Assembly (NCBI GenBank): GCA_009693995.1 | Contig: SHWA01000001.1 | Coordinates: 6,377 to 70,376 of the forward strand | Reading direction: 5' to 3' | From: Alphaproteobacteria bacterium | GTDB taxonomy: Bacteria; Pseudomonadota; Alphaproteobacteria; SHWA01 | Length of the DNA: 64,000 nt | In this document: piece after piece, positions 1 through 64,000 of the stretch | Numbering within the stretch: the first letter of the stretch is position 1 | Layout: each line of letters begins with the position of its first letter | Position numbers and translations under genes: made by a program | Notes under the pieces: model-generated | What the model was told of the DNA's origin: nothing | The model's database searches: none | The model's input: the letters and a program-made list of their open reading frames with translations, nothing else

Positions 1-15
1 TGGAGGCCCTGTACC

Positions 16-792
16 TCAAGCATGGGCGCCGGCCGCGGCGGCGCCGAACATGCTGCCGGCGCCGAGATAGATTTCCTGGACCATGGGGTTGTCGCGCACC
101 GCCGCCGGCGTTCCCTCGGCAATCAACTCGCCCCGGTTGAGCACGATGATACGGTCGGCATTGGCGAACACCACGTCCATGTCGTGCTCGGTGAACAGCA
201 CACTGATGCCGCGGTCGTGCACGATCCCGGCGGTCAGCGCCATGAGCGCGATGCGCTCCTTCGGCGCCATGCCGGCGGTGGGCTCGTCCATCAGCAGCAT
301 GCGCGGCCCGTGGGCGAGGGCGACCGCCAGCTCGACCCGCTTGAGGTCGCCATAGGCAAGGACGCTGCAGCGCCGCTCCGCCTGGTCGCGCATGCCGACG
401 GCGTCCAGGAGCGCCAGCGCCTCCTCGCGGTGGAGCCGGGTCGCCAACGTCCAGGGCGCGCGAGTGCGCCGGTGATGCGAGATCAAGGCCATCTGCACAT
501 TCTCGGCGACCGTCATCGAGCCGAAGGTCGCGGTGATCTGGAACGTGCGCCCGACGCCGAGCCGCCAGATGCGCCGGGGGGGAAGGCCGATCAGCTCGTG
601 CCCGGCGAAGGTGACCGAGCCGAGGTCGGGGCGGAGCTGACCGTTGATGCAGTTGAAGCAGGTCGATTTGCCGGCGCCGTTGGGTCCGATCATGGCCAGG
701 ATCTCCCCCGCCGCCAGGGTGAAGTTCACGTCGCGGAGCGCCTGCACGCCGCCGAACGACTTGGCGAGCCCGGAGACGGTCAGCACGCTCAT
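16..792 (-). CDS. ABC transporter ATP-binding protein (branched-chain amino acid LivG/LivF family)
   Basis: 258 aa; Walker A GPNGAGKST, ABC signature/Walker B ...LLMDEPTAGM; ATG at 790-792 overlaps upstream permease stop (ATGA); C-terminal part of the 717-aa run-through track ORF. Confidence 0.85.
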   Translation of the reverse strand: MSVLTVSGLAKSFGGVQALRDVNFTLAAGEILAMIGPNGAGKSTCFNCINGQLRPDLGSVTFAGHELIGLPPRRIWRLGVGRTFQITATFGSMTVAENVQMALISHHRRTRAPWTLATRLHREEALALLDAVGMRDQAERRCSVLAYGDLKRVELAVALAHGPRMLLMDEPTAGMAPKERIALMALTAGIVHDRGISVLFTEHDMDVVFANADRIIVLNRGELIAEGTPAAVRDNPMVQEIYLGAGSMFGAAAAGAHA

Positions 793-2645
793 CGCTCGCC
801 CCCGCCGCCCAGCCCGAGCCGGCCGATGAGCGCCCGGCCCGAGCCGACGATCCCCTTCGGCATCAGGACGCAGATCAGGATGATGATCAGCCCGAACGCC
901 GAGCGCCAATAGTCGAAGGCACTCAGCCGGTCCTCGAGGATCACGAACGTGAGGGCACCCAGGATCGGCCCGACCAGCGTCTGCACGCCGCCGATCAACA
1001 CCATCATCAACGCATCGATCGAGCGCGGGATGTCGACCCAAGTGGGCCCGACGAAGCCCTTGGCAAGCGCCAGCAGGCTGCCGGCGACCCCGGCCGCCGC
1101 CCCAGAGATGATGAAGGCGAGCCAGCGATGGAAGCGGATGTCGATGCCGATCGACTCGGCCCGCATGGGCGAATCCCGCCCCGCACGCAGGGTATAGCCG
1201 AACGGCGCGAACAACAGCCGCCACAAGGTAAAGATGCCGACCGCCGCCAGCGTCAGGGTCAGGTAGTAGAAGACGACGCGGTCCTTCGCCCAGGGCGACG
1301 GCCAGACCCGGTTGACGCCGTCCTCGCCGCCGGTCACGTCGCTCCACTGGAACACGACCGACCACACGATCTGGGCGAAGGCGAGGCTCAGCATCGCCAT
1401 GTAGACGCCCGAGAGGCGTACGCAGAAATAGCCGAACAGCGCCGCCCCCGCCGCCGCGACCACGGGCGCCAGCAGCAGCGTCGCCTCCATGGGCAGGCCG
1501 GCACGGACCAGGAGCATGGCGCAGCCATAGCCGCCGAGGCCGAAATAGGCGGCGTGCCCGAAGCTCACCATGCCGCCGCCGCCCATGATGAAGTGCAGGC
1601 TGGCGGCAAACAGGGCGAAGATGAACACCTGCGTCCACAGCACCAGATAGAACTCGCTCAGCAGCATCGGAATCGCCAGCAGCAGAGCGACGACCGCGAC
1701 GTAGCCGGCCCACCCCAGCGCGCTCGGCAGCCGCGTCAGGGTCTCGTCGCTCTGCACCGGCTCGCCCACGTCCGGCACCGGCTTGCCGAGGATGCCGAAG
1801 GGGCGCGCCACCAGCACCACCACCATCACCAGGAACATCAGCACCAGCGTGATCTTGGGGAAGATCAGGATGCCGAAGGCGCTGAGTTCGCTGATGATCA
1901 CCGCCGCCAGAAACGCACCCGGGATGCTGCCCATGCCGCCGAGGACGACGACGACGAACACGGTGGCGATGATGGAGAGGTCCATCTGGTGGCTGACGCT
2001 GGCGCGCGGCAGCTGCAGCGCGCCGCCGAGTCCGGCCAGAACGGAGCCGAGGAAGAAGACCGCGGTGAAGAGGAGCTTCTGGTTGATGCCGAGGGCGCTC
2101 AGCATCTCGCGGTCCTGGGTCGCGGCGCGCACGACGGCGCCCCAGCGCGTGCGGTTGAACAGCAGCCACAACAGGCCGAGCACGACGAAGCCGAGGGCGA
2201 TCACCACCAGGTCGTATTCAGGCACGCGGGAGCCGAACAGCTCGATCGCCTTGTTCAGGCCGGGCGCGCGCGGGCCCAGCCGATCCTCCGGCCCCCAGAA
2301 GAGGAGTGCGGCGTCCTTCGCCACCATCACCACGCCGAAGGTGGCGACAAGTTGGAACAGTTCCGGCGCCTGGTAGATGCGGCGCAGGATGGTCACCTCC
2401 ATCACCACGCCGATGACGCCGACGGCGAGGGCGGCGAGCACCACTCCGACCCAGAACCCAGTCGGCCCAAGGGGGAGCGTCTTCACCAGCGAATAGGCGA
2501 TGAACGCTCCCAGCATGTAGAACGAGCCGTGGGCGAAGTTCACCACCCGGGTCACGCCGAAGATAATGGTGAGGCCGGACGCCACCAGGAAGAGCGACGC
2601 GGCGCTCGCCAGGCCGGTCAGGAACTGGACGACGTAGAAACCCAT
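789..2645 (-). CDS. Branched-chain amino acid ABC transporter permease, fused LivH+LivM-like domains
   Basis: 618 aa, highly hydrophobic multi-TM protein with two permease-like halves; directly upstream of and overlapping the ATPase. Confidence 0.8.
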   Translation of the reverse strand: MGFYVVQFLTGLASAASLFLVASGLTIIFGVTRVVNFAHGSFYMLGAFIAYSLVKTLPLGPTGFWVGVVLAALAVGVIGVVMEVTILRRIYQAPELFQLVATFGVVMVAKDAALLFWGPEDRLGPRAPGLNKAIELFGSRVPEYDLVVIALGFVVLGLLWLLFNRTRWGAVVRAATQDREMLSALGINQKLLFTAVFFLGSVLAGLGGALQLPRASVSHQMDLSIIATVFVVVVLGGMGSIPGAFLAAVIISELSAFGILIFPKITLVLMFLVMVVVLVARPFGILGKPVPDVGEPVQSDETLTRLPSALGWAGYVAVVALLLAIPMLLSEFYLVLWTQVFIFALFAASLHFIMGGGGMVSFGHAAYFGLGGYGCAMLLVRAGLPMEATLLLAPVVAAAGAALFGYFCVRLSGVYMAMLSLAFAQIVWSVVFQWSDVTGGEDGVNRVWPSPWAKDRVVFYYLTLTLAAVGIFTLWRLLFAPFGYTLRAGRDSPMRAESIGIDIRFHRWLAFIISGAAAGVAGSLLALAKGFVGPTWVDIPRSIDALMMVLIGGVQTLVGPILGALTFVILEDRLSAFDYWRSAFGLIIILICVLMPKGIVGSGRALIGRLGLGGGGER

Positions 2646-2720
2646 GAGCCGCTCATCCGCGCCCGGCGCAGTCGGCGGCGCGGCCCGCCGGGGACCGCGC
2701 CGCCACGCGAGTAGTTGCGA

Positions 2721-3932
2721 TTATTCCTTGCCGCGGAGCTTCTTGATCTCCTCGTCAGGGATGGAGTACTGCGGGCCCTGGGTGTAACGCCAATCGACCA
2801 TGATCGGCTTGCCGTCCTTGACGGCGGTCTTACCGACCCAGGCGCCGAGCGTCGACTGATGGTCGATGTCGCGGAACGTGACCGGACCGGCCACCGAGTC
2901 GAACGTCAGCCCCTTCATCGCAACGATCAGCTTGTCCTGGTCCACGCTGCCGGCCTTCTGGATCATGGCCGCGATCGCCTGGATCGAGACGTAGCCGATC
3001 AGGCTGCCCATCTTGGGCGTCTCCTTGTACTTGGCCTGGTAGTCGTCGATGAACTTCTTGTGCTTCGGATCGGTGATCGCGTACCAGGGATAGCCGGTCA
3101 CGATCCAGCCCTGGGGCGCCTCGGCGCCGAGCGGCTCGAGGTACTCGGGCTCGCCGGTCAGCAATCCGGCCACCACCAGGTCCTTGGTCAGAAGGCCACG
3201 CAGATCCGCCTCGCGCACGAAGGCGGTGAGGTCGCGGCTGAAGAGCGCGTTGAAGATGCCGTCCGGCTTCGCCTGGGCCAAAGCCTGCACGGTCGCGCCG
3301 GCGTCGATCTTGCCGAGCGCCGGCCACTGCTCGACCACGAACTCGACGTCGGGCCGCTTTTCCTTCAGCACGCGCTTGAAAGCGGCGACCGCGTCTTGGC
3401 CGAACTTGTAGTTCGGCGAGACGATGGCCCACCGCTTGGCCTTGGTCTTCGCCGCCTCCTCGGCCAGCATGGCCGACTGGATGTGGGTCGAGGCCCGCAG
3501 GCGGAAGGTATAGTTATGACCCTGCGCCCAGGTGATGTCGTCGCTCATCGGCTCGGTGGCGATGAACAGCTTCTTCTTCTCCTTGGAGAAGTTGGTCACC
3601 GCCACGCCGATGTGTGAGAAGTAGGTACCGGCGAGGATGTCGACCTTGTCCTTGGTGACCAGTTCCTCGGCGATCGAGACCGCGTTCTCGGGCTTGCCGG
3701 CGTCGTCGCGGGCGATCACCTCGAGCGGGCGCCCGATCACCCCGCCCTTGGCGTTGATCTCGTTCACCGCCATCTGCCAGCCCTTGCGGTAAGGCTGGGT
3801 AAAGTCGGCGAGCGCCGTGTAGCTGTTGATCTCGCCGATCTTGATCGGGTCCGCGGCCAGGGCGGCCCCGGCCGCTCCGATCATGATCGCGCTGGCCGCG
3901 ACCATACCGACTAGTCTTTTCGATTGGCTCAT
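2721..3932 (-). CDS. ABC transporter substrate-binding protein (Leu/Ile/Val-binding LivK/LivJ family)
   Basis: 403 aa from ATG 3930-3932 (MSQSKRLVGMVAASAIMIGAAGAALA = signal peptide) preceded by GGAGGA RBS; periplasmic-binding-protein type I sequence features. Confidence 0.85.
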   Translation of the reverse strand: MSQSKRLVGMVAASAIMIGAAGAALAADPIKIGEINSYTALADFTQPYRKGWQMAVNEINAKGGVIGRPLEVIARDDAGKPENAVSIAEELVTKDKVDILAGTYFSHIGVAVTNFSKEKKKLFIATEPMSDDITWAQGHNYTFRLRASTHIQSAMLAEEAAKTKAKRWAIVSPNYKFGQDAVAAFKRVLKEKRPDVEFVVEQWPALGKIDAGATVQALAQAKPDGIFNALFSRDLTAFVREADLRGLLTKDLVVAGLLTGEPEYLEPLGAEAPQGWIVTGYPWYAITDPKHKKFIDDYQAKYKETPKMGSLIGYVSIQAIAAMIQKAGSVDQDKLIVAMKGLTFDSVAGPVTFRDIDHQSTLGAWVGKTAVKDGKPIMVDWRYTQGPQYSIPDEEIKKLRGKE

Positions 3933-4074
3933 GTAGTCCTCCCGTCTCACCTTGACGCCCGCCTCGCGGGCGGGCCCCATCCCGCCATCCCCTCGCGGGG
4001 ATTGGCGGGCGCTCATGTGCGGGCGATCCGTCTTCGCGACCGCCCGCGTCTTTCCGTCTCTCGCATTCCTGCCT

Positions 4075-4542
4075 TCAACTCGGCCGTGCGACCACCGATT
4101 CCACGGCCTCGACGATCTTCTTGTATCCCGTGCAGCGGCAGATGTTGCCGCGCAGCGCATCCACGATCTCGGGCCGCGTCGCCCGCGGCTTCTCGGCGAG
4201 GAGCGCGGTCGCGGTCATCAGGAAGCCCGGCGTGCAATAGCCGCATTGTACCGCACCGAAGCGCAGGAACGATTCCTGCAAGGGCGTCAGATGTCCGTCC
4301 TGCTCCAGGCCTTCCACCGTGGTGATGCGCTCGCCGTCCGCCTGAACCGCGAGCAGGATGCAGGAGCTTGCCGTGCGCCCGTTCACCAGCACCGTGCAGA
4401 CGCCGCAGATCCCCATGCCGCAGTCCTTGTTGGTGCCGGTGAGGCCGAGGGTCTCGCGCAGCACCTCGATCAGGGTCGTGGTCGGCTCGACCCGTGCCCG
4501 GTGGGTCCGCCCGTTGACCTCGAGGGTGATCTCGATGCTCAT
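4075..4542 (-). CDS. (2Fe-2S)-binding small subunit of xanthine dehydrogenase/CO dehydrogenase-family molybdo-hydroxylase (CoxS-like)
   Basis: 155 aa; two [2Fe-2S] Cys motifs (CGMGICGVC ... CGYCTPG ... CRCTGY); GGAGG RBS; ATG 4540-4542. Confidence 0.9.
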   Translation of the reverse strand: MSIEITLEVNGRTHRARVEPTTTLIEVLRETLGLTGTNKDCGMGICGVCTVLVNGRTASSCILLAVQADGERITTVEGLEQDGHLTPLQESFLRFGAVQCGYCTPGFLMTATALLAEKPRATRPEIVDALRGNICRCTGYKKIVEAVESVVARPS

Positions 4543-5432
4543 CGCCTCGCCTCCACCCCGCGAGCGGCTCGGGCGCACGCCCGCGCCAGGGTCCGGCGCA
4601 GGATCACGGTCGCCACGTGCCGCTTGAAGTCCGCCGAGTAGAGATGGTCGGCGAGCGGCTCGATCTCATCCACCAGAACATCGCAGGCGCGGTCGATGAC
4701 TGCCGGCTCCGGCCGCATCCCCCGGAGCGCCGCCTCGGTCGCCCGCGCCCAGACCGGAATCGGCCCGACCCCGCCGAGGCCGAGGCCGATATCCTTGATG
4801 CACCCGGTCGCCGGCTCGACCACGGCGCGCACCCCGACCGCCACCGTCGAGGTGTAGTCCATCGCCCGCCGCGCGGCAAACTTGCCGTAGGCGGTGCCGG
4901 CGCCGGGCGCGAGCGGTGGGAACAGCACCTCCTGCAGCAGCTCGCCCTCTCGCAGCGCGGTGGTGTAGAGGTCCCGGAAGAACTCGGTCGCCGGGATGTC
5001 GCGCACGCCCAGAGGCCCGGCGGCGCGCATGGTGGCGCGGAGCGCGATCACCGCGACCGGCGGGTCGCCCTGGGGATCGGCCAGACTGAGATTGCCGCCA
5101 AAGGTGCCGCGGTTCTTGATCCGCCCACAGGCGATCTCGGCCGCCATCTCGGGCAACATGGGCTGGGCGGCGGCCACCGCCGGCGATTCCTCGACCTCGC
5201 GGTGGGTGGTGAGTGCGCCGATGCGGAGCGTACCGTCGGGGCCCCGCACGATGCCCTTCAGCGCCTCGATCCGGCTGATATCCACCAGCCAGGTCGGGGA
5301 GACCAGCTTCTCGTTCATCAGGATGCCGAGGGCGATGCCGCCGGCGATCACATGGGCGTCCCCCTTGGCCTCGGCCAGGGCGGCGACCGCCTCGTCCACG
5401 CGCCGCGCGCGGGTATAGCGGCACTCGCTCAT
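4539..5432 (-). CDS. FAD-binding medium subunit of molybdo-hydroxylase (CoxM/XdhB-like)
   Basis: 297 aa; FAD-binding PCMH-type sequence (AGG..L, TFGGNL); start overlaps large-subunit stop by 4 nt, stop overlaps small-subunit start. Confidence 0.85.
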   Translation of the reverse strand: MSECRYTRARRVDEAVAALAEAKGDAHVIAGGIALGILMNEKLVSPTWLVDISRIEALKGIVRGPDGTLRIGALTTHREVEESPAVAAAQPMLPEMAAEIACGRIKNRGTFGGNLSLADPQGDPPVAVIALRATMRAAGPLGVRDIPATEFFRDLYTTALREGELLQEVLFPPLAPGAGTAYGKFAARRAMDYTSTVAVGVRAVVEPATGCIKDIGLGLGGVGPIPVWARATEAALRGMRPEPAVIDRACDVLVDEIEPLADHLYSADFKRHVATVILRRTLARACARAARGVEARR

Positions 5433-7864
5433 CGGAGTCCCCGCCCCTCTGCGCCGGCCCGGGCCAGCAGCGGCCGACCATCGCGCCCGCGCACCAGGCG
5501 GAGGACGTATTCGGCGGCCATCGGCAGGCGCCGCGGCCAGACGCCGCAGGCGTCGGTGAGTGCGCCGGCGATCGCCGCCGGGACCGGGATCAGGCTCACC
5601 TCGGCGACGCCCTTGGCGCCATAGGGGCCGGTGCGATCCTTGCTGGCGACCCACAGGCACTCGATCTCGAGCGGCACGTCCTTGGCGCCCGGCAGCAGAT
5701 AGTCGCGGTAGTGCGGGTTGACGATGACGCCATCCTTGCGCACCACGTTCTCCCAGAGGGCCTGACCCATGCCCATAGCGACCCCGCCCTCGATCTGGCC
5801 CTCGGCGCCGATCGGGTTGACCACGGTGCCGGCATCGTGGGCGCACCAGCAGCGCACCACGTCGATCTGGCCCAGCTCCTCGTCCACCTCGATCTCGACC
5901 AGGTGCGTGGCGTAGGTGTAGGTCGGATAGGGATTGCCCTTGAAGGTCAGGATATTGACCGCGATGTCCGGATCGAACTTGCCGTAGCCGCAGATGCCCT
6001 CGATCTCGCCCGCGATACGGCGGCAGGCATCCTCGAAGCTGAGGCACTGGTTGCGCGCGGTGATGGTGTCGTTTTCGAGCCGTACCTGATCCTCGGGCAG
6101 CGCGAGGGCGCGGGCGAGGGCCGCCTCGAACTGCCGCTTGAAGTCCTGGCCGGCGATCAGGGCGGCGTTGCCCGAGAAATAGGTGGTGCGCGAGGCCGAG
6201 GTCGGCCCCGAGTCGTCGGTCTTGGTGGAATCGCCGCTGACCACGCGGATGCGATGCAGGCCGATGCCCGAGGACTGGGCCGCGATCTGGGCGAGCGACA
6301 TATCGGAGCCGGTGCCGATGTCGGGCGTTCCGCAATAGGCGGTGACGCTGCCGTCGGCGGCGGCGCGCACCCGCGCGGTCGAGGGATTGCGCGTGCCGCT
6401 GTAGCCGATGCCATAGCCGAGGCAGGCGATGCCGAGGCCGCGCTTGCGCCCCTCCCGCACCGGCTCTGCCTCGAGCACCCGGCGCCGCTCGGCGTAGATC
6501 GGTTCGATCGCATCCAGCGTCTTCAGGTAGCCGACGTCGAGCAGCGTCTGGCCGGTGCCGGTGCGGTCGCCGTCGGCATAGGCGTTGATGCGGCGCAGCG
6601 CGATCGGGTTCAGGCCAAGGCGGTCCGCCAGCTCGTTCATCATGCATTCGATGGCGAAGGCGAGCTTGACCACGCCGAAGCTGCGCATCGCCCCGCTCGG
6701 CGGGTAGTTGGTGAAGGTCACCACGTAATGGGTGCGCATGTTGGGAATGTTGTAGGGCATGCCGGTATGGATCACCGCACGCCCGCCGACGATTAGGCTG
6801 TAGGAGCGGTAGGCGCCGCCGTCCGCCAGGTACTCGGCGTCGAGCGCGGTGATGCGCCCGTCGCGCCGCGCCCCCAGCCGGTAGCGAATGGTCATGGCGT
6901 GGCGCTTGGTGGTGCCGACGAACACTTCCTCGCGGGTGTAGATCATGCGCACCGGCCGCCCGGTCTTGAGCGCCAGCAGCGCGATGGCGCACTCGACGGT
7001 GTTGTCCATCTTGCCGCCGAAGGCCCCGCCGACCACCGTTTGCACGACCCGAACCCGCTCGATCGGCAGGCCGGTGACCCGGGCGAGCTGGCGGTGGTGG
7101 TAGTGCGGATACTGGGTGCAGACCATCACGGTAAGCACACCGTCCGGATCGACGAAGGCTAGGCCGGCCGGCGGCTCCAGGAAGGCATGTTCGATCGGCT
7201 CGGTGCGGTAGGTGTTCTCGATCACCACGTCCGCCGCGCCGAAGCCGGCCTCCAGATCGCCCTTCTCATGGCGCAGGTCGCCGATCACGTTGCCCTTGGG
7301 GTCGATCTCGGCCGCGCCCGGCGCCAGAGCCGCCTCCGGCGTCAGCACCATGGGTAGTTCCTGGTAGGAGACGGCGACCAGGTGGCACGCCGCCTCGGCC
7401 TCGGCCTCGGTCAGGGCGGCGATGGCGACCACGGGCTCGCCGGCGTAGCGCACCTTGTCGGTGGCGAGGACCGGGGTATCGTCGGTCAAGGTGCCGACCA
7501 GGAGGCGCTCGGGCGCGATCTCGGCGCCGGTGAGCACGGCGACCACGCCGGAGGCCTTGGCCGCCGCGGCCGTGTCGATCGCCATGATGCGCGCATGGGC
7601 GTGGGGGCTGCGCACGAAGCGGCAGTGGAGCGCACCCTCCATCGGCACGTTGGCGACATAGCGGGCGCGGCCACGGACCTTGTAGAGCACGTCGGCGCGC
7701 GGCAGCCGCCGCCCGACCGTCGCCGCCGCCTCGCCCGGATGGCCGCCGTCGGCGATGCGTGCGGCTTCCAGGATGCGCCGGTACTCGCCCTGCCAGTGGG
7801 CCTGCTCGGCGAGCGAGCCGAGGGCGAACTTTTCGCCGTCCGGTTCCTTCCAGCTTGCCGTCAT
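5429..7864 (-). CDS. Molybdopterin-binding large subunit of xanthine dehydrogenase-family hydroxylase (CoxL/aldehyde oxidase-like)
   Basis: 811 aa; GGAFGGK molybdopterin-cytosine-dinucleotide binding motif; translationally coupled L-M-S order. Confidence 0.9.
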   Translation of the reverse strand: MTASWKEPDGEKFALGSLAEQAHWQGEYRRILEAARIADGGHPGEAAATVGRRLPRADVLYKVRGRARYVANVPMEGALHCRFVRSPHAHARIMAIDTAAAAKASGVVAVLTGAEIAPERLLVGTLTDDTPVLATDKVRYAGEPVVAIAALTEAEAEAACHLVAVSYQELPMVLTPEAALAPGAAEIDPKGNVIGDLRHEKGDLEAGFGAADVVIENTYRTEPIEHAFLEPPAGLAFVDPDGVLTVMVCTQYPHYHHRQLARVTGLPIERVRVVQTVVGGAFGGKMDNTVECAIALLALKTGRPVRMIYTREEVFVGTTKRHAMTIRYRLGARRDGRITALDAEYLADGGAYRSYSLIVGGRAVIHTGMPYNIPNMRTHYVVTFTNYPPSGAMRSFGVVKLAFAIECMMNELADRLGLNPIALRRINAYADGDRTGTGQTLLDVGYLKTLDAIEPIYAERRRVLEAEPVREGRKRGLGIACLGYGIGYSGTRNPSTARVRAAADGSVTAYCGTPDIGTGSDMSLAQIAAQSSGIGLHRIRVVSGDSTKTDDSGPTSASRTTYFSGNAALIAGQDFKRQFEAALARALALPEDQVRLENDTITARNQCLSFEDACRRIAGEIEGICGYGKFDPDIAVNILTFKGNPYPTYTYATHLVEIEVDEELGQIDVVRCWCAHDAGTVVNPIGAEGQIEGGVAMGMGQALWENVVRKDGVIVNPHYRDYLLPGAKDVPLEIECLWVASKDRTGPYGAKGVAEVSLIPVPAAIAGALTDACGVWPRRLPMAAEYVLRLVRGRDGRPLLARAGAEGRGLR

Positions 7865-7882
7865 CGCCCCGCTCCCACCGGT

Positions 7883-10006
7883 CTAAAGGATGATGCGCGC
7901 ATCGGCCACCACCGCGCCCCGGGTGCCAACGAACAGCGGATTGAGGTCGATCTCGCGAATCTGCGGGTGCTCCGTCACCAGTTGCGACAGACGCCGGAGT
8001 GCCTCCACCAAGCCCTCCACGTCGGCCGCCGCGCCGCCGCGCGCGCCCGCCAGCAGGCGCGCGATCCGCGTCTCGCCGATCATGGCGCGCGCCTCGTCCG
8101 CCACCAGCGGCGCGAGACGGAAGGCGTAGTCGTCGAGGATCTCGGTATAGATGCCGCCCGCGCCCATCACCACGCAGGGGCCGAAGCCGGGATCGCGCCG
8201 GGCACCCAGCATCACCTCGAAACCCTTGGGCGCCATCTCCTGCACCAGCACGCCGTCGATCCGGGCACCGGGCACGCGGCGCGCGACTTCCGCCCGCAAG
8301 TCACGATCGGCGGCACCCAACTGGCCGCTGTCGCACAGCCCGAGGCGAATGCCGCCCGCGTCCGACTTGTGCACGATATCGGCGGAGACGACCTTGAGGC
8401 AGAGCGGAAAACTGAGCTCCCGTGCCGCGCGCGCGAGGTCGTCCGGGTTGCGAGCCAGGCGCCAGGGGGCGACGGAGAACCCGTAAGCCGCGAGGATGTC
8501 GAGCGCCTCGGCGAAGAGATAAGTGGTCCCCTTTGCGGTTGCGGCGCCGAGCGCCTTGCGCACGCTGCCGGCGTCCGCCGGCAGCGGCGCCGACAGCGTG
8601 CGCATGGGAGCTGCGCGAAACTCGCCCCAGCCGGCGAGACTGGCGAGCGAGCGCGCCAAGCCATCGAGGGTCGGGAACACCATCACGGTGCCGTCCCGCT
8701 CCACCTCGCGGGTGAAGCCGGCCACATCCAGGCCGTAGGTCCACCCCAGGATCGGCTTGGCCGGGTACTTCTTCGCCATGGCGCGGAGGTGGGAGGAACA
8801 GTCATAGGCCGCGTACTTGGGCAGCTTGTAGGAACAATAGATGCAGATCACCGCATCGACGCCCGGGTCCTGAAGAAGAGCCTCCAGGATACGCGGATAG
8901 TTGGCGTGCATGTCGCGGGCGAGCGGGATCCAGCAGTCGACCGGGTTCTCGACCGCCAGCCAGTCGGGGAACAGCGGCTCGAGCGCCGCCCGGGTCGCGG
9001 GCGAAAGCGCGGCCAGGGAAAGCCCGGCGGAATCCAACACATCGATCGCCAGCACCGCGCCTCCGCCCGAGAAGGTCATGATCGCGACCCGCCGCCCGCG
9101 CGGCGGCGGATAGGTGACGAACGCCTTGGAGACCAAGCGCAGCTCCTCCGCCCCCGTGACCGCGACCACGCCGGCGCGGCGAAAGGCGGCCGTATAGACC
9201 TGGTTTTCGCCCGCGGCGGCGCCGGTGTGGGAGGCGACCGCCGCCTGCCCGGCCTGCGTGCGCCCGGCCTTCAGGACCACGATCGGCTTCTGCTTGCCGA
9301 TGCGCTCCGCCGCGGCCAGGAACTCTTGCCCCTGGTCGATGCGCTCGACATGGCATTGGATCACGCGCACCGCGGGCTCGGCGGCGAAGTGCTCGATCAC
9401 GTCCACCAGGCTCACGTCGCAGGCGTTCCCCAGGTCGATGGTGGTGCAGAAGCCGCCCGGCTCGTTGTTGATGAGATGGTGCCCCATCATGAACAGGCCC
9501 GACTGCGCTACCTGGCCGACCGGCGCGGTATCGGGATGAATCTCGATGAACGACGAGGTGAAGCGCGCGAGCGCGTTGGCGACACCGATGGTGTTCGGGC
9601 CGATGATGCGGATGCCGGCGCCCTGCGCGATCTCCAGCATCTCCGCCTGCAGCCGCGCGCCTTCCGCGTCGGAGTCGCCGAAGCCCTGGGTGATGACGAT
9701 GGCGGCCCGGATGCCCTTGGCGGCGCAGTCGCGCATAACGGCGGGCACCAGGTGCCGCGCGACCGACACCACGGCGAGGTCGGGCATCTCGGGCACGTCG
9801 GCGAGGTTCGGATAGACGTTCCGCTCCGGCACCCGCCCCATGCTCGGGTTGATGACGTAAACGCGCCCCCCATAGCCGAAGTCGCGGAGCGAGGTCAGCA
9901 CGCTCACCGCGTCGTCGAGGGCGCTCCGCGACAACCCGACGATGGCGACCGATTTGGGCGCCAGGAAGGGCGTCAGATCAGCGCGCTGGGTTTTCTGGTG
10001 CGCCAT
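7883..10006 (-). CDS. ADP-forming acyl-CoA synthetase (acetate--CoA ligase family, fused CoA-binding/ATP-grasp alpha-beta)
   Basis: 707 aa; N-terminal CoA-binding Rossmann (KSVAIVGLS), succinyl-CoA-synthetase-like ligase domain and C-terminal ATP-grasp. Confidence 0.8.
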   Translation of the reverse strand: MAHQKTQRADLTPFLAPKSVAIVGLSRSALDDAVSVLTSLRDFGYGGRVYVINPSMGRVPERNVYPNLADVPEMPDLAVVSVARHLVPAVMRDCAAKGIRAAIVITQGFGDSDAEGARLQAEMLEIAQGAGIRIIGPNTIGVANALARFTSSFIEIHPDTAPVGQVAQSGLFMMGHHLINNEPGGFCTTIDLGNACDVSLVDVIEHFAAEPAVRVIQCHVERIDQGQEFLAAAERIGKQKPIVVLKAGRTQAGQAAVASHTGAAAGENQVYTAAFRRAGVVAVTGAEELRLVSKAFVTYPPPRGRRVAIMTFSGGGAVLAIDVLDSAGLSLAALSPATRAALEPLFPDWLAVENPVDCWIPLARDMHANYPRILEALLQDPGVDAVICIYCSYKLPKYAAYDCSSHLRAMAKKYPAKPILGWTYGLDVAGFTREVERDGTVMVFPTLDGLARSLASLAGWGEFRAAPMRTLSAPLPADAGSVRKALGAATAKGTTYLFAEALDILAAYGFSVAPWRLARNPDDLARAARELSFPLCLKVVSADIVHKSDAGGIRLGLCDSGQLGAADRDLRAEVARRVPGARIDGVLVQEMAPKGFEVMLGARRDPGFGPCVVMGAGGIYTEILDDYAFRLAPLVADEARAMIGETRIARLLAGARGGAAADVEGLVEALRRLSQLVTEHPQIREIDLNPLFVGTRGAVVADARIIL

Positions 10007-10013
10007 CGCTTGC

Positions 10014-11630
10014 CTAGGCCCGCCGTCCCTGCTGCAGCGTCTCGGCCACCATCGCGCGCAGGCGGAACTTCTGGATCTTGCCCGAGGGTGTCATGGGTAG
10101 GGCTTGCACCACCTCGACCCGCTCGGGCCATTTCTGCTTCGCCACTCCGGCGTCGTGCATCCACCGTTGCACCTCGGCCAGGCCGAGGGCGGCGCCGGGC
10201 TTGGTGATCACGTAGGCGCAGACCCGCTCGCCGAGCCTCGGGTCCGGCATGCCGACGACCGCCACGTTGGCGACCGCGGGGTGCGCGAACAGCACGTCCT
10301 CGACCTCAACGGGGGAGATGTTCACCCCACCACGAATGATCAGGTCCTTGATCCGACCGGTGATCTTGACGTAGCCGTCGCCGTCCATGCGCGCCTGATC
10401 GCCGGTGCGGAACCAGCCATCGGCCTGGTAACTCTTGGCGGTCAGCTCCGGCTGGCGGTAATAGCCCATGGTCACCATGGGACCCTTGGCCATCAGCTCG
10501 CCGTCGGCCCCGGGTGCCACGGTGTCGCCACCCGCATCCACCACCTTCAGCTCCATGCCGCCACAGGGCAGCCCGTCGGTGGTGTAGAGCTTCTCCTCCG
10601 GGCAGTCGAACGGGCAGGTGGTGACGCCGCCGCATTCGGTCATGCCCCAGAGCGGCGAGGTGAACGTCGCCGGCATGGCGGCGCGGGCGTCGCGCACCAG
10701 CTTCTCCGGGATCGACGCGCCGCCGCAGAGAAACAGGCGGACCGATTGCAGCGCGCCCCGCCGGGCAAGGTCCGGATGGTAGACTAGGTCGAGCAGGAAC
10801 GGGGTCGCCGCCGCCATGAAGGTCGGGCGCTCGCGCTCGATCATGGCCAGCGCCGCCGCCGGCTCCCAACGCTCCAGCAGCACGATCGACCCGCCGATGG
10901 TGAGGGTCATGCGCACCGCGTGGGTGAAACCGACGGAGTGGCCGAGAGGGGAGCAGCCGAAAATGCGGTCGCCCTCGTTCAGGCCGTAGCGGGCGATGAA
11001 TCCGGCGTTGGTCGCCGCCAGGATCCGGCTCGACCACATGGCGCCCTTGAGATCGCCGGTGGTGCCCGAGGTGAAGCCGAGGGCGGTCAGATCGTCGCTG
11101 CCGGGGGCGAGCTTGGCGAGCGCGCCGGGATCGTCGCCGGCTGGCCAGGAGCGCGCCAGCAGGTCCTCGTAGGAAAGGCACCCCGCCCGCGCCACCGCCT
11201 CGCCGCCGCCGACCAGAATGACATGCGCGAGACCCGGCGCCTCGGCGCGCAACCACTCCGCCATGGCGCCATAGTCGAAATCGCGGAACCGGGCCGGCAC
11301 CACCAGGGCCTTCGCCCTGGTCTGGGCGAGGAGCGCGCGCAGCTCGCGCTCGCGGTAGACGAGTGGGATGGTCGCCGTCACCGCGCCGATCCGCGTCAGC
11401 GCCAGATGCAAAACGATGAACGGCGCCCAGTTGGGCAGTTGCAGGATCACCACGTCCCCGCGCCCGAGGTCGTGGGCGAGGAGGGCGGCGGCCAGGCGCT
11501 CCACCTGCTCCGCCACCTGGGCATAGGTGAGGCGGCCGTAGTGCGCATCGACCACCAGCTCGCGCCGGGGATCGCGCGCCGCGATTCCCGCCAGCCGGTC
11601 GGTGATGAGCCCGGTCGCCGCCGCGGTCAT
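10014..11630 (-). CDS. AMP-dependent synthetase/ligase (acyl-CoA synthetase, class I adenylate-forming)
   Basis: 538 aa; AMP-binding motif LGFTSGTTGDLKGAMW, ...GWFRTGD..., ...PSGKIQK C-terminal lysine motif. Confidence 0.9.
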   Translation of the reverse strand: MTAAATGLITDRLAGIAARDPRRELVVDAHYGRLTYAQVAEQVERLAAALLAHDLGRGDVVILQLPNWAPFIVLHLALTRIGAVTATIPLVYRERELRALLAQTRAKALVVPARFRDFDYGAMAEWLRAEAPGLAHVILVGGGEAVARAGCLSYEDLLARSWPAGDDPGALAKLAPGSDDLTALGFTSGTTGDLKGAMWSSRILAATNAGFIARYGLNEGDRIFGCSPLGHSVGFTHAVRMTLTIGGSIVLLERWEPAAALAMIERERPTFMAAATPFLLDLVYHPDLARRGALQSVRLFLCGGASIPEKLVRDARAAMPATFTSPLWGMTECGGVTTCPFDCPEEKLYTTDGLPCGGMELKVVDAGGDTVAPGADGELMAKGPMVTMGYYRQPELTAKSYQADGWFRTGDQARMDGDGYVKITGRIKDLIIRGGVNISPVEVEDVLFAHPAVANVAVVGMPDPRLGERVCAYVITKPGAALGLAEVQRWMHDAGVAKQKWPERVEVVQALPMTPSGKIQKFRLRAMVAETLQQGRRA

Positions 11631-12565
11631 GACACCCGGCCGGGCGCGATCTGGTCGAGCGCAGGCATCACCTCGCGCGCCAGGCGCTCCAGATGCCGGC
11701 GCCGGTCGTTCGGCGGCATGATCGGCGCGAGGATCAGGTAGTTGGCCCCGGCCTCGACGTACTTGGCGAGATACTCCGTGATCCGCGCCGGCGGGCCAAA
11801 GGCGCAGTATTTCTCCACCAACTGCGCGAAGTCCTGGTCGTAGCGGTAGCTCAGCTCCTTGACGCCCGAGGCGCGCGCCTTGGCCACGTCGTCGTCAAGC
11901 GCGACATAGATGAAGCAGGCGAACACGTAGTCCGCAGGCAGCTCGCGGCCGCCCTCACGGGCGAACTGCTTCACCTGGGTGAAGGAGTCGCGGCATCGGT
12001 CGGCCGTGTACATGTACGGGTGCCAGCCGTCGCCGAGCTTGGCGGCGCGGCGCATGGGCCCCTCCTGCCGCCCCGACACCCAGATCGGGATGGTGCCGTT
12101 CACGGGACGCGGCAGCATGTCCACGTCCGCGAGATCGAAGATCTTGCCCTTGTAGTCGAAGCGCTTGCCCGACCAGTACTGGCGCATGATCTCGATCGCT
12201 TCGGTCGAGCGCTGGCCGCGCTCGTTGATCGGCACGCCGCAGCCGGCGAACTCGCGCGGGTAGTCGCCGCCGACGCCGACCGTCAGCAGCACGCGGCCGC
12301 CCGACAGCACGTCGAGGCACGAAAACTGCTTGGCCACCATGGTCGGGTGGCGCAAGGGAAGCAGCAGGGTCGCCGGCCCGATCTTGATGCGCGACGTCAG
12401 CGCCGCCGCCCAGGCGAGCGTGGTCACCGCCTCCAGGATCGGGCGGTGGTAGACGATATGCTCGCCGGTCCAGAAGCTGTGGTAGCCGAACTCCTCGACC
12501 GAGCGGATGTCGGCGGCCTGCCAATGGTCGCCCCCACAGGTGATCCCGATCTTCGCCGACATCAC
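11627..12565 (-). CDS. LLM-class flavin-dependent oxidoreductase (luciferase-like monooxygenase)
   Basis: 312 aa; luciferase-like TIM-barrel sequence (SFWTGEH ... GDGW); overlaps AMP-ligase start by 4 nt. Confidence 0.8.
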   Translation of the reverse strand: MMSAKIGITCGGDHWQAADIRSVEEFGYHSFWTGEHIVYHRPILEAVTTLAWAAALTSRIKIGPATLLLPLRHPTMVAKQFSCLDVLSGGRVLLTVGVGGDYPREFAGCGVPINERGQRSTEAIEIMRQYWSGKRFDYKGKIFDLADVDMLPRPVNGTIPIWVSGRQEGPMRRAAKLGDGWHPYMYTADRCRDSFTQVKQFAREGGRELPADYVFACFIYVALDDDVAKARASGVKELSYRYDQDFAQLVEKYCAFGPPARITEYLAKYVEAGANYLILAPIMPPNDRRRHLERLAREVMPALDQIAPGRVS

Positions 12566-12574
12566 CGCCTCTCC

Positions 12575-14257
12575 TTACTCGGCCGCCCGGGCGTGGCCGT
12601 AGTCCGCGCGCGCGGCCGCGCGGCCGATCTTCTCCTCGCGCAGGTCGCGCTGGATCGCTTCCTGCGCGCGCTCCGCCGGTGCGCCGTAGCCTCCGCCGCC
12701 CTGCGTCCACATGCTGAGCACGTCGCCCCGGTGCAGGCGCAGGTTCACGTTCTTGGAGGCGAGCTCCCTGGGCGCCGGCCCGTCCGGGTTCAGCACCAGG
12801 CGCCCGGTCTTCCCCGAGCCGCCGCCGAACAGGCCGAAGGGCGCCACCTTGAATTTGTCGAACTGGGTCTCGACCGCGCCGACCTCGTCCAGGAACTCGA
12901 TGTCGCGGCGCACGCCGAGCCCGCCGCGGAAGCGCCCGGCTCCGCCGGTGTCGGGGATGAACTCGTAACGCTTGAAGCGCAGCGGATAGTTCAGCTCGAC
13001 CATCTCGATCGGCGTGTTGGCGAGGTTGTGGATGCCTTGCGAGTAGCAGTCGAGGCCGTCCTTGGTGGCGCGCGCGCCGCCGCCGCCGACCTCGATGTCG
13101 AACAGAATCCAGCCGCGGCGGTCGGCGCCCTCGCCTTCGCCCGAGAGGATGTAGACGTTGGACATGCCGTAATAGGCCGCCGTGATCCGCTCGGGCACCA
13201 CCTTGGAGAGTGCCATCATCAGGGCGTTGACGATGGTGTGGGTGATCGCGTTGCGCCCGACCACCGGGGCCGGCGGATTGGCGTTCACCACGGTGCCTGC
13301 GGGCGCGGTGATGGTGATCGGGCGATAGACGCCGTAATTGGCCGGGATGGTCGGGTCGAGGATCGAGAGGATGGCGAAATAGGTCGCCGATTCGCACGAC
13401 GAAATGGTGGCGTTGATGGGCGCGCGGCGCTGTCGGTCGGTGCCGGTGAAATCGACGTGGATGCCACCGTCCTTGATCGTGATCCTGGTCGCGATCCGGA
13501 TCGGCTCATCGACCACGCCGTCGTCATCCACGTAGTAGACGCCCTCGAACGTGCCTTCGGGCAGCTCACGGATGCGCTCGCGCAGCCGTGATTCGGAGAT
13601 GTCGACCGCGTCCAGCATGCAGTCGCGAAAGCCCTCGGCGCCGTAGCGCTCCACCAGATCGAGGACGCCGGCGCGGCCGATCTCGAGCGCCGCCGCCTGG
13701 GCGCGCAGGTCGCCGATCGTCTGTTCCGGCTGGCGGATGTTGGCCTCGATCAGGTCGAACAGGCGCTGGTTCAGCTTGCCGGCCTCGAACAGCTTGATCG
13801 GCGGGATGCGCAGTCCCTCCTGGTAGATCTCGACCGCATCTCCGGCATAGCTGCCGGGACGCATGCCGCCGACATCGAGATGGTGGCCGAGGGTGCCGCA
13901 GATCGCCACCATCTCGCCGCCCGCGAACACCGGCAGGAAGGTCTGAATGTCGGGCAGGTGCTGACCGCCGCGGTAGGGATCGTTGGTGATGATGATGTCA
14001 CCTTCATGCCACTCGATCTTGGGGAACGACTGGTCGAGGGTGGTGCGCAGCGACCGCGACATGGAATTGAGGTGGATCGGGATGCGGCACGACTGGGCGA
14101 TGATCCGCCCCTCGGGGTCGAACACGGCCGTCGAGTAGTCCAGCATTTCGCGGATGACGGTCGAATAGGACGTGCGCAGGATGGTCGCCGCCATCTGCTC
14201 GGCGACGCCGACGAGGGCGTTGTTGACCACTTCGAGGGTGATGGGATCGACGCGCAT
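12575..14257 (-). CDS. Hydantoinase B / 5-oxoprolinase family protein (HyuB-like)
   Basis: 560 aa; hydantoinase_B family features (DPYRGGQHLPD, GGGGYG); 4 nt after hyuA stop. Confidence 0.9.
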   Translation of the reverse strand: MRVDPITLEVVNNALVGVAEQMAATILRTSYSTVIREMLDYSTAVFDPEGRIIAQSCRIPIHLNSMSRSLRTTLDQSFPKIEWHEGDIIITNDPYRGGQHLPDIQTFLPVFAGGEMVAICGTLGHHLDVGGMRPGSYAGDAVEIYQEGLRIPPIKLFEAGKLNQRLFDLIEANIRQPEQTIGDLRAQAAALEIGRAGVLDLVERYGAEGFRDCMLDAVDISESRLRERIRELPEGTFEGVYYVDDDGVVDEPIRIATRITIKDGGIHVDFTGTDRQRRAPINATISSCESATYFAILSILDPTIPANYGVYRPITITAPAGTVVNANPPAPVVGRNAITHTIVNALMMALSKVVPERITAAYYGMSNVYILSGEGEGADRRGWILFDIEVGGGGARATKDGLDCYSQGIHNLANTPIEMVELNYPLRFKRYEFIPDTGGAGRFRGGLGVRRDIEFLDEVGAVETQFDKFKVAPFGLFGGGSGKTGRLVLNPDGPAPRELASKNVNLRLHRGDVLSMWTQGGGGYGAPAERAQEAIQRDLREEKIGRAAARADYGHARAAE

Positions 14258-14261
14258 GGTC

Positions 14262-16319
14262 TCAGCTCCCGATCGCGATCAGCAGGTTGCCGAAGTCGTC
14301 CACCCGCGCCTTCTGGCCCGGGTGGATGACGGTGGTGGTGTCGATCTGTTCGACGATGGCCGGCCCGGCGATGGTGGCGCCAGGCCCCAGGCGCTCGCGG
14401 TCGTAGACGGCGGTCGCGACATAGCCCGCGGCCTCGTCGAAATAGACCTGGCGCCGTTCCTTGGGAACGACGGCCCCGCCATTCGCCTTCGCGCGTGGCT
14501 GGATCGGCGGCGCCGACATCAGCCCGAGCGCGGCAATCCGCGCGCTCACGAACTCGACCGCCTTGTCGGGGTGGTTGTGGGCGAAGGACTGCAGGTGCCG
14601 ATCATGGAAGCGCAGGACCAGCGCCGCGACCGCCGCCGCGTCCAGGGTGCCCGCCGGCAGGGCCACGTTCACTTCGTAGGCCTGGCCGGCATAGCGCAGA
14701 TCGGCGGTGCGCTGCAGCAGCCGCTTCGCGCGCGGCACGCCATCTTCGGCGAGGGCCGCGTCGGCTTCGGCCTCGAGCGCGGCATAGAGCGGCGCGACCG
14801 CCGCCGGGGTGATTGCCGCCCCGCGCAGGACTCGGGTCTGCACCGCGTCGTGGCGGATGTCGGCCATCACCAGGCCAACCGCCGAGAACACGCCCGGCTG
14901 TTCGGGCACCAGGACGCTGGGAATGCGCGCCGCCTGGGCCAGCGCCGCGGCGTGCATCGGGCCGGCGCCGCCGAAAGCAACCAGGGTGATGCTGCGCGGG
15001 TCGTACCCTTTTTCGGCCGAGGAGACGCGCACCGCGCGCTCCATGTTGGCGTTGGCGATGCGGATGATCCCGGCCGCGGCCTGCTCGACGCTGAGCTTGA
15101 GCGGCGCACCCACCCGCTCCGCGATTGCCCGCCGGGCCGCCTCGCGGTCGAGGCGGATGTCGCCACTGGCGAACCGATCGGGGTGCAGCCGGCCGAGCAC
15201 CAGGTTGGCGTCGGTCACGGTCGGCTCGGTGCCGCCGCGGCCATAGGCGACGGGGCCGGGATCGGCGCCGGCGCTCATGGGCCCGACGTGCAGGCCGCCG
15301 GCGCTGTCGAGCCAGGCGATCGATCCGGCCCCGGCGCCGATGGTGTTGATCTCGATCATCGGCAGCTTCACGGGGCGCCCGGCGACCGCGCCCTCGGTGG
15401 TCATGCGGAGTTCCCCCCGGTGGATGAGGGAGATGTCGGTCGAAGTGCCGCCCATGTCGACACCGAGCAGGTTGTCGTAGGCGGTCGCCTTGCCGATCCG
15501 CTGCACGGCGAGCGCGCCACCGGCCGGACCAGAGGTGAGCATGCGCACCGGGTAGTTCTGCGCCGCCCCGACGGTCAGCGACCCCCCGCTGGACTGCATG
15601 AGCAGCACCTTGGCGTTCGGCAGCACCGCACCGACCCGGCCCGCGATCTCGCTCAAATAGCGGGCGACGAGGGGCATCGCGGCGGCGTTCAGCGCCACGG
15701 TGCTCATGCGCTCGTACTCGCGGATCTCGCGGCAGACCTCGCAACTGGCGGAGACATGGATGCCGGGCAGCTCCGCCCGCGCCCAATCCCGCACCTTGGC
15801 CTCGTTGGCCGGATTGACGAAGGAGTTGAGGAAGCAGATGGCGAGCGCTTCGGCGCCGCTCTCCTTCACCTGGGCGAGCAGGCGCTGCACCTCCTGGCGC
15901 TCGGGCTCGCGGATGACCTCACCAGTCGCGGTGGTGCGCTCGGCCACGCCGAAGCGGCGGTCGCGCGGTACCACGGGCGGGGCCTTGTCCTGTTGCAGGT
16001 CGTACATGTCGGGGCGGAAATGGCGCCCGATCTCGAGGATGTCGCGGAACCCCTCGGTGGTGAGCAGGGCGGTCTTCGGCAGTTTGTTCTCGAGCACCGC
16101 GTTGGTGACGATAGTGGTGCCGTGCACCAGAAGCGTCACGTCGCCGGGGGCGACCTTGGCCAGTTCCAGCCCGCGCCGCACCGCATCCACCAGCGCCCCC
16201 GCCGGGTCGCCGCGCCGGCTCGGCACCTTGGCGATCGCCAGCCGCCCCGTCGCCTCGTCCAGCACCGTGATGTCGGTGAAGGTGCCGCCGATGTCGATGC
16301 CGATGCGAACCGCGCCCAT
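14262..16319 (-). CDS. Hydantoinase A / oxoprolinase family protein (HyuA-like, ATP-dependent)
   Basis: 685 aa from ATG 16317-16319 (MGAVRIGIDIGGTFTD = ASKHA ATPase phosphate-1 motif); the 842-aa track ORF is an upstream run-through. Confidence 0.9.
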   Translation of the reverse strand: MGAVRIGIDIGGTFTDITVLDEATGRLAIAKVPSRRGDPAGALVDAVRRGLELAKVAPGDVTLLVHGTTIVTNAVLENKLPKTALLTTEGFRDILEIGRHFRPDMYDLQQDKAPPVVPRDRRFGVAERTTATGEVIREPERQEVQRLLAQVKESGAEALAICFLNSFVNPANEAKVRDWARAELPGIHVSASCEVCREIREYERMSTVALNAAAMPLVARYLSEIAGRVGAVLPNAKVLLMQSSGGSLTVGAAQNYPVRMLTSGPAGGALAVQRIGKATAYDNLLGVDMGGTSTDISLIHRGELRMTTEGAVAGRPVKLPMIEINTIGAGAGSIAWLDSAGGLHVGPMSAGADPGPVAYGRGGTEPTVTDANLVLGRLHPDRFASGDIRLDREAARRAIAERVGAPLKLSVEQAAAGIIRIANANMERAVRVSSAEKGYDPRSITLVAFGGAGPMHAAALAQAARIPSVLVPEQPGVFSAVGLVMADIRHDAVQTRVLRGAAITPAAVAPLYAALEAEADAALAEDGVPRAKRLLQRTADLRYAGQAYEVNVALPAGTLDAAAVAALVLRFHDRHLQSFAHNHPDKAVEFVSARIAALGLMSAPPIQPRAKANGGAVVPKERRQVYFDEAAGYVATAVYDRERLGPGATIAGPAIVEQIDTTTVIHPGQKARVDDFGNLLIAIGS

Positions 16320-16330
16320 GACCCCGTCCT

Positions 16331-17134
16331 TCACTTCCCGGCCGCGCCGCCCAAGGCCGACGGCCGCGTCCGTTTGGCTCGCGCCGGCCGCGCCGCCAAT
16401 GGGCTCGCGCGCCGGTTGAAGCCGATGGCGAAGTGGAACTTGCAGCGGTCGACGCGGTAGCTGATGGTGCCGGCCTCGATCGGCGTGCCGCCGGCGATGC
16501 GCCAGGTGTAGGTGTTGGCCAGCACCAGCGTGCGCGGGCCGACGTCGAGTGCCGCCGCCACGTCGCGCGGTGCCGGCGTGATCTCGCTGTCCCAGTCCGA
16601 CTCGACAATCGGCGACCCAACCAGGTCCTCGATCACCTCGGAGGCATCGCGGTGCTCGACCCGTTTCGGGTCGAGCCGCGCCGCGATCCAGGCTGGATAG
16701 TAACGCCGGTCGTGGCAGACGATGCGCCCGTCGACCAGGCGCACCAGGCTCAGGCAGCCGACCTGGCTGTCCGCTGGCAGACCCAGGCAAAGGCGCATGG
16801 CGGTCGGCGCCGGCATCACCGGCTCATAGCTGAGGATGCGCGTCACGAAGGCGACGCCCTGGCTGGCCAGGTCCTGCTCGAAACTGGTGAGGGGCGCAAA
16901 GCGGCGGGTGATCTTGGGTGGATTGACGGTGGTGCCGCGACCGCGCAGCCGGGATACCAGGCCACCCCGCTCCAGCAGATCGAGCGCGCCGCGGACCGTG
17001 ATGCGGCTGACCCGGAATCGCTCGGCCAGTTGCTCTTCGGTCGGCAGCAGCGAGTTGGGGCCGAGGCGGCCGATCTCGCCCTCGAGCCAAGCCGCCACGT
17101 CGAGATAGAGCGGAGAACGGGTGCCGCCAGCCAT
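16331..17134 (-). CDS. GntR-family transcriptional regulator (HutC/UTRA subfamily)
   Basis: 268 aa from ATG 17132-17134; N-terminal wHTH (LPTEEQLAERFRVSRITVRGALDLLERGGLV) plus UTRA effector domain; first gene of the minus-strand operon. Confidence 0.85.
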   Translation of the reverse strand: MAGGTRSPLYLDVAAWLEGEIGRLGPNSLLPTEEQLAERFRVSRITVRGALDLLERGGLVSRLRGRGTTVNPPKITRRFAPLTSFEQDLASQGVAFVTRILSYEPVMPAPTAMRLCLGLPADSQVGCLSLVRLVDGRIVCHDRRYYPAWIAARLDPKRVEHRDASEVIEDLVGSPIVESDWDSEITPAPRDVAAALDVGPRTLVLANTYTWRIAGGTPIEAGTISYRVDRCKFHFAIGFNRRASPLAARPARAKRTRPSALGGAAGK

Positions 17135-17203
17135 CGATCTCCCCCAGACCCATACCAGCGGGCCGAGACTGGCGCGGCATGGCGACGTTGTCAATACTGA
17201 TAA

Positions 17204-17211
17204 GTTATAAC
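17204..17211. promoter_or_regulatory. Candidate GntR operator: perfect palindrome GTTATAAC in the AT-rich leader
   Basis: GT-N4-AC arrangement typical of GntR-family sites, inside the only AT-rich stretch (17190-17225) between gntR and cyt b561. Confidence 0.4.
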
Positions 17212-17234
17212 ATTTACAGTCAGCCGCCGCCCCC

Positions 17235-17759
17235 TCAGGGCCACATGCGACGCAGGATCCCGTCGCGCTGGATCAGGTGGTGCTGTAACGCCGCGCCAAT
17301 GTGCGCGGCGATCAGGGTGGCCAGCGACAAGCCGGTCCAGCCGTGCCAATAGAGGATCGCCTCGCCGAGGCCCTGGTTCTTGGCCACCAGTGGCGGCAGC
17401 GCGAACAGCCAGAAGACCGTGATCGGCGCGCCATAGGCCGAAGTGCCCCACCAGCCGACCAGCGGATTCAGCAGCAGCAGGAGATAGAGCGCACCGTGAA
17501 CGGTCATGGCCGCGCGTTGCTGCCAGGCGGGCATGGTCGCCGGCAGGGGCGGCGCCGGGTGGCTCAGGCGATAGAGCAATCGGGCGACAACCAGGGGAAA
17601 CAGGACCACGCCGATGGACCGGTGCAGGTCGTAGCCGAAGTCCTGGATGCGCCCCTGCCGCAGCTCGGAGAGTGCCAAACCGAGCGGCACCATGGTGAGT
17701 ACCAGCGCGGCCGTGGTCCAGTGAAAGGCTCGCGCGACCGGCGTGTAACGCTCGCCCAT
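17235..17759 (-). CDS. Cytochrome b561 family protein
   Basis: 174 aa, 4 predicted TM helices with conserved His (FHWTTA..., ...HGALY..., ...HIGAALQHH). Confidence 0.75.
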   Translation of the reverse strand: MGERYTPVARAFHWTTAALVLTMVPLGLALSELRQGRIQDFGYDLHRSIGVVLFPLVVARLLYRLSHPAPPLPATMPAWQQRAAMTVHGALYLLLLLNPLVGWWGTSAYGAPITVFWLFALPPLVAKNQGLGEAILYWHGWTGLSLATLIAAHIGAALQHHLIQRDGILRRMWP

Positions 17760-17765
17760 AGGGGC

Positions 17766-18911
17766 TCAGCGCCGGCGGGCCGCGTGCCGCAACGGCTCGG
17801 GGTCGATCTCGTCCAGCAGATGGCCGACCCGGGTCGCCTTGGCTTCCAGATAGCGGCGGTTCTCGTGATTGACCGGCGCGATCACCGGCAGCCGATCGAC
17901 CACCGTGACACCGGCCGCCGCCACGGCGTCGATCTTGGACGGGTTGTTGGTCAGCAGCATGATGCGCGTGACGCCGAGCAACTCCAGCATGCGCGCGGCC
18001 ACGTCGTAGTGTCGTTCGTCGTGCTCGAAGCCGAGCGTGGTGTTGGCATCGAAGGTGTCCAGCCCGCGGTCCTGCAGGACATAGGCGCGCATCTTGTTGG
18101 CCAGGCCGATGCCGCGGCCCTCCTGGTCGAGATAGAGTACGACCCCGCCGCCACGCTCGTGCATCATCTCGGTGGCGATGCGCAACTGGTCGCCGCAGTC
18201 GCAGCGCAGCGACCCGAACACGTCCCCGGTCAGGCAGGCGGAATGCAGCCGCACAGGAACCACGCCGGCGAGGTCGGGCTGGCCGATCAAGACCGCCGTC
18301 GACAGGCGTCCCAACACGTCGCGGAACACGACCAACTGGCTGTCATGGGCGGCGCGCAAGGGAACCCGGGCGCGGCTGACGATCTCGAGCGACCGTGCCC
18401 GCATCGCCTCGAACTCGGCGATGCGCTCGGCCGGCAGGGTGATCAAGCCGTCCAAGGCGACCCCCGGCGCGACCCGCGCCACCACCGGTGCCGGCAGCAG
18501 GAGCGCGAGCTTGGCGAGGGCAATTGCCGCCGCCGCGGCTTCATCGCCCGGAACCGCCCGCTGGGTCGGCCGCACCGGCTCGCCTGCCGCCAGCTCCGCG
18601 ATCCAGGTGCTGGTCACCTCCGGTGCCAGGTCGATCATGGTCACGCGATCCCCGAGGCCGAGGGCCGCGGCCCGGTGACCGGAAATGGCGAGGGCGAGGG
18701 CGCCACCCCGCGCCACTCGCCGCAAGGCCGCGAGCGCCGCCGGCTCCGCCGCCTCGGCGGACAACGCCAGCAGCCGGACGCCGCCCGCCTGCAAGACCAC
18801 GGGCCGGCCGGCCTGAAGCTCGGCAATGCCACGCTCGATCGCCACGGCGGCCGGCTCGACCCCCGGTTTGGCAAAGAGACTGGATAGATCCTTCAAGACC
18901 TTGGTCCTCAA
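17766..18911 (-). CDS. ribA: GTP cyclohydrolase II with degenerate N-terminal RibB-like domain
   Basis: 381 aa; C-terminal GCHII signature RLHSACLTGDVFGSLRCDCG ... zinc/GTP motifs; N-terminal ~170 aa resembles DHBP synthase but lacks acidic catalytic motif. Confidence 0.8.
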   Translation of the reverse strand: MRTKVLKDLSSLFAKPGVEPAAVAIERGIAELQAGRPVVLQAGGVRLLALSAEAAEPAALAALRRVARGGALALAISGHRAAALGLGDRVTMIDLAPEVTSTWIAELAAGEPVRPTQRAVPGDEAAAAAIALAKLALLLPAPVVARVAPGVALDGLITLPAERIAEFEAMRARSLEIVSRARVPLRAAHDSQLVVFRDVLGRLSTAVLIGQPDLAGVVPVRLHSACLTGDVFGSLRCDCGDQLRIATEMMHERGGGVVLYLDQEGRGIGLANKMRAYVLQDRGLDTFDANTTLGFEHDERHYDVAARMLELLGVTRIMLLTNNPSKIDAVAAAGVTVVDRLPVIAPVNHENRRYLEAKATRVGHLLDEIDPEPLRHAARRR

Positions 18912-19195
18912 ATCATCCGCGCATCGCCATCACTGTCCCCGGTCGGAAGTCCGTTACGCATGGGTTCGCGAACTGCCAATCTTAGGCTGAAGGCATGGCG
19001 CGCGCCCTCGCGCCGCCGTGCTCCACGCCCGAGCCGTGCTCTGCGCTGTCTTTTTGCCCCAAGTCACCGCCAACGAGACCTGCCGGATCGGTTCCTGACG
19101 CGGCCCGACATTACCCCTGCAACCGAGCAACATCAATGGCTTCGACGCCAACCGTACCTTGATGGACAGACATTTTTTCGTGACGCGGCGCCGGG

Positions 19196-20005
19196 TCATG
19201 GCGCGTGCCCAGGCACCGCCCAGAGATCGACATGGCCGACCGTCAGGCAGAGTTCGTCGCGGGCGAGGGCCGCCATGCGCGCAGCCTGCCAATCCACCAG
19301 ATCCGGCGCTGAGACTGCCCCGCTCTCGGCCACGGCCTGGTACCACCCGGCGACCAGGCGCCGTTGCAGTGCCGCCGCTTCCGCCCCCAAGACCCAGTCG
19401 GCGAGGCCAGTCGCCACCTGGTAACCGCGGCTGGCGAAAATCGCCGCGGCCGCGGCGACCGCGAGCGGCCCCAGCGCATCGCCGAGGCCCTTGTCACGGT
19501 GCTGATGGCGATTGAAGGCCGCGAAGACGGCGCCGTCCAGCGCGTGCGCCGGTTGCGCGGCCAGGCGGCCATCGACGCTGAGGGCGGCATAGACCGGCCG
19601 CCGCCGCGCGGCCGCGGCGGTTGCCAGGCGCTCCAGCCAGGACCGCGACACCAGGTCGAGGAAGGCCGAGGTGGTCAGCAGATCGGCCGGCCGCGCCAGT
19701 ACGGCCTCGAGGTCCCGGTCGAGATCCGCCCGATCGAACACGGCTGGCACACCGGTGGCGGCGCAGGCGGCCTTGGCGCGCCCGAGCAGCCCGGCGTCAC
19801 GATCGACCAGATGCCATGCCTGGGACTGCCCGAGGTGGGGTGCGAGCGCGCGCAATGTGGAGCCCGTGCCACAGGCGAGATCGGTCACGCGCACGGCCTC
19901 GCGGCGCCCGAGATAAACCAGCACCGCATCCCGGATCGGAGCGTTGCGGGCCAGGTGGTCGGCCGGTTCGCGGAGCGCCAGCCAGTCGGCGGAAAAGTCG
20001 CTCAT
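19196..20005 (-). CDS. Class I SAM-dependent methyltransferase
   Basis: 269 aa; motif I VTDLACGTGST; overlaps the upstream GT gene end by 4 nt. Confidence 0.8.
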   Translation of the reverse strand: MSDFSADWLALREPADHLARNAPIRDAVLVYLGRREAVRVTDLACGTGSTLRALAPHLGQSQAWHLVDRDAGLLGRAKAACAATGVPAVFDRADLDRDLEAVLARPADLLTTSAFLDLVSRSWLERLATAAAARRRPVYAALSVDGRLAAQPAHALDGAVFAAFNRHQHRDKGLGDALGPLAVAAAAAIFASRGYQVATGLADWVLGAEAAALQRRLVAGWYQAVAESGAVSAPDLVDWQAARMAALARDELCLTVGHVDLWAVPGHAP

Positions 20006-21039
20006 GCCGCGGCCTCGAGGGCGCCGGCGACGCGATCGACGGTGGCTTCCCAGCGCGGCAGTGCAACCGCCGCCAGCCGCGCGCCGGCGGCGAGGGCGGC
20101 GCGCCGGCGGCGGCTGCCGATCAGGTCTTGCAGCACTTGCGCCAGGGCCCCCGCGTCGCCAGGCGGGACCAGGACTCCGGCGCCTGCGGGCACCACCTCG
20201 GGAACCGCCCCGGCCGTGGTGCCCACCACCGGCAGCCCGTGCGCGAGGGCCTCGGCGTAGACCATGCCATAGCCCTCATAGCGCGAGGCGAGCACGAACA
20301 AGTCCGCGCGATCATAGAGCGCGACCAGGCGGCCGGCGTCCACAGGACCCAGCAGCGCCACACGCTCGTCGAGGCCGGTGGCCGTAATCAGGGAACGCAG
20401 CCGGTCGGCCTCGGCCCGATCGCGCGCCTCGCCAGCGATCGCGAGACGCCAGGGCAACCCGCGCAGCCCCGCGAGCGCGGCGATCAGCACGTCGTGGCCC
20501 TTGCGCGGCACCAGGCTGCCGACGGAGAGCAGCGCGACCGCCTCGCCACCGCTGCCGCGAGCAGGGGGCGCCGGCGAGGTTCCAGGCGGGGCGACCACCA
20601 GCCGCTCGCGCGGCACGCCATAGGCGGCGGCCAGCATCGCGGCGGTCGTCCGGCTGGTGGTGACGACACGGTGCGCAGCGGCGAGGGCCGCCCGTTCGCT
20701 GGTCGCCAGCGCCGCCGCGCGACCCGGTGCCGCGCCGGTCTCCAATGCGAGGGGGTGATGGATCAGGGCGACCAGCGGCCGCTTCCTGCCGAGGCGGGCG
20801 CCGATCTCCGGCAGCGCGCCCAGGGCGAGGCCATCGATCAGGAGCGTCCGATCGACCGGCACGCTCGCAAGACACGCGTAGCTCTCGGCCAGGATGGCGT
20901 CGTCCGGGTCGGGAAAGCGGTCGCTCAAGGGCAGCATCCGGACCGTCCAGCCGCGCGCGGCGAGCCCGGCGGCCACGTGCCGATCGTAGGCGTGGCCCCC
21001 GGTCGGCGCATCGAGGGCACCGGGTACGGCGAACACCAC
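20002..21039 (-). CDS. Glycosyltransferase family 4 (GT1/GT-B fold)
   Basis: GT4 C-terminal motif (EGYGMVYAEALAHGLPVV); start uncertain: GTG at 21037-21039 avoids overlap with queD-like gene; alternatives TTG 21054 or ATG 21084. Confidence 0.7.
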   Translation of the reverse strand: MVFAVPGALDAPTGGHAYDRHVAAGLAARGWTVRMLPLSDRFPDPDDAILAESYACLASVPVDRTLLIDGLALGALPEIGARLGRKRPLVALIHHPLALETGAAPGRAAALATSERAALAAAHRVVTTSRTTAAMLAAAYGVPRERLVVAPPGTSPAPPARGSGGEAVALLSVGSLVPRKGHDVLIAALAGLRGLPWRLAIAGEARDRAEADRLRSLITATGLDERVALLGPVDAGRLVALYDRADLFVLASRYEGYGMVYAEALAHGLPVVGTTAGAVPEVVPAGAGVLVPPGDAGALAQVLQDLIGSRRRRAALAAGARLAAVALPRWEATVDRVAGALEAAA

Positions 21040-21040
21040 C

Positions 21041-21448
21041 TCACGCGGGGCCAAGGGGCGCCTCGTACCAGGCCCGCGCCACATGGGATTCGGCGAGCGC
21101 GACCCTGAGCGCCGCCACCTCGGCCGCGGGGCGCCCGACACGGCCCGCGCGGACCGCGCCGGCCAACTGGTCGAACACATGCTTCGCCAGGGCCTCGGTG
21201 GTGGTATTGCGGCCGCGAAACTCCACCACGTCGTCGAGATTGCGGTAGTTCAGGGGGGCGAGCACTTGGCGTAAAACCTCGCTGGCGCGGCCGATATCGA
21301 CGATCAGGCCGTCGCCGTCGAGTTCGCGGGTGAAGAAGGTCGCATCGACCACGAAGGTCGCCCCGTGCAGCCGCTGGGCGGGGCCGAATACCGCCCCCTG
21401 GAAACTGTGCGCGATCATGATGTGGTCACGGACCGAGAGCGCAAACAT
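21041..21448 (-). CDS. 6-pyruvoyl-tetrahydropterin synthase / QueD-family protein (atypical, no Cys in the HGH-motif region)
   Basis: 135 aa; PTPS-like fold features (IAHSF..., RLHGATFVVD...) but lacks the Cx3HGH cysteine. Confidence 0.6.
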   Translation of the reverse strand: MFALSVRDHIMIAHSFQGAVFGPAQRLHGATFVVDATFFTRELDGDGLIVDIGRASEVLRQVLAPLNYRNLDDVVEFRGRNTTTEALAKHVFDQLAGAVRAGRVGRPAAEVAALRVALAESHVARAWYEAPLGPA

Positions 21449-21573
21449 GGCAACGACCTTGATACGTTGGTGGAGCTAGGCGGGACCAGCGCACCGATCA
21501 ATGCGGCAAGTTGCGCGGCGACGCCAGAGGGTCGTCGTCGGCCTTGCCTTCGTCCCCCGCTTGCCCAATTACA

Positions 21574-23400
21574 ATGGCGCCCTCGGCGAACCGGAGGCGG
21601 CGCGGCGTGGCGGATCACGGGCAGAGCGCGGGACCATCGGCAGCGGCCATTGGTCGCCGGCGTGCGGCGTTTGCCATCCTGGTCGTGGCCACGGTCCTGG
21701 CGATGCTGGCACTGATGGTCCGCACCCTTTCCACCGACGGTATCGACATGGTGGACGGGCTGATGCTGTTCGCCCTCCTGATCAACCTGCCTTGGACGGT
21801 GATCGGCTTCTTGAATGCCTGCTTCGGCCTGGCGCTCACCCTGTTCGCCCGCGACCCCGAGACGACCGCCGCGCCCCTCGCCCGCCACATCCGGGGCGAC
21901 GAGCCGATCACCGGCGCGACCGCAATTCTGGTCTGCATCCGCAATGAGGAGCCGGCGCGGCTGCGGCGCAATCTCGATGCCATGCTGGGCGGCCTGATCG
22001 CGAGCGGAGCGGCGCCCCACCTGCACTGCTTCGTACTCAGCGACACCAACCGGCCCGAGATCGCGGGGGCGGAGGAAGCGCTCGCTGCCGACCTTGCATT
22101 ACGCTTTGGTTCGCGCCTGCCCGTGACCTACCGCCGCCGCCCCGACAACCCGGGGTTCAAGGCCGGCAACATCCGCGACTTCTGCGACCGCTGGGGCAGC
22201 GGCTTCGCCTTCGCCCTGGTGCTGGATGCCGACAGCTTCATGAGCACCGAGGCGATGCTGCGCCTGATCCGCACCATGCAGGCGACCCCGACGCTCGGCA
22301 TCTTGCAGAGCCTGGTGGTCGGCATGCCCACCGCGAGCGCCTTCGCGCGCCTGTTCCAATTCGGCATGCGCCTCGGCATGCGCTCCTACACCCTGGGCAG
22401 CGCGTTCTGGCAGGCCGATTGCGGGCCCTATTGGGGCCATAACGCGATCATCCGCCTGGCTCCCTTCATCGCCCACTGCCACCTGCCGCGCCTGCGGGGC
22501 GGACGGTGGGTCTTGAGCCATGACCAGGTCGAAGCGGTGCTCATGCGCCGCGCCGGCTACGAGGTGCGCATCCTCCCGGTCGAGGACGCCTCCTGGGAGG
22601 AAAACCCGCCGACCCTGCCGGAGTTCATCCGCCGCGATCTGCGCTGGTGCCAGGGCAACATGCAATACTGGCAGTTGCTGGCGACACCCGGCCTGCTGCC
22701 GGTCAGCCGCATTCAACTGGTGCTGGCGATCCTGATGTTCCTCGGCTCGCCGGCCTGGGTCGGCATGGTGACGCTGTTCACCATATTCGGCGTGCTGTCG
22801 CCGACGCCGATCTTCGATCCCCTCTATGGCACCGTGATCCTGTTGGCCACCCTGGCCATGGTGTTCGCGCCCAAGATCGCGAGCGTGATCGTGGTCCTGC
22901 TGCTGCCCGAGCAGCGCCGCGCCTTCGGCGGTGCGCCCCGGTTCGCGGCGAGCGTGCTGGTCGAGGTACTGTTCATGGCGACTCTCGCGCCGATCGTGGC
23001 GGTGGCGCACACGGTCTTCCTGTGCGGCCTCCCCTTCGGCCGCACCATGGGCTGGACCGCGCAGTTGCGGGACGACCAGGCGGTGCCCTTCGCCGTCGCC
23101 TGGAAGCGGCTCTGGCCGCAGACCCTGCTCGGCATCGCCGGCATCCTCTGGGTGGGCGTGCTGGCGCCGTGGGCCTTTCCCTACCTGCTGCCGTTCGTCG
23201 GGCCGCTCGCGATCGCGATTCCCTATGCGATGGTGAGCGCCTCGCCGGACCTCGGGCTGGCGCTTGCCCGCCTCGGCGTCGGGCGCCTGCCGGAGGAGAC
23301 CGCCCCGCCCGCCGCCCTCCTCCCGCTCGCGCTGCCGGCGGTGGTGGCGAACCCGGGCCCGCCGGCGCTCCGCGCCGAGCCCGCGGCGGTCGAGCGCTGA
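21574..23400 (+). CDS. opgH: Glucans biosynthesis glucosyltransferase H (OpgH/MdoH, GT2)
   Basis: ~608 aa from first ATG (track ORF begins at TTG 21511); GT2 motifs (LDADS..., QGNMQYW) and multiple TM segments. Confidence 0.85.
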   Translation: MAPSANRRRRGVADHGQSAGPSAAAIGRRRAAFAILVVATVLAMLALMVRTLSTDGIDMVDGLMLFALLINLPWTVIGFLNACFGLALTLFARDPETTAAPLARHIRGDEPITGATAILVCIRNEEPARLRRNLDAMLGGLIASGAAPHLHCFVLSDTNRPEIAGAEEALAADLALRFGSRLPVTYRRRPDNPGFKAGNIRDFCDRWGSGFAFALVLDADSFMSTEAMLRLIRTMQATPTLGILQSLVVGMPTASAFARLFQFGMRLGMRSYTLGSAFWQADCGPYWGHNAIIRLAPFIAHCHLPRLRGGRWVLSHDQVEAVLMRRAGYEVRILPVEDASWEENPPTLPEFIRRDLRWCQGNMQYWQLLATPGLLPVSRIQLVLAILMFLGSPAWVGMVTLFTIFGVLSPTPIFDPLYGTVILLATLAMVFAPKIASVIVVLLLPEQRRAFGGAPRFAASVLVEVLFMATLAPIVAVAHTVFLCGLPFGRTMGWTAQLRDDQAVPFAVAWKRLWPQTLLGIAGILWVGVLAPWAFPYLLPFVGPLAIAIPYAMVSASPDLGLALARLGVGRLPEETAPPAALLPLALPAVVANPGPPALRAEPAAVER

Positions 23401-23404
23401 GTCC

Positions 23405-24181
23405 ATGGCAACCGCGACCCCGCCGCTGCCACTCGGCCGGCGCTGGACCCAGGTCAGGGGCGTGCTGCGTTCGCTCCTCCTCTACTACCGGGACGCCGCG
23501 CGGCGGCGCGCCATGGACCGCCTGCACGCCGGGTTCATGCGGCCGGGCGATCTGGTGTTCGACATCGGCGCCCATGTCGGCGACCGGATCGCCTCGTTCC
23601 GGCGCCTCGGATGCCGAGTGGTCGCGGTCGAGCCGCAGCCGGCACTGGTGGCCACCCTCCGCCTGCTCTATGGCAGAAGCGCCGGCGTGACCATCGAGCC
23701 GGTCGCGGTCGGCGACCATGAGGGCATCCTGACTCTGCATCTGAACCTGGCGAATCCGACGTTGGCCACGGGATCCACCGCCTTCATCGCCGCCGCCGGC
23801 GGCGCCGCGGGCTGGGAAGGCCAGAGCTGGTCGCACCGGGTCGACGTGCCCCTCACCACCCTCGACCGGCTGATCGCGCGCCATGGCCGGCCACGCTTCA
23901 TCAAGATCGACGTGGAGGGGCTGGAAGCCGCCGTCCTCGGCGGCCTCGGCGCAGCGCCGCCCGCTCTCTCCTTCGAGTTCACCACCATCCAGCGCGGCGT
24001 CGCCGTGGCCGCCCTGGACCGCTGCCTGGTCCTGGGCTTGCGCCGCTTCAATGCCGCGCTCGGGGAGTCCCAGTCCTTGGTCTTCGCCGAGTGGCAGGAC
24101 GGCCGCGCCATCGCACGCTGGCTGACCGAGCTGCCCCACACGGCGAATTCCGGCGACATCTACGCCCAGGAAGGTTCCTGA
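23405..24181 (+). CDS. FkbM-family methyltransferase
   Basis: 258 aa from ATG 23405 (4 nt after opgH stop); FkbM signature FDIGAHVGD ... FIKIDVEG. Confidence 0.8.
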   Translation: MATATPPLPLGRRWTQVRGVLRSLLLYYRDAARRRAMDRLHAGFMRPGDLVFDIGAHVGDRIASFRRLGCRVVAVEPQPALVATLRLLYGRSAGVTIEPVAVGDHEGILTLHLNLANPTLATGSTAFIAAAGGAAGWEGQSWSHRVDVPLTTLDRLIARHGRPRFIKIDVEGLEAAVLGGLGAAPPALSFEFTTIQRGVAVAALDRCLVLGLRRFNAALGESQSLVFAEWQDGRAIARWLTELPHTANSGDIYAQEGS

Positions 24182-25110
24182 TGCGGCACTTGCTCCGCCT
24201 CCTCCTCTGCGGCGCCCTCGCCCTCCTCCCGCTCGCGGCCCGGGCGGTCGAGGTGTCGGTGGTGAACGCCTCCAAGCCGACCCGCTGCGCCGAGGAGGAC
24301 AATGTCTACGTCAAGCTCCAGAGCGATGGGGTGCGCCGCTTCACCGTGACCGCGCGGCATCCGCCCTATCTCGGCGCCGTGACCGTGGACTCCGCCGCCG
24401 CCGACTTCACCCACTGCGCGATTTCCGGGGCCAAGGACTATCCCTTCACCCCGCGCAGCGTGACCCTGTTCGAGGACGGCGAGTGGCGCCTGATGGGCCA
24501 CACCTATGGCGGGTTCTGGACCCCCTATGTGGTGCCGGTCAGGGTCGGCGCGCGGGTGGAATCGGGTCTGCACCTGTTGCAGCTGATCCGCCGGCACAAG
24601 GGCGAATGGATCGAACTCCTGGTGCTCTACCCGGCCGACGGTTACTGGCGCACCAAGCCGCTGCCGCCCGACCATCTGCCCGATACCGCCTATGGCTCCT
24701 CGTTCCTGTTCGGCCCGATCGTGGAGCGCGAGCGGCCGCTGGTGGTTATCGACGCGGTCGAATACGTGCCTGCCACCCGCACCTTCCGTCTCGCCTTCGC
24801 CGAGGGTGGTGGCACCGGCACGCTCCGCCTCGCCGGCTTCGACACCAGCGAAGTCACCCTGGCCGTCGCGCTCGAGCGCACGATCGCGCCGGACCGCCCC
24901 TTCGCCGCGCTGCGCTCGATGTTCGTGACCCCCGGCAACGCCGACGTGATCGAGGCCGCCTTCATTGCTGGCGACGGCCGCCGCGGAATACCCGCCGGGA
25001 TTCTCGACTTCGCCCGTGAACGCGCCGCCGAAGTGAGCTTCGGCCGCCGCTGGCCCTCGCGCCACAACCTGAGCGCTCCCGACCTGATCTTCGGTGCTTT
25101 CGGCCGCTGA
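24181..25110 (+). CDS. Secreted hypothetical protein (signal peptide MRHLLRLLLCGALALLPLAARA)
   Basis: 309 aa; start ATG overlaps FkbM stop (TGATG); no recognisable catalytic motif. Confidence 0.6.
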   Translation: MRHLLRLLLCGALALLPLAARAVEVSVVNASKPTRCAEEDNVYVKLQSDGVRRFTVTARHPPYLGAVTVDSAAADFTHCAISGAKDYPFTPRSVTLFEDGEWRLMGHTYGGFWTPYVVPVRVGARVESGLHLLQLIRRHKGEWIELLVLYPADGYWRTKPLPPDHLPDTAYGSSFLFGPIVERERPLVVIDAVEYVPATRTFRLAFAEGGGTGTLRLAGFDTSEVTLAVALERTIAPDRPFAALRSMFVTPGNADVIEAAFIAGDGRRGIPAGILDFARERAAEVSFGRRWPSRHNLSAPDLIFGAFGR

Positions 25111-25220
25111 GGCGAGGCGACCGGACCGCCTGCGGCTTGCCGGCGACCGGCCACCGGGCTTAGGCTCGCTCTCGACTGGAACCAGACCTGGCAGCGATGC
25201 CGTGCACGGGAGCAAGGATC

Positions 25221-25751
25221 ATGGCCACCGTCTCCAGCTCCAAGGTCGACATGATGCGGCGCGTGGCGCGGCTGAAGTCGCTGAAGGCGTCGCGCCTGGC
25301 CTTCGTCGACACCCGCATTCCCGGCCACGAGCGCGAGATCTATGACGTGATCGGTTCGGGCGTGACCGAGGATGCCAAGTCGCGCCCCGCGATCACCGAC
25401 GCGCAGGACTTCAACCTCACCTACATCGGCGCCAAGCCCGGCAACGGCGCGGCGCTCCACTCCCACTCGGCCGGCGTCGAGGTGTTCATTCCGATCACCG
25501 GCACCTGGGCCGTCTTCTGGGGCGACCAGGGCGAGCACGAGGTCATACTGGAACAGGGCGACGTGGTCTCGGTGCCGCCCGGGGTCATGCGTGGGTTCCG
25601 GAACACCGGCAACGCCCACGCCTATCTGATGGCGATACTCGGCGGCACCGACGCGGGCCGCGTCACCTGGTCGCCCGCCGTGCTGGAAAAGGCCCGGGCC
25701 ACCGGCCTCGGACTGGACGCCGCCGGCAACCTGATCGAACTTCCCCGCTAG
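25221..25751 (+). CDS. Cupin-domain protein
   Basis: 176 aa from ATG 25221 with AGGA RBS; cupin motifs G(X)5HXH-like (GNGAALHSHSAGVEVFIP... PPGVMRGFRN). Confidence 0.7.
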   Translation: MATVSSSKVDMMRRVARLKSLKASRLAFVDTRIPGHEREIYDVIGSGVTEDAKSRPAITDAQDFNLTYIGAKPGNGAALHSHSAGVEVFIPITGTWAVFWGDQGEHEVILEQGDVVSVPPGVMRGFRNTGNAHAYLMAILGGTDAGRVTWSPAVLEKARATGLGLDAAGNLIELPR

Positions 25752-25768
25752 TCCCCGGAGGGATCGCC

Positions 25769-27283
25769 ATGGCAAAGACCCTGCGCGCGCCGGCCACCCC
25801 GTCTGCGTCGGCCCGCATCCGCGCCCGGCTCGATCATCCCGTGATCGACACCGACGGCCACTTCATAGAGATCGAGCCGATCCTGATCGACTACATCGCC
25901 CAGGTGTGCGGGGCCCGCCTCGCCCGCAAATACCGGGAGATGGTGGGCGGCGGCCGGTTCTGGGCCTGGCACCACGCCTCGGATGCCGAGCGCCGGCGCC
26001 GGCGCATCAACCGCCCGCCCTACTGGGCACTGCCGACGACCAACTCGGCCGACCGTGCAGCGGCCATGATCCCCGGCCTCTGGCGCGCGCGCATGGACGA
26101 GTTCGGCATCGACCTCACCCTCGCCTACCCGACCGTCGGGCTGATGCTGATGGGCCTGCCGGACGAGGAGATGCGCCTGGGCTTCATCCGCGCCGCCAAC
26201 ACCATGGTGGCGGATCTCTATCGCGGCCAGGGCGACCGCATCATCCCGGCTGCCACCATCCCGACCCACACGCCGGCGGAGGCGATCGCCGAGCTCGAGC
26301 ATGTGACCGGCACTCTCGGCATGAAGCTCGCCATGGTGAACGGAATCGTGCGCCGCCCGATCGCGGCGGCGGCGGGCCGCCTGCGCAACCTGTCGGCGGC
26401 CGAGAACGGCAACTGGGTGGACGCGCTCGGCCTCGACAGCGAGCACGACTACGATCCCTTCTGGCAGCGGTGCATCGACCTCGGCGTCGCCCCCACCATG
26501 CATAGCCACGCCATCGGCCTGACCACTCGCTGCTCGATCTCCAGCTACAACTACAACCACATCGGCCACTTCGCCGATGCCTCGGAAGCCTCCGCCAAGG
26601 CGCTCTTTCTGGGTGGTGTAACGCGGCGCTTCCCCCAACTCACCGTCGCCTTCCTGGAGTGCGGGGTGGGGTGGGCGGTCTCGCTCTATCACGACCTGAT
26701 CGGCCATTGGGAGAAGCGCAACCTGGCGGCGCTCAAGCGCCACCTGGACCCGGCCAAGATCGACCAGGCGGCCCTGGTCGCCTATGCCGAGCGCTACGGC
26801 GACCCCATCATCCGCGCCAAGGTGGCCGCCACGGGGCGCCTCGACGGGCTGGAATACTTCGTGCAAGAAGAAGACCCGGCGACCCTCGACGAATGGGCGG
26901 CTTCGGGCGTGCAGAGCGCCGCCGACATCCGCGACCGCTTCGTCGCGCCCTTCTATTTCGGCTGCGAGGCGGACGATGCCAGCGTCGGGTGGGCCTTCGA
27001 CGGGCGCGGCATCGCGGGCGGCGCGCGGCTGAACGCCATGTTTTCCTCCGACATCGGCCACTGGGACGTGCAGGACGCCCGCCACATGCTGGCCGAGGCG
27101 TACGAGCTGGTGGAGCACGAGCGGATCCAGCCTGCGGACTTCCGCGATTTCACCTTCACCAATACCGTGCGCCTGCACGGGCGCATGAACCCGGCGTTCT
27201 TCGCCGGCACCGCCGTCGCCGCGGCGGCAGCGGCGGTGCTCGCACCCGCGCGGGCGCGGCGCAGGGTGGCGGCCGGGGACTGA
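25769..27283 (+). CDS. Amidohydrolase-2 family metal-dependent hydrolase/decarboxylase (ACMSD-like)
   Basis: 504 aa; GGAGGG RBS; N-terminal HxH-like (DTDGHFIE) and downstream His/Asp ligands typical of PF04909. Confidence 0.7.
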   Translation: MAKTLRAPATPSASARIRARLDHPVIDTDGHFIEIEPILIDYIAQVCGARLARKYREMVGGGRFWAWHHASDAERRRRRINRPPYWALPTTNSADRAAAMIPGLWRARMDEFGIDLTLAYPTVGLMLMGLPDEEMRLGFIRAANTMVADLYRGQGDRIIPAATIPTHTPAEAIAELEHVTGTLGMKLAMVNGIVRRPIAAAAGRLRNLSAAENGNWVDALGLDSEHDYDPFWQRCIDLGVAPTMHSHAIGLTTRCSISSYNYNHIGHFADASEASAKALFLGGVTRRFPQLTVAFLECGVGWAVSLYHDLIGHWEKRNLAALKRHLDPAKIDQAALVAYAERYGDPIIRAKVAATGRLDGLEYFVQEEDPATLDEWAASGVQSAADIRDRFVAPFYFGCEADDASVGWAFDGRGIAGGARLNAMFSSDIGHWDVQDARHMLAEAYELVEHERIQPADFRDFTFTNTVRLHGRMNPAFFAGTAVAAAAAAVLAPARARRRVAAGD

Positions 27284-27292
27284 CACTCCGAC

Positions 27293-27757
27293 TCAGAAGA
27301 TGCCGGCGTCCAGGCCCGCCGCCATGAAGGCACCGAGGCCCTCGGCCTCCGCCACGAACTCGTCCCGCCAGGCGCCGCGGCAGATGACGGGCGCATGCAC
27401 GCTGCGCCAGCGGAGCCCCGTGGTGATGGTCTCGACCGCGCGGCGCGTGCCGGTGCCGTCCTGGCCGGCGCGGATCAGGAGCGCGTGGGCCAGGCCCTGG
27501 GTGTGCTCCTGGCACGGATTATAGATGCGATCGAAGAAGTCCTTCAGCGCGCCGCTCATGTAGCCGAGGTTCTCAGGTGTCGCGAGGATCACCGCCGAGG
27601 CCGCCCGCACATCCGCCGCACGGGTATCGAAAGGCGAGCGGCAATCGACGGTGAAGTCGGTGGCACCGGCCCCCTCTGCCCCGCGCCGGAGCGCTTCGCG
27701 GAGCGCGGTCGTATTAGGCGAAGGCGCGTGCGCGACGATCAGGAGGTGCTTCGCCAC
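27293..27757 (-). CDS. Flavodoxin-like fold NAD(P)H-dependent FMN reductase family protein
   Basis: ~154 aa from GTG 27755-27757 (8 nt after FAD-oxidoreductase stop); KHLLIVAHAPSPNTTAL... ILATPENLGYMSGALKDFFDR motifs; the 370-aa track ORF extending to 28405 is an artefact. Confidence 0.55.
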   Translation of the reverse strand: MAKHLLIVAHAPSPNTTALREALRRGAEGAGATDFTVDCRSPFDTRAADVRAASAVILATPENLGYMSGALKDFFDRIYNPCQEHTQGLAHALLIRAGQDGTGTRRAVETITTGLRWRSVHAPVICRGAWRDEFVAEAEGLGAFMAAGLDAGIF

Positions 27758-27764
27758 GGCCCGT

Positions 27765-29138
27765 TCACCGCCCTCGGCGCTCCGCCGCCGCGACACTGCC
27801 GGCGATGCGACCGAGGCCGAGGGCGGTGAGCAGGCCGTTGCCCGAGGCGTAGCCGGCGGCGCCCTGGCGGCCGCTGATGCCGGCCGCGGCGCCGCCGCCG
27901 GCATAGAGGCCGGGGATCGGCGACCCTGCGCGATCCAGCACGCGCGCGCGGGCGTCGACGCGGAGGCCGCCCTGGGTGTGGAACAGGCCCGGCCGCACCC
28001 GGGCGACATAATAGGGCGGCACCAGCGGCGCATGGCCGAACGCGGTCCGGCCGAAGGCATCCGGTGCCGCCCCGGCCGCGGCCCGGTCGTAAGCGGCGAC
28101 GGTCGTGGCGAGCGGCGCGGCCGGCAGGTCGAAGAGCGCCGCGGCCCGCGCCACGGTCTCCGCCCGGCGCACTCCCCCCATCGCCAGCATCTCGGCGAAC
28201 TCCTCTTCCCTGGCCGCGACCTCGCAGATGCGCTGGTCGAAGAGGGCGAAGGCAAACGCGCCTTGGCGCAGCACCCGGGGGGCGAAGCCCGAGTAGCCAG
28301 CACTCTCGTCGCCGAACCGCGTGCCGTCGGCGCCCACCAGGATGCCGCCGTGTTCGATCGTGGTCCAGGACAGCAGGTTGCCGTGCGGATAGACCACCGC
28401 CGCATACCCCTGATAGGCGCCCATATTGGCTAGGCCGGCGTCGAGCGCCCGGCCCCACGTCACCGCATCGCCGGTGCTGCCCAAAGCCCCGAAGTACTCG
28501 GCGCCAGCGATCTCCGGGCAGAACTCGGCGACCAGTGCCCGGTTGGCGGCAAAGCCATTGGTCGCCAGCACCACCGCGCCGGCCCGGATGCGGGAGGGCG
28601 CCCGGGCGCCGCCGATCTCCACGCCGGCGATGCCGCGGTCATCCGCCAGCAGCCGCACGACCGGGTTACCGACCGCGACCGGAATGGCGCGCGCCGCCGC
28701 CGCCCGCAACAGGTCGTCGAGCAGGTCGCGGCCGCGGCGCGAGCGCGGCGCGTGCAGCCGCGGCACCGAGTGGCCGACGTGGCGGTAGTCGGTGATCAGC
28801 GCGATCCGCGCCCCCACCCGGTCCACTAGCCACTCGACCAGTCCCGCCGAGGCGTGGGCGAGCGTCCGGGTGACCGCGGGAGAATCGTCGTCGCCAGCGA
28901 TCGCCGCGAGGTCGGCGATCAGGGCTTCCGGCGAATCCACGATGCCGGCCTCGGCCTGAAAGCGGCTGCCGGCGCCGGGCACCGAGCCGGTCGAGAGCGC
29001 GGTGTTGCCGCCCGGGCGGTCGAGCTTCTCCACCACCGCCGTGCGCAGGCCGCCATCGTGGGCGGCGATCGCCGCCACCAGGCCGCAGGCGCCGGCGCCG
29101 ACGGCGAGCAGGTCCAGCTCCATGTCCCAATCGGCCAT
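27765..29138 (-). CDS. FAD-dependent oxidoreductase (fumarate reductase/succinate dehydrogenase flavoprotein-like, KstD/TcuA-like)
   Basis: 457 aa from ATG 29136-29138 (MADWDMELDLLAVGAGACGLVAA = FAD dinucleotide motif), C-terminal GLYAGG. Confidence 0.8.
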   Translation of the reverse strand: MADWDMELDLLAVGAGACGLVAAIAAHDGGLRTAVVEKLDRPGGNTALSTGSVPGAGSRFQAEAGIVDSPEALIADLAAIAGDDDSPAVTRTLAHASAGLVEWLVDRVGARIALITDYRHVGHSVPRLHAPRSRRGRDLLDDLLRAAAARAIPVAVGNPVVRLLADDRGIAGVEIGGARAPSRIRAGAVVLATNGFAANRALVAEFCPEIAGAEYFGALGSTGDAVTWGRALDAGLANMGAYQGYAAVVYPHGNLLSWTTIEHGGILVGADGTRFGDESAGYSGFAPRVLRQGAFAFALFDQRICEVAAREEEFAEMLAMGGVRRAETVARAAALFDLPAAPLATTVAAYDRAAAGAAPDAFGRTAFGHAPLVPPYYVARVRPGLFHTQGGLRVDARARVLDRAGSPIPGLYAGGGAAAGISGRQGAAGYASGNGLLTALGLGRIAGSVAAAERRGR

Positions 29139-29163
29139 CCGCGTTCCCTCGGCCGCCCGCCCG

Positions 29164-30513
29164 TCAGTGCCGCTCGCGCCAGCGCTCGCCCAGAAGGTCG
29201 ATGCCGATGCCCTGGGTCTCGGCCCGGCCGAGCCCGAGATGCTGCCGCACCATCCCGGCGACCAGGCGCGCCGACTTGAACACCATGGCGATGCGCATCT
29301 GGTCCTGCAACTGACGGATGTCGGCAAGGGGATCGCCGTCCAGCACGACCAGATCGGCGAACCGGCCGGGCGCCAGGGTACCGATGAACCGCTCGCGCCG
29401 GAGCGCGCGGGCGGCGGTCCCGGTCGCGGCGATGATCGCCTGATGTGCCGTGAACCCTTGGGAGACGAGATATTCCAGCTCGCGCGCGTTGGTGCCGTGG
29501 GGGAAGCGGTTGCCGATGTCGCCGCCGGCGGCGATCGGGATGCCCGCCTCGCGCGCCTGCCTCAGGCTGCCGAGCCAGAGCGCCTCGTTCACCGCCATCT
29601 CGCTCCGCTGCTTGGGCAGCAGGTTCAGCTTGTCGCCAAGCTGGAGGACGCTGAACAGCGTGCAGAGCGTCGGCACCAGGATCGCATCGGAGGCGCGGAA
29701 GAGATCGACCGCCTCGTCGTCCAGGCGGGTACCGTGCTCGATGGTATCGGCGCCGGCGCGCAGCGAATACTTGACCGAATCGTAGGACTGGCAGTGCACG
29801 GCGACCGTGCGCCCACGGCGGTGCGCTTCGCCGACGGCGGCGGTGAGCTCCTCCTGCGTCACGGTGGTCATCCAGCTGTGGGCGTAGGGGCCGACCTCGA
29901 CGCCACTGGCGCCGATCTTGATGTTGTCGACGCCGGTCTTAATCTGGCGCCTGACTTCCTTGACGAACTCCCAGGGGCCGTTGGCGATGGCACCGAAGCC
30001 GTGCTCGCCGTGCCAGTGCGCCGGCAGGTTGTCGGCGAAGCCTGCGGTCGGGCAGATCGCCTGGCCGCTCGCCACCACCCGCGGCCCCGCGATGCGCCCG
30101 GCGACGATCGCGTCGCGCACGGTCGCGGCCACGTTGCCGATGGTCCCGACATCCCGCACGGTGGTGTAGCCGGCACCGATCAGGGCCTCGGCATTCAGGA
30201 TCGCGTTGACCATGCCGAGCTCGACCGTGCAGCGGTCGACGTCTTCGAGGCTGCGGAAACCGCGATAGACGAGATGGGCGTGGCAGTCGATCAGACCCGG
30301 CAGCACTGTCTTGCCGCCGAGATCGATCACCACTGCGTCCGCATCCCCGCGGCGCTGGTCGCCCATGGCGCCGACCGCCGCCACGCGCCCCTCGGCCAGG
30401 GTGACGAAACCGTCGTCGATCGGCTCCCGCGTGGTGCCATCGATGATACGGCCATGCACCAGGGAGACGGCGCGCCGGCCATCAGAGAGGGCGTTCAGGG
30501 TGGTGGGGTCCAT
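29164..30513 (-). CDS. Amidohydrolase family protein (imidazolonepropionase/prolidase-like metal-dependent hydrolase)
   Basis: 449 aa; PGLIDCHAHL metal-binding HxH motif. Confidence 0.8.
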   Translation of the reverse strand: MDPTTLNALSDGRRAVSLVHGRIIDGTTREPIDDGFVTLAEGRVAAVGAMGDQRRGDADAVVIDLGGKTVLPGLIDCHAHLVYRGFRSLEDVDRCTVELGMVNAILNAEALIGAGYTTVRDVGTIGNVAATVRDAIVAGRIAGPRVVASGQAICPTAGFADNLPAHWHGEHGFGAIANGPWEFVKEVRRQIKTGVDNIKIGASGVEVGPYAHSWMTTVTQEELTAAVGEAHRRGRTVAVHCQSYDSVKYSLRAGADTIEHGTRLDDEAVDLFRASDAILVPTLCTLFSVLQLGDKLNLLPKQRSEMAVNEALWLGSLRQAREAGIPIAAGGDIGNRFPHGTNARELEYLVSQGFTAHQAIIAATGTAARALRRERFIGTLAPGRFADLVVLDGDPLADIRQLQDQMRIAMVFKSARLVAGMVRQHLGLGRAETQGIGIDLLGERWRERH

Positions 30514-30545
30514 AGATCCTCCGCGGGAACGCGCTGCTCAGGGGC

Positions 30546-31868
30546 TCAGGCGGCGTCGAGTCCGCGGTTGAACCAGTCCGCGACTCGGAAATCGTCGCCC
30601 AGGATGCCGCGGTCGGCCGCCAGATCCACGCTTTTACCGTCCTGGAACGCACGCCAGAGATTGCGCTTGTCTCGGAGGATGCGGATGTCGGCGGCAGGGT
30701 CGCCCTCGACCACCAGGATGTCGGCGCGTTTGCCGGGCTCGATGGTGCCGAGATCGGCGGCGCGGCCGATCGCCAGGGCGGCGGTCTGCGTCGCCGCCGT
30801 GATCGTTTCCAACGGCGAATAGCCGAGGGCGACGAAATACTCCATCTCGATCACGCCGTCCGGGACGTGGGGGAAGCGGTGCGCCGCGTCGGTGCCGATC
30901 GCGACCTTGACGCCGAGTCCGCGCGCCATGGCCACCGTTTGCTTGGCGGCAACGTAGGCGTGGTGACACTCGCCCCGAACGCGCGCATCCGCCGGTGGGC
31001 TCCCCGGCGGAATATAGCGCGCCTGCAACCAGGCGAGCGTCGGGCTGAACACCACGCCGGCATCGCGCATCATGACCAGCGTCTCCTCGTCGGCGTACTC
31101 ACCGGAATGGAGCGAGACCACTCCGGCCTCGACGGCAGCCCGGATTCCGCTCTGCGAGTGGGCATGGGCATGCACCAGCTTGCCGAACCGCTTCGCCTCG
31201 ACCACGGCGGCCCGGATCTCCTCGCGGCCGAGGTCGTCGGTCAGGGCTGAGCTGTAGCGCGAGCCGGCGACGCCGCTGGCCGCGACCTTGATCCAGTCGA
31301 CCCCCGCCTTCACCTGATCGACTACGGCACGGCGGACCTGGTCCGGCCCGCTGACGATGGTGGCAAGCGCGGTTCGGCTCTCCAGCCGCAACCAGGGCGG
31401 CACGAAGTCATAGAGCCCCGCCGGTCCCGAGAGGATCGGCCCGGCGGCCACTACCCGCGGCCCCGGAATCTGTCCGCGCGCCACCGCATCCCGGATCGCC
31501 ACCGCGATGGCGCCCCGGCAACCGCCGTCGCCGATGGAGGTGAAGCCGGCGGCGAGCACGCTCCGCGCGTTCTCGGCCGCGGCCAGCGTGTTCGCCTCGA
31601 TGCTCTGGCGCGCATCCTGGGCCCAGACGTCGGGCTCGCTCCGGTGGTAGGCGAGGTGGGTGTGACAGTCGATCAGGCCCGGCATGATCGTCCGCCCCTC
31701 CACGTCGATCACCCGTGCATCACGCGCGGTCCGCAGACGATCCGCCGACCCTACTTGAACCACGCGCCCGGCCTCGATCACAACACCCGAGCGCGGCGCG
31801 GGCTCGCGCCCGGTGCCGTCGATCAGCAGTCCGTTGATCAGCAGGAGTGTCACTGGCCGGTCCCGCAC
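30546..31868 (-). CDS. Amidohydrolase family protein (paralog of the adjacent gene)
   Basis: 440 aa; PGLIDCHTHL motif; ~45% identical to the neighbouring amidohydrolase. Confidence 0.8.
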   Translation of the reverse strand: MRDRPVTLLLINGLLIDGTGREPAPRSGVVIEAGRVVQVGSADRLRTARDARVIDVEGRTIMPGLIDCHTHLAYHRSEPDVWAQDARQSIEANTLAAAENARSVLAAGFTSIGDGGCRGAIAVAIRDAVARGQIPGPRVVAAGPILSGPAGLYDFVPPWLRLESRTALATIVSGPDQVRRAVVDQVKAGVDWIKVAASGVAGSRYSSALTDDLGREEIRAAVVEAKRFGKLVHAHAHSQSGIRAAVEAGVVSLHSGEYADEETLVMMRDAGVVFSPTLAWLQARYIPPGSPPADARVRGECHHAYVAAKQTVAMARGLGVKVAIGTDAAHRFPHVPDGVIEMEYFVALGYSPLETITAATQTAALAIGRAADLGTIEPGKRADILVVEGDPAADIRILRDKRNLWRAFQDGKSVDLAADRGILGDDFRVADWFNRGLDAA

Positions 31869-31947
31869 CGAAGGGTTCCAGCCGCAGCTTGTGCGGCGCG
31901 GCCGATCCCGGTCAAGGGACGGCTGCCCGGCTCTTCTGTCCCCAGCC

Positions 31948-32544
31948 TCAGCCGAAGCGGGCGGACTCGATGATGCGCTCGGCCTCGTCCTTGAGCTTGC
32001 CGAAGTGATAGATGCGCGAGCCCTGGAAGAAAATCAGGTAGAGCTTGCCCTCGCGCACCGCGCCGGCGGCGATGCCGCGCCGCTCCAACTGGTCGGGCGT
32101 GGTCAGGGTGAAATCGAAGCGAAATCCGGGCACGCCGGCGAACGGGGCGGGGCGAAGCGCGGATGCCGAGGCGAGCGTCGAGCGGGTCGCGCGCGCCATG
32201 CTGGCCTCGAACAGCTCCATGATCTCGTTCGGCGACATGTCGGAGCGGAAGGTCGGCGGCTTCTCCTTCTTGGCGTCCGCCTCGGCCGACGCTTCCCAGT
32301 CGTCCTCGAACAGCGCCTTGCCGTGGGCGACGCCGGGAAAGATCAGCAGGCTGTCGAGGCTCTGGCCCTCGGTGGTCCACACCACCGCCGATCCTTTCAC
32401 CAGGTCGGCGCGCACCTGGTTCCAGGCGAGGGTGGGTTGCACGCTGAACCCGGGTGCCAGGTTGAGCCGCTTGGCCTCGACCAGGGAATAGTTGACGCAG
32501 GCCGACAGCAGGAGAACGGTGGTCACGAGCACGAGTCGGCGCAT
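31948..32544 (-). CDS. Lipoprotein of unknown function
   Basis: 198 aa; signal + lipobox LLLSAC. Confidence 0.6.
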   Translation of the reverse strand: MRRLVLVTTVLLLSACVNYSLVEAKRLNLAPGFSVQPTLAWNQVRADLVKGSAVVWTTEGQSLDSLLIFPGVAHGKALFEDDWEASAEADAKKEKPPTFRSDMSPNEIMELFEASMARATRSTLASASALRPAPFAGVPGFRFDFTLTTPDQLERRGIAAGAVREGKLYLIFFQGSRIYHFGKLKDEAERIIESARFG

Positions 32545-32550
32545 GGCGTG

Positions 32551-33732
32551 TCAGCTCCCCGGAGTGAGGTAGGATTCGATCATCGCGCGATCGGCCGCTT
32601 CGGGCCTGAGCGCGAGATAGCGCCGGAAGGAAGCGCCGGCGGCGTCGCCTTCTCCCGCCTTGCGCTGCAGCAAACCGAGGGAGCGGTGGGCCTCGGCCGG
32701 CGCGTCGGCATGGGCGAGGGCCAACTCGAAGGCCTCGCGCGCCGGCCGCTCGTCGCCACTCTCGCCGCGCATGCGGAAAGCCTCACCCTTGTAGAAATGG
32801 AGCTCGCCCAGGCCATCCCCCTCGCCGATGAGCTGGTCCAGGACATAGATGGTGCGACCGAATTGCCTGAGCTTCAGCTGGTCGGTCAGCAGCCAGCCGC
32901 GATGCTGGCGAAGCGCGCCGGCAAGGCGTTCGCGACCGAGGGCATCGACACCTGGCGGAGTGTGGGTCGCCGCCAGCCGGCGCAGGGTCTCGGCGCGCTC
33001 CTCGGGCGCGGGGTGGGTGGCGAACACGATCTCGCGCTCCGGTTTGACCTCGGCCGCGCTGGTCTCGGCGATCAGCTGCTCCCAGACTCGCGCCGCCTCG
33101 ATGGGCGCGAACCCCGCCTTTACCATTGCCGCCTGGCCGAATTCGTCCGCCTCACGCTCCTGGTCGCGTGTGTAACTGAAGTAGCCGGCGATAATCGCCA
33201 GGTGTGCGAGGTCACCGACGATACCCAACCCAGCCAACGCCAATCCCATACGGAAGAAGATGGCGAAGTCGGTCGCATTGCGGACGCCGCGCCAACGCAC
33301 CAGCGAGTGCTGCCGCGCGTAATGGCCGAGCTCGTGGCCAATGACGGCGGCGAGCTGCGCTTCGTTGCGCACCCTGAGCAGCAGGCCGCTCCAGACCTGC
33401 ATCATGCCGTTCGGCGCCATGCTGGCGTTGAAGTAGGGCGTGCGCAGCAGATAGATCCGGACGTCGGGGCAATAGTCGCCAATGACCCGGCACGCGACCT
33501 CGCGCACATAGGCGTTGAGCGCCGGGTCGCGCAGAAGGAACGGCGAGCGCTGGATGTCCGCCTCGGCCTGCTCCATCTGGTACCAGAGCCCGGACTCATC
33601 GGCGGCGGCGGGCCGGTATCCCGGACTGATGGTCGGCGCCGGTGGGCTGTCGCCGCCAGTGGTTACGCAGGCGCCCAGGAGCGAACCCACACACCCGCAG
33701 GAACAGACCAGGAATCCGCGTCGTGTCAGCAT
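32551..33732 (-). CDS. M48-family zinc metalloprotease with C-terminal TPR-like region, Tat-signal lipoprotein
   Basis: 393 aa from ATG 33730-33732; N-terminus MLTRRGFLVCSCGCVGSLLGAC (twin-Arg + lipobox); HELGHY (HEXXH) zinc motif; BepA-like architecture. Confidence 0.8.
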   Translation of the reverse strand: MLTRRGFLVCSCGCVGSLLGACVTTGGDSPPAPTISPGYRPAAADESGLWYQMEQAEADIQRSPFLLRDPALNAYVREVACRVIGDYCPDVRIYLLRTPYFNASMAPNGMMQVWSGLLLRVRNEAQLAAVIGHELGHYARQHSLVRWRGVRNATDFAIFFRMGLALAGLGIVGDLAHLAIIAGYFSYTRDQEREADEFGQAAMVKAGFAPIEAARVWEQLIAETSAAEVKPEREIVFATHPAPEERAETLRRLAATHTPPGVDALGRERLAGALRQHRGWLLTDQLKLRQFGRTIYVLDQLIGEGDGLGELHFYKGEAFRMRGESGDERPAREAFELALAHADAPAEAHRSLGLLQRKAGEGDAAGASFRRYLALRPEAADRAMIESYLTPGS

Positions 33733-33740
33733 CGGCCGCT

Positions 33741-34445
33741 CTACTTCGGAAACCCTGTCATCAAGCTTTGCACCGTCTCGCGCGCGAGCTCCTGCGTACG
33801 CAAGTCGCCACCCCGCCGCAGCAGGCGGTTGAACCAGACGACATTGCCCGAGCGCAGATCGACGAGCATGGCGAAGCCGACCTGCTCGCCAAGCGGCGCT
33901 CTGACGCCGAACATCGCGGACAGCACGAACACCGCGGCGCGGCCGGCCGTGGTGTAGCTGTCGCGCACATAGAGCAAAAGGCCATAGTCCGCATCCGTCC
34001 GCTGTGCCAGAGACTGCACCTCGGGGCCGATCGACCAGTCGAATTGATCGCGTTTGCTGGGCAAGGCGAGGCCCGGTCCCACTTGGTTCATCAGGATCGT
34101 GGTGCCCACGGCGCCGTTCAACTTGACCAGTTGCACCTCGTCCGCATTGTTGGGATCGAACGTATAACCGACCAGCCGGGAGTTGCGCGCTGCCAACTCG
34201 CCGCGCAGCGCAGTATCGATGTGCTGCAGCGCCGCCTTGGTCCATTCGGCGTTGGGCTCCTGCGTGCCACCGGCGTTCAGCTCCGACAGCTCGACATCGA
34301 GTGGCATGAGCAGGATGCGGGGTTCGCTGCGCTCGCGCCGAAGATCGGTGATCTGCGACTGCGACGTCCCCACGCATCCGGACATGGATAGCAGCACCAC
34401 GACCATGCCGCAGAGCTGCGCCAGCGCCGGCCCGCGCCGCTGCAT
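33741..34445 (-). CDS. Lipoprotein of unknown function
   Basis: 234 aa; lipobox LLSMSGC; 8 nt upstream of M48 gene. Confidence 0.6.
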   Translation of the reverse strand: MQRRGPALAQLCGMVVVLLSMSGCVGTSQSQITDLRRERSEPRILLMPLDVELSELNAGGTQEPNAEWTKAALQHIDTALRGELAARNSRLVGYTFDPNNADEVQLVKLNGAVGTTILMNQVGPGLALPSKRDQFDWSIGPEVQSLAQRTDADYGLLLYVRDSYTTAGRAAVFVLSAMFGVRAPLGEQVGFAMLVDLRSGNVVWFNRLLRRGGDLRTQELARETVQSLMTGFPK

Positions 34446-34549
34446 CGTGGTCCTTCCTCGACTCTGCATCGACACCATGTTGTTCTTCTCCCCAGCGCCG
34501 ATAGAATTATTTTAGCATTCATTCGCCGCCGATTAGATAGGAACTAAGA

Positions 34550-35791
34550 GTGAACGATCCGGCCTCTCGCATCATGGCGCGGTGCGTCGAGTTGCGCGGC
34601 ATCAGCGCCGACCCCACGGCCTACAGCCGCCACTATCTGACCGCCGAGCATCGCGCGGCCGCCACGCTGGTGACCGGCTGGATGCGGGCGGCGGGAATGG
34701 CGGCCCGCCTGGACGCGGCCGGCAACGTGGTCGGCCGCTACGAGGGCGAGAGGCCCGCCGCCGCCGCCCTGCTGCTCGGCTCGCACCTCGATACGGTGCG
34801 CGACGGCGGCACCTACGACGGCCAGCTCGGCGTGGTGACTGCGATCGAGGTGGTGCAGGCCCTCAGCGACAGCGGCCAGCGGCTAGGTTGCGCCATCGAG
34901 ATTTACGCCTTCGCCGACGAGGAAGGCGTGCGGTTCTCGTCGGGCTATATCGGCTCGGGCCTGGTTGCCTGCGGCGAGACCGGGGTCGCGCTGAATGCCC
35001 ACGACGCCGGGGGAACCACGTTCGCCGAAGCGCTCGCCGCCTTTGGCCTGAATCCGGCCCGCCTGGCCGAAGCCCGCCGCCGGCCCGAGGAGGCGCTCGC
35101 CTATCTCGAGCTGCACATCGAGCAGGGACCGGTGCTGGAGGCGGAAGGACTCGCCGTCGGCACCGTCACCAGCATCACCGGCCAGAGCCGCCTCGCCGCG
35201 ACCGTCGCCGGCGTGGCCGGCCATGCCGGGACGGTGCCCATGACGCTGCGCAAGGACGCCCTCGCCGCGGCGGCCGAGGCGATCCTCACTGTCGAGCGGG
35301 TCGCCCGTTCCAATCCTGGGGTGGTCGGCACGGTCGGAATCGTCGGCGCCGGTCCCGGCGCGGTCAACGTGATCCCCGGTCAGGCGCGCTTCACCGTCGA
35401 TCTGCGCTCCGGCATCGACGCACGCCGCCAACGCGCCCTCGCCGACGTGCTTACGGGGTTTCGCACCATCGCCGAGCGGCGCGGGGTCGCCATCACCTGG
35501 GATGTCCGGGTCGATGCACCGGCAACGCCCTGCGATCCGCATTTGATGACCCTGATCGACCGCGCATGTGCGGCGGAAACGGGGCGCGCATTCCGCCTCC
35601 CCTCCGGCGCCGGCCACGACGCGGCGGAGATGGCGGCCCTCTGCCCGTCCGCCATGATCTTCCTGCGCTGCCGGGACGGCATCAGCCACAACCCGGCCGA
35701 GTCGATCACGCCCGAGGATGCCGCCGCCGGGCTGCGCACTCTCGCCCGCGCCGTCCAGATGGTGGCCGCCGACCCGCCGCGGCGGGGCTGA
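34550..35791 (+). CDS. M20-family Zn-dependent amidohydrolase (allantoate amidohydrolase / N-carbamoyl-L-amino-acid hydrolase-like)
   Basis: 413 aa (GTG start); metal ligands GSHLDTV, ...ADEEG, ...HAGT... Confidence 0.8.
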   Translation: MNDPASRIMARCVELRGISADPTAYSRHYLTAEHRAAATLVTGWMRAAGMAARLDAAGNVVGRYEGERPAAAALLLGSHLDTVRDGGTYDGQLGVVTAIEVVQALSDSGQRLGCAIEIYAFADEEGVRFSSGYIGSGLVACGETGVALNAHDAGGTTFAEALAAFGLNPARLAEARRRPEEALAYLELHIEQGPVLEAEGLAVGTVTSITGQSRLAATVAGVAGHAGTVPMTLRKDALAAAAEAILTVERVARSNPGVVGTVGIVGAGPGAVNVIPGQARFTVDLRSGIDARRQRALADVLTGFRTIAERRGVAITWDVRVDAPATPCDPHLMTLIDRACAAETGRAFRLPSGAGHDAAEMAALCPSAMIFLRCRDGISHNPAESITPEDAAAGLRTLARAVQMVAADPPRRG

Positions 35792-35792
35792 C

Positions 35793-36413
35793 TCAGCCGC
35801 GGCGCGGCTGGCGCAGCTCCAGCCCATGCTCGGCAGCGGACGTCGCAAGCCACGACCAGAGGCTTCCGGCCAGGCTGCGGGACGCCATCAGCTCGTAGAC
35901 CAAGGCGTCACCGATGCGGGTGATCTGCACGCCGATATAGGCGACCAGGGTGTTGGCGGCCGCGCCGGCGGTGAAGACGGCGGGGTGCAGATCGACGGGG
36001 ATGCCCTTGGCCAGGGCGTCCAGGACCCGGGGACCCGAGACTTCCAGCACCACCCGTCCATCGGACTGGTCGGCGACCGCCGCGCGGCCGGCGAGCGCGG
36101 CGCCCAAGCGGGCGACGAAATCGCGCCGCGCATCCCCTTCCGCCGCCACCAGCCATTGGTCGGGCCCGACCCCGGTGAAGGCGACGCCGCGGGCGGCGAT
36201 CCGGCGCGGCCCCGGCGGCAGATCGAGGCTGAAGGCGGAGCGCACGGCCTCGGCCACGGCGCCCCCCTGGCCGTGACGGGCAATGACACTCGCCAGCACC
36301 CGATCGGCGCGCTCCTGGACCAGGACGCCGGCGGGGCCGTCGGCCAGGCCATAACGACCGGGCCGGGCCATGTCTTCCAGCGGCGTACGCGGGACGAGGC
36401 GCGCCTCAGCCAT
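35793..36413 (-). CDS. soxG: Sarcosine oxidase gamma subunit
   Basis: 206 aa; last gene of soxBDAG; start overlaps soxA 3' end by 8 nt. Confidence 0.8.
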   Translation of the reverse strand: MAEARLVPRTPLEDMARPGRYGLADGPAGVLVQERADRVLASVIARHGQGGAVAEAVRSAFSLDLPPGPRRIAARGVAFTGVGPDQWLVAAEGDARRDFVARLGAALAGRAAVADQSDGRVVLEVSGPRVLDALAKGIPVDLHPAVFTAGAAANTLVAYIGVQITRIGDALVYELMASRSLAGSLWSWLATSAAEHGLELRQPRRG

Positions 36414-39381
36414 GCATGCGCCCTCCGTCCGGGTCGAAATGCACGGGATGGCAGACCTCGACCGGGATGTCGCCGCTGCGCACCGGATCGTGGGCGATCA
36501 CGCGCTCGCCGATGCGCGCCGGCCCGCGCGCGATCAGGCCGAGGCCGATCCATTGGCCGCGCATGGGCGAGTAGGCGACCGAGGTCATGTAGCCGAGGTC
36601 GTAGGCCTCGGTCGCCGGCGCGCCCTGGGGCAGGAAATGCGCGCCGGCATAGAGCCGCTGTGCCGGGTTCACCGGCCGCAAACCGACGAAGCCCCAGCGG
36701 TCCGCCTCGTGAAAGGCGGGGCGGGCGGCGGCGACGCGGCCGATATAGTCCTTGCGCGTCGACATCATGCGCCCGAGGCCGAGGTCGCGCGCCGTGGTCT
36801 GCCCGTTCAGCTCGTTGCCGGCGACATGGCCCTTCTCGACGCGCATCACGCCGAGGGCCTCGGTGCCATAGGGTGTGATGCCGAACTCGGCGCCCGCCGC
36901 CATGATCGCGCGGATCAGGGCGTCGCCATGGCGCGCCGGAATGGAAATCTCGTAGGCGAGCTCGCCCGAGAAGGAGATGCGGAAAAGCCGCGCGAACTCC
37001 CCGCCGAGGACCGTGATCTCGCGCGCCGCCATGAACGGGAACGCGTCGTTGGCCAGGTCGTGCTGGCGGTCGACGAGCTTCTGCAACAGGTCGCGGGTGC
37101 GTGGCCCGGCGAGCGAGAACTGCGCCCACTGGTCGCTGACGGAGACCATCTGCACGTCGAGGGCCGGCCACAGCACCTGGTGGCAGAATTCCAGATGCTG
37201 CATGACCTTGCCGGCGTTGGCCGTGGTCGTGGTCATGAAGTAGTGGTCGGGCGCGAGGCGCGAGGCGGTGCCGTCGTCCATGACGATGCCGTCCTCGCGC
37301 AGCATCAGCCCATAGCGCGCCTTGCCCACGGCGAGCGTCGAGAACATGCCGGTATAGACGCGGTCGAGAAAGGCACCGCAGTCGCGCCCCTGGAGGTCGA
37401 TCTTGCCCAAGGTCGAGACGTCACAGACGCCGGCACCGGCGCGGGTCGCGCGCACCTCGCGGCTGACGCTCGCGAGCCAATCGGTCTCGCCGGGGAGCGG
37501 ATACCACTGGGCCCTGAGCCACGGCCCGGTCTCGACGAAGACCGCCCCCCGCTCCGCCGCCCAGGCGTGGGAGGGCGGCAGCCGGGTCGGGCGGAAGTCC
37601 TTGCCCCGGTGGTGGCCGGCGATCGCGCCGATCGCGACCGGCGAATAGGGCGGGCGGAACATGGTGGTGCCGACCGCGGCGATGCCGCGCCCCGAGGCCT
37701 CGGCCAGGATCGCGAGGCCGTTCACGTTGGCGGTCTTGCCCTGGTCGGTCGCCATGCCGAGGGTGGTGTAACGCTTCAGGTGCTCGACCGAACGGAACCC
37801 CTCGCGCACGGCGAGGCGCACGTCGCTCACCGTTACGTCGTTCTGGAAATCGACGAACGCCTTGCCCGCCCCCGCCACGAACCAGAGCGGGGTGATGGCG
37901 GCCGGTTCGTCGTCGGCACGCGGTGCCCGCGCGGCGGCAGACTTGAAACCAAGCTCCTCGGCCGCCGCAGCGCCAGCGGCCGCGCCGGCGGCGAGACAGC
38001 GGGCGAGGGTGAGGTCGCCGGCCGCCGCGCCGGCAACCCGCATGCCCGGCGGCAGCGGCCCCGGCAGGAAAGCCGCCCGCGCCTCGTCCCAAACGGGGCG
38101 GCCGCCCAGATGGCAGGTCAGGTTCACCACCGGGCTCCAGCCGCCGGCCATGGCGAGCAGGTCGCAGGCGATGGTCGCGCGCCGGCCGTCGGCGTCCACG
38201 ATGGTGACGCCGTGCACCCCGCGCCCCCTCTGGACCCCGACCACGCGCCCGCCGAGAATGGCGCGGCCAACTGAATCTTGGCGTACCCGCGCCGCCACCT
38301 GGGGCCGCGCGTCGATCACCGCCGCCACGCGCAAGCCCGCGGCAGTGGCATCGTGCGCCGTCCGCCAGCCGTCGTCATTGCAAGTGAAGACCACCATGTC
38401 GCCACCGGGCACGGCCGCAAAGCGGTTGAGATAGCTGCGCACCGCGCCGGCCAGCATCACCCCCGGCCGATCATTACCGGGAAACACCAGCGGGCGCTCG
38501 AGGGCGCCGGCAGCGAGCACCGCCCGCTTCGCCGTGATGCGCCAGCTGCGCTGGCGCACGGTGTGCGGCGGCGGCACGGGCAGGTGGTCGGCCACCCGCT
38601 CGAGCGCGCCATAGGTGCCGTGGTCGAAGGTGCCGAACACGGTGGTGCGCGGCATCAGCCGCACGTGGGGCAGCGCGCCGAGTTCGGCGAGGGCGGCGGC
38701 GACCCACTGGGCGGCGGGTCGCCCGTCGATCTCCTGCCGCTCGGCAAGGAGGCGGCCGCCGCAGGCGAAGTCCTCCTCGGCCAGGATCACGCGCGCCCCG
38801 GCCCGGCCGGCGGCGAGCGCCGCGGCGAGGCCAGCCGGGCCTGAGCCGATCACCAGCACGTCGCAGAAGGCGAAGGCCTTCTCGTAATGGTCGGGATCCG
38901 CCGCCGCCGCGGCGCGGCCCAAGCCGGCCGCGCGCCGGATCATCGGCTCATACAGGCGCTCCCAGAGGCCCGCCGGCCACATGAAGGTCTTGTAGTAGAA
39001 CCCGGCGACGAGAACCGGCGCGAGCAGACCGTTCAGGGCCAGCACATCGAACCCGAGGGACGGCCAGCGGTTCTGGCTGGTCGCCTCCAGCCCGTCGTAG
39101 AGTTCGGCGAGCGTGGCGCGGGTGTTGGGCTCGCGCCGCGCGCCGGTGCGCAGCTCCACCAGGGCGTTCGGCTCCTCGCCACCGGCCGAGAGGATGCCGC
39201 GCGGGCGGTGGTATTTGAACGAGCGCCCGACCAGCCGGACCCCACTCGCCACCAAGGCGGAGGCGAGCGTGTCGCCGGAGAAGCCCTGATAGGGCTGGCC
39301 GTCGAAGGTGAAGCCGAGCGCACGGCCGCGGTCGATCTGACCGCCCGAGGAGAGCCGCAGCGCCTGGCCGATCGCTGCCAT
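36406..39381 (-). CDS. soxA: Sarcosine oxidase alpha subunit
   Basis: 991 aa from ATG 39379-39381 (MAAIGQALRL); NAD/FAD dinucleotide folds and C-terminal aminomethyltransferase (GcvT-like) folate domain; track's 1567-aa ORF is a run-through. Confidence 0.9.
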   Translation of the reverse strand: MAAIGQALRLSSGGQIDRGRALGFTFDGQPYQGFSGDTLASALVASGVRLVGRSFKYHRPRGILSAGGEEPNALVELRTGARREPNTRATLAELYDGLEATSQNRWPSLGFDVLALNGLLAPVLVAGFYYKTFMWPAGLWERLYEPMIRRAAGLGRAAAAADPDHYEKAFAFCDVLVIGSGPAGLAAALAAGRAGARVILAEEDFACGGRLLAERQEIDGRPAAQWVAAALAELGALPHVRLMPRTTVFGTFDHGTYGALERVADHLPVPPPHTVRQRSWRITAKRAVLAAGALERPLVFPGNDRPGVMLAGAVRSYLNRFAAVPGGDMVVFTCNDDGWRTAHDATAAGLRVAAVIDARPQVAARVRQDSVGRAILGGRVVGVQRGRGVHGVTIVDADGRRATIACDLLAMAGGWSPVVNLTCHLGGRPVWDEARAAFLPGPLPPGMRVAGAAAGDLTLARCLAAGAAAGAAAAEELGFKSAAARAPRADDEPAAITPLWFVAGAGKAFVDFQNDVTVSDVRLAVREGFRSVEHLKRYTTLGMATDQGKTANVNGLAILAEASGRGIAAVGTTMFRPPYSPVAIGAIAGHHRGKDFRPTRLPPSHAWAAERGAVFVETGPWLRAQWYPLPGETDWLASVSREVRATRAGAGVCDVSTLGKIDLQGRDCGAFLDRVYTGMFSTLAVGKARYGLMLREDGIVMDDGTASRLAPDHYFMTTTTANAGKVMQHLEFCHQVLWPALDVQMVSVSDQWAQFSLAGPRTRDLLQKLVDRQHDLANDAFPFMAAREITVLGGEFARLFRISFSGELAYEISIPARHGDALIRAIMAAGAEFGITPYGTEALGVMRVEKGHVAGNELNGQTTARDLGLGRMMSTRKDYIGRVAAARPAFHEADRWGFVGLRPVNPAQRLYAGAHFLPQGAPATEAYDLGYMTSVAYSPMRGQWIGLGLIARGPARIGERVIAHDPVRSGDIPVEVCHPVHFDPDGGRMHG

Positions 39382-48841: not shown

Positions 48842-49468
48842 TCAGCGGCCCGCGCCGAGCCCGCGTTCAAAATCGCTGAGGCGGGTCTTCGCGGCCGCTT
48901 CCTTCAGCAGGTTGTACATCGGCGCCAGCTGCGGATCGCCGCCCATGACCTTGTCACCGATCTTGGCGGTCCGTGCCATGAACCCCTGGCGGTCCTTATC
49001 GGAGAGGTAGATGACCTCTCCGCCCTTGCTCTTCCATAGACTGATGGCGCGGCGGTCGAAGCGCAGCACCACGTCCTCCATGTAGCGTTCCAGGCTGCGG
49101 CCGACGTCGAGCGCGGTCTTCTGCAGGTCGGCCGGCAGCTTGTCGAAGAACATCTTGCTCATCATCGCCACGTCGGGAATGTGGGTGTCCTCGACCAGGG
49201 TGATGTACTTGGCGACAGCGTAGAACTTGAGCACGGCGAGCACGACGCTGGTGGAACGCACGCTGTCGAGCTGGCCCCGCTGCAAGGCCGGGATCACCTG
49301 GGTCATGTCCATGGGGATCCCAGTCGCGCCGAACTCGGAGGCCACGCCCCGCTCCACGTCGGTCGCCAGCACCCGCATCTTCTTGCCCTTGAAGTCGGCA
49401 AGGGTGGCACCAATCGCGCCGGCCAGGACCAAGCCGCACAGCGTCAGGTATTTTCCAAGTCCAGCCAT
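48842..49468 (-). pseudogene. TRAP transporter substrate-binding protein (DctP family), truncated: signal peptide fused to C-terminal lobe only
   Basis: 208 aa vs ~330 aa for DctP; N-terminal signal MAGLGKYLTLCGLVLAGAIGA then sequence matching only the second half of DctP (…KFYAVAKYITLV…FFDKLPADLQK…). Confidence 0.5.
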
Positions 49469-51253
49469 GACCCAGCCCTCCCTCTGTGATGTTGTCGATC
49501 GCGATCGAAGGCTAGACGACCGGCAGGTCGCGGAGCAGCGGGGAGCCGGGGCTCATGGGGGGCAGGATGACGCTGGCGCACTGGCTGTTCATCCGCGTGC
49601 CGCGTTTCATTGGGGCACGCTGGTGCTGGCGACCGTCGCCGTCACCGGTGCCAATGTGATCGCGCGCTATGTCTTCCGGACACCCTTCTTCTGGGCCGAA
49701 GAACTGCTCACCTACGTGATGATTTCGTTCGTGTTTCTGGGGACCATTCTGGTCACCTGGGACGTCGCCCACCTGAAGATGGACATTCTCTCCCAGCGCC
49801 TGCCACGCCCCTGGAGCACGGTCGTCGGCACCGTGTCGCTCGGGCTCCTGATCGCGGTCTGCGGCTTCATGATGGTGCACCCCCACATCGTCACCGCGAC
49901 CATGTGGCGCTTCGGCAAGAAGAGCGTGGCGGCCAACCTGCCCATGGTGATCCCACACTCGATGCTGCTGATCTGCTTCGTCGGGATGACGGTGGTCGCG
50001 ATCCTGCGCTACCGCCAGATCCTTGCGGCCGACGCCGCGTCCGATTCCGTGACCGAGGCTGAGAAGCGGGACCCGGACCGGCCCGAGATCAGTGTCCAGC
50101 GTGCCCTCGGCCAATTTGCGCGCCACGGTACCCGGAGCGACGCCGTGAGCTGGATCATGCTCCTCCTCCCCCTCGGGCTGCTGGGGCTCGGCTTCCCGAC
50201 CTTCATGATCCTGATCGCCACCTCGATCACGGTCCTCTACCTCTACATGGACGTGCCGGCGGCGGTGGCGCACCAGATCATGTTCGGCAGCGTCGACAAG
50301 CTGGCGCTGCTGGCGGCTCCCTTCTTCATCTTCGCCGGCGAACTGATGACCCAGGGCGGCCTGTCGCGGCGGATTACCGATTGGGTGCAGTCCGTGTTCG
50401 GTGGCGTGCGCGGGAGTTTAGGGATCACCGCCGTTGCGTCCTGCGCCTTCTTCGGCGCCATGTCCGGGTCCGACGCCGCGACCACCGCGGCCATCGGCCA
50501 GGTGCTCTATCGCCCGCTGATGCAGCACGGCTGCACCCCGCGCTTCGCCGCCGGCGTGCTGGTTTCGTCCGGCGACCGGGCGGTGATCATTCCGCCCTCG
50601 ATCGCGATGATTCTCTATGGCGCCTCGGCCGAGCAGTCGGTGGTGAAACTGTTCATGGGCGGCATCTATACCGGCATCTTCGATCCGACCGAGGCCGGCG
50701 CGGTCAGTTGCATCTACGCCGCCCTGGTGACGCGCTTTTACTACCGCGACATCGACTGGTCGGGCGTATGGCACGCGGCGATGCGCACGGCTTATGTCTG
50801 TGCGCAGCTCTTCATCATCATCGCCGCGGCCGGGCTGTATTCGTGGCTGCTGACCATCAGCGGCGTGCCCCAGGCGCTGGTGGCCGTGATCGAGCACCTG
50901 AACGCGGCCCCTTGGCTGGTCCTGCTGGCCATCAACCTGTTCCTGCTGCTGGTCGGCTGCCTGATCGATCCGACCTCGGCCATCATCATCCTGCCCCCCT
51001 CCTGCTGCCCATGATCAAGGCCGCCGGAGTCGACCTGATCCACTTCGGGATCATCATGACCTTGAACCTGGAGATCGGCATGTTCACGCCGCCGTTCGGC
51101 CTCAACATCTTCGTCGGTCAGCCGGACCTCAAGGCACCGCTCGCCGACATCTACCGCGGCGCGGTTCCCTTTATCCTCATCAACATTGTCGCCCTGATGC
51201 TCACGACCTACGTGCCCGACATCTCGCTCTGGCTGGTGCGTACCGTGACTTGA
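49467..51253 (+). pseudogene. TRAP transporter fused small/large permease (DctQM) with -1 frameshift in a C6 run at 50994-50999
   Basis: DctQ-like 4-TM N-domain, linker, DctM domain in one frame to ...SAIIILPP then stop; final ~80 aa (…LLPMIKAAGVDLIHFGIIMTLNLEIGMFTPPFGLNIFV…) in another frame ending 51253; start codon uncertain (ATG 49467 chosen). Confidence 0.6.
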
Positions 51254-51262
51254 AGGCGCAAC

Positions 51263-51880
51263 CGCCCCGTCTACTCGGCCGCCACCCGCGACCGGCCGCC
51301 GCGCTTGCGGCCGCCGTCGGTGCGCCGCGCCTCCCTCTTCAGCAGCTCGGCGACGATGCGGCGGGCCAAGAGCGGCCCGGCGTCGTACTTGATGTCCAAG
51401 GTCGCCGCCGGCGGCGAGCAGGAGCGCAACCACGGCGGCCGATGTGGCGATCCCGGTGCCGACCCCGGCGAAGTGCACCGCGGCGAGATTGCCGTGGCCG
51501 GCCTGGGTCAGGCGGTCCAGCACCAGGGTGGAGGCGAACACCATAACGAAGGCGCTGGCGACGCCGCCGAGGAAGCGGAGCGCGAGAAAGACCGGCAGCG
51601 CCGAGGCCAGGCCCGTGGCCGCCATGGCCAGACCGCTGACCGCGAGGGCCGCCAGCAGCCAGTCGCGGCGGGTTCCGGGCAGGCCGGGGCGCGCCGCCAG
51701 CAGCGCGCCCACCAGATAGCCGAACATGTTGAGGGAGGCGATCAGACCCGCCTTGGCGGCGGTGAGCCCGATGCCCTCGACCATCACCGGCAGGATCGGC
51801 GTGTAGACGAACCGCCCGATGCCGAGGCCGGCCGCCAGGGCGACCAGCCCGCCGAGCGCGAGCCGTGCCGGCTCCCACAT
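51263..51880 (-). pseudogene. MFS transporter (YbfB/YjiJ DUF1228-like) N-terminal half only, with frame change near 51395-51415
   Basis: MWEPARLALGGLVALAAGLGIGRFVYTPILPVM… 6 TM then reading frame degenerates; a third frame gives a plausible short tail (…LDIKYDAGPLLARRIVAELLKRE…) to stop at 51263; expected length ~400 aa. Confidence 0.45.
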
Positions 51881-52011
51881 GGTGCCCGTCCTTCCGCGTT
51901 CGTGGCATTCCTCCCATGGCGCGCGGAGGCGCGCAACCGCCAGCCGGCTTGCCACGGGGACCAGGGCGCGCTACCCGGTGGAGCGGTCGCATGGGGAGGA
52001 GGTGTCCAGCC

Positions 52012-53031
52012 ATGGTGGGGGCCGGCCTGCGTACGCCGATCTGCCGGCGCCTCGGGATCGAGGTGCCGGTGTTCCAGGCCGGCATGGGGTTCGTCGCCCG
52101 CGGGGCGCTCGCCGGCGCCGTATCGGCGGCGGGGGGTCTCGGCGTGATCGGCGCCGGATCCACCATGAGCGCGGCGGAGATGCGGGCCGAGATCCGTACC
52201 GTGCGAAGCCTCACCGACCGGCCGTTCGGCGTCGACGTCCTGTTCGCGACCGTGGGCTCGAGCGGCACCGAGACCGCGCGTTACACCGACACGGTGCAGG
52301 CGATCCTGGAGGTGGTGCTGGAAGAGCGCGTGCCAGTCCTGATCTCCGGCCTCGGCAGCCCGCGCAATGTGGTGCCCGCGGCGCACCAGCGCGGCATCTT
52401 CGTGATGGCGGTGGTCGGCGCGGTGCGCCACGCCGTCAAGGCGGTGGCCGATGGGGTGGACGCGGTGATCGCCTCGGGCGCCGAAGGCGGCGGCCATGTG
52501 GGGCGGGTGGGGACCGCGGTACTGGTGCCGGCCGTGGTGGACGCGGTGCGGGTGCCGGTCCTCGCCGGCGGCGGCCTCGCCGATGGTCGCGGGCTCGCCG
52601 CGGCCCTCGCGCTCGGCGCCGAGGGCGTCTGGATGGGGACCCGGTTCGTCGCGGCCCTGGAGGCCCATGCCCACGCCAACTACAGGAACGCGATCGTCGC
52701 CGCCGACACCACCGGCACCGTCGTCACCCGCGCCCACAGCGGCAAGCCCTGCCGCGTGATCGAGAACGACTACACCCGGCACTGGCAGGCACACGAGGCC
52801 GAAATCCTGCCGTTTCCACTGCAGGCGCTCCGGTTCGGCAACCCGGCTTCCGAGCGCGGTCGGCTGCAGGGCGACGTGGCGAACGGCGTCTTGCCGGCCG
52901 GCCAGGGATGCGGCCTGATCCACGCCGTGAAGCCAGCCGGCGACATCGTCCGCGAGATCGTCGCCGAAGCTGGTGCCGTCCTCGACCGCCTCGCCCGCCT
53001 GCGCGGTCCGACCGGGAGCAGCGAACCATGA
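52012..53031 (+). CDS. Nitronate monooxygenase (NMO / 2-nitropropane dioxygenase family, FMN TIM barrel)
   Basis: 339 aa from ATG 52012 with GGAGGAGG RBS; FQAGMG… and …ASGAEGGGH… motifs. Confidence 0.85.
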   Translation: MVGAGLRTPICRRLGIEVPVFQAGMGFVARGALAGAVSAAGGLGVIGAGSTMSAAEMRAEIRTVRSLTDRPFGVDVLFATVGSSGTETARYTDTVQAILEVVLEERVPVLISGLGSPRNVVPAAHQRGIFVMAVVGAVRHAVKAVADGVDAVIASGAEGGGHVGRVGTAVLVPAVVDAVRVPVLAGGGLADGRGLAAALALGAEGVWMGTRFVAALEAHAHANYRNAIVAADTTGTVVTRAHSGKPCRVIENDYTRHWQAHEAEILPFPLQALRFGNPASERGRLQGDVANGVLPAGQGCGLIHAVKPAGDIVREIVAEAGAVLDRLARLRGPTGSSEP

Positions 53032-53843
53032 GCGACTATTGGATTCCAGCAGACGATCTCGGCCTCAGGGATCGGGTCGCCATCATCGCCGGCGGCGGCG
53101 CGGCGGGAGATGGCATCGGCAACGGCCGCGCCAGCGCCATCCTGCTCGCGCGCGCCGGCGCCCGGGTGCTGGTGGCGGACCGTGAGGTCACGCTCGCTGA
53201 GCGCACCGCAGAGATGATCGCGGCCCACGGCGGTACCGCGGCCGCACACGCCGCCGACGTGACCGACGGCGAGTCGTGCCAAGCCATGGTCGAGACCGCC
53301 CTCGACCGCTTCGGCCGGGTCGATTTCCTGGTCAACAACGTCGGCATCTCGAGCCGCCGGAGCGTGGTCGACGAGGAGCAGGCCGAGTTCCAGCGCGTCA
53401 TGCGCATCAACGTCGAGGGCATGTTCCTGGCCGCCAAGCACGCGATCCCCGCCATGCGCGAAACGGCCGGCGGCGGAGCGATCGTCAATATCGCCTCGAT
53501 CGCGGCGCTGCGCCCGCGCGGCGCCACGGCCTATTCCGCCTCCAAGGGCGCGGTGATCGCCTTGACCCGCGCCATGGCGGTCGATCACGGGCTGGACGGC
53601 ATCCGCGTCAACTGCATCGCACCGGGCCCCGTCTACACGCCCATGGTGATCCGCGGCGGCATGCACCCGGAGGCGCGTGAACGCCGGCGCCGCGCGTCGG
53701 TCATGGGCCGCGAGGGGAGTGGCTGGGACGTCGGCAACGCGGTCCGCTTCCTGCTCTCCGACCATGCCCGCTACATCACCGGGCATACCCTGGTCGTCGA
53801 CGGTGGCACCACCTTGATCGGCCCGGCGCGCCACTATCGCTGA
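53028..53843 (+). CDS. SDR-family oxidoreductase (copy 1)
   Basis: 271 aa; start overlaps NMO stop (ATGA); YSASK catalytic motif. Confidence 0.85.
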   Translation: MSDYWIPADDLGLRDRVAIIAGGGAAGDGIGNGRASAILLARAGARVLVADREVTLAERTAEMIAAHGGTAAAHAADVTDGESCQAMVETALDRFGRVDFLVNNVGISSRRSVVDEEQAEFQRVMRINVEGMFLAAKHAIPAMRETAGGGAIVNIASIAALRPRGATAYSASKGAVIALTRAMAVDHGLDGIRVNCIAPGPVYTPMVIRGGMHPEARERRRRASVMGREGSGWDVGNAVRFLLSDHARYITGHTLVVDGGTTLIGPARHYR

Positions 53844-53869
53844 GCAACTGGAGAGGGGAGAAATCAGCC

Positions 53870-54685
53870 ATGAGCGACTATTGGATTCCGGCCGACGATC
53901 TCGGCCTGAAGGATCGTGTGGCCATCGTCGCCGGCGGCGGCGCGGCGGGAGATGGCATCGGCAACGGCCGCGCGGCGGCGATCCTCTTGGCGCGCTCGGG
54001 CGCGCGGGTGCTGGTCGTGGACCAGGCGGGCGCACTTGCCGAGCGCACTGCCGAGATGATCGCGGCCAAGGGCGGCACCGCGGCAGCGCACGCCGCCGAC
54101 ATGACCGACGCCAAGGCCTGCGAAGCGATGGTGAATGCCACCCTCGACCGATTCGGGCGGGTCGATTTCCTGGTGAACAACATCGGCATCCTGAGCCGCG
54201 GCAACGTGGTCGAGGAATCCCAGGCCGATTTCGAGCGGGTCATGCGCATCAACGTCGAGGCAATGTTCCTGGCGTCCAAGTACGCGATCCCGGCCATGCG
54301 GCGGACCGCCGGCGGCGGCGCGATCGTCAACATCTCGTCGATCTCGGCACTGCGCCCGCGCGGGCTTACGTCCTACGCCACCTCCAAGGGCGCGGTGATC
54401 GCCCTCACCCGCGCCATGGCGGTCGATCACGGACTGGACGGCATCCGCGTCAACTGCATCGCGCCGGGGCCGGTCTACACGCCCCTCGTCTACGCCGCGG
54501 GCATGCCCGCCGCCGCCCGCGAGCGCCGGCGCCTGTCCTCGGTGATGGGTCGGGAAGGAACCGGCTGGGACGTCGGCAACGCGGTACGCTTCCTGCTCTC
54601 CGACCACGCCCGCTACATCACCGGCCACACCCTGGTGGTGGACGGCGGCGCCACCCTGGTCGGTCCGGTGCGCAGCAATCTTTAG
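53870..54685 (+). CDS. SDR-family oxidoreductase (copy 2, tandem duplicate)
   Basis: 271 aa; ~85% identical to copy 1 including identical first 9 residues MSDYWIPAD; YATSK motif. Confidence 0.85.
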   Translation: MSDYWIPADDLGLKDRVAIVAGGGAAGDGIGNGRAAAILLARSGARVLVVDQAGALAERTAEMIAAKGGTAAAHAADMTDAKACEAMVNATLDRFGRVDFLVNNIGILSRGNVVEESQADFERVMRINVEAMFLASKYAIPAMRRTAGGGAIVNISSISALRPRGLTSYATSKGAVIALTRAMAVDHGLDGIRVNCIAPGPVYTPLVYAAGMPAAARERRRLSSVMGREGTGWDVGNAVRFLLSDHARYITGHTLVVDGGATLVGPVRSNL

Positions 54686-54702
54686 ACCAAGGAGCCTCCC
54701 CC

Positions 54703-55266
54703 ATGGCCCGACTGCCCTATCTCGACCGCGCCGACCTCGCGCCCGAGAACCAGGATCTGCTGCCCCGCTCCATCAATCTCTATCGCCTGCTGGCGCACAG
54801 CCCGGGCGCCTCGCGCCATTTCCGCGCCCTCGGCCAGTTCATCCGCCACGGTAGCCGGCTGGATGCGCGCCTGCGCGAACTCGCCATTCTCCAGGTCGGC
54901 TGGCTGACCCGTTCGCCTTACGAGTTCTCCCACCATGTCAAGATCGGCCGCGAGTTTGGGGTCACCGACGCCGACATCCGGGCGATCACCGTGGAGAACG
55001 CGGGGGGCGCGAGTTCGCTCGAACCCCTCGCCCGCACCGTGCTGCGCGCGGCGCGCGAGATGACCCGCGATCTCGCCGTGAGCGAGGCGACACTCGGCGA
55101 ACTGAAGGCCTCCCTCGACCCCGAATGCCTGGTTGATCTCCTGGTGACGATCGCCTTCTACAACGGCGTGGTGCGGCTGCTGGGCAGCCTCGACGTCGAG
55201 GTCGAGCCGGAATATCAGAGCTACCTCGATGAATTTCCTCTGCCGGGAGACGCCTCGCCCCGTTAG
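54703..55266 (+). CDS. Carboxymuconolactone decarboxylase (CMD/AhpD-like) family protein
   Basis: 187 aa; AAGGAG RBS; CMD-fold sequence (…LAILQVGWLTRSPYEFSHHV…). Confidence 0.75.
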   Translation: MARLPYLDRADLAPENQDLLPRSINLYRLLAHSPGASRHFRALGQFIRHGSRLDARLRELAILQVGWLTRSPYEFSHHVKIGREFGVTDADIRAITVENAGGASSLEPLARTVLRAAREMTRDLAVSEATLGELKASLDPECLVDLLVTIAFYNGVVRLLGSLDVEVEPEYQSYLDEFPLPGDASPR

Positions 55267-55314
55267 GATGGGCGCGGCGAGAAAATGGCGCGGAGCCCAA
55301 TCGGGAGTAGCAAA

Positions 55315-56169
55315 ATGCAATTAGGGGTGGGGATCTTCTTCACCGACTATTCGGTCGCGCCCGCGGCGCTGGCCCGGGCGCTGGAAGCGCGCGGCCTGGA
55401 GTCGCTCTGGGTGCCGGAGCACTCGCACATTCCCCTCGGCGGCGCCTCGGCGATGCCGGCGGGTACCGATCTGCCGAAGAAGTACTACGACGTGATGGAC
55501 CCGTTCGTGTGTCTCAGTGTGGCGGCGGCGGTGACGACCAAGCTGCTGCTTGGAACCGGCATCTGCCTCGTGGTGCAGCGCGATCCCATCCAGACCGCGA
55601 AGCTGGTGGCCTCCCTCGACCAGGTCTCGGGCGGGCGATTCCTGTTCGGCGTCGGCAACGGCTGGAACGCCGAGGAGATGGCCGACCACGGCACCGACTT
55701 CAAGACCCGGCACCGCCTCGCCCGCGAGCGCATCCTGGCGATGAAGGAAATCTGGACCCGCTCCAAACCCGAGTTCCGGGGCGAGTTCGTGGACTTTCCG
55801 CCGATGATGACCTGGCCCAAGCCGGTGCAGAAGCCGCACCCGCCGGTGATCGTGGGCGGCGCATTCCCCCAGGGCGCGCGGCGGGCGATCGACTACGGCC
55901 AGGGCTGGATGCCGCACGCGAGCCGCCCGCACTACCCGGACGTGAGCGCGTTCCTGCCCGAATTCCACACCATGGCCCAGGCCGCGGGGCGCGCGCCGGG
56001 CGAGCTGCCGGTAACCATTTGGAGCCCGAAGACCGAGCCGGACACGCTCGCGCGCTGGCGCGACCGGGGCGTCGCCCGTGTCATCGCCGAACTCGACTCG
56101 GCCCAGGAAGACGTCATCCTCCCCACCCTCGACCGCCTGGCCGAATTGCAGCGGCGCCTGCACTCCTGA
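55315..56169 (+). CDS. LLM-class F420/FMN-dependent oxidoreductase (luciferase-like)
   Basis: 284 aa from ATG 55315 with GGGAG RBS; …LESLWVPEHSHIP… luciferase-like motifs. Confidence 0.8.
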   Translation: MQLGVGIFFTDYSVAPAALARALEARGLESLWVPEHSHIPLGGASAMPAGTDLPKKYYDVMDPFVCLSVAAAVTTKLLLGTGICLVVQRDPIQTAKLVASLDQVSGGRFLFGVGNGWNAEEMADHGTDFKTRHRLARERILAMKEIWTRSKPEFRGEFVDFPPMMTWPKPVQKPHPPVIVGGAFPQGARRAIDYGQGWMPHASRPHYPDVSAFLPEFHTMAQAAGRAPGELPVTIWSPKTEPDTLARWRDRGVARVIAELDSAQEDVILPTLDRLAELQRRLHS

Positions 56170-56182
56170 GCACTTAGACCCC

Positions 56183-58234
56183 TCAGGCGAGGGCGGCGAC
56201 TTCCACTCGGTTGTCGTGGAACACGGCGCCGCCGAAGTCTGACGGGCGGCCCGAGGTGGTGGCGTTGGCGTTGGCGCCGTCCGGACGGTGCATCGGCCAA
56301 AAGCCCTTGACGCTGCCGACCACGCCGGGGCGTACCGAGTCCGATACCTCGGCCAGTGCGCGGAACTCGCCCCGGTCGTTGAAGATGCGGACCGGCGTGC
56401 CGTCGGCGAGGCCGCGGCGCGCCGCATCCGCCGGGTTAAGGACCACGCGCAGCTCCCCCTCGCGGCGGCGCTGGATCGCATCGCCGCCGAACACCGAGTT
56501 CAGGAAATTGTGCGACGCCCCGGCGATCAGCGCGAGCGGGTAGCGCTGACCGAGCGCCGCATCCGCCGTCTCGCCGGGCGGGGTGTAGCCGGCGAGCGGA
56601 TCGTGGCCCGCCGCCGCCATGCGCTCGGACCAGAACTCGAGCTTGCCCGAGGGCGAGGGGAAGCCGTCGGCGAGGGGCGCGGCCGGCACGTCGAGCCGAA
56701 CCCAGCCGTCCCGCTGCAGCCGACTGAGCGTGAGGCCCTGGCGGCGCATTTCCGCCGTATCCAGGGCCGTCGCCGCCAGTTCCTGGTCGCTCGCATAGAG
56801 GTCGGGATGGTTCAGCCCGAGCTGCTGGGCGAGGCGGCGGAATACCTCACTGATCGGCAGGCACTCGGCCGGCGGCGCCACCGCCGGTGCGTTCCAGTTC
56901 AGGTAGACATGGCCGTAGGAATAGATCAGGTCCGCGTGCTCCACCGCCATGGTGGCAGGCAGCACGATGTCGGCGTAGGCGGTCGTGTCGGTCGGCACAT
57001 GGTCCACCACCACCGTGAACAGATCGTCCCGCGCCAGGCCGCGGCGCACCGCGTTCTGGTCGGGAACGCTCGCCACCGGGTTGGAGCCGTTGACGAACAG
57101 CGCCTTGACCGGCGGGTCGCGCGCCTCCAACAGGTTCTCGCCCAGGCGCACCATGCTGAGGGTGCGCCGCCCCGGCCGCCCCAGCCGCTCGCCCCAGAGC
57201 CCGTCCCAGTCGAACTGGAAGAAGTAGCGGGTGTCGTAGCCGGCGCCACCGCCGGGATAGCGCCAGTCGCCGGTCACGCCGGGGATGCAGGAGATGGTGC
57301 GGATCGCCATGCCCCCGCCGGCATGGCGCTGGATTCCCTGCGACAGTCGGATGCCGGTCGGGCGGGTGTGCGCCAACCGCCGGCCAAGAGACACGATCTG
57401 CGCGACGGTAAGCCCGGTGATGGCCGCCACGCGCTCCGGCGGAAACTCCTGGATGCGGGCGCGGAACGCCTCCCACCCCAGGGTGTGGCGAGCGATGAAG
57501 TCGCGGTCCTCGGCACCCTCGGCCACCACCACGTGCAGCAGGCCGAGGGCGAGCGCCGCGTCGGTGCCGGGGAGCGGCGCCAGGTGCTCGTCTACGGCGG
57601 CGGCGGTGCGTGTGCGCACCGGATCGATGGCGACCACGTGGGCGCCCTGCCGCCGCGCGCGGTCGATTACCCGCCACAGATGGTGGTGGGTGGAGAGCAC
57701 GTTCGCGCTCCAGAGCAGGATCAGCTTGGCGCGGTCGAGGGTTTCCGGGTCCATCCCGACCCGGTCGTGGCCCAGGGTGTAGCCGGTGCCGATGTTGCCC
57801 GCGTAGGCGCAGATGGTCGTCCCGTGATGGGACGCGCCGAGGGCATTCCAGAGCCGCCGCCCGGCCCCGCCCGAGCCCTGGATCAGGCCCATGTTGCCGG
57901 TGCCGTGGTAGGGCCAGATCGCCTCGCCGCCGAACTGGGCGATGGTTTCCTTCAGCCGCGCCGCGATCTCGACGAGCGCCGCCTCCCACGAGACCCGCTC
58001 GAACCTGCCCGCGCCCTTGGGCCCGACCCGCCGCAGGGGGTGGAGCAGGCGGTTCGGGGTGCGCGTGTAATCGAGATAGTCTTTCATCTTCACGCAGAGG
58101 GCGCCCCGGGTGTAGGGGTGGTCGCGGTCGCCCTCGAGCTTGACCGCCACGCCGTCCCGGACCGTCACGGTCCACGAGCACGTGTCCGGGCAATCCAGGG
58201 GGCAGGCGCCCCGCACCTTTTGCTCAATAGCCAT
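56183..58234 (-). CDS. Molybdopterin-dependent oxidoreductase (DMSO reductase superfamily, N-terminal 4Fe-4S)
   Basis: 683 aa from ATG 58232-58234 (GGAGG RBS); CPLDCPDTCS 4Fe-4S motif; MGD-binding domains; upstream part of 760-aa track ORF is non-coding. Confidence 0.85.
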   Translation of the reverse strand: MAIEQKVRGACPLDCPDTCSWTVTVRDGVAVKLEGDRDHPYTRGALCVKMKDYLDYTRTPNRLLHPLRRVGPKGAGRFERVSWEAALVEIAARLKETIAQFGGEAIWPYHGTGNMGLIQGSGGAGRRLWNALGASHHGTTICAYAGNIGTGYTLGHDRVGMDPETLDRAKLILLWSANVLSTHHHLWRVIDRARRQGAHVVAIDPVRTRTAAAVDEHLAPLPGTDAALALGLLHVVVAEGAEDRDFIARHTLGWEAFRARIQEFPPERVAAITGLTVAQIVSLGRRLAHTRPTGIRLSQGIQRHAGGGMAIRTISCIPGVTGDWRYPGGGAGYDTRYFFQFDWDGLWGERLGRPGRRTLSMVRLGENLLEARDPPVKALFVNGSNPVASVPDQNAVRRGLARDDLFTVVVDHVPTDTTAYADIVLPATMAVEHADLIYSYGHVYLNWNAPAVAPPAECLPISEVFRRLAQQLGLNHPDLYASDQELAATALDTAEMRRQGLTLSRLQRDGWVRLDVPAAPLADGFPSPSGKLEFWSERMAAAGHDPLAGYTPPGETADAALGQRYPLALIAGASHNFLNSVFGGDAIQRRREGELRVVLNPADAARRGLADGTPVRIFNDRGEFRALAEVSDSVRPGVVGSVKGFWPMHRPDGANANATTSGRPSDFGGAVFHDNRVEVAALA

Positions 58235-58445
58235 GACCGACCTCCGCCTCCCCGCAGGTTCCCGGGCGAGGATAGCCGGAATCCCCACCCCTTGTCTCGC
58301 CACCCGGAGGTGTGGCTTTACAGGGCCCCGCCTTCCCGACAGGATGACCATGGCCACGACGCGAACGGGCGTGTCCCGGGCAGGATGCGCGCAGTAAGCG
58401 CAGCACTGGTTGACCGGGCATCCGCGCCCCAGGGGAGAGCTCCCG

Positions 58446-64000: not shown

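Follow-up and report, generated by a model that had tools for sequence, protein, structure and literature searches.

A conserved proteobacterial gene cluster with a possible role in the catabolism of a nicotinate-type pyridine carboxylate

The cluster described here lies in a 64 kb window (the whole stretch of DNA that was analysed) and forms a predicted operon under GntR/HutC control. We give about even odds (roughly 0.5) that its products import and break down an N-heteroaromatic carboxylic acid of the pyridine type, with nicotinate, or a compound very close to it, as the most likely substrate. The original prediction had been broader, namely a GntR/HutC-controlled set of genes for taking up and degrading a cyclic amide or an N-heterocyclic acid. 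Synteny, the lactamase scores of HyuB and the placement of CoxL support it, and the range of likely substrates now narrows to pyridine carboxylates of the nicotinate or nicotinamide type.

Gene organization and regulatory region

Gene models were set by inspection of start codons and Shine-Dalgarno sites. The order, with families assigned by Pfam and NCBIfam, is gntR-hyuA-hyuB-LLM-AMP ligase-ADP-forming CoA synthetase-coxLMS-livK-livHM-livG, all on the minus strand:

17189–17211, minus: candidate promoter/operator 5' of gntR; palindrome GTTATAAC and TTGACA −35-like hexamer
16331–17134, minus: GntR/HutC-family regulator, 267 aa (Pfam GntR, UTRA)
14262–16319, minus: HyuA, ATP-binding subunit of hydantoinase/oxoprolinase-type lactamase, 685 aa (Pfam Hydant_A_N, Hydantoinase_A, Hydant_A_C)
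12575–14257, minus: HyuB, lactamase catalytic subunit, 560 aa (Pfam Hydantoinase_B, full length)
11627–12562, minus: luciferase-like (LLM) oxidoreductase, F420_Rv2161c type, proposed ring reductase, 311 aa (Pfam Bac_luciferase)
10014–11630, minus: AMP-forming acyl/aryl-CoA ligase, 538 aa (Pfam AMP-binding, AMP-binding_C)
7883–10006, minus: ADP-forming (NDP-forming) acyl-CoA synthetase, fused alpha-beta, 707 aa (Pfam CoA_binding_2, Succ_CoA_lig, ATP-grasp_5)
5429–7864, minus: CoxL-like molybdopterin subunit, xanthine-oxidase family, proposed nicotinate-type 6-hydroxylase, 811 aa (Pfam Ald_Xan_dh_C, MoCoBD_1, MoCoBD_2)
4539–5432, minus: CoxM-like FAD subunit, 297 aa (Pfam FAD_binding_5, CO_deh_flav_C)
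4075–4542, minus: CoxS-like subunit, two [2Fe-2S] clusters, 155 aa (Pfam Fer2, Fer2_2)
2721–3932, minus: LivK-type periplasmic binding protein, proposed nicotinate-type, 403 aa (Pfam Peripla_BP_6)
789–2645, minus: fused LivH/LivM permease, 618 aa (hydrophobic throughout; identity to relatives)
16–792, minus: LivG-type ABC ATPase, 258 aa (Walker A GPNGAGKS in translation)
1–23, minus: start of livF (second ABC ATPase), truncated by the window edge (ATG at 23 overlapping the livG stop; translation MLEVQGL)

All twelve co-directional genes that had been predicted are present, and Pfam and NCBIfam agree on their families. However, the count of twelve falls short by one, as livF starts at position 23 and brings the predicted operon to 13 genes. 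Intergenic gaps from gntR to livG are, in order, 11, 4, 12, −4, 7, 18, −4, −4, 142, 75 and −4 nt. The nine regulatory and catabolic genes are spaced by 4–18 nt or overlap, and each of the four −4 nt overlaps is an ATGA, in keeping with the starts said to overlap the preceding stop. The gaps of 4–10 nt claimed earlier do not extend to livK, which is flanked by the widest gaps of the cluster (142 nt to coxS and 75 nt to livHM).

The palindrome GTTATAAC (17204–17211) adjoins the −35-like hexamer at 17189–17194. It occurs once across the 64 kb window and is also found 5' of gntR in two syntenic loci (L024 and L025). We take it to match the GT-N-AC type of GntR-family operator, as a candidate only. 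The regulator reaches no NCBIfam equivalog cut-off; it heads the cluster in L003, L024, L025, L101 and L105 at 58–67% identity.

Conservation of the cluster in relatives

The order hyuA-hyuB-(MLE)-LLM-AMP ligase-ADP ligase-coxLMS recurs in L002, L003/L106, L005, L007, L024, L025, L100, L101, L105, L110 and L111, and at least 12 loci, from metagenome-assembled genomes of Alpha-, Beta- and Gammaproteobacteria, carry the core together with an orthologous CoxL. Because the same gene order is seen in many independent contigs, the arrangement is far beyond chance. In five more loci (L103/L104 and L107–L109; HyuB 76–81% identical) the same core lies beside a non-orthologous molybdenum hydroxylase, which is CODH-group-5-like, has the gene order M-S-L and has a CoxL of 28–32% identity. 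HyuAB and a Cox-type hydroxylase thus co-occur well beyond this contig, and since the lactamase core adjoins a molybdenum hydroxylase even where the latter is not orthologous, their functional coupling appears to be maintained.

The LLM gene is present in every syntenic locus. Between hyuB and LLM almost all syntenic relatives have an extra enolase-superfamily (MR/MLE) gene belonging to the MLE subgroup, home of N-acyl-amino-acid racemases and dipeptide epimerases. It is absent here: hyuB and LLM lie 12 nt apart, and the whole 64 kb window contains no homolog. The AMP ligase is missing from L003, L105 and L106, and the ADP-forming synthetase from L101, L103, L110 and L111, with a family III CoA-transferase instead in L110. 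Each of the two CoA enzymes is therefore dispensable on its own, while at least one CoA-activating enzyme of these three kinds is always kept. A thioesterase-domain fragment lies downstream in L101, and L107 carries a flavoprotein resembling KstD and 4-oxocyclohexanecarboxylate dehydrogenase.

In L024, L025 and L028, coxS is followed by PncA and then by a MarR regulator. PncA scores above the NCBIfam nicotinamidase equivalog cut-off (211.9 vs 174), and in L024 and L025 it lies 3' of the whole array in the same orientation. The MarR protein is NicR-like, being 36–45% identical to the MarR of nic clusters. The syntenic loci with this pair of genes are those of marine relatives. In L020, coxLMS and the transporter form a free-standing module without the hyu core.

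Family placement of enzymes and transporter

The best NCBIfam models of HyuAB are the caprolactamase subunits (alpha model for HyuA, 526 bits, under the cut-off of 1000). HyuA is 61–74% identical across the syntenic loci, and at least 120 database clusters, all environmental, are at least 75% identical to HyuB. Against PDB chains, HyuB scores 298 bits with N-methylhydantoinase and 270 with caprolactamase, but 124 with acetophenone carboxylase and 77 with acetone carboxylase. By these comparisons HyuAB probably falls in the lactamase branch of the family and not in the ketone-carboxylase branch.

CoxL contains the GGAFGGK motif and GAKGVAE with the catalytic Glu, and both cysteine motifs are seen in CoxS. 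The best single PDB chain (399 bits) and best NCBIfam model for CoxL are the alpha subunit of 4-hydroxybenzoyl-CoA reductase (HcrA). However, the split nicotinate dehydrogenase chains of Eubacterium barkeri match non-overlapping parts of CoxL at 292 and 205 bits, summing to 497. From its PDB scores CoxL appears to sit with N-heterocycle and aryl-CoA hydroxylases, and two more specific assignments were rejected. Carbon monoxide dehydrogenase is excluded by the absence of the AYxCSFR loop, and 4-hydroxybenzoyl-CoA reductase by a score of 538 against an equivalog cut-off of 994.55 (identity about 39%) and by CoxM, which has no HcrB-type 4Fe-4S insertion, only five scattered Cys and a match to the HcrB model at just residues 3–117. 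A sister clade of CoxL (L018 and L102; 58% identical) adjoins amidohydrolase and AA_synth genes, which share 41–43% identity with their counterparts in the Hnr cluster of Sulfitobacter.

The LLM protein scores 175.9 bits with TIGR03619, over the cut-off of 166.9, and its best PDB relatives are the F420-dependent Mer and Fgd enzymes. For the AMP ligase, which has a TSGTTGDLKG motif, the best NCBIfam model is cyclohexanecarboxylate-CoA ligase (462 bits, under the cut-off of 792) and the closest PDB matches are enzymes that adenylate aryl acids. The ADP-forming synthetase has a phosphohistidine-type motif (SHTGAAAG) and is closest in the PDB to 4-hydroxybutyrate-CoA ligase [ADP-forming] (388 bits).

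LivK is about 63% identical to PDB 3I45. Four cultured genera have a binding protein 55–56% identical to it within their nicotinate clusters, which are of Hnr type in Sulfitobacter and a Comamonadaceae strain and of the P. putida nic type in Roseomonas and Agrobacterium vitis. LivHM is 52–62% identical to the fused permeases of nicotinate clusters (72–74% in L001, L020 and L100) and LivG 58–67% identical to their ATPases. L020, L100 and L114–L116 also carry a second ATPase gene after livG. A 'putative nicotinate ABC transporter' has been described in such clusters (PMC3511419). However, closer LivK homologs (65–78% identical) sit in contexts without nicotinate genes, and in several relatives a TRAP transporter or another Liv-type transporter takes its place; the transporter argument therefore amounts to an association at about 55% identity and falls short of proof.

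A nicotinate-type route and its alternatives

In the route that we favour, the acid would be imported by the LivKHMGF transporter, and in some relatives nicotinamide would feed in through PncA. CoxLMS would then place a water-derived hydroxyl beside the ring nitrogen, giving the 6-hydroxy acid, that is, its 2-pyridone (lactam) tautomer; the stand-alone coxLMS-transporter module fits such hydroxylation of a free imported acid. The AMP-forming ligase might next convert the ring acid to its CoA thioester, rendering the ring reducible by the LLM (F420/flavin-type) oxidoreductase to a tetrahydro- or piperidone-type lactam. ATP-dependent cleavage of the lactam C-N bond by HyuAB would free the nitrogen and leave a C5/C6 dicarboxylate of 2-formylglutarate or glutarate type. 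The ADP-forming synthetase may act on its CoA ester, either releasing CoA with recovery of ATP or providing glutaryl-CoA for central metabolism. Nicotinate degradation via 1,4,5,6-tetrahydro-6-oxonicotinate (THON) and glutarate is known (PMC3511419). Unlike the present proposal, with LLM, HyuAB and CoA enzymes, the THON route uses a ferredoxin-dependent 6-hydroxynicotinate reductase and an enamidase. The window contains no genes of the known lower pathways of nicotinate degradation.

Several points count against this route. All close relatives are uncultured, no enzyme of the cluster reaches an NCBIfam equivalog cut-off for a characterised function, and the near-universal MR/MLE gene is given no job. 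Few Proteobacteria use F420, and the window showed no genes for its biosynthesis. To our knowledge, nicotinate chemistry involves no ring CoA ester, ATP-dependent lactamase or enolase-superfamily enzyme, and we know of no report of 6-hydroxynicotinoyl-CoA as a metabolite.

Since the best single PDB chain for CoxL acts on a CoA ester, the hydroxylase could act after the ligase, not before. It is conceivable, though unlikely, that the substrate is a five-membered or alpha-carboxylated N-heteroaromatic acid (pyrrole-2-carboxylate, picolinate) degraded as a CoA ester from the start, on the documented model of the furoyl-CoA pathway (PMC3223595). The ligase, akin to enzymes that activate ring-attached carboxylates, would form the aryl-CoA, which CoxLMS would hydroxylate beside the nitrogen to a lactam-CoA and LLM would reduce to 5-oxoprolyl-CoA (or 6-oxopipecolyl-CoA). 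The ADP-forming synthetase would free the acid and regain ATP, and HyuAB, acting like 5-oxoprolinase, would yield glutamate (or 2-aminoadipate). Such a scheme would employ all genes and end in a central metabolite with no need of extra enzymes; the MR/MLE enzyme of relatives would racemise an internal N-acyl amino acid, in line with its subgroup, and the thioesterase fragment of L101 would suit the missing ADP-forming enzyme. However, the transporter, PncA with the NicR-like MarR, and the sister-clade contexts indicate a pyridine-3-carboxylate, and both the exchange of the hydroxylase for a non-orthologous one and the L020 module are easier to explain with a free-acid substrate. The window moreover has no MR/MLE gene, and no database or paper was found to tie pyrrole-2-carboxylate to these genes.

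The L020 module, the different hydroxylase beside the hyu core in L103 and L107, the caprolactamase models of HyuAB and the wide coxS-livK gap could also mean that two unrelated neighbours have met: coxLMS with livKHMGF for nicotinate uptake and hydroxylation, and gntR-hyuAB-LLM-ligases for growth on a saturated lactam (valerolactam, caprolactam or an oxoproline-like compound, for instance). We consider this distinctly improbable, as a xanthine-oxidase-family hydroxylase lies beside the hyu core wherever the flank sufficed, with the sole exception of L026 (4.3 kb, on one side), and adjacency even to a non-orthologous hydroxylase argues for selection on the pairing. In addition, the two modules meet across just 18 nt here, from the ADP ligase to coxL, without a terminator-like site, and the nicotinamidase of L024 and L025 follows the entire array.

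Acetone and acetophenone carboxylases belong to the HyuAB superfamily, and HyuAB might accordingly be an ATP-dependent ketone carboxylase or a dehydratase/activating enzyme in a cluster for breaking down a ketone or a carbocyclic compound such as an alicyclic acid, as the cyclohexanecarboxylate model of the ligase and the L107 flavoprotein would suggest. This is very doubtful in view of the HyuB scores, its length of 560 aa, which is that of hydantoinase-type beta subunits and unlike carboxylase subunits (size criterion from PMC5214803), the absence of carboxylase accessory subunits, and the evidence for an N-heterocycle from PncA, the NicR-like genes and the transporter of nicotinate type. 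A reductive CoxLMS that dehydroxylates the ring of an aryl-CoA during anaerobic degradation of aromatics, as its HcrA matches might suggest, is hardly tenable given the sub-cut-off HcrA score, the missing beta-subunit cluster, which largely refutes it, and the finding of no benzoyl-CoA reductase or ferredoxin genes nearby.

Full-text literature searches turned up no description of this gene set, which agrees with the earlier view that it is not a characterised pathway. Pathways of apparently kindred logic exist for anaerobic indoleacetate, furoate and, via THON, nicotinate degradation. If the nicotinate-type route is correct, the combination of enzymes assembled here for such breakdown is most likely new and not described before.

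Architecture of the operon and its predicted enzymes

Since the G+C content of the window is ~70%, genes were called from third-position G+C together with start-site context. The operon runs on the minus strand from position 17134 down to 1 and consists of the following genes, listed in the order of transcription.

gntR, GntR/HutC regulator, 267 aa
hyuA, hydantoinase-type subunit A, 685 aa
hyuB, hydantoinase-type subunit B, 560 aa
LLM, luciferase-like oxidoreductase, 311 aa
AMP-forming ligase, 538 aa
fused ADP-forming acyl-CoA synthetase, 707 aa
coxL, large subunit of a molybdenum (Mo) hydroxylase, 811 aa
coxM, medium subunit, 297 aa
coxS, small subunit, 155 aa
livK, substrate-binding protein (SBP) of an ABC transporter, 403 aa
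livHM, fused permease, 618 aa
livG, ATPase, 258 aa
livF, of which only the first seven codons lie inside the window

The intergenic gaps from gntR to livG are 11, 4, 12, -4, 7, 18, -4, -4, 142, 75 and -4 nt, and each of the four overlaps is an ATGA. A scan for promoter- and terminator-like sites inside the array found no excess over shuffled controls and no site that splits the operon. The 100 nt spacer 5' of gntR carries the palindrome GTTATAAC, the sole copy in the window, adjoining a TTGACA hexamer; this palindrome also precedes gntR in two syntenic metagenome loci. All of the enzyme families named in the original prediction are borne out by Pfam and NCBIfam.

Upstream on the same strand (17766-21475) are genes for cytochrome b561, a 6-pyruvoyl-tetrahydropterin synthase homolog and a GTP cyclohydrolase II homolog with an N-terminal extension of ~175 aa. 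None of the three is kept beside the cluster in its relatives, and the cytochrome b561 and GTP cyclohydrolase II genes are therefore not counted as members of the operon. Further away, heterotetrameric sarcosine-oxidase-like genes (35793-41133, minus strand), including SoxG and an alpha subunit that carries the domains GCV_T and SO_alpha_A3, adjoin several amidohydrolases and M20/M48 peptidases (25346-35791), and together they may be another catabolic island for N-compounds. At 55267-61807 another LLM oxidoreductase gene is clustered with those for a 760 aa molybdoenzyme of the DMSO reductase family and for the alpha subunits of two Rieske-type oxygenases; no link between this cluster and the operon was found.

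CoxLMS carries MoCo-binding, FAD-binding and double [2Fe-2S] domains on three subunits (Pfam), and the Cys motifs of CoxS can be read directly from its sequence. CoxL contains GGAFGGK at residue 279 and GAKGVAE at residue 749, the catalytic glutamate of which aligns with the AKEASE motif of HcrA. CoxLMS is thus predicted to be a molybdenum hydroxylase of the xanthine oxidase/CODH family. Chains A and B of 3HRD, the split nicotinate dehydrogenase of Eubacterium barkeri, cover CoxL residues 49-452 and 473-792 with 292 and 205 bits, and their sum of 497 bits, for which no curated threshold exists, is the highest of any PDB entry. The best single PDB chain is the alpha subunit of 4-hydroxybenzoyl-CoA reductase (1RM6_A, 399 bits, ~39% identity). 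Some CoxL orthologs are named 'nicotinate dehydrogenase large molybdopterin subunit', an automated JGI label that is weak evidence, and identity to the plasmid-borne enzymes of nic clusters is only 27-37%.

Two members of the family were considered as identities of CoxLMS and rejected. For CO dehydrogenase (form I CoxL), the AYxCSFR loop is absent, and the scores of the CODH models (242-296 bits) lie below their cut-offs of 950-991. For 4-hydroxybenzoyl-CoA reductase (HcrABC), the alpha subunit model scores 538 bits against an equivalog cut-off of 994.55, and CoxM (297 aa, 5 scattered Cys) has no extra [4Fe-4S] insertion. The HcrB model matches CoxM with 92.9 bits in two stretches, the best-scoring of which spans residues 3-117 only.

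HyuA has the domains Hydant_A_N, Hydantoinase_A and Hydant_A_C, each matched from end to end, and HyuB is a full-length Hydantoinase_B, with residues 4-527 aligning to positions 1-519 of the 519 in the profile (Pfam). In a comparison with PDB entries, HyuB reaches 298 bits against N-methylhydantoinase and 270 bits against caprolactamase, compared with 124 bits for acetophenone carboxylase and 77 bits for acetone carboxylase. The beta subunit has been reported to be ~560-580 aa long in the hydantoinase type and 680-780 aa in the carboxylases (PMC5214803). These scores and the size of 560 aa place HyuB in the lactamase branch, so that HyuAB is predicted to be an ATP-dependent lactamase of the 'Hyd' branch. 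It resembles caprolactamase CapAB, N-methylhydantoinase and 5-oxoprolinase in its two-subunit HyuA/HyuB architecture, in its sizes and in its best scores. However, the scores for CapA and CapB (526 and 325 bits) stay below the NCBIfam equivalog cut-offs of 1000, and the context of Mo-hydroxylase, ligases and LLM differs from that of every characterised ATP-dependent lactamase.

The LLM protein passes the cut-off of TIGR03619 (F420-type LLM); among solved structures it is most closely related to F420-dependent reductases and dehydrogenases rather than to flavin monooxygenases. We read it as a reductase because it is 311 aa long and a partner flavin reductase is absent. The closest matches of the AMP-forming ligase are cyclohexanecarboxylate-CoA ligase and enzymes that adenylate aryl acids, all of which take ring-attached carboxylates. 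The ADP-forming enzyme is a complete fused NDP-forming synthetase with CoA-binding, Succ_CoA_lig and ATP-grasp domains, and a phosphohistidine-type SHTGAAAG motif can be read from its translation.

Conservation and variation among environmental relatives

Syntenic loci were collected by scanning genomes and metagenomes with CoxL and the ADP-forming synthetase as anchors, and by looking up the gene context of CoxL and HyuB homologs. The original prediction, which had proposed one catabolic operon for a cyclic amide or N-heterocyclic acid, named co-occurrence elsewhere as its check, and the same array was indeed recovered repeatedly in other genomes and metagenomes. The recurrent order is (gntR)-hyuA-hyuB-MR/MLE-LLM-AMP ligase-ADP synthetase-coxL-coxM-coxS, where MR/MLE is an enolase-superfamily gene.

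Amino acid identity between proteins of the syntenic loci and those of the window
HyuB: 67-81%
HyuA: 61-74%
LLM: 65-76%
AMP ligase: 62-69%
ADP synthetase: 56-61%
CoxL: 60-74%

The host MAGs belong to Alphaproteobacteria (including Kiloniellaceae and Rhodospirillaceae) and one Burkholderiales, and the marine hosts are Gammaproteobacteria (Arenicellales, Acidiferrobacteraceae and Tara contigs). The window lies on a 70.6-kb contig from a MAG of Alphaproteobacteria. Close homologs of HyuB and CoxL are essentially all environmental, the close relatives all being MAGs or metagenome contigs; at least 120 HyuB clusters reach at least 75% identity, with Tara and Arctic marine contigs as well as MAGs of Arenicellales among them. 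A search of plasmids of cultured organisms found no CoxL above 37% identity, and it pointed to a nicotinate-type cluster of Sulfitobacter. An exact look-up of the window HyuB sequence returned no record.

The MR/MLE gene (MLE subgroup, 385 aa) lies between hyuB and LLM in nearly all syntenic relatives (for example at 4084-5244 in L002 and 3950-5107 in L100, two such loci), and its products are 56-86% identical among them. It is absent from the window, where the junction between hyuB and LLM (12563-12574) is 12 nt long and no homolog is present anywhere in the 64 kb; either the gene has been cleanly lost or it is located elsewhere in the genome.

A group of variant loci (L103/L104 and L107-L109) keeps an orthologous core with HyuB 76-81%, MR/MLE 67-71%, LLM 69% and ligase 62% identical. 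Their Mo-hydroxylase is non-orthologous, with a CoxL only 28-32% identical to that of the window, M-S-L gene order and a CODH-group-5-like character, and it is accompanied by CoxG and a KstD/flavocytochrome-like FAD protein. This arrangement occupies 1048-6492 and 15556-17811 in L103/L104 and 1681-7681 in L107-L109. The persistence of the lactamase/Mo-hydroxylase pairing through this replacement is the strongest argument that both act in one pathway. L103 has three further features: an additional Mo large subunit that stands alone, a gene for a PIN toxin between the modules and, downstream, one for BrxL (BREX).

Conversely, in L020 a coxLMS (73% identical) is found with the same ABC transporter and the hyu core is not nearby, which suggests that hydroxylase and transporter form an upper module acting on the imported free acid. 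The LivK-type transporter is present in the window, L001, L020 and L100, another Liv type in L007, and a TRAP transporter (DctPQM) in L002, L003 and L005. Inference of the ligand from the TRAP binding protein of these relatives was abandoned, its PDB matches being distant (~114 bits). The TRAP locus that accompanies the cluster in L002, L003 and L005 has a homolog in the window itself, at 48842-51250, which looks degraded: dctP is 5'-truncated and matches residues 198-383 only (72% identical), and dctM is split over two frames near 50981/51014. Either the alternative transporter has been pseudogenised and this locus is what remains of it, or the MAG may be misassembled here.

Each of the CoA-activating enzymes is singly dispensable among the relatives, yet at least one is present in every locus. 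The AMP ligase is missing from L003, L105 and L106, and the ADP-forming enzyme from L101, L103, L110 and L111. In L110 its place is taken by a family III CoA-transferase, whose best NCBIfam hit, far below threshold, is succinate-glutarate CoA-transferase, and in L101 a thioesterase-domain fragment is found downstream. L110 also has xdhC and a MocA-like cytidylyltransferase, genes that would be expected to go with a molybdoenzyme of the MCD (molybdopterin cytosine dinucleotide) type. The Burkholderiales locus L007 carries a formate-tetrahydrofolate ligase gene (7840-9606) between the ADP-forming synthetase and coxL, which hints at formate as a product of the pathway in this organism. A second hyuA/hyuB pair in L101 (18143-22403) is divergent, at 41-42% identity, and is accompanied by a DUF1989 gene; IS21-type transposase genes separate it from the cluster, which is a few kb away.

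Links to nicotinate and a proposed route

LivK is ~63% identical to PDB 3I45 of Rhodospirillum rubrum, which is annotated only as 'twin-arginine translocation pathway signal protein'. A full-text literature search found no publication on this structure, which is apparently unpublished; it may contain nicotinic acid, a point that was not used as evidence, and any ligand bound in it would give a direct clue to the substrate. A plasmid search with LivK returned 29 records at 54-56% identity, and all five of the loci inspected, from four cultured genera, lie in nicotinate clusters of two types.

Nicotinate clusters around plasmid-borne LivK homologs
Sulfitobacter pontiacus: Azorhizobium/E. barkeri type; 6-hydroxynicotinate reductase (Hnr), UPF0280, two AA_synth proteins, amidohydrolase, XDH-family enzyme
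Comamonadaceae strain: Azorhizobium/E. barkeri type; same gene set as Sulfitobacter pontiacus
Roseomonas mucosa: P. putida nic type; 2Fe-2S and large Mo protein, FAD monooxygenase, MarR
Agrobacterium vitis: P. putida nic type; the Roseomonas mucosa set and Asp/Glu-racemase-family, alpha/beta-hydrolase, aminopeptidase-like and isochorismatase-family genes

The products of the Roseomonas and Agrobacterium loci are those which we take to be NicAB, NicC, NicR and NicE/D/X/F. Identity to the transporters of nicotinate clusters is 55-56% for the SBP, 52-62% for the fused permease and 58-67% for the ATPase; closer SBP homologs (65-78% identical) sit in contexts without nicotinate genes. A conserved nicotinate cluster has been described that includes a 'putative nicotinate ABC transporter' (PMC3511419). 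Rieske oxygenases found beside SBP homologs in two loci (L023 and L113) were dropped as a link, being mutually unrelated.

A second line of evidence comes from the sister clade of CoxL (L018 and L102, 58% identical), which adjoins amidohydrolase and AA_synth genes 41-43% identical to those of the Sulfitobacter cluster. Besides the amidohydrolase and AA_synth genes, coxLMS is accompanied in both loci by an FrsA-like hydrolase and a GntR/FCD regulator, and L102 further has two UbiD decarboxylases, UbiX and TctABC. This gene set suggests a pathway that degrades pyridine (di)carboxylates and is related to the nicotinate clusters of the Hnr type. Thirdly, in three marine syntenic loci (L024, L025 and L028) coxS is followed, at 14514-15614, 15890-17043 and 5462-6562 respectively, by the nicotinamidase gene pncA (211.9 against an NCBIfam equivalog cut-off of 174) and then by a NicR-like MarR, 36-45% identical to the MarR of nic clusters. 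L025 continues beyond the MarR gene with an Amidohydro_2 protein and with the large Mo subunit of a second, CODH-like enzyme. PncA and the NicR-like MarR are absent from the window, and a tblastn search of the window for Hnr, enamidase, NicC, NicX and NicD/F/E gave nothing significant.

On the evidence of the transporter, the sister clade and PncA/MarR, we infer a mechanism of the nicotinate type. The acid would be imported and hydroxylated as the free acid beside the ring nitrogen by the Mo enzyme (nicotinate to 6-hydroxynicotinate, a 2-pyridone lactam). The ring acid would then be activated with CoA, and the LLM enzyme would reduce the activated ring by hydride transfer. HyuAB would open the saturated or partly saturated lactam in an ATP-dependent reaction, nitrogen would leave as ammonium, and a glutarate-type dicarboxylate would be linked to CoA metabolism by the ADP-forming synthetase (by the CoA-transferase in L110). 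Read from the 3' end, the gene order of the operon is colinear with these steps, which is suggestive only. 1,4,5,6-Tetrahydro-6-oxonicotinate (THON) is cleaved by enamidase without ATP, and among characterised HyuAB enzymes those nearest to this one use unactivated lactams as substrates; for both reasons a fully reduced lactam is favoured as the putative substrate of HyuAB. The MR/MLE enzyme of the relatives might racemise a lactam carboxylate, eliminate ammonia from the beta position of the ring-opened amino acid, or process 2-formylglutarate. Three weak points would fit glutarate or formate as an end product: the formate-tetrahydrofolate ligase of L007, the match of the L110 transferase far below threshold, and the Azorhizobium nicotinate pathway via glutarate (PMC3511419).

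We put the probability that the operon encodes one N-heterocycle pathway, in which hydroxylation yields a lactam that is opened by HyuAB, at about 0.6-0.65. For the scheme set out above, including a substrate of the nicotinate type, the odds are roughly even, and confidence in the exact order of steps is low. In an elegant alternative use of all the genes, CoA activation would come first as in the furoate pathway, leading from pyrrole-2-carboxylate or picolinate to glutamate or 2-aminoadipate, and the MLE-subgroup enzyme would be explained as an N-acyl-amino-acid racemase; the transporter, PncA/MarR and the sister clade, however, lend it no support. That two unrelated modules happen to lie side by side is contradicted by a pairing which outlasts non-orthologous replacement. 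HyuAB as a carboxylase and CoxLMS as a reductive dehydroxylase both fail, the family-specific features of these enzymes being wanting.

Relation to known pathways and implications

The logic of the operon resembles that of nicotinate degradation via THON, of anaerobic indoleacetate degradation and of the furoate pathway, but it probably belongs to none of these, since their defining downstream genes are absent and the scores fall short of the equivalog thresholds. The THON route of E. barkeri and Azorhizobium caulinodans proceeds through nicotinate dehydrogenase, Hnr and enamidase to glutarate; its details were reportedly worked out by Kitts in 1992 (the Azorhizobium route via glutarate) and by Alhapel in 2006. 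It likewise has a xanthine-oxidase-family hydroxylase, the E. barkeri enzyme being the best solved relative of CoxL when its split chains are summed, and an ABC transporter 52-67% identical to the one studied here. The operon would share its overall logic, in which the position beside the nitrogen is hydroxylated, the ring reduced and a cyclic amide hydrolysed, with release of NH3 and a glutarate-type skeleton at the end (PMC3511419). However, Hnr, UPF0280, AA_synth and the enamidase-like amidohydrolase of the THON clusters are wanting here, and the operon has instead the LLM oxidoreductase, HyuAB, the AMP-forming ligase and the ADP-forming CoA synthetase, to which the relatives add MR/MLE.

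The P. putida-type nic cluster (nicAB, nicC, nicX, nicD, nicF, nicE, nicR) has the transporter family in common through the plasmid clusters of Roseomonas mucosa and Agrobacterium vitis, and MarR (36-45% identity) in common with the marine relatives of the operon. It differs in its hydroxylase, NicAB having a cytochrome c domain whereas the present enzyme has three subunits (L/M/S) with an FAD subunit, and in its regulator, which is a MarR instead of GntR/HutC.

The iaa pathway of Aromatoleum aromaticum combines, as here, an AMP-forming CoA ligase (IaaB) with HyuAB-family enzymes. Its cluster presumably encodes a Mo enzyme of the xanthine oxidase family as well, and to our knowledge it is without an LLM, an ADP-forming synthetase or MR/MLE. 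The iaa HyuAB-family enzymes are a predicted 2-oxoindoleacetyl-CoA gamma-lactamase, acting on a lactam beside the ring nitrogen (PMC5214803, PMC8360864). Membership was rejected, as mutase, CoA-transferase and acyl-CoA dehydrogenase domains are absent from the ORFs scanned across the window, where the B12-dependent mutase IaaGH, the family III CoA-transferase IaaL and the benzylmalonyl-CoA (acyl-CoA) dehydrogenase IaaF are thus missing. Furthermore, the AMP ligase resembles ring-carboxylate ligases, unlike the arylacetate ligases of the iaa type.

The furoate (Trudgill) pathway hmfABCDE comprises a CoA ligase, a three-subunit Mo dehydrogenase acting beside the heteroatom and a final removal of CoA (PMC3223595), and by this description it would share CoA ligation, Mo hydroxylation beside the heteroatom and terminal CoA removal with the operon. 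The lactone of its O-heterocycle opens without ATP, whereas the ATP-dependent lactamase of the operon is what a nitrogen ring leads one to expect. The published criterion for an hmf cluster is that genes at least ~40% similar to HmfA, HmfD and HmfE lie close together (PMC3223595). The plasmid-borne relatives of CoxL in Cupriavidus and others do not exceed 37% identity, and Pfam detects no HmfE-like enoyl-CoA-hydratase or thioesterase gene in the operon.

In the isonicotinate route of Mycobacterium sp. INA1 (via citrazyl-CoA), a pyridine carboxylate is hydroxylated in a Mo-dependent reaction and activated with CoA, after which the CoA ester is reduced and the ring is opened by hydrolysis; this would be the closest biochemical precedent for CoA activation of a hydroxypyridine carboxylate before reduction. 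The route hydroxylates its substrate twice, and the cyclic imide that it opens is cleaved without ATP; we know of no genes identified for it. The homarine operon homABCDER (PMC13236597) was set aside, its enzyme families being different (a flavin oxygenase pair, a peptidase and an aldehyde dehydrogenase). Full-text literature searches found no description of the present gene combination. As judged from gene content, the operon probably represents an uncharacterised catabolic route assembled from known enzyme families, widespread in uncultured Proteobacteria and acting on a nicotinate-type substrate.

A more specific and rather unlikely version would be a B3 route, unknown till now and widespread in uncultured marine and soil Proteobacteria, in which the CoA thioester of 6-hydroxynicotinate is reduced by the F420/flavin-type LLM enzyme rather than the ferredoxin-dependent Hnr, the lactam is opened by ATP-driven HyuAB rather than enamidase, and the ADP-forming synthetase recycles CoA and recovers part of the ATP. 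Pyridine carboxylates, for example nicotinate and nicotinamide, are vitamins that also occur commonly as dissolved metabolites, and their consumers and routes affect the traffic of B vitamins in sea and soil. As the cluster is present in many environmental genomes and in essentially no cultured strain, the pathway would be invisible to current annotation. If the proposal is true, aerobes would have CoA/ATP-driven chemistry in place of low-potential ferredoxin-dependent ring reduction and a metal amidohydrolase, and bacterial ADP-forming acyl-CoA synthetases would acquire a new catabolic role. It would also provide a new class of physiological substrate for HyuAB lactamases, which are of interest for the biocatalysis of lactams and nylon monomers and would gain a new natural substrate and set of partners.

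Follow-up and report, generated by a model that had tools for sequence, protein, structure and literature searches.

The genes for a PTPS-fold protein, a GT4 glycosyltransferase and a class-I SAM methyltransferase form a head-to-tail trio on the minus strand of contig SHWA01000001.1 (Alphaproteobacteria bacterium), and the 135-aa PTPS-fold protein belongs to the PTPS-IV (SCO6650-type) subfamily of COG0720 / PF01242. We give about an even chance to the full reading that the locus represents the widespread PTPS-IV cluster in reduced form, with an aminopyrimidine or pteridine derived from GTP cyclohydrolase II (GCH-II) being tailored and ending in the envelope. In broader terms, the cluster probably makes a sugar- and methyl-decorated molecule from a GTP-derived building block for the cell envelope. 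Coordinates below are positions within the window, the whole 64,000-nt stretch that was analysed.

17235..17759, minus strand: cytochrome b561 family membrane protein (PF01292, E = 1.1e-28)
17766..18911, minus strand: GCH-II paralog, 381 aa (PF00925, E = 1.5e-52)
18912..19195, minus strand: non-coding gap of 284 nt between the methyltransferase and GCH-II genes
19196..20005, minus strand: class-I SAM methyltransferase, cluster-specific, 269 aa (Methyltransf_25, E = 1.8e-7)
20002..21054, minus strand: GT4 (GT-B, retaining) glycosyltransferase, 345-350 aa (Glycos_transf_1, E = 1.7e-32)
21041..21448, minus strand: PTPS-IV (SCO6650-type) T-fold protein, 135 aa (PF01242, E = 7.7e-22)
21511 or 21607..23400, plus strand: OpgH/MdoH-like GT2 membrane glucosyltransferase (NF003958, NF003962)
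23405..24181, plus strand: FkbM-family methyltransferase (PF05050, E = 9.3e-18; TIGR01444, E = 9e-24)
24181..25110, plus strand: predicted secreted protein, 309 aa, no family, N-terminal MRHLLRLLLCGALALLPLAARA

A coupled trio headed by a PTPS-IV protein

The PTPS-IV gene ends in a TGA at 21043-21041, and the GT4 gene has two start options: a GTG at 21039, 1 nt past that stop, and a TTG at 21054, which overlaps the PTPS-IV gene by 14 nt, has a GAGG 6 nt ahead of it and was chosen by a public gene caller. The earlier note had placed a QueD-like gene 1-2 nt ahead of the glycosyltransferase, which holds with GTG 21039, TTG 21054 being also possible. The 4-nt overlap that it described between the GT4 and methyltransferase genes is present as an ATGA (GT4 stop TGA at 20004-20002, methyltransferase ATG at 20007-20005).

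The 135-aa protein matches SCO6650 of Streptomyces coelicolor (PDB 3D7J) at 59% identity along its full length (phmmer E = 1.7e-42). The best Foldseek match of its AF2 model (pLDDT 90.4) is again 3D7J (TM 0.92, rmsd 1.3 Å), and QueD and PTPS structures follow at TM 0.72-0.75; the PTPS fold, which had been claimed from the sequence and set as a test, is thus borne out by the model. The label "PTPS/QueD-family" stands as regards PF01242 and the fold, but the protein is neither QueD nor PTPS and falls in PTPS-IV. In the HMMER alignment to E. coli QueD, Ala24 lies at the position of catalytic Cys27, in agreement with the claim that the Cx3HGH cysteine is missing, and Ala30 lies at that of zinc ligand His33, so that PTPS-IV reads AQRLHGA where QueD has Cx3HGH, with both the Cys and the last His being Ala. 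The zinc ligands, which had been put forward for checking, are altered at the third His, the one replaced by Ala30. The Asp-His of the catalytic triad is replaced by Asn67-Tyr68 (LNY for LDH), and the four replacements A24, A30, N67 and Y68 are themselves invariant. Glu120, which anchors the 2-amino-4-oxopyrimidine ring, is kept, as are all 49 columns that are invariant over 34 PTPS-IV sequences. The SCO6650 structure paper reportedly found no PTPS activity. Residues 21-25 form the FGPAQ motif, invariant in both family alignments examined and a signature typical of PTPS-IV (PMC5445326).

Public pipelines systematically mislabel PTPS-IV proteins as QueD, PGAP giving homologues the name "6-carboxytetrahydropterin synthase" and a queuosine GO term. 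A role as the QueD of queuosine or 7-deazapurine synthesis, which those names imply, is effectively refuted for the window protein: it scores 40.9 bits on TIGR03367 (QueD) against a cut-off of 89.25, its catalytic Cys and one zinc His are Ala, and no queC, queE, queF or folE was found in the window (43 ORFs, Pfam) or in annotated related loci. The locus is also not of a novel kind: it is of the already recognised PTPS-IV / SCO6650 type, whose structure has been solved (3D7J) and whose neighbourhood of GCH-II (PF00925) and RibD_C (PF01872) has been published (PMC5445326, PMC5041015). Of these two neighbours, GCH-II is present in the window, and RibD_C is absent from the 64 kb but present in most related loci. 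The earlier remark that the trio is not a described pathway agrees with the searchable literature, in which none was found.

The GT4 enzyme has an intact EX7E motif (YEGYGMVYAE), also matches the Pfam families Glyco_trans_1_4 and Glyco_transf_4, and finds its best PDB sequence matches in SPS (6KIH), PimB' (3OKA) and MshA; an NCBIfam search gave no equivalog at cut-off. The methyltransferase has a conserved N-terminal motif (DWLALREPxDxxAR) and a SAM-binding loop (DLACGTGS), and keeps all 53 invariant columns of its family. It has no sequence relative in the PDB, and Foldseek on its AF2 model (pLDDT 94.3) retrieved only generic small-molecule methyltransferases at TM about 0.6, without a clue to the acceptor. 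The three proteins of the trio are all predicted to be soluble and cytoplasmic.

Conservation, trimming and membrane partners

The cluster was surveyed in eligible species-level representative genomes, with denominators that vary per gene. In 76 of 77 genomes, the PTPS-IV gene is followed on its own strand by the GT4 gene (median projected gap 3 nt), and an arrangement so constant is far beyond chance. The methyltransferase gene adjoins the GT4 gene in 62/74 genomes and lies elsewhere in the locus in six more, so that conservation of the trio as a unit, likewise set earlier as a test, is upheld by the survey. The span of conservation covers alpha-, beta- and gamma-proteobacteria and Actinobacteria. 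The cluster is present in at least 588 species-representative genomes, and a single-protein search of the representatives library gave 1,614 sequence clusters (50% identity, E<=1e-3), a figure that counts more distant PTPS-family relatives too. Four independent gene fusions were counted in the comparison, among them GT4-MT in Marinobacter, a single-ORF GT4-GCH-II in one genome, and 3xPTPS-IV-MT in haptophytes (hhalign E=1.8e-5).

The trio is usually accompanied by an MDR "zinc-ADH-like" gene (72/73 loci), a RibD_C gene (57/67 loci, missing in the other 10) and GCH-II, which lies within 10 kb of PTPS-IV in 46/60 genomes. The missing RibD_C genes, and the 14/60 genomes in which GCH-II is not within 10 kb, are observations that count against the pathway proposed below. 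A creatininase-family gene occurs in 21 loci and in Actinobacteria, and among proteobacteria its presence does not track changes at the product-determining Tyr of GCH-II. The linkage to ribA noted earlier is present in the window, where the PF00925 gene starts at 18911, 285 nt downstream of the methyltransferase stop at 19196. Its product has an N-terminal extension of about 170 aa, retains the Tyr at the canonical product-determining position (...KMRAYVLQ), and scores 226 bits on NF001591 (cut-off 148) and 366 bits on the full-length model NF006456 (cut-off 464). The catalytic Tyr in its domain and the NF001591 score are as expected of a canonical RibA, and the gene may be either the housekeeping copy or a dedicated paralog. 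The intervening gap shows no Rfam match, sigma-70-like promoter or terminator. In most relatives its position holds an opposite-strand RibD_C reductase gene, of which tblastn found no remnant within the 64-kb window. The cytochrome b561 gene, which starts 6 nt past GCH-II, is a recurrent accessory gene of the PTPS-IV cluster, found near it in 31/81 loci and within the operon in Thiodictyon.

Among the 73 eligible loci, the window alone has no MDR directly upstream of PTPS-IV, and tblastn found no homologue of MDR, RibD_C or creatininase in the 64 kb. With the MDR and RibD_C genes absent, this copy is atypical and trimmed. The same absences would suit a decaying or non-functional remnant, from which the SHWA01 genome has lost the near-universal MDR and RibD_C; this is improbable, as the three ORFs are intact, the invariant columns of the PTPS-IV protein (49) and of the methyltransferase (53) are kept, translational coupling is preserved and codon GC3 is normal, and the absent genes could sit outside the window.

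The divergent opgH of the earlier note is found on the plus strand as an OpgH/MdoH-like gene that passes two NCBIfam MdoH cut-offs (NF003958, 500.6 bits against 419; NF003962, 455.3 bits against 328). Its start is likely the GTG at 21607, and the intergenic gap to PTPS-IV is 63-158 nt, depending on the start. The FkbM ATG lies 4 nt past the opgH stop, and the start of the 309-aa secreted protein overlaps the fkbM stop (TGATG). This protein has no Pfam or NCBIfam match and only marginal PDB matches, to TolR, and is found at the equivalent position in 7 other loci. No OpgG or OpgD (MdoG domain) was found among the scanned window ORFs, opgH being followed by these two genes instead. Across genomes, opgH is divergent from the cluster in 49/65, and an FkbM gene adjoins the cluster in 32/62, including Rhizobiaceae loci that lack OpgH. 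The cluster methyltransferase closes an operon of opgH and an NdvA/ChvA-type glucan exporter (NF010178, 837 bits against a cut-off of 733) in six beta-proteobacterial genomes. Membrane partners alternate: OpgH alone occurs in 42 loci, a CDP-alcohol phosphatidyltransferase alone in 12, both in none and neither in 4. In Microbacterium and Thiodictyon, the operon of the cluster also includes the CDP-alcohol transferase gene and a flippase-like LPG_synthase_TM gene, and the core of MDR, PTPS-IV, GT4 and MT is found with no OpgH in Actinobacteria, Rhizobiaceae, Marinobacter, Thiodictyon and haptophytes. Part of the association with OpgH could reflect synteny that related proteobacteria have inherited.

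A part in decorating periplasmic glucan, which had been raised on account of opgH, thus finds backing in the divergent gene pair and in the beta-proteobacterial operons, but is lineage-specific, since elsewhere the CDP-alcohol phosphatidyltransferase replaces OpgH. In its direct form, the GT4 and methyltransferase would branch or O-methylate the OpgH glucan or its precursor, PTPS-IV would be a non-pterin protein, and the ribA paralog would be a mere neighbour. We consider this quite unlikely: the coupling of the FkbM methyltransferase and the secreted protein to opgH in the window would fit it, whereas the existence of the core without OpgH in several lineages, the soluble cytoplasmic nature predicted for the trio proteins and the missing OpgG argue against it, and the GCH-II/RibD_C linkage and the fusions would be left unexplained.

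The proposed pathway and its rivals

Read from gene context as to substrate, order of steps, PTPS-IV chemistry, methylation target and envelope destination, the proposed pathway would be initiated by the GCH-II paralog, which would open GTP to 2,5-diamino-6-ribosylamino-pyrimidinone phosphate, as in the early riboflavin route. In most genomes, the dedicated RibD_C reductase and the MDR-type dehydrogenase would then process the GCH-II product. The zinc-less T-fold protein PTPS-IV may bind this compound, or a pteridine derived from it, by its 2-amino-4-oxopyrimidine ring, and rearrange or otherwise process the polyol-phosphate side chain. GT4 would use a nucleotide sugar as donor to glycosylate the product, which would then be methylated by the dedicated SAM methyltransferase. 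The finished molecule would pass to a membrane enzyme and into the cell envelope, the candidate enzyme being the divergent OpgH-like glucan synthase operon here and in most alpha- and beta-proteobacteria, and the CDP-alcohol phosphatidyltransferase with the flippase-like protein in other lineages. Against the proposal, the absence of MDR and RibD_C may mean that the pathway in the window is incomplete, relies on genes elsewhere or leads to another product.

Because the conserved precursor enzyme is GCH-II, not GCH-I, the starting compound would be an aminopyrimidine of the early-riboflavin type, or a pteridine made from one. The same point argues against the earlier reading of the trio as pterin-glycoside or modified-purine tailoring, in the sense of biopterin or neopterin glycosides or 7-deazapurines. 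In the classical version of that idea, a neopterin- or biopterin-type pterin derived from GCH-I would be made elsewhere, PTPS-IV would act on its side chain, and GT4 and the methyltransferase would yield a methylated glycoside comparable to biopterin glucoside or cyanopterin. A group-1 glycosyltransferase and a methyltransferase suit the known pterin glycosides, and the PTPS fold and its ring-anchoring Glu are conserved. Such a product has a low probability, as the linked enzyme is GCH-II (46/60 genomes, with a GT4 fusion in one), the 64-kb window showed neither folE nor sepiapterin reductase nor any further pterin gene, and PTPS-IV lacks the Cys, the Asp-His and the third zinc His needed for PTPS chemistry.

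The only published hint at function is a remark, citing unpublished work, that PTPS-IV is involved in F420 synthesis (PMC5041015). PTPS-IV would then fill a gap in an early riboflavin/F0 branch of archaeal type (GCH-II/III, an ArfB-like creatininase and a RibD_C reductase), in keeping with that remark and with the GCH-II, RibD_C and creatininase-family neighbours. Supply of a riboflavin or F420 precursor is nonetheless very unlikely. An F420 role would not need GT4, the methyltransferase or the membrane partners; riboflavin and F0 synthesis involve neither the closest-linked genes, GT4 and methyltransferase, nor OpgH and the CDP-alcohol transferase. Among the window ORFs no F0/F420 gene was found, and the presence of creatininase in proteobacteria goes with no change at the GCH-II Tyr.

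Within the preferred GCH-II-derived pathway, a more specific form can be envisaged, in which the core makes an aminopyrimidine or pteridine polyol that is glycosylated and methylated and is then built covalently into the envelope. In Actinobacteria, Rhizobiaceae and some gamma-proteobacteria, the CDP-alcohol phosphatidyltransferase and flippase-like protein would make it the head group of a new phospholipid. In most alpha- and beta-proteobacteria, it would form part of a glucan made by OpgH and exported by ChvA, as its aglycone, primer or substituent. This form is speculative and, as a whole, rather unlikely. If it is true, hundreds of bacterial species and, through the fused enzyme, haptophyte algae would carry envelope molecules of a class not known before, derived from GTP and possibly redox-active; a redox role would fit the recurrent cytochrome b561.

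PTPS-IV/SCO6650 clusters are among the largest conserved bacterial clusters with a solved structure and no assigned product. In the comparative picture, the MDR-PTPS-IV-GT4-MT core is invariant, GCH-II and RibD_C form a precursor module, and the membrane partner is either OpgH or a CDP-alcohol phosphatidyltransferase, each to the exclusion of the other; the product is best sought among guanine-labelled lipid head groups and OPG substituents. The window itself, as an intact yet trimmed copy of a known orphan cluster, is a more modest result.

Comparison with known systems

QueD (PTPS-I) and mammalian-type PTPS-II share with PTPS-IV the T-fold, the Pfam family and the ring-anchoring Glu. By contrast, their Cx3HGH or Cx5HGH motif, the triad Asp-His and the full zinc site are missing from PTPS-IV, and its gene is linked to GCH-II, unlike the linkage of QueD/PTPS to folE or queCEF. 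The pteridine glycosides of cyanobacteria and Chlorobium (biopterin glucoside, cyanopterin, tepidopterin) follow the same logic, in that a GT-B glycosyltransferase decorates a GTP-derived heterocycle, sometimes with methylated sugars. Those glycosyltransferase systems use GCH-I, a competent PTPS and sepiapterin reductase, whereas the window has GCH-II and a rewired PTPS homologue. The closest precedent for a glycosylated compound derived from GCH-II is vicine/convicine of faba bean, pyrimidine glucosides made from GTP via GCH-II (VC1) and then glycosylation (bioRxiv 10.1101/2020.02.26.966523). The likeness is one of logic only, as the plant pathway has no T-fold protein, dedicated methyltransferase or membrane partner.

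The archaeal-type early riboflavin/F420 route (GCH, ArfB, RibD_C-type reductase) shares with related loci GCH-II, a stand-alone RibD_C (TIGR01508-like, 7.5e-31) and often a creatininase, of which the window has GCH-II only. The cluster has no deaminase, lumazine synthase or F0 synthase, and that route offers no counterpart for GT4, the methyltransferase or the membrane enzymes. Compared with the OpgGH and NdvA/ChvA glucan systems, the window OpgH passes the MdoH cut-offs and beta-proteobacterial relatives have a ChvA-type exporter next to it, but OpgG and OpgD are lacking, OpgH is coupled to FkbM and the secreted protein, and across lineages it swaps with the CDP-alcohol phosphatidyltransferase.

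The actinobacterial clusters add MDR, creatininase-family, CDP-alcohol phosphatidyltransferase and LPG_synthase_TM genes and have no OpgH; the window has OpgH and FkbM instead, and lacks MDR and RibD_C. With the SCO6650-SCO6655 region of S. coelicolor it shares the PTPS-IV fold, the FGPAQ motif, the loss of the Cys, the Asp-His and one zinc His, the downstream GT4 and methyltransferase, and the linkage to a GCH-II paralog.

Assignment of the 135-aa protein to the PTPS-IV subfamily

The 135-aa protein encoded by the first gene of the trio matches the Pfam PTPS family (7.7e-22) and scores 40.9 bits against the NCBIfam QueD model, far under the cut-off of 89.25. Its sole strong PDB relative is 3D7J (E=1.7e-42, 59% identity, whole length), recorded under the title 'SCO6650, a 6-pyruvoyltetrahydropterin synthase homolog from Streptomyces coelicolor'. 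The protein was modelled with AlphaFold (pLDDT 90.4); the model matches 3D7J at TM 0.92 (rmsd 1.3 A) and reaches a TM of about 0.72-0.75 against QueD and PTPS structures. The PTPS fold on which the earlier note had made its reading depend thus holds. When aligned to E. coli QueD with HMMER, the protein has Ala24 at the position of the catalytic Cys27, His28 at that of the zinc ligand His31, Ala30 at that of the zinc ligand His33, and Asn67-Tyr68 for the triad Asp-His. It retains His14 and the ring-anchoring Glu120, and the rewired active site still has the Glu by which T-fold enzymes hold the 2-amino-4-oxopyrimidine ring. The replacements do not reflect decay, being invariant across α-proteobacteria and Streptomyces (49 of 135 columns are invariant among 34 sequences).

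Residues 21-25 read FGPAQ, the signature of the PTPS-IV subfamily, whose gene neighbourhood includes PF00925 (GTP cyclohydrolase II, GCH-II) and PF01872 (the reductase RibD_C) (PMC5445326). The locus in the window is near certain to belong to the PTPS-IV cluster family. Public pipelines (PGAP) label PTPS-IV proteins '6-carboxytetrahydropterin synthase', with the GO term 'queuosine biosynthetic process', which looks like a systematic misannotation, because these proteins lack the catalytic Cys and fall under the cut-off of the QueD model. The probability that the protein is a QueD is negligible, since it falls outside that family by every membership test. The SCO6650 structure of Spoonamore et al. 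2008 reportedly showed no zinc, catalytic triad or PTPS activity, and SCO6655, the GCH-II adjoining SCO6650, is said to yield a formylated ring-opened product.

A conserved cluster and its trimmed copy in the window

In the window, which has a G+C content of ~70%, the cluster and its neighbours are arranged as follows.

Genes of the cluster and its surroundings in the window
21448..21041, minus strand: PTPS-family gene, 135 aa, ORF, first of the head-to-tail trio
GTG 21039 or TTG 21054 to 20002, minus strand: GT4 glycosyltransferase, ORF
20005..19196, minus strand: SAM methyltransferase (MT), 269 aa, its ATG overlapping the GT4 stop as ATGA
between MT and GCH-II: non-coding gap, 284 nt
18911..17766, downstream of the gap: GCH-II, 381 aa
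17235-17759, minus strand: cytochrome b561 gene, 6 nt past the GCH-II gene
16331-17194: GntR/UTRA regulator, between the catabolic block and cytochrome b561
5429-16790, minus strand: co-directional catabolic block adjoining the cluster (hydantoinase/oxoprolinase A and B, luciferase-like monooxygenase, AMP-binding ligase, ADP-forming CoA ligase, molybdenum hydroxylase large subunit)
GTG 21607 (the likelier start) or 21511, to 23400, divergent from the trio: OpgH/MdoH-like gene
from ATG 23405, 4 nt beyond the opgH stop: FkbM methyltransferase
24181-25110, plus strand: predicted secreted protein, 309 aa, translationally coupled to the FkbM methyltransferase by a TGATG overlap

The tightly packed trio and its neighbours were confirmed by ORF, Pfam and NCBIfam analysis in every detail that the earlier note had described, including a GT4 start (GTG 21039) 1 nt past the PTPS stop. 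The alternative start TTG 21054, picked by a public gene caller, gives a 14-nt overlap with the PTPS gene and has GAGG 6 nt upstream. The 309-aa secreted protein has a homologue at the equivalent position in 7 other loci, and no Pfam, NCBIfam or PDB relative except marginal TolR matches. A search with Rfam (16-26 kb, E<=1) for a riboswitch pointing to a ligand class gave two chance-level matches only, and a scan of 17-22 kb for promoters and terminators gave none exceeding the shuffled background; the 284-nt gap contains no Rfam match and no promoter-like or terminator-like site. The catabolic block at 5429-16790 looks unconnected with the trio, and the remaining window encodes catabolism unrelated to it (hydantoinase A/B, luciferase-like monooxygenases, acyl-CoA ligases, amidohydrolases, Rieske oxygenases and transporters), with no rib, que, fol or opgG genes. 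It also contains, at 46211-47227 on the minus strand, the gene of a 338-aa protein bearing RTX calcium-binding nonapeptide repeats (PF00353, 7.7e-26).

The distribution of the cluster was surveyed with one genome per species, giving relatives in at least 588 species, of which the best 80 loci (α-, β- and γ-proteobacteria and one actinomycete) were analysed; the counts below refer to those among these best 80 of at least 588 that have enough flanking sequence. GT4 follows PTPS-IV directly on the same strand in 76 of 77 eligible loci (median projected gap 3 nt), and MT follows GT4 directly in 62 of 74 and lies elsewhere in the locus in 6 more, so the trio is conserved as a unit, on which the note's reading had also depended. 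By all-against-all ORF clustering, an MDR-superfamily 'zinc-binding alcohol dehydrogenase'-like gene lies immediately upstream of PTPS-IV in 72/73 loci, completing a conserved MDR-PTPS-IV-GT4-MT core. GCH-II is present within 10 kb of PTPS-IV in 46 of 60 eligible loci, a stand-alone RibD_C pyrimidine-reductase-like gene in 57/67 (mostly on the opposite strand, between MT and GCH-II), a creatininase-family gene in 21 loci, and a divergent opgH in 49 of 65 eligible loci. With the PTPS-IV protein as query, the representatives yielded 1,614 sequence clusters (50% identity) at E<=1e-3, falling to 739 at the stricter E<=1e-10; both counts take in remoter PTPS-family relatives.

Cluster layouts in the annotated records of four relatives
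Methylosinus trichosporium OB3b: mdoH; divergent ADH, PTPS, GT4, MT; RibD on the other strand
Streptomyces fungicidicus: CDP-alcohol phosphatidyltransferase; divergent ADH, PTPS, GT4, MT, flippase-like gene; then creatininase, ribA
Microbacterium: one operon of CDP-alcohol transferase, ADH, PTPS, GT4, MT, LPG_synthase_TM; with RibD
Thiodictyon: one operon of ADH, PTPS, GT4, MT, cytochrome b, RibD, CDP-alcohol transferase

A plasmid locus of Rhodobacteraceae bacterium SC52 (L086, 6984-9891) has MDR, PTPS-IV, MT and RibD without GT4, adjoining ribokinase and mtnA; glycosylation is thus not obligatory in every lineage.

Of the 73 eligible loci, the window alone has no MDR gene upstream of PTPS-IV. 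MDR, RibD_C and creatininase were all absent from the whole 64 kb by tblastn with three representatives per family, and the position taken by RibD_C in relatives holds the 284-nt non-coding gap alone. That the window genome carries a decaying remnant is nonetheless improbable, since every ORF and invariant residue is intact, the trio having all invariant family columns and the GT4 EX7E motif. What the window adds to this recognised, functionally orphan cluster type is a new, trimmed member, and no new kind of system.

Gene fusions, GCH-II and membrane partners

Four independent fusions among the relatives tie parts of the cluster together.

Fusions among relatives
L065 (Marinobacter goseongensis), 10386-12320: GT4-MT fusion, 644 aa
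L026 (α-proteobacterial MAG), 11355-13601: N-terminal GT4 and C-terminal GCH-II in a single 748-aa ORF
P0382 (metagenomic protein): PTPS-GT4 fusion, perhaps an artefact of a frameshift
P0246, P0248, P0247, P0242, P0250 (proteins of 375-855 aa): three tandem PTPS-IV domains

Beyond its PTPS-IV domains, the 855-aa P0246 contains a region matching the cluster MT profile (hhalign E=1.8e-5, probability 78%), and the match extends to the peculiar N-terminal motif of MT. The sequence cluster of P0246 has members from two haptophytes, Emiliania huxleyi and Gephyrocapsa oceanica; the orphan pathway thus seems to be present, in fused form, in eukaryotic phytoplankton.

The position of GCH-II varies: in most α- and β-proteobacteria it is downstream on the same strand, in Rhizobiaceae and Actinosynnema it is divergent, and in L026 it is part of a fusion. 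Because the association is kept while the position changes, this argues for a functional link rather than inherited gene order. The GCH-II/RibD_C module is frequent yet dispensable, the pattern to be expected if housekeeping enzymes of riboflavin synthesis were present in dedicated copies to raise the supply of precursor. A role for the whole cluster in making a riboflavin or F420 precursor is quite improbable, as it leaves GT4, MT and the membrane partners unexplained. A pterin glycoside, the main idea of the earlier note, is unlikely in its classical form derived through GTP cyclohydrolase I (GCH-I), since the linkage is to GCH-II and catalytic residues are missing. A change of the GCH-II Tyr to Met or His would point to a product of the FAPy type, as with SCO6655. 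The GCH-II in the window retains the Tyr of canonical RibA, and His occupies this position in Actinosynnema only. The idea that presence of the creatininase (ArfB-like) tracks this change was dropped for proteobacteria, in which all copies have Tyr regardless.

Flanks of at least 4 kb upstream and 5 kb downstream are available for 58 loci; OpgH is present in 42 of them and a CDP-alcohol phosphatidyltransferase (PF01066) in 12, with neither in 4 and both in none; the CDP-alcohol transferase is mostly accompanied by an LPG_synthase_TM flippase-like gene. In six β-proteobacterial genomes (L018, L019, L024, L025, L033 and L037, from Polynucleobacter, Alcaligenaceae, Methylopumilus and others), MT has left its usual place and closes the divergent operon, in the order opgH, NdvA/ChvA-type glucan ABC exporter (NF010178, 837 bits against a cut-off of 733), MT. 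An FkbM methyltransferase remains with the cluster in Rhizobiaceae even without OpgH. A cytochrome b561 gene lies near the cluster in 31/81 loci, and inside the operon in Thiodictyon (L085, 10528-11085), hinting that the cluster product or its use is redox-linked.

We read the alternation of partners as two alternative outlets for a soluble core, whose product is taken over by one membrane enzyme or the other. The glucan link that the earlier note offered as its alternative gains support from the OpgH and ChvA context, as a lineage-specific association. Direct decoration of glucan by GT4 and MT has a low probability, as the core occurs without OpgH in Actinobacteria, Rhizobiaceae, γ-proteobacteria and haptophytes. 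A role in defence, raised by a PF20706 GT4-conflict match, was rejected, as this match is much weaker than those to generic GT4 models and has no other contextual support.

A proposed GCH-II-dependent pathway

In the proposed pathway, GCH-II would form a ring-opened diaminopyrimidinone ribosyl phosphate, whose side chain may be reduced or oxidized by RibD_C and the MDR enzyme, where present. PTPS-IV would bind the ring and process the polyol-phosphate side chain; in an attractive variant, it would close the pteridine ring, completing with GCH-II what GCH-I does alone. The product would then be glycosylated by GT4 and methylated by MT, and either exported or attached to glucan or phospholipid. 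We give this overall model, from GCH-II through PTPS-IV, GT4 and MT to the envelope, an even chance of being correct.

Structural comparisons say little about the acceptors. The best solved relatives of GT4 are sucrose-phosphate synthase, PimB' and MshA, whose acceptors are a sugar- or polyol-phosphate, or phosphatidylinositol; the clue is a weak one, as the similarity is largely confined to the half that binds the donor. MT has no PDB sequence relative, and a Foldseek search with its model (pLDDT 94) returned generic class-I small-molecule methyltransferases only (TM about 0.6), including RebM/AtmM, PEAMT and OxaG, a result uninformative as to acceptor class.

Prior knowledge covers the PTPS-IV family, its structure and some of its neighbourhood. 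A functional study of SCO6650-6655, of the PTPS-IV context or of combinations of the cluster product names was not found in the searchable literature, within which the statement that this is not a described pathway holds. The exclusivity of OpgH and the CDP-alcohol transferase, the migration of MT into the opgH-chvA operon, and the fusions, including that in haptophytes, appear absent from the accessible literature, and make this orphan pathway open to experiment. A precedent for glycosylated pyrimidines derived from GCH-II is found in plants with vicine (bioRxiv 10.1101/2020.02.26.966523), in which the pyrimidine is both GCH-II-derived and glycosylated, as in the model proposed for the cluster.
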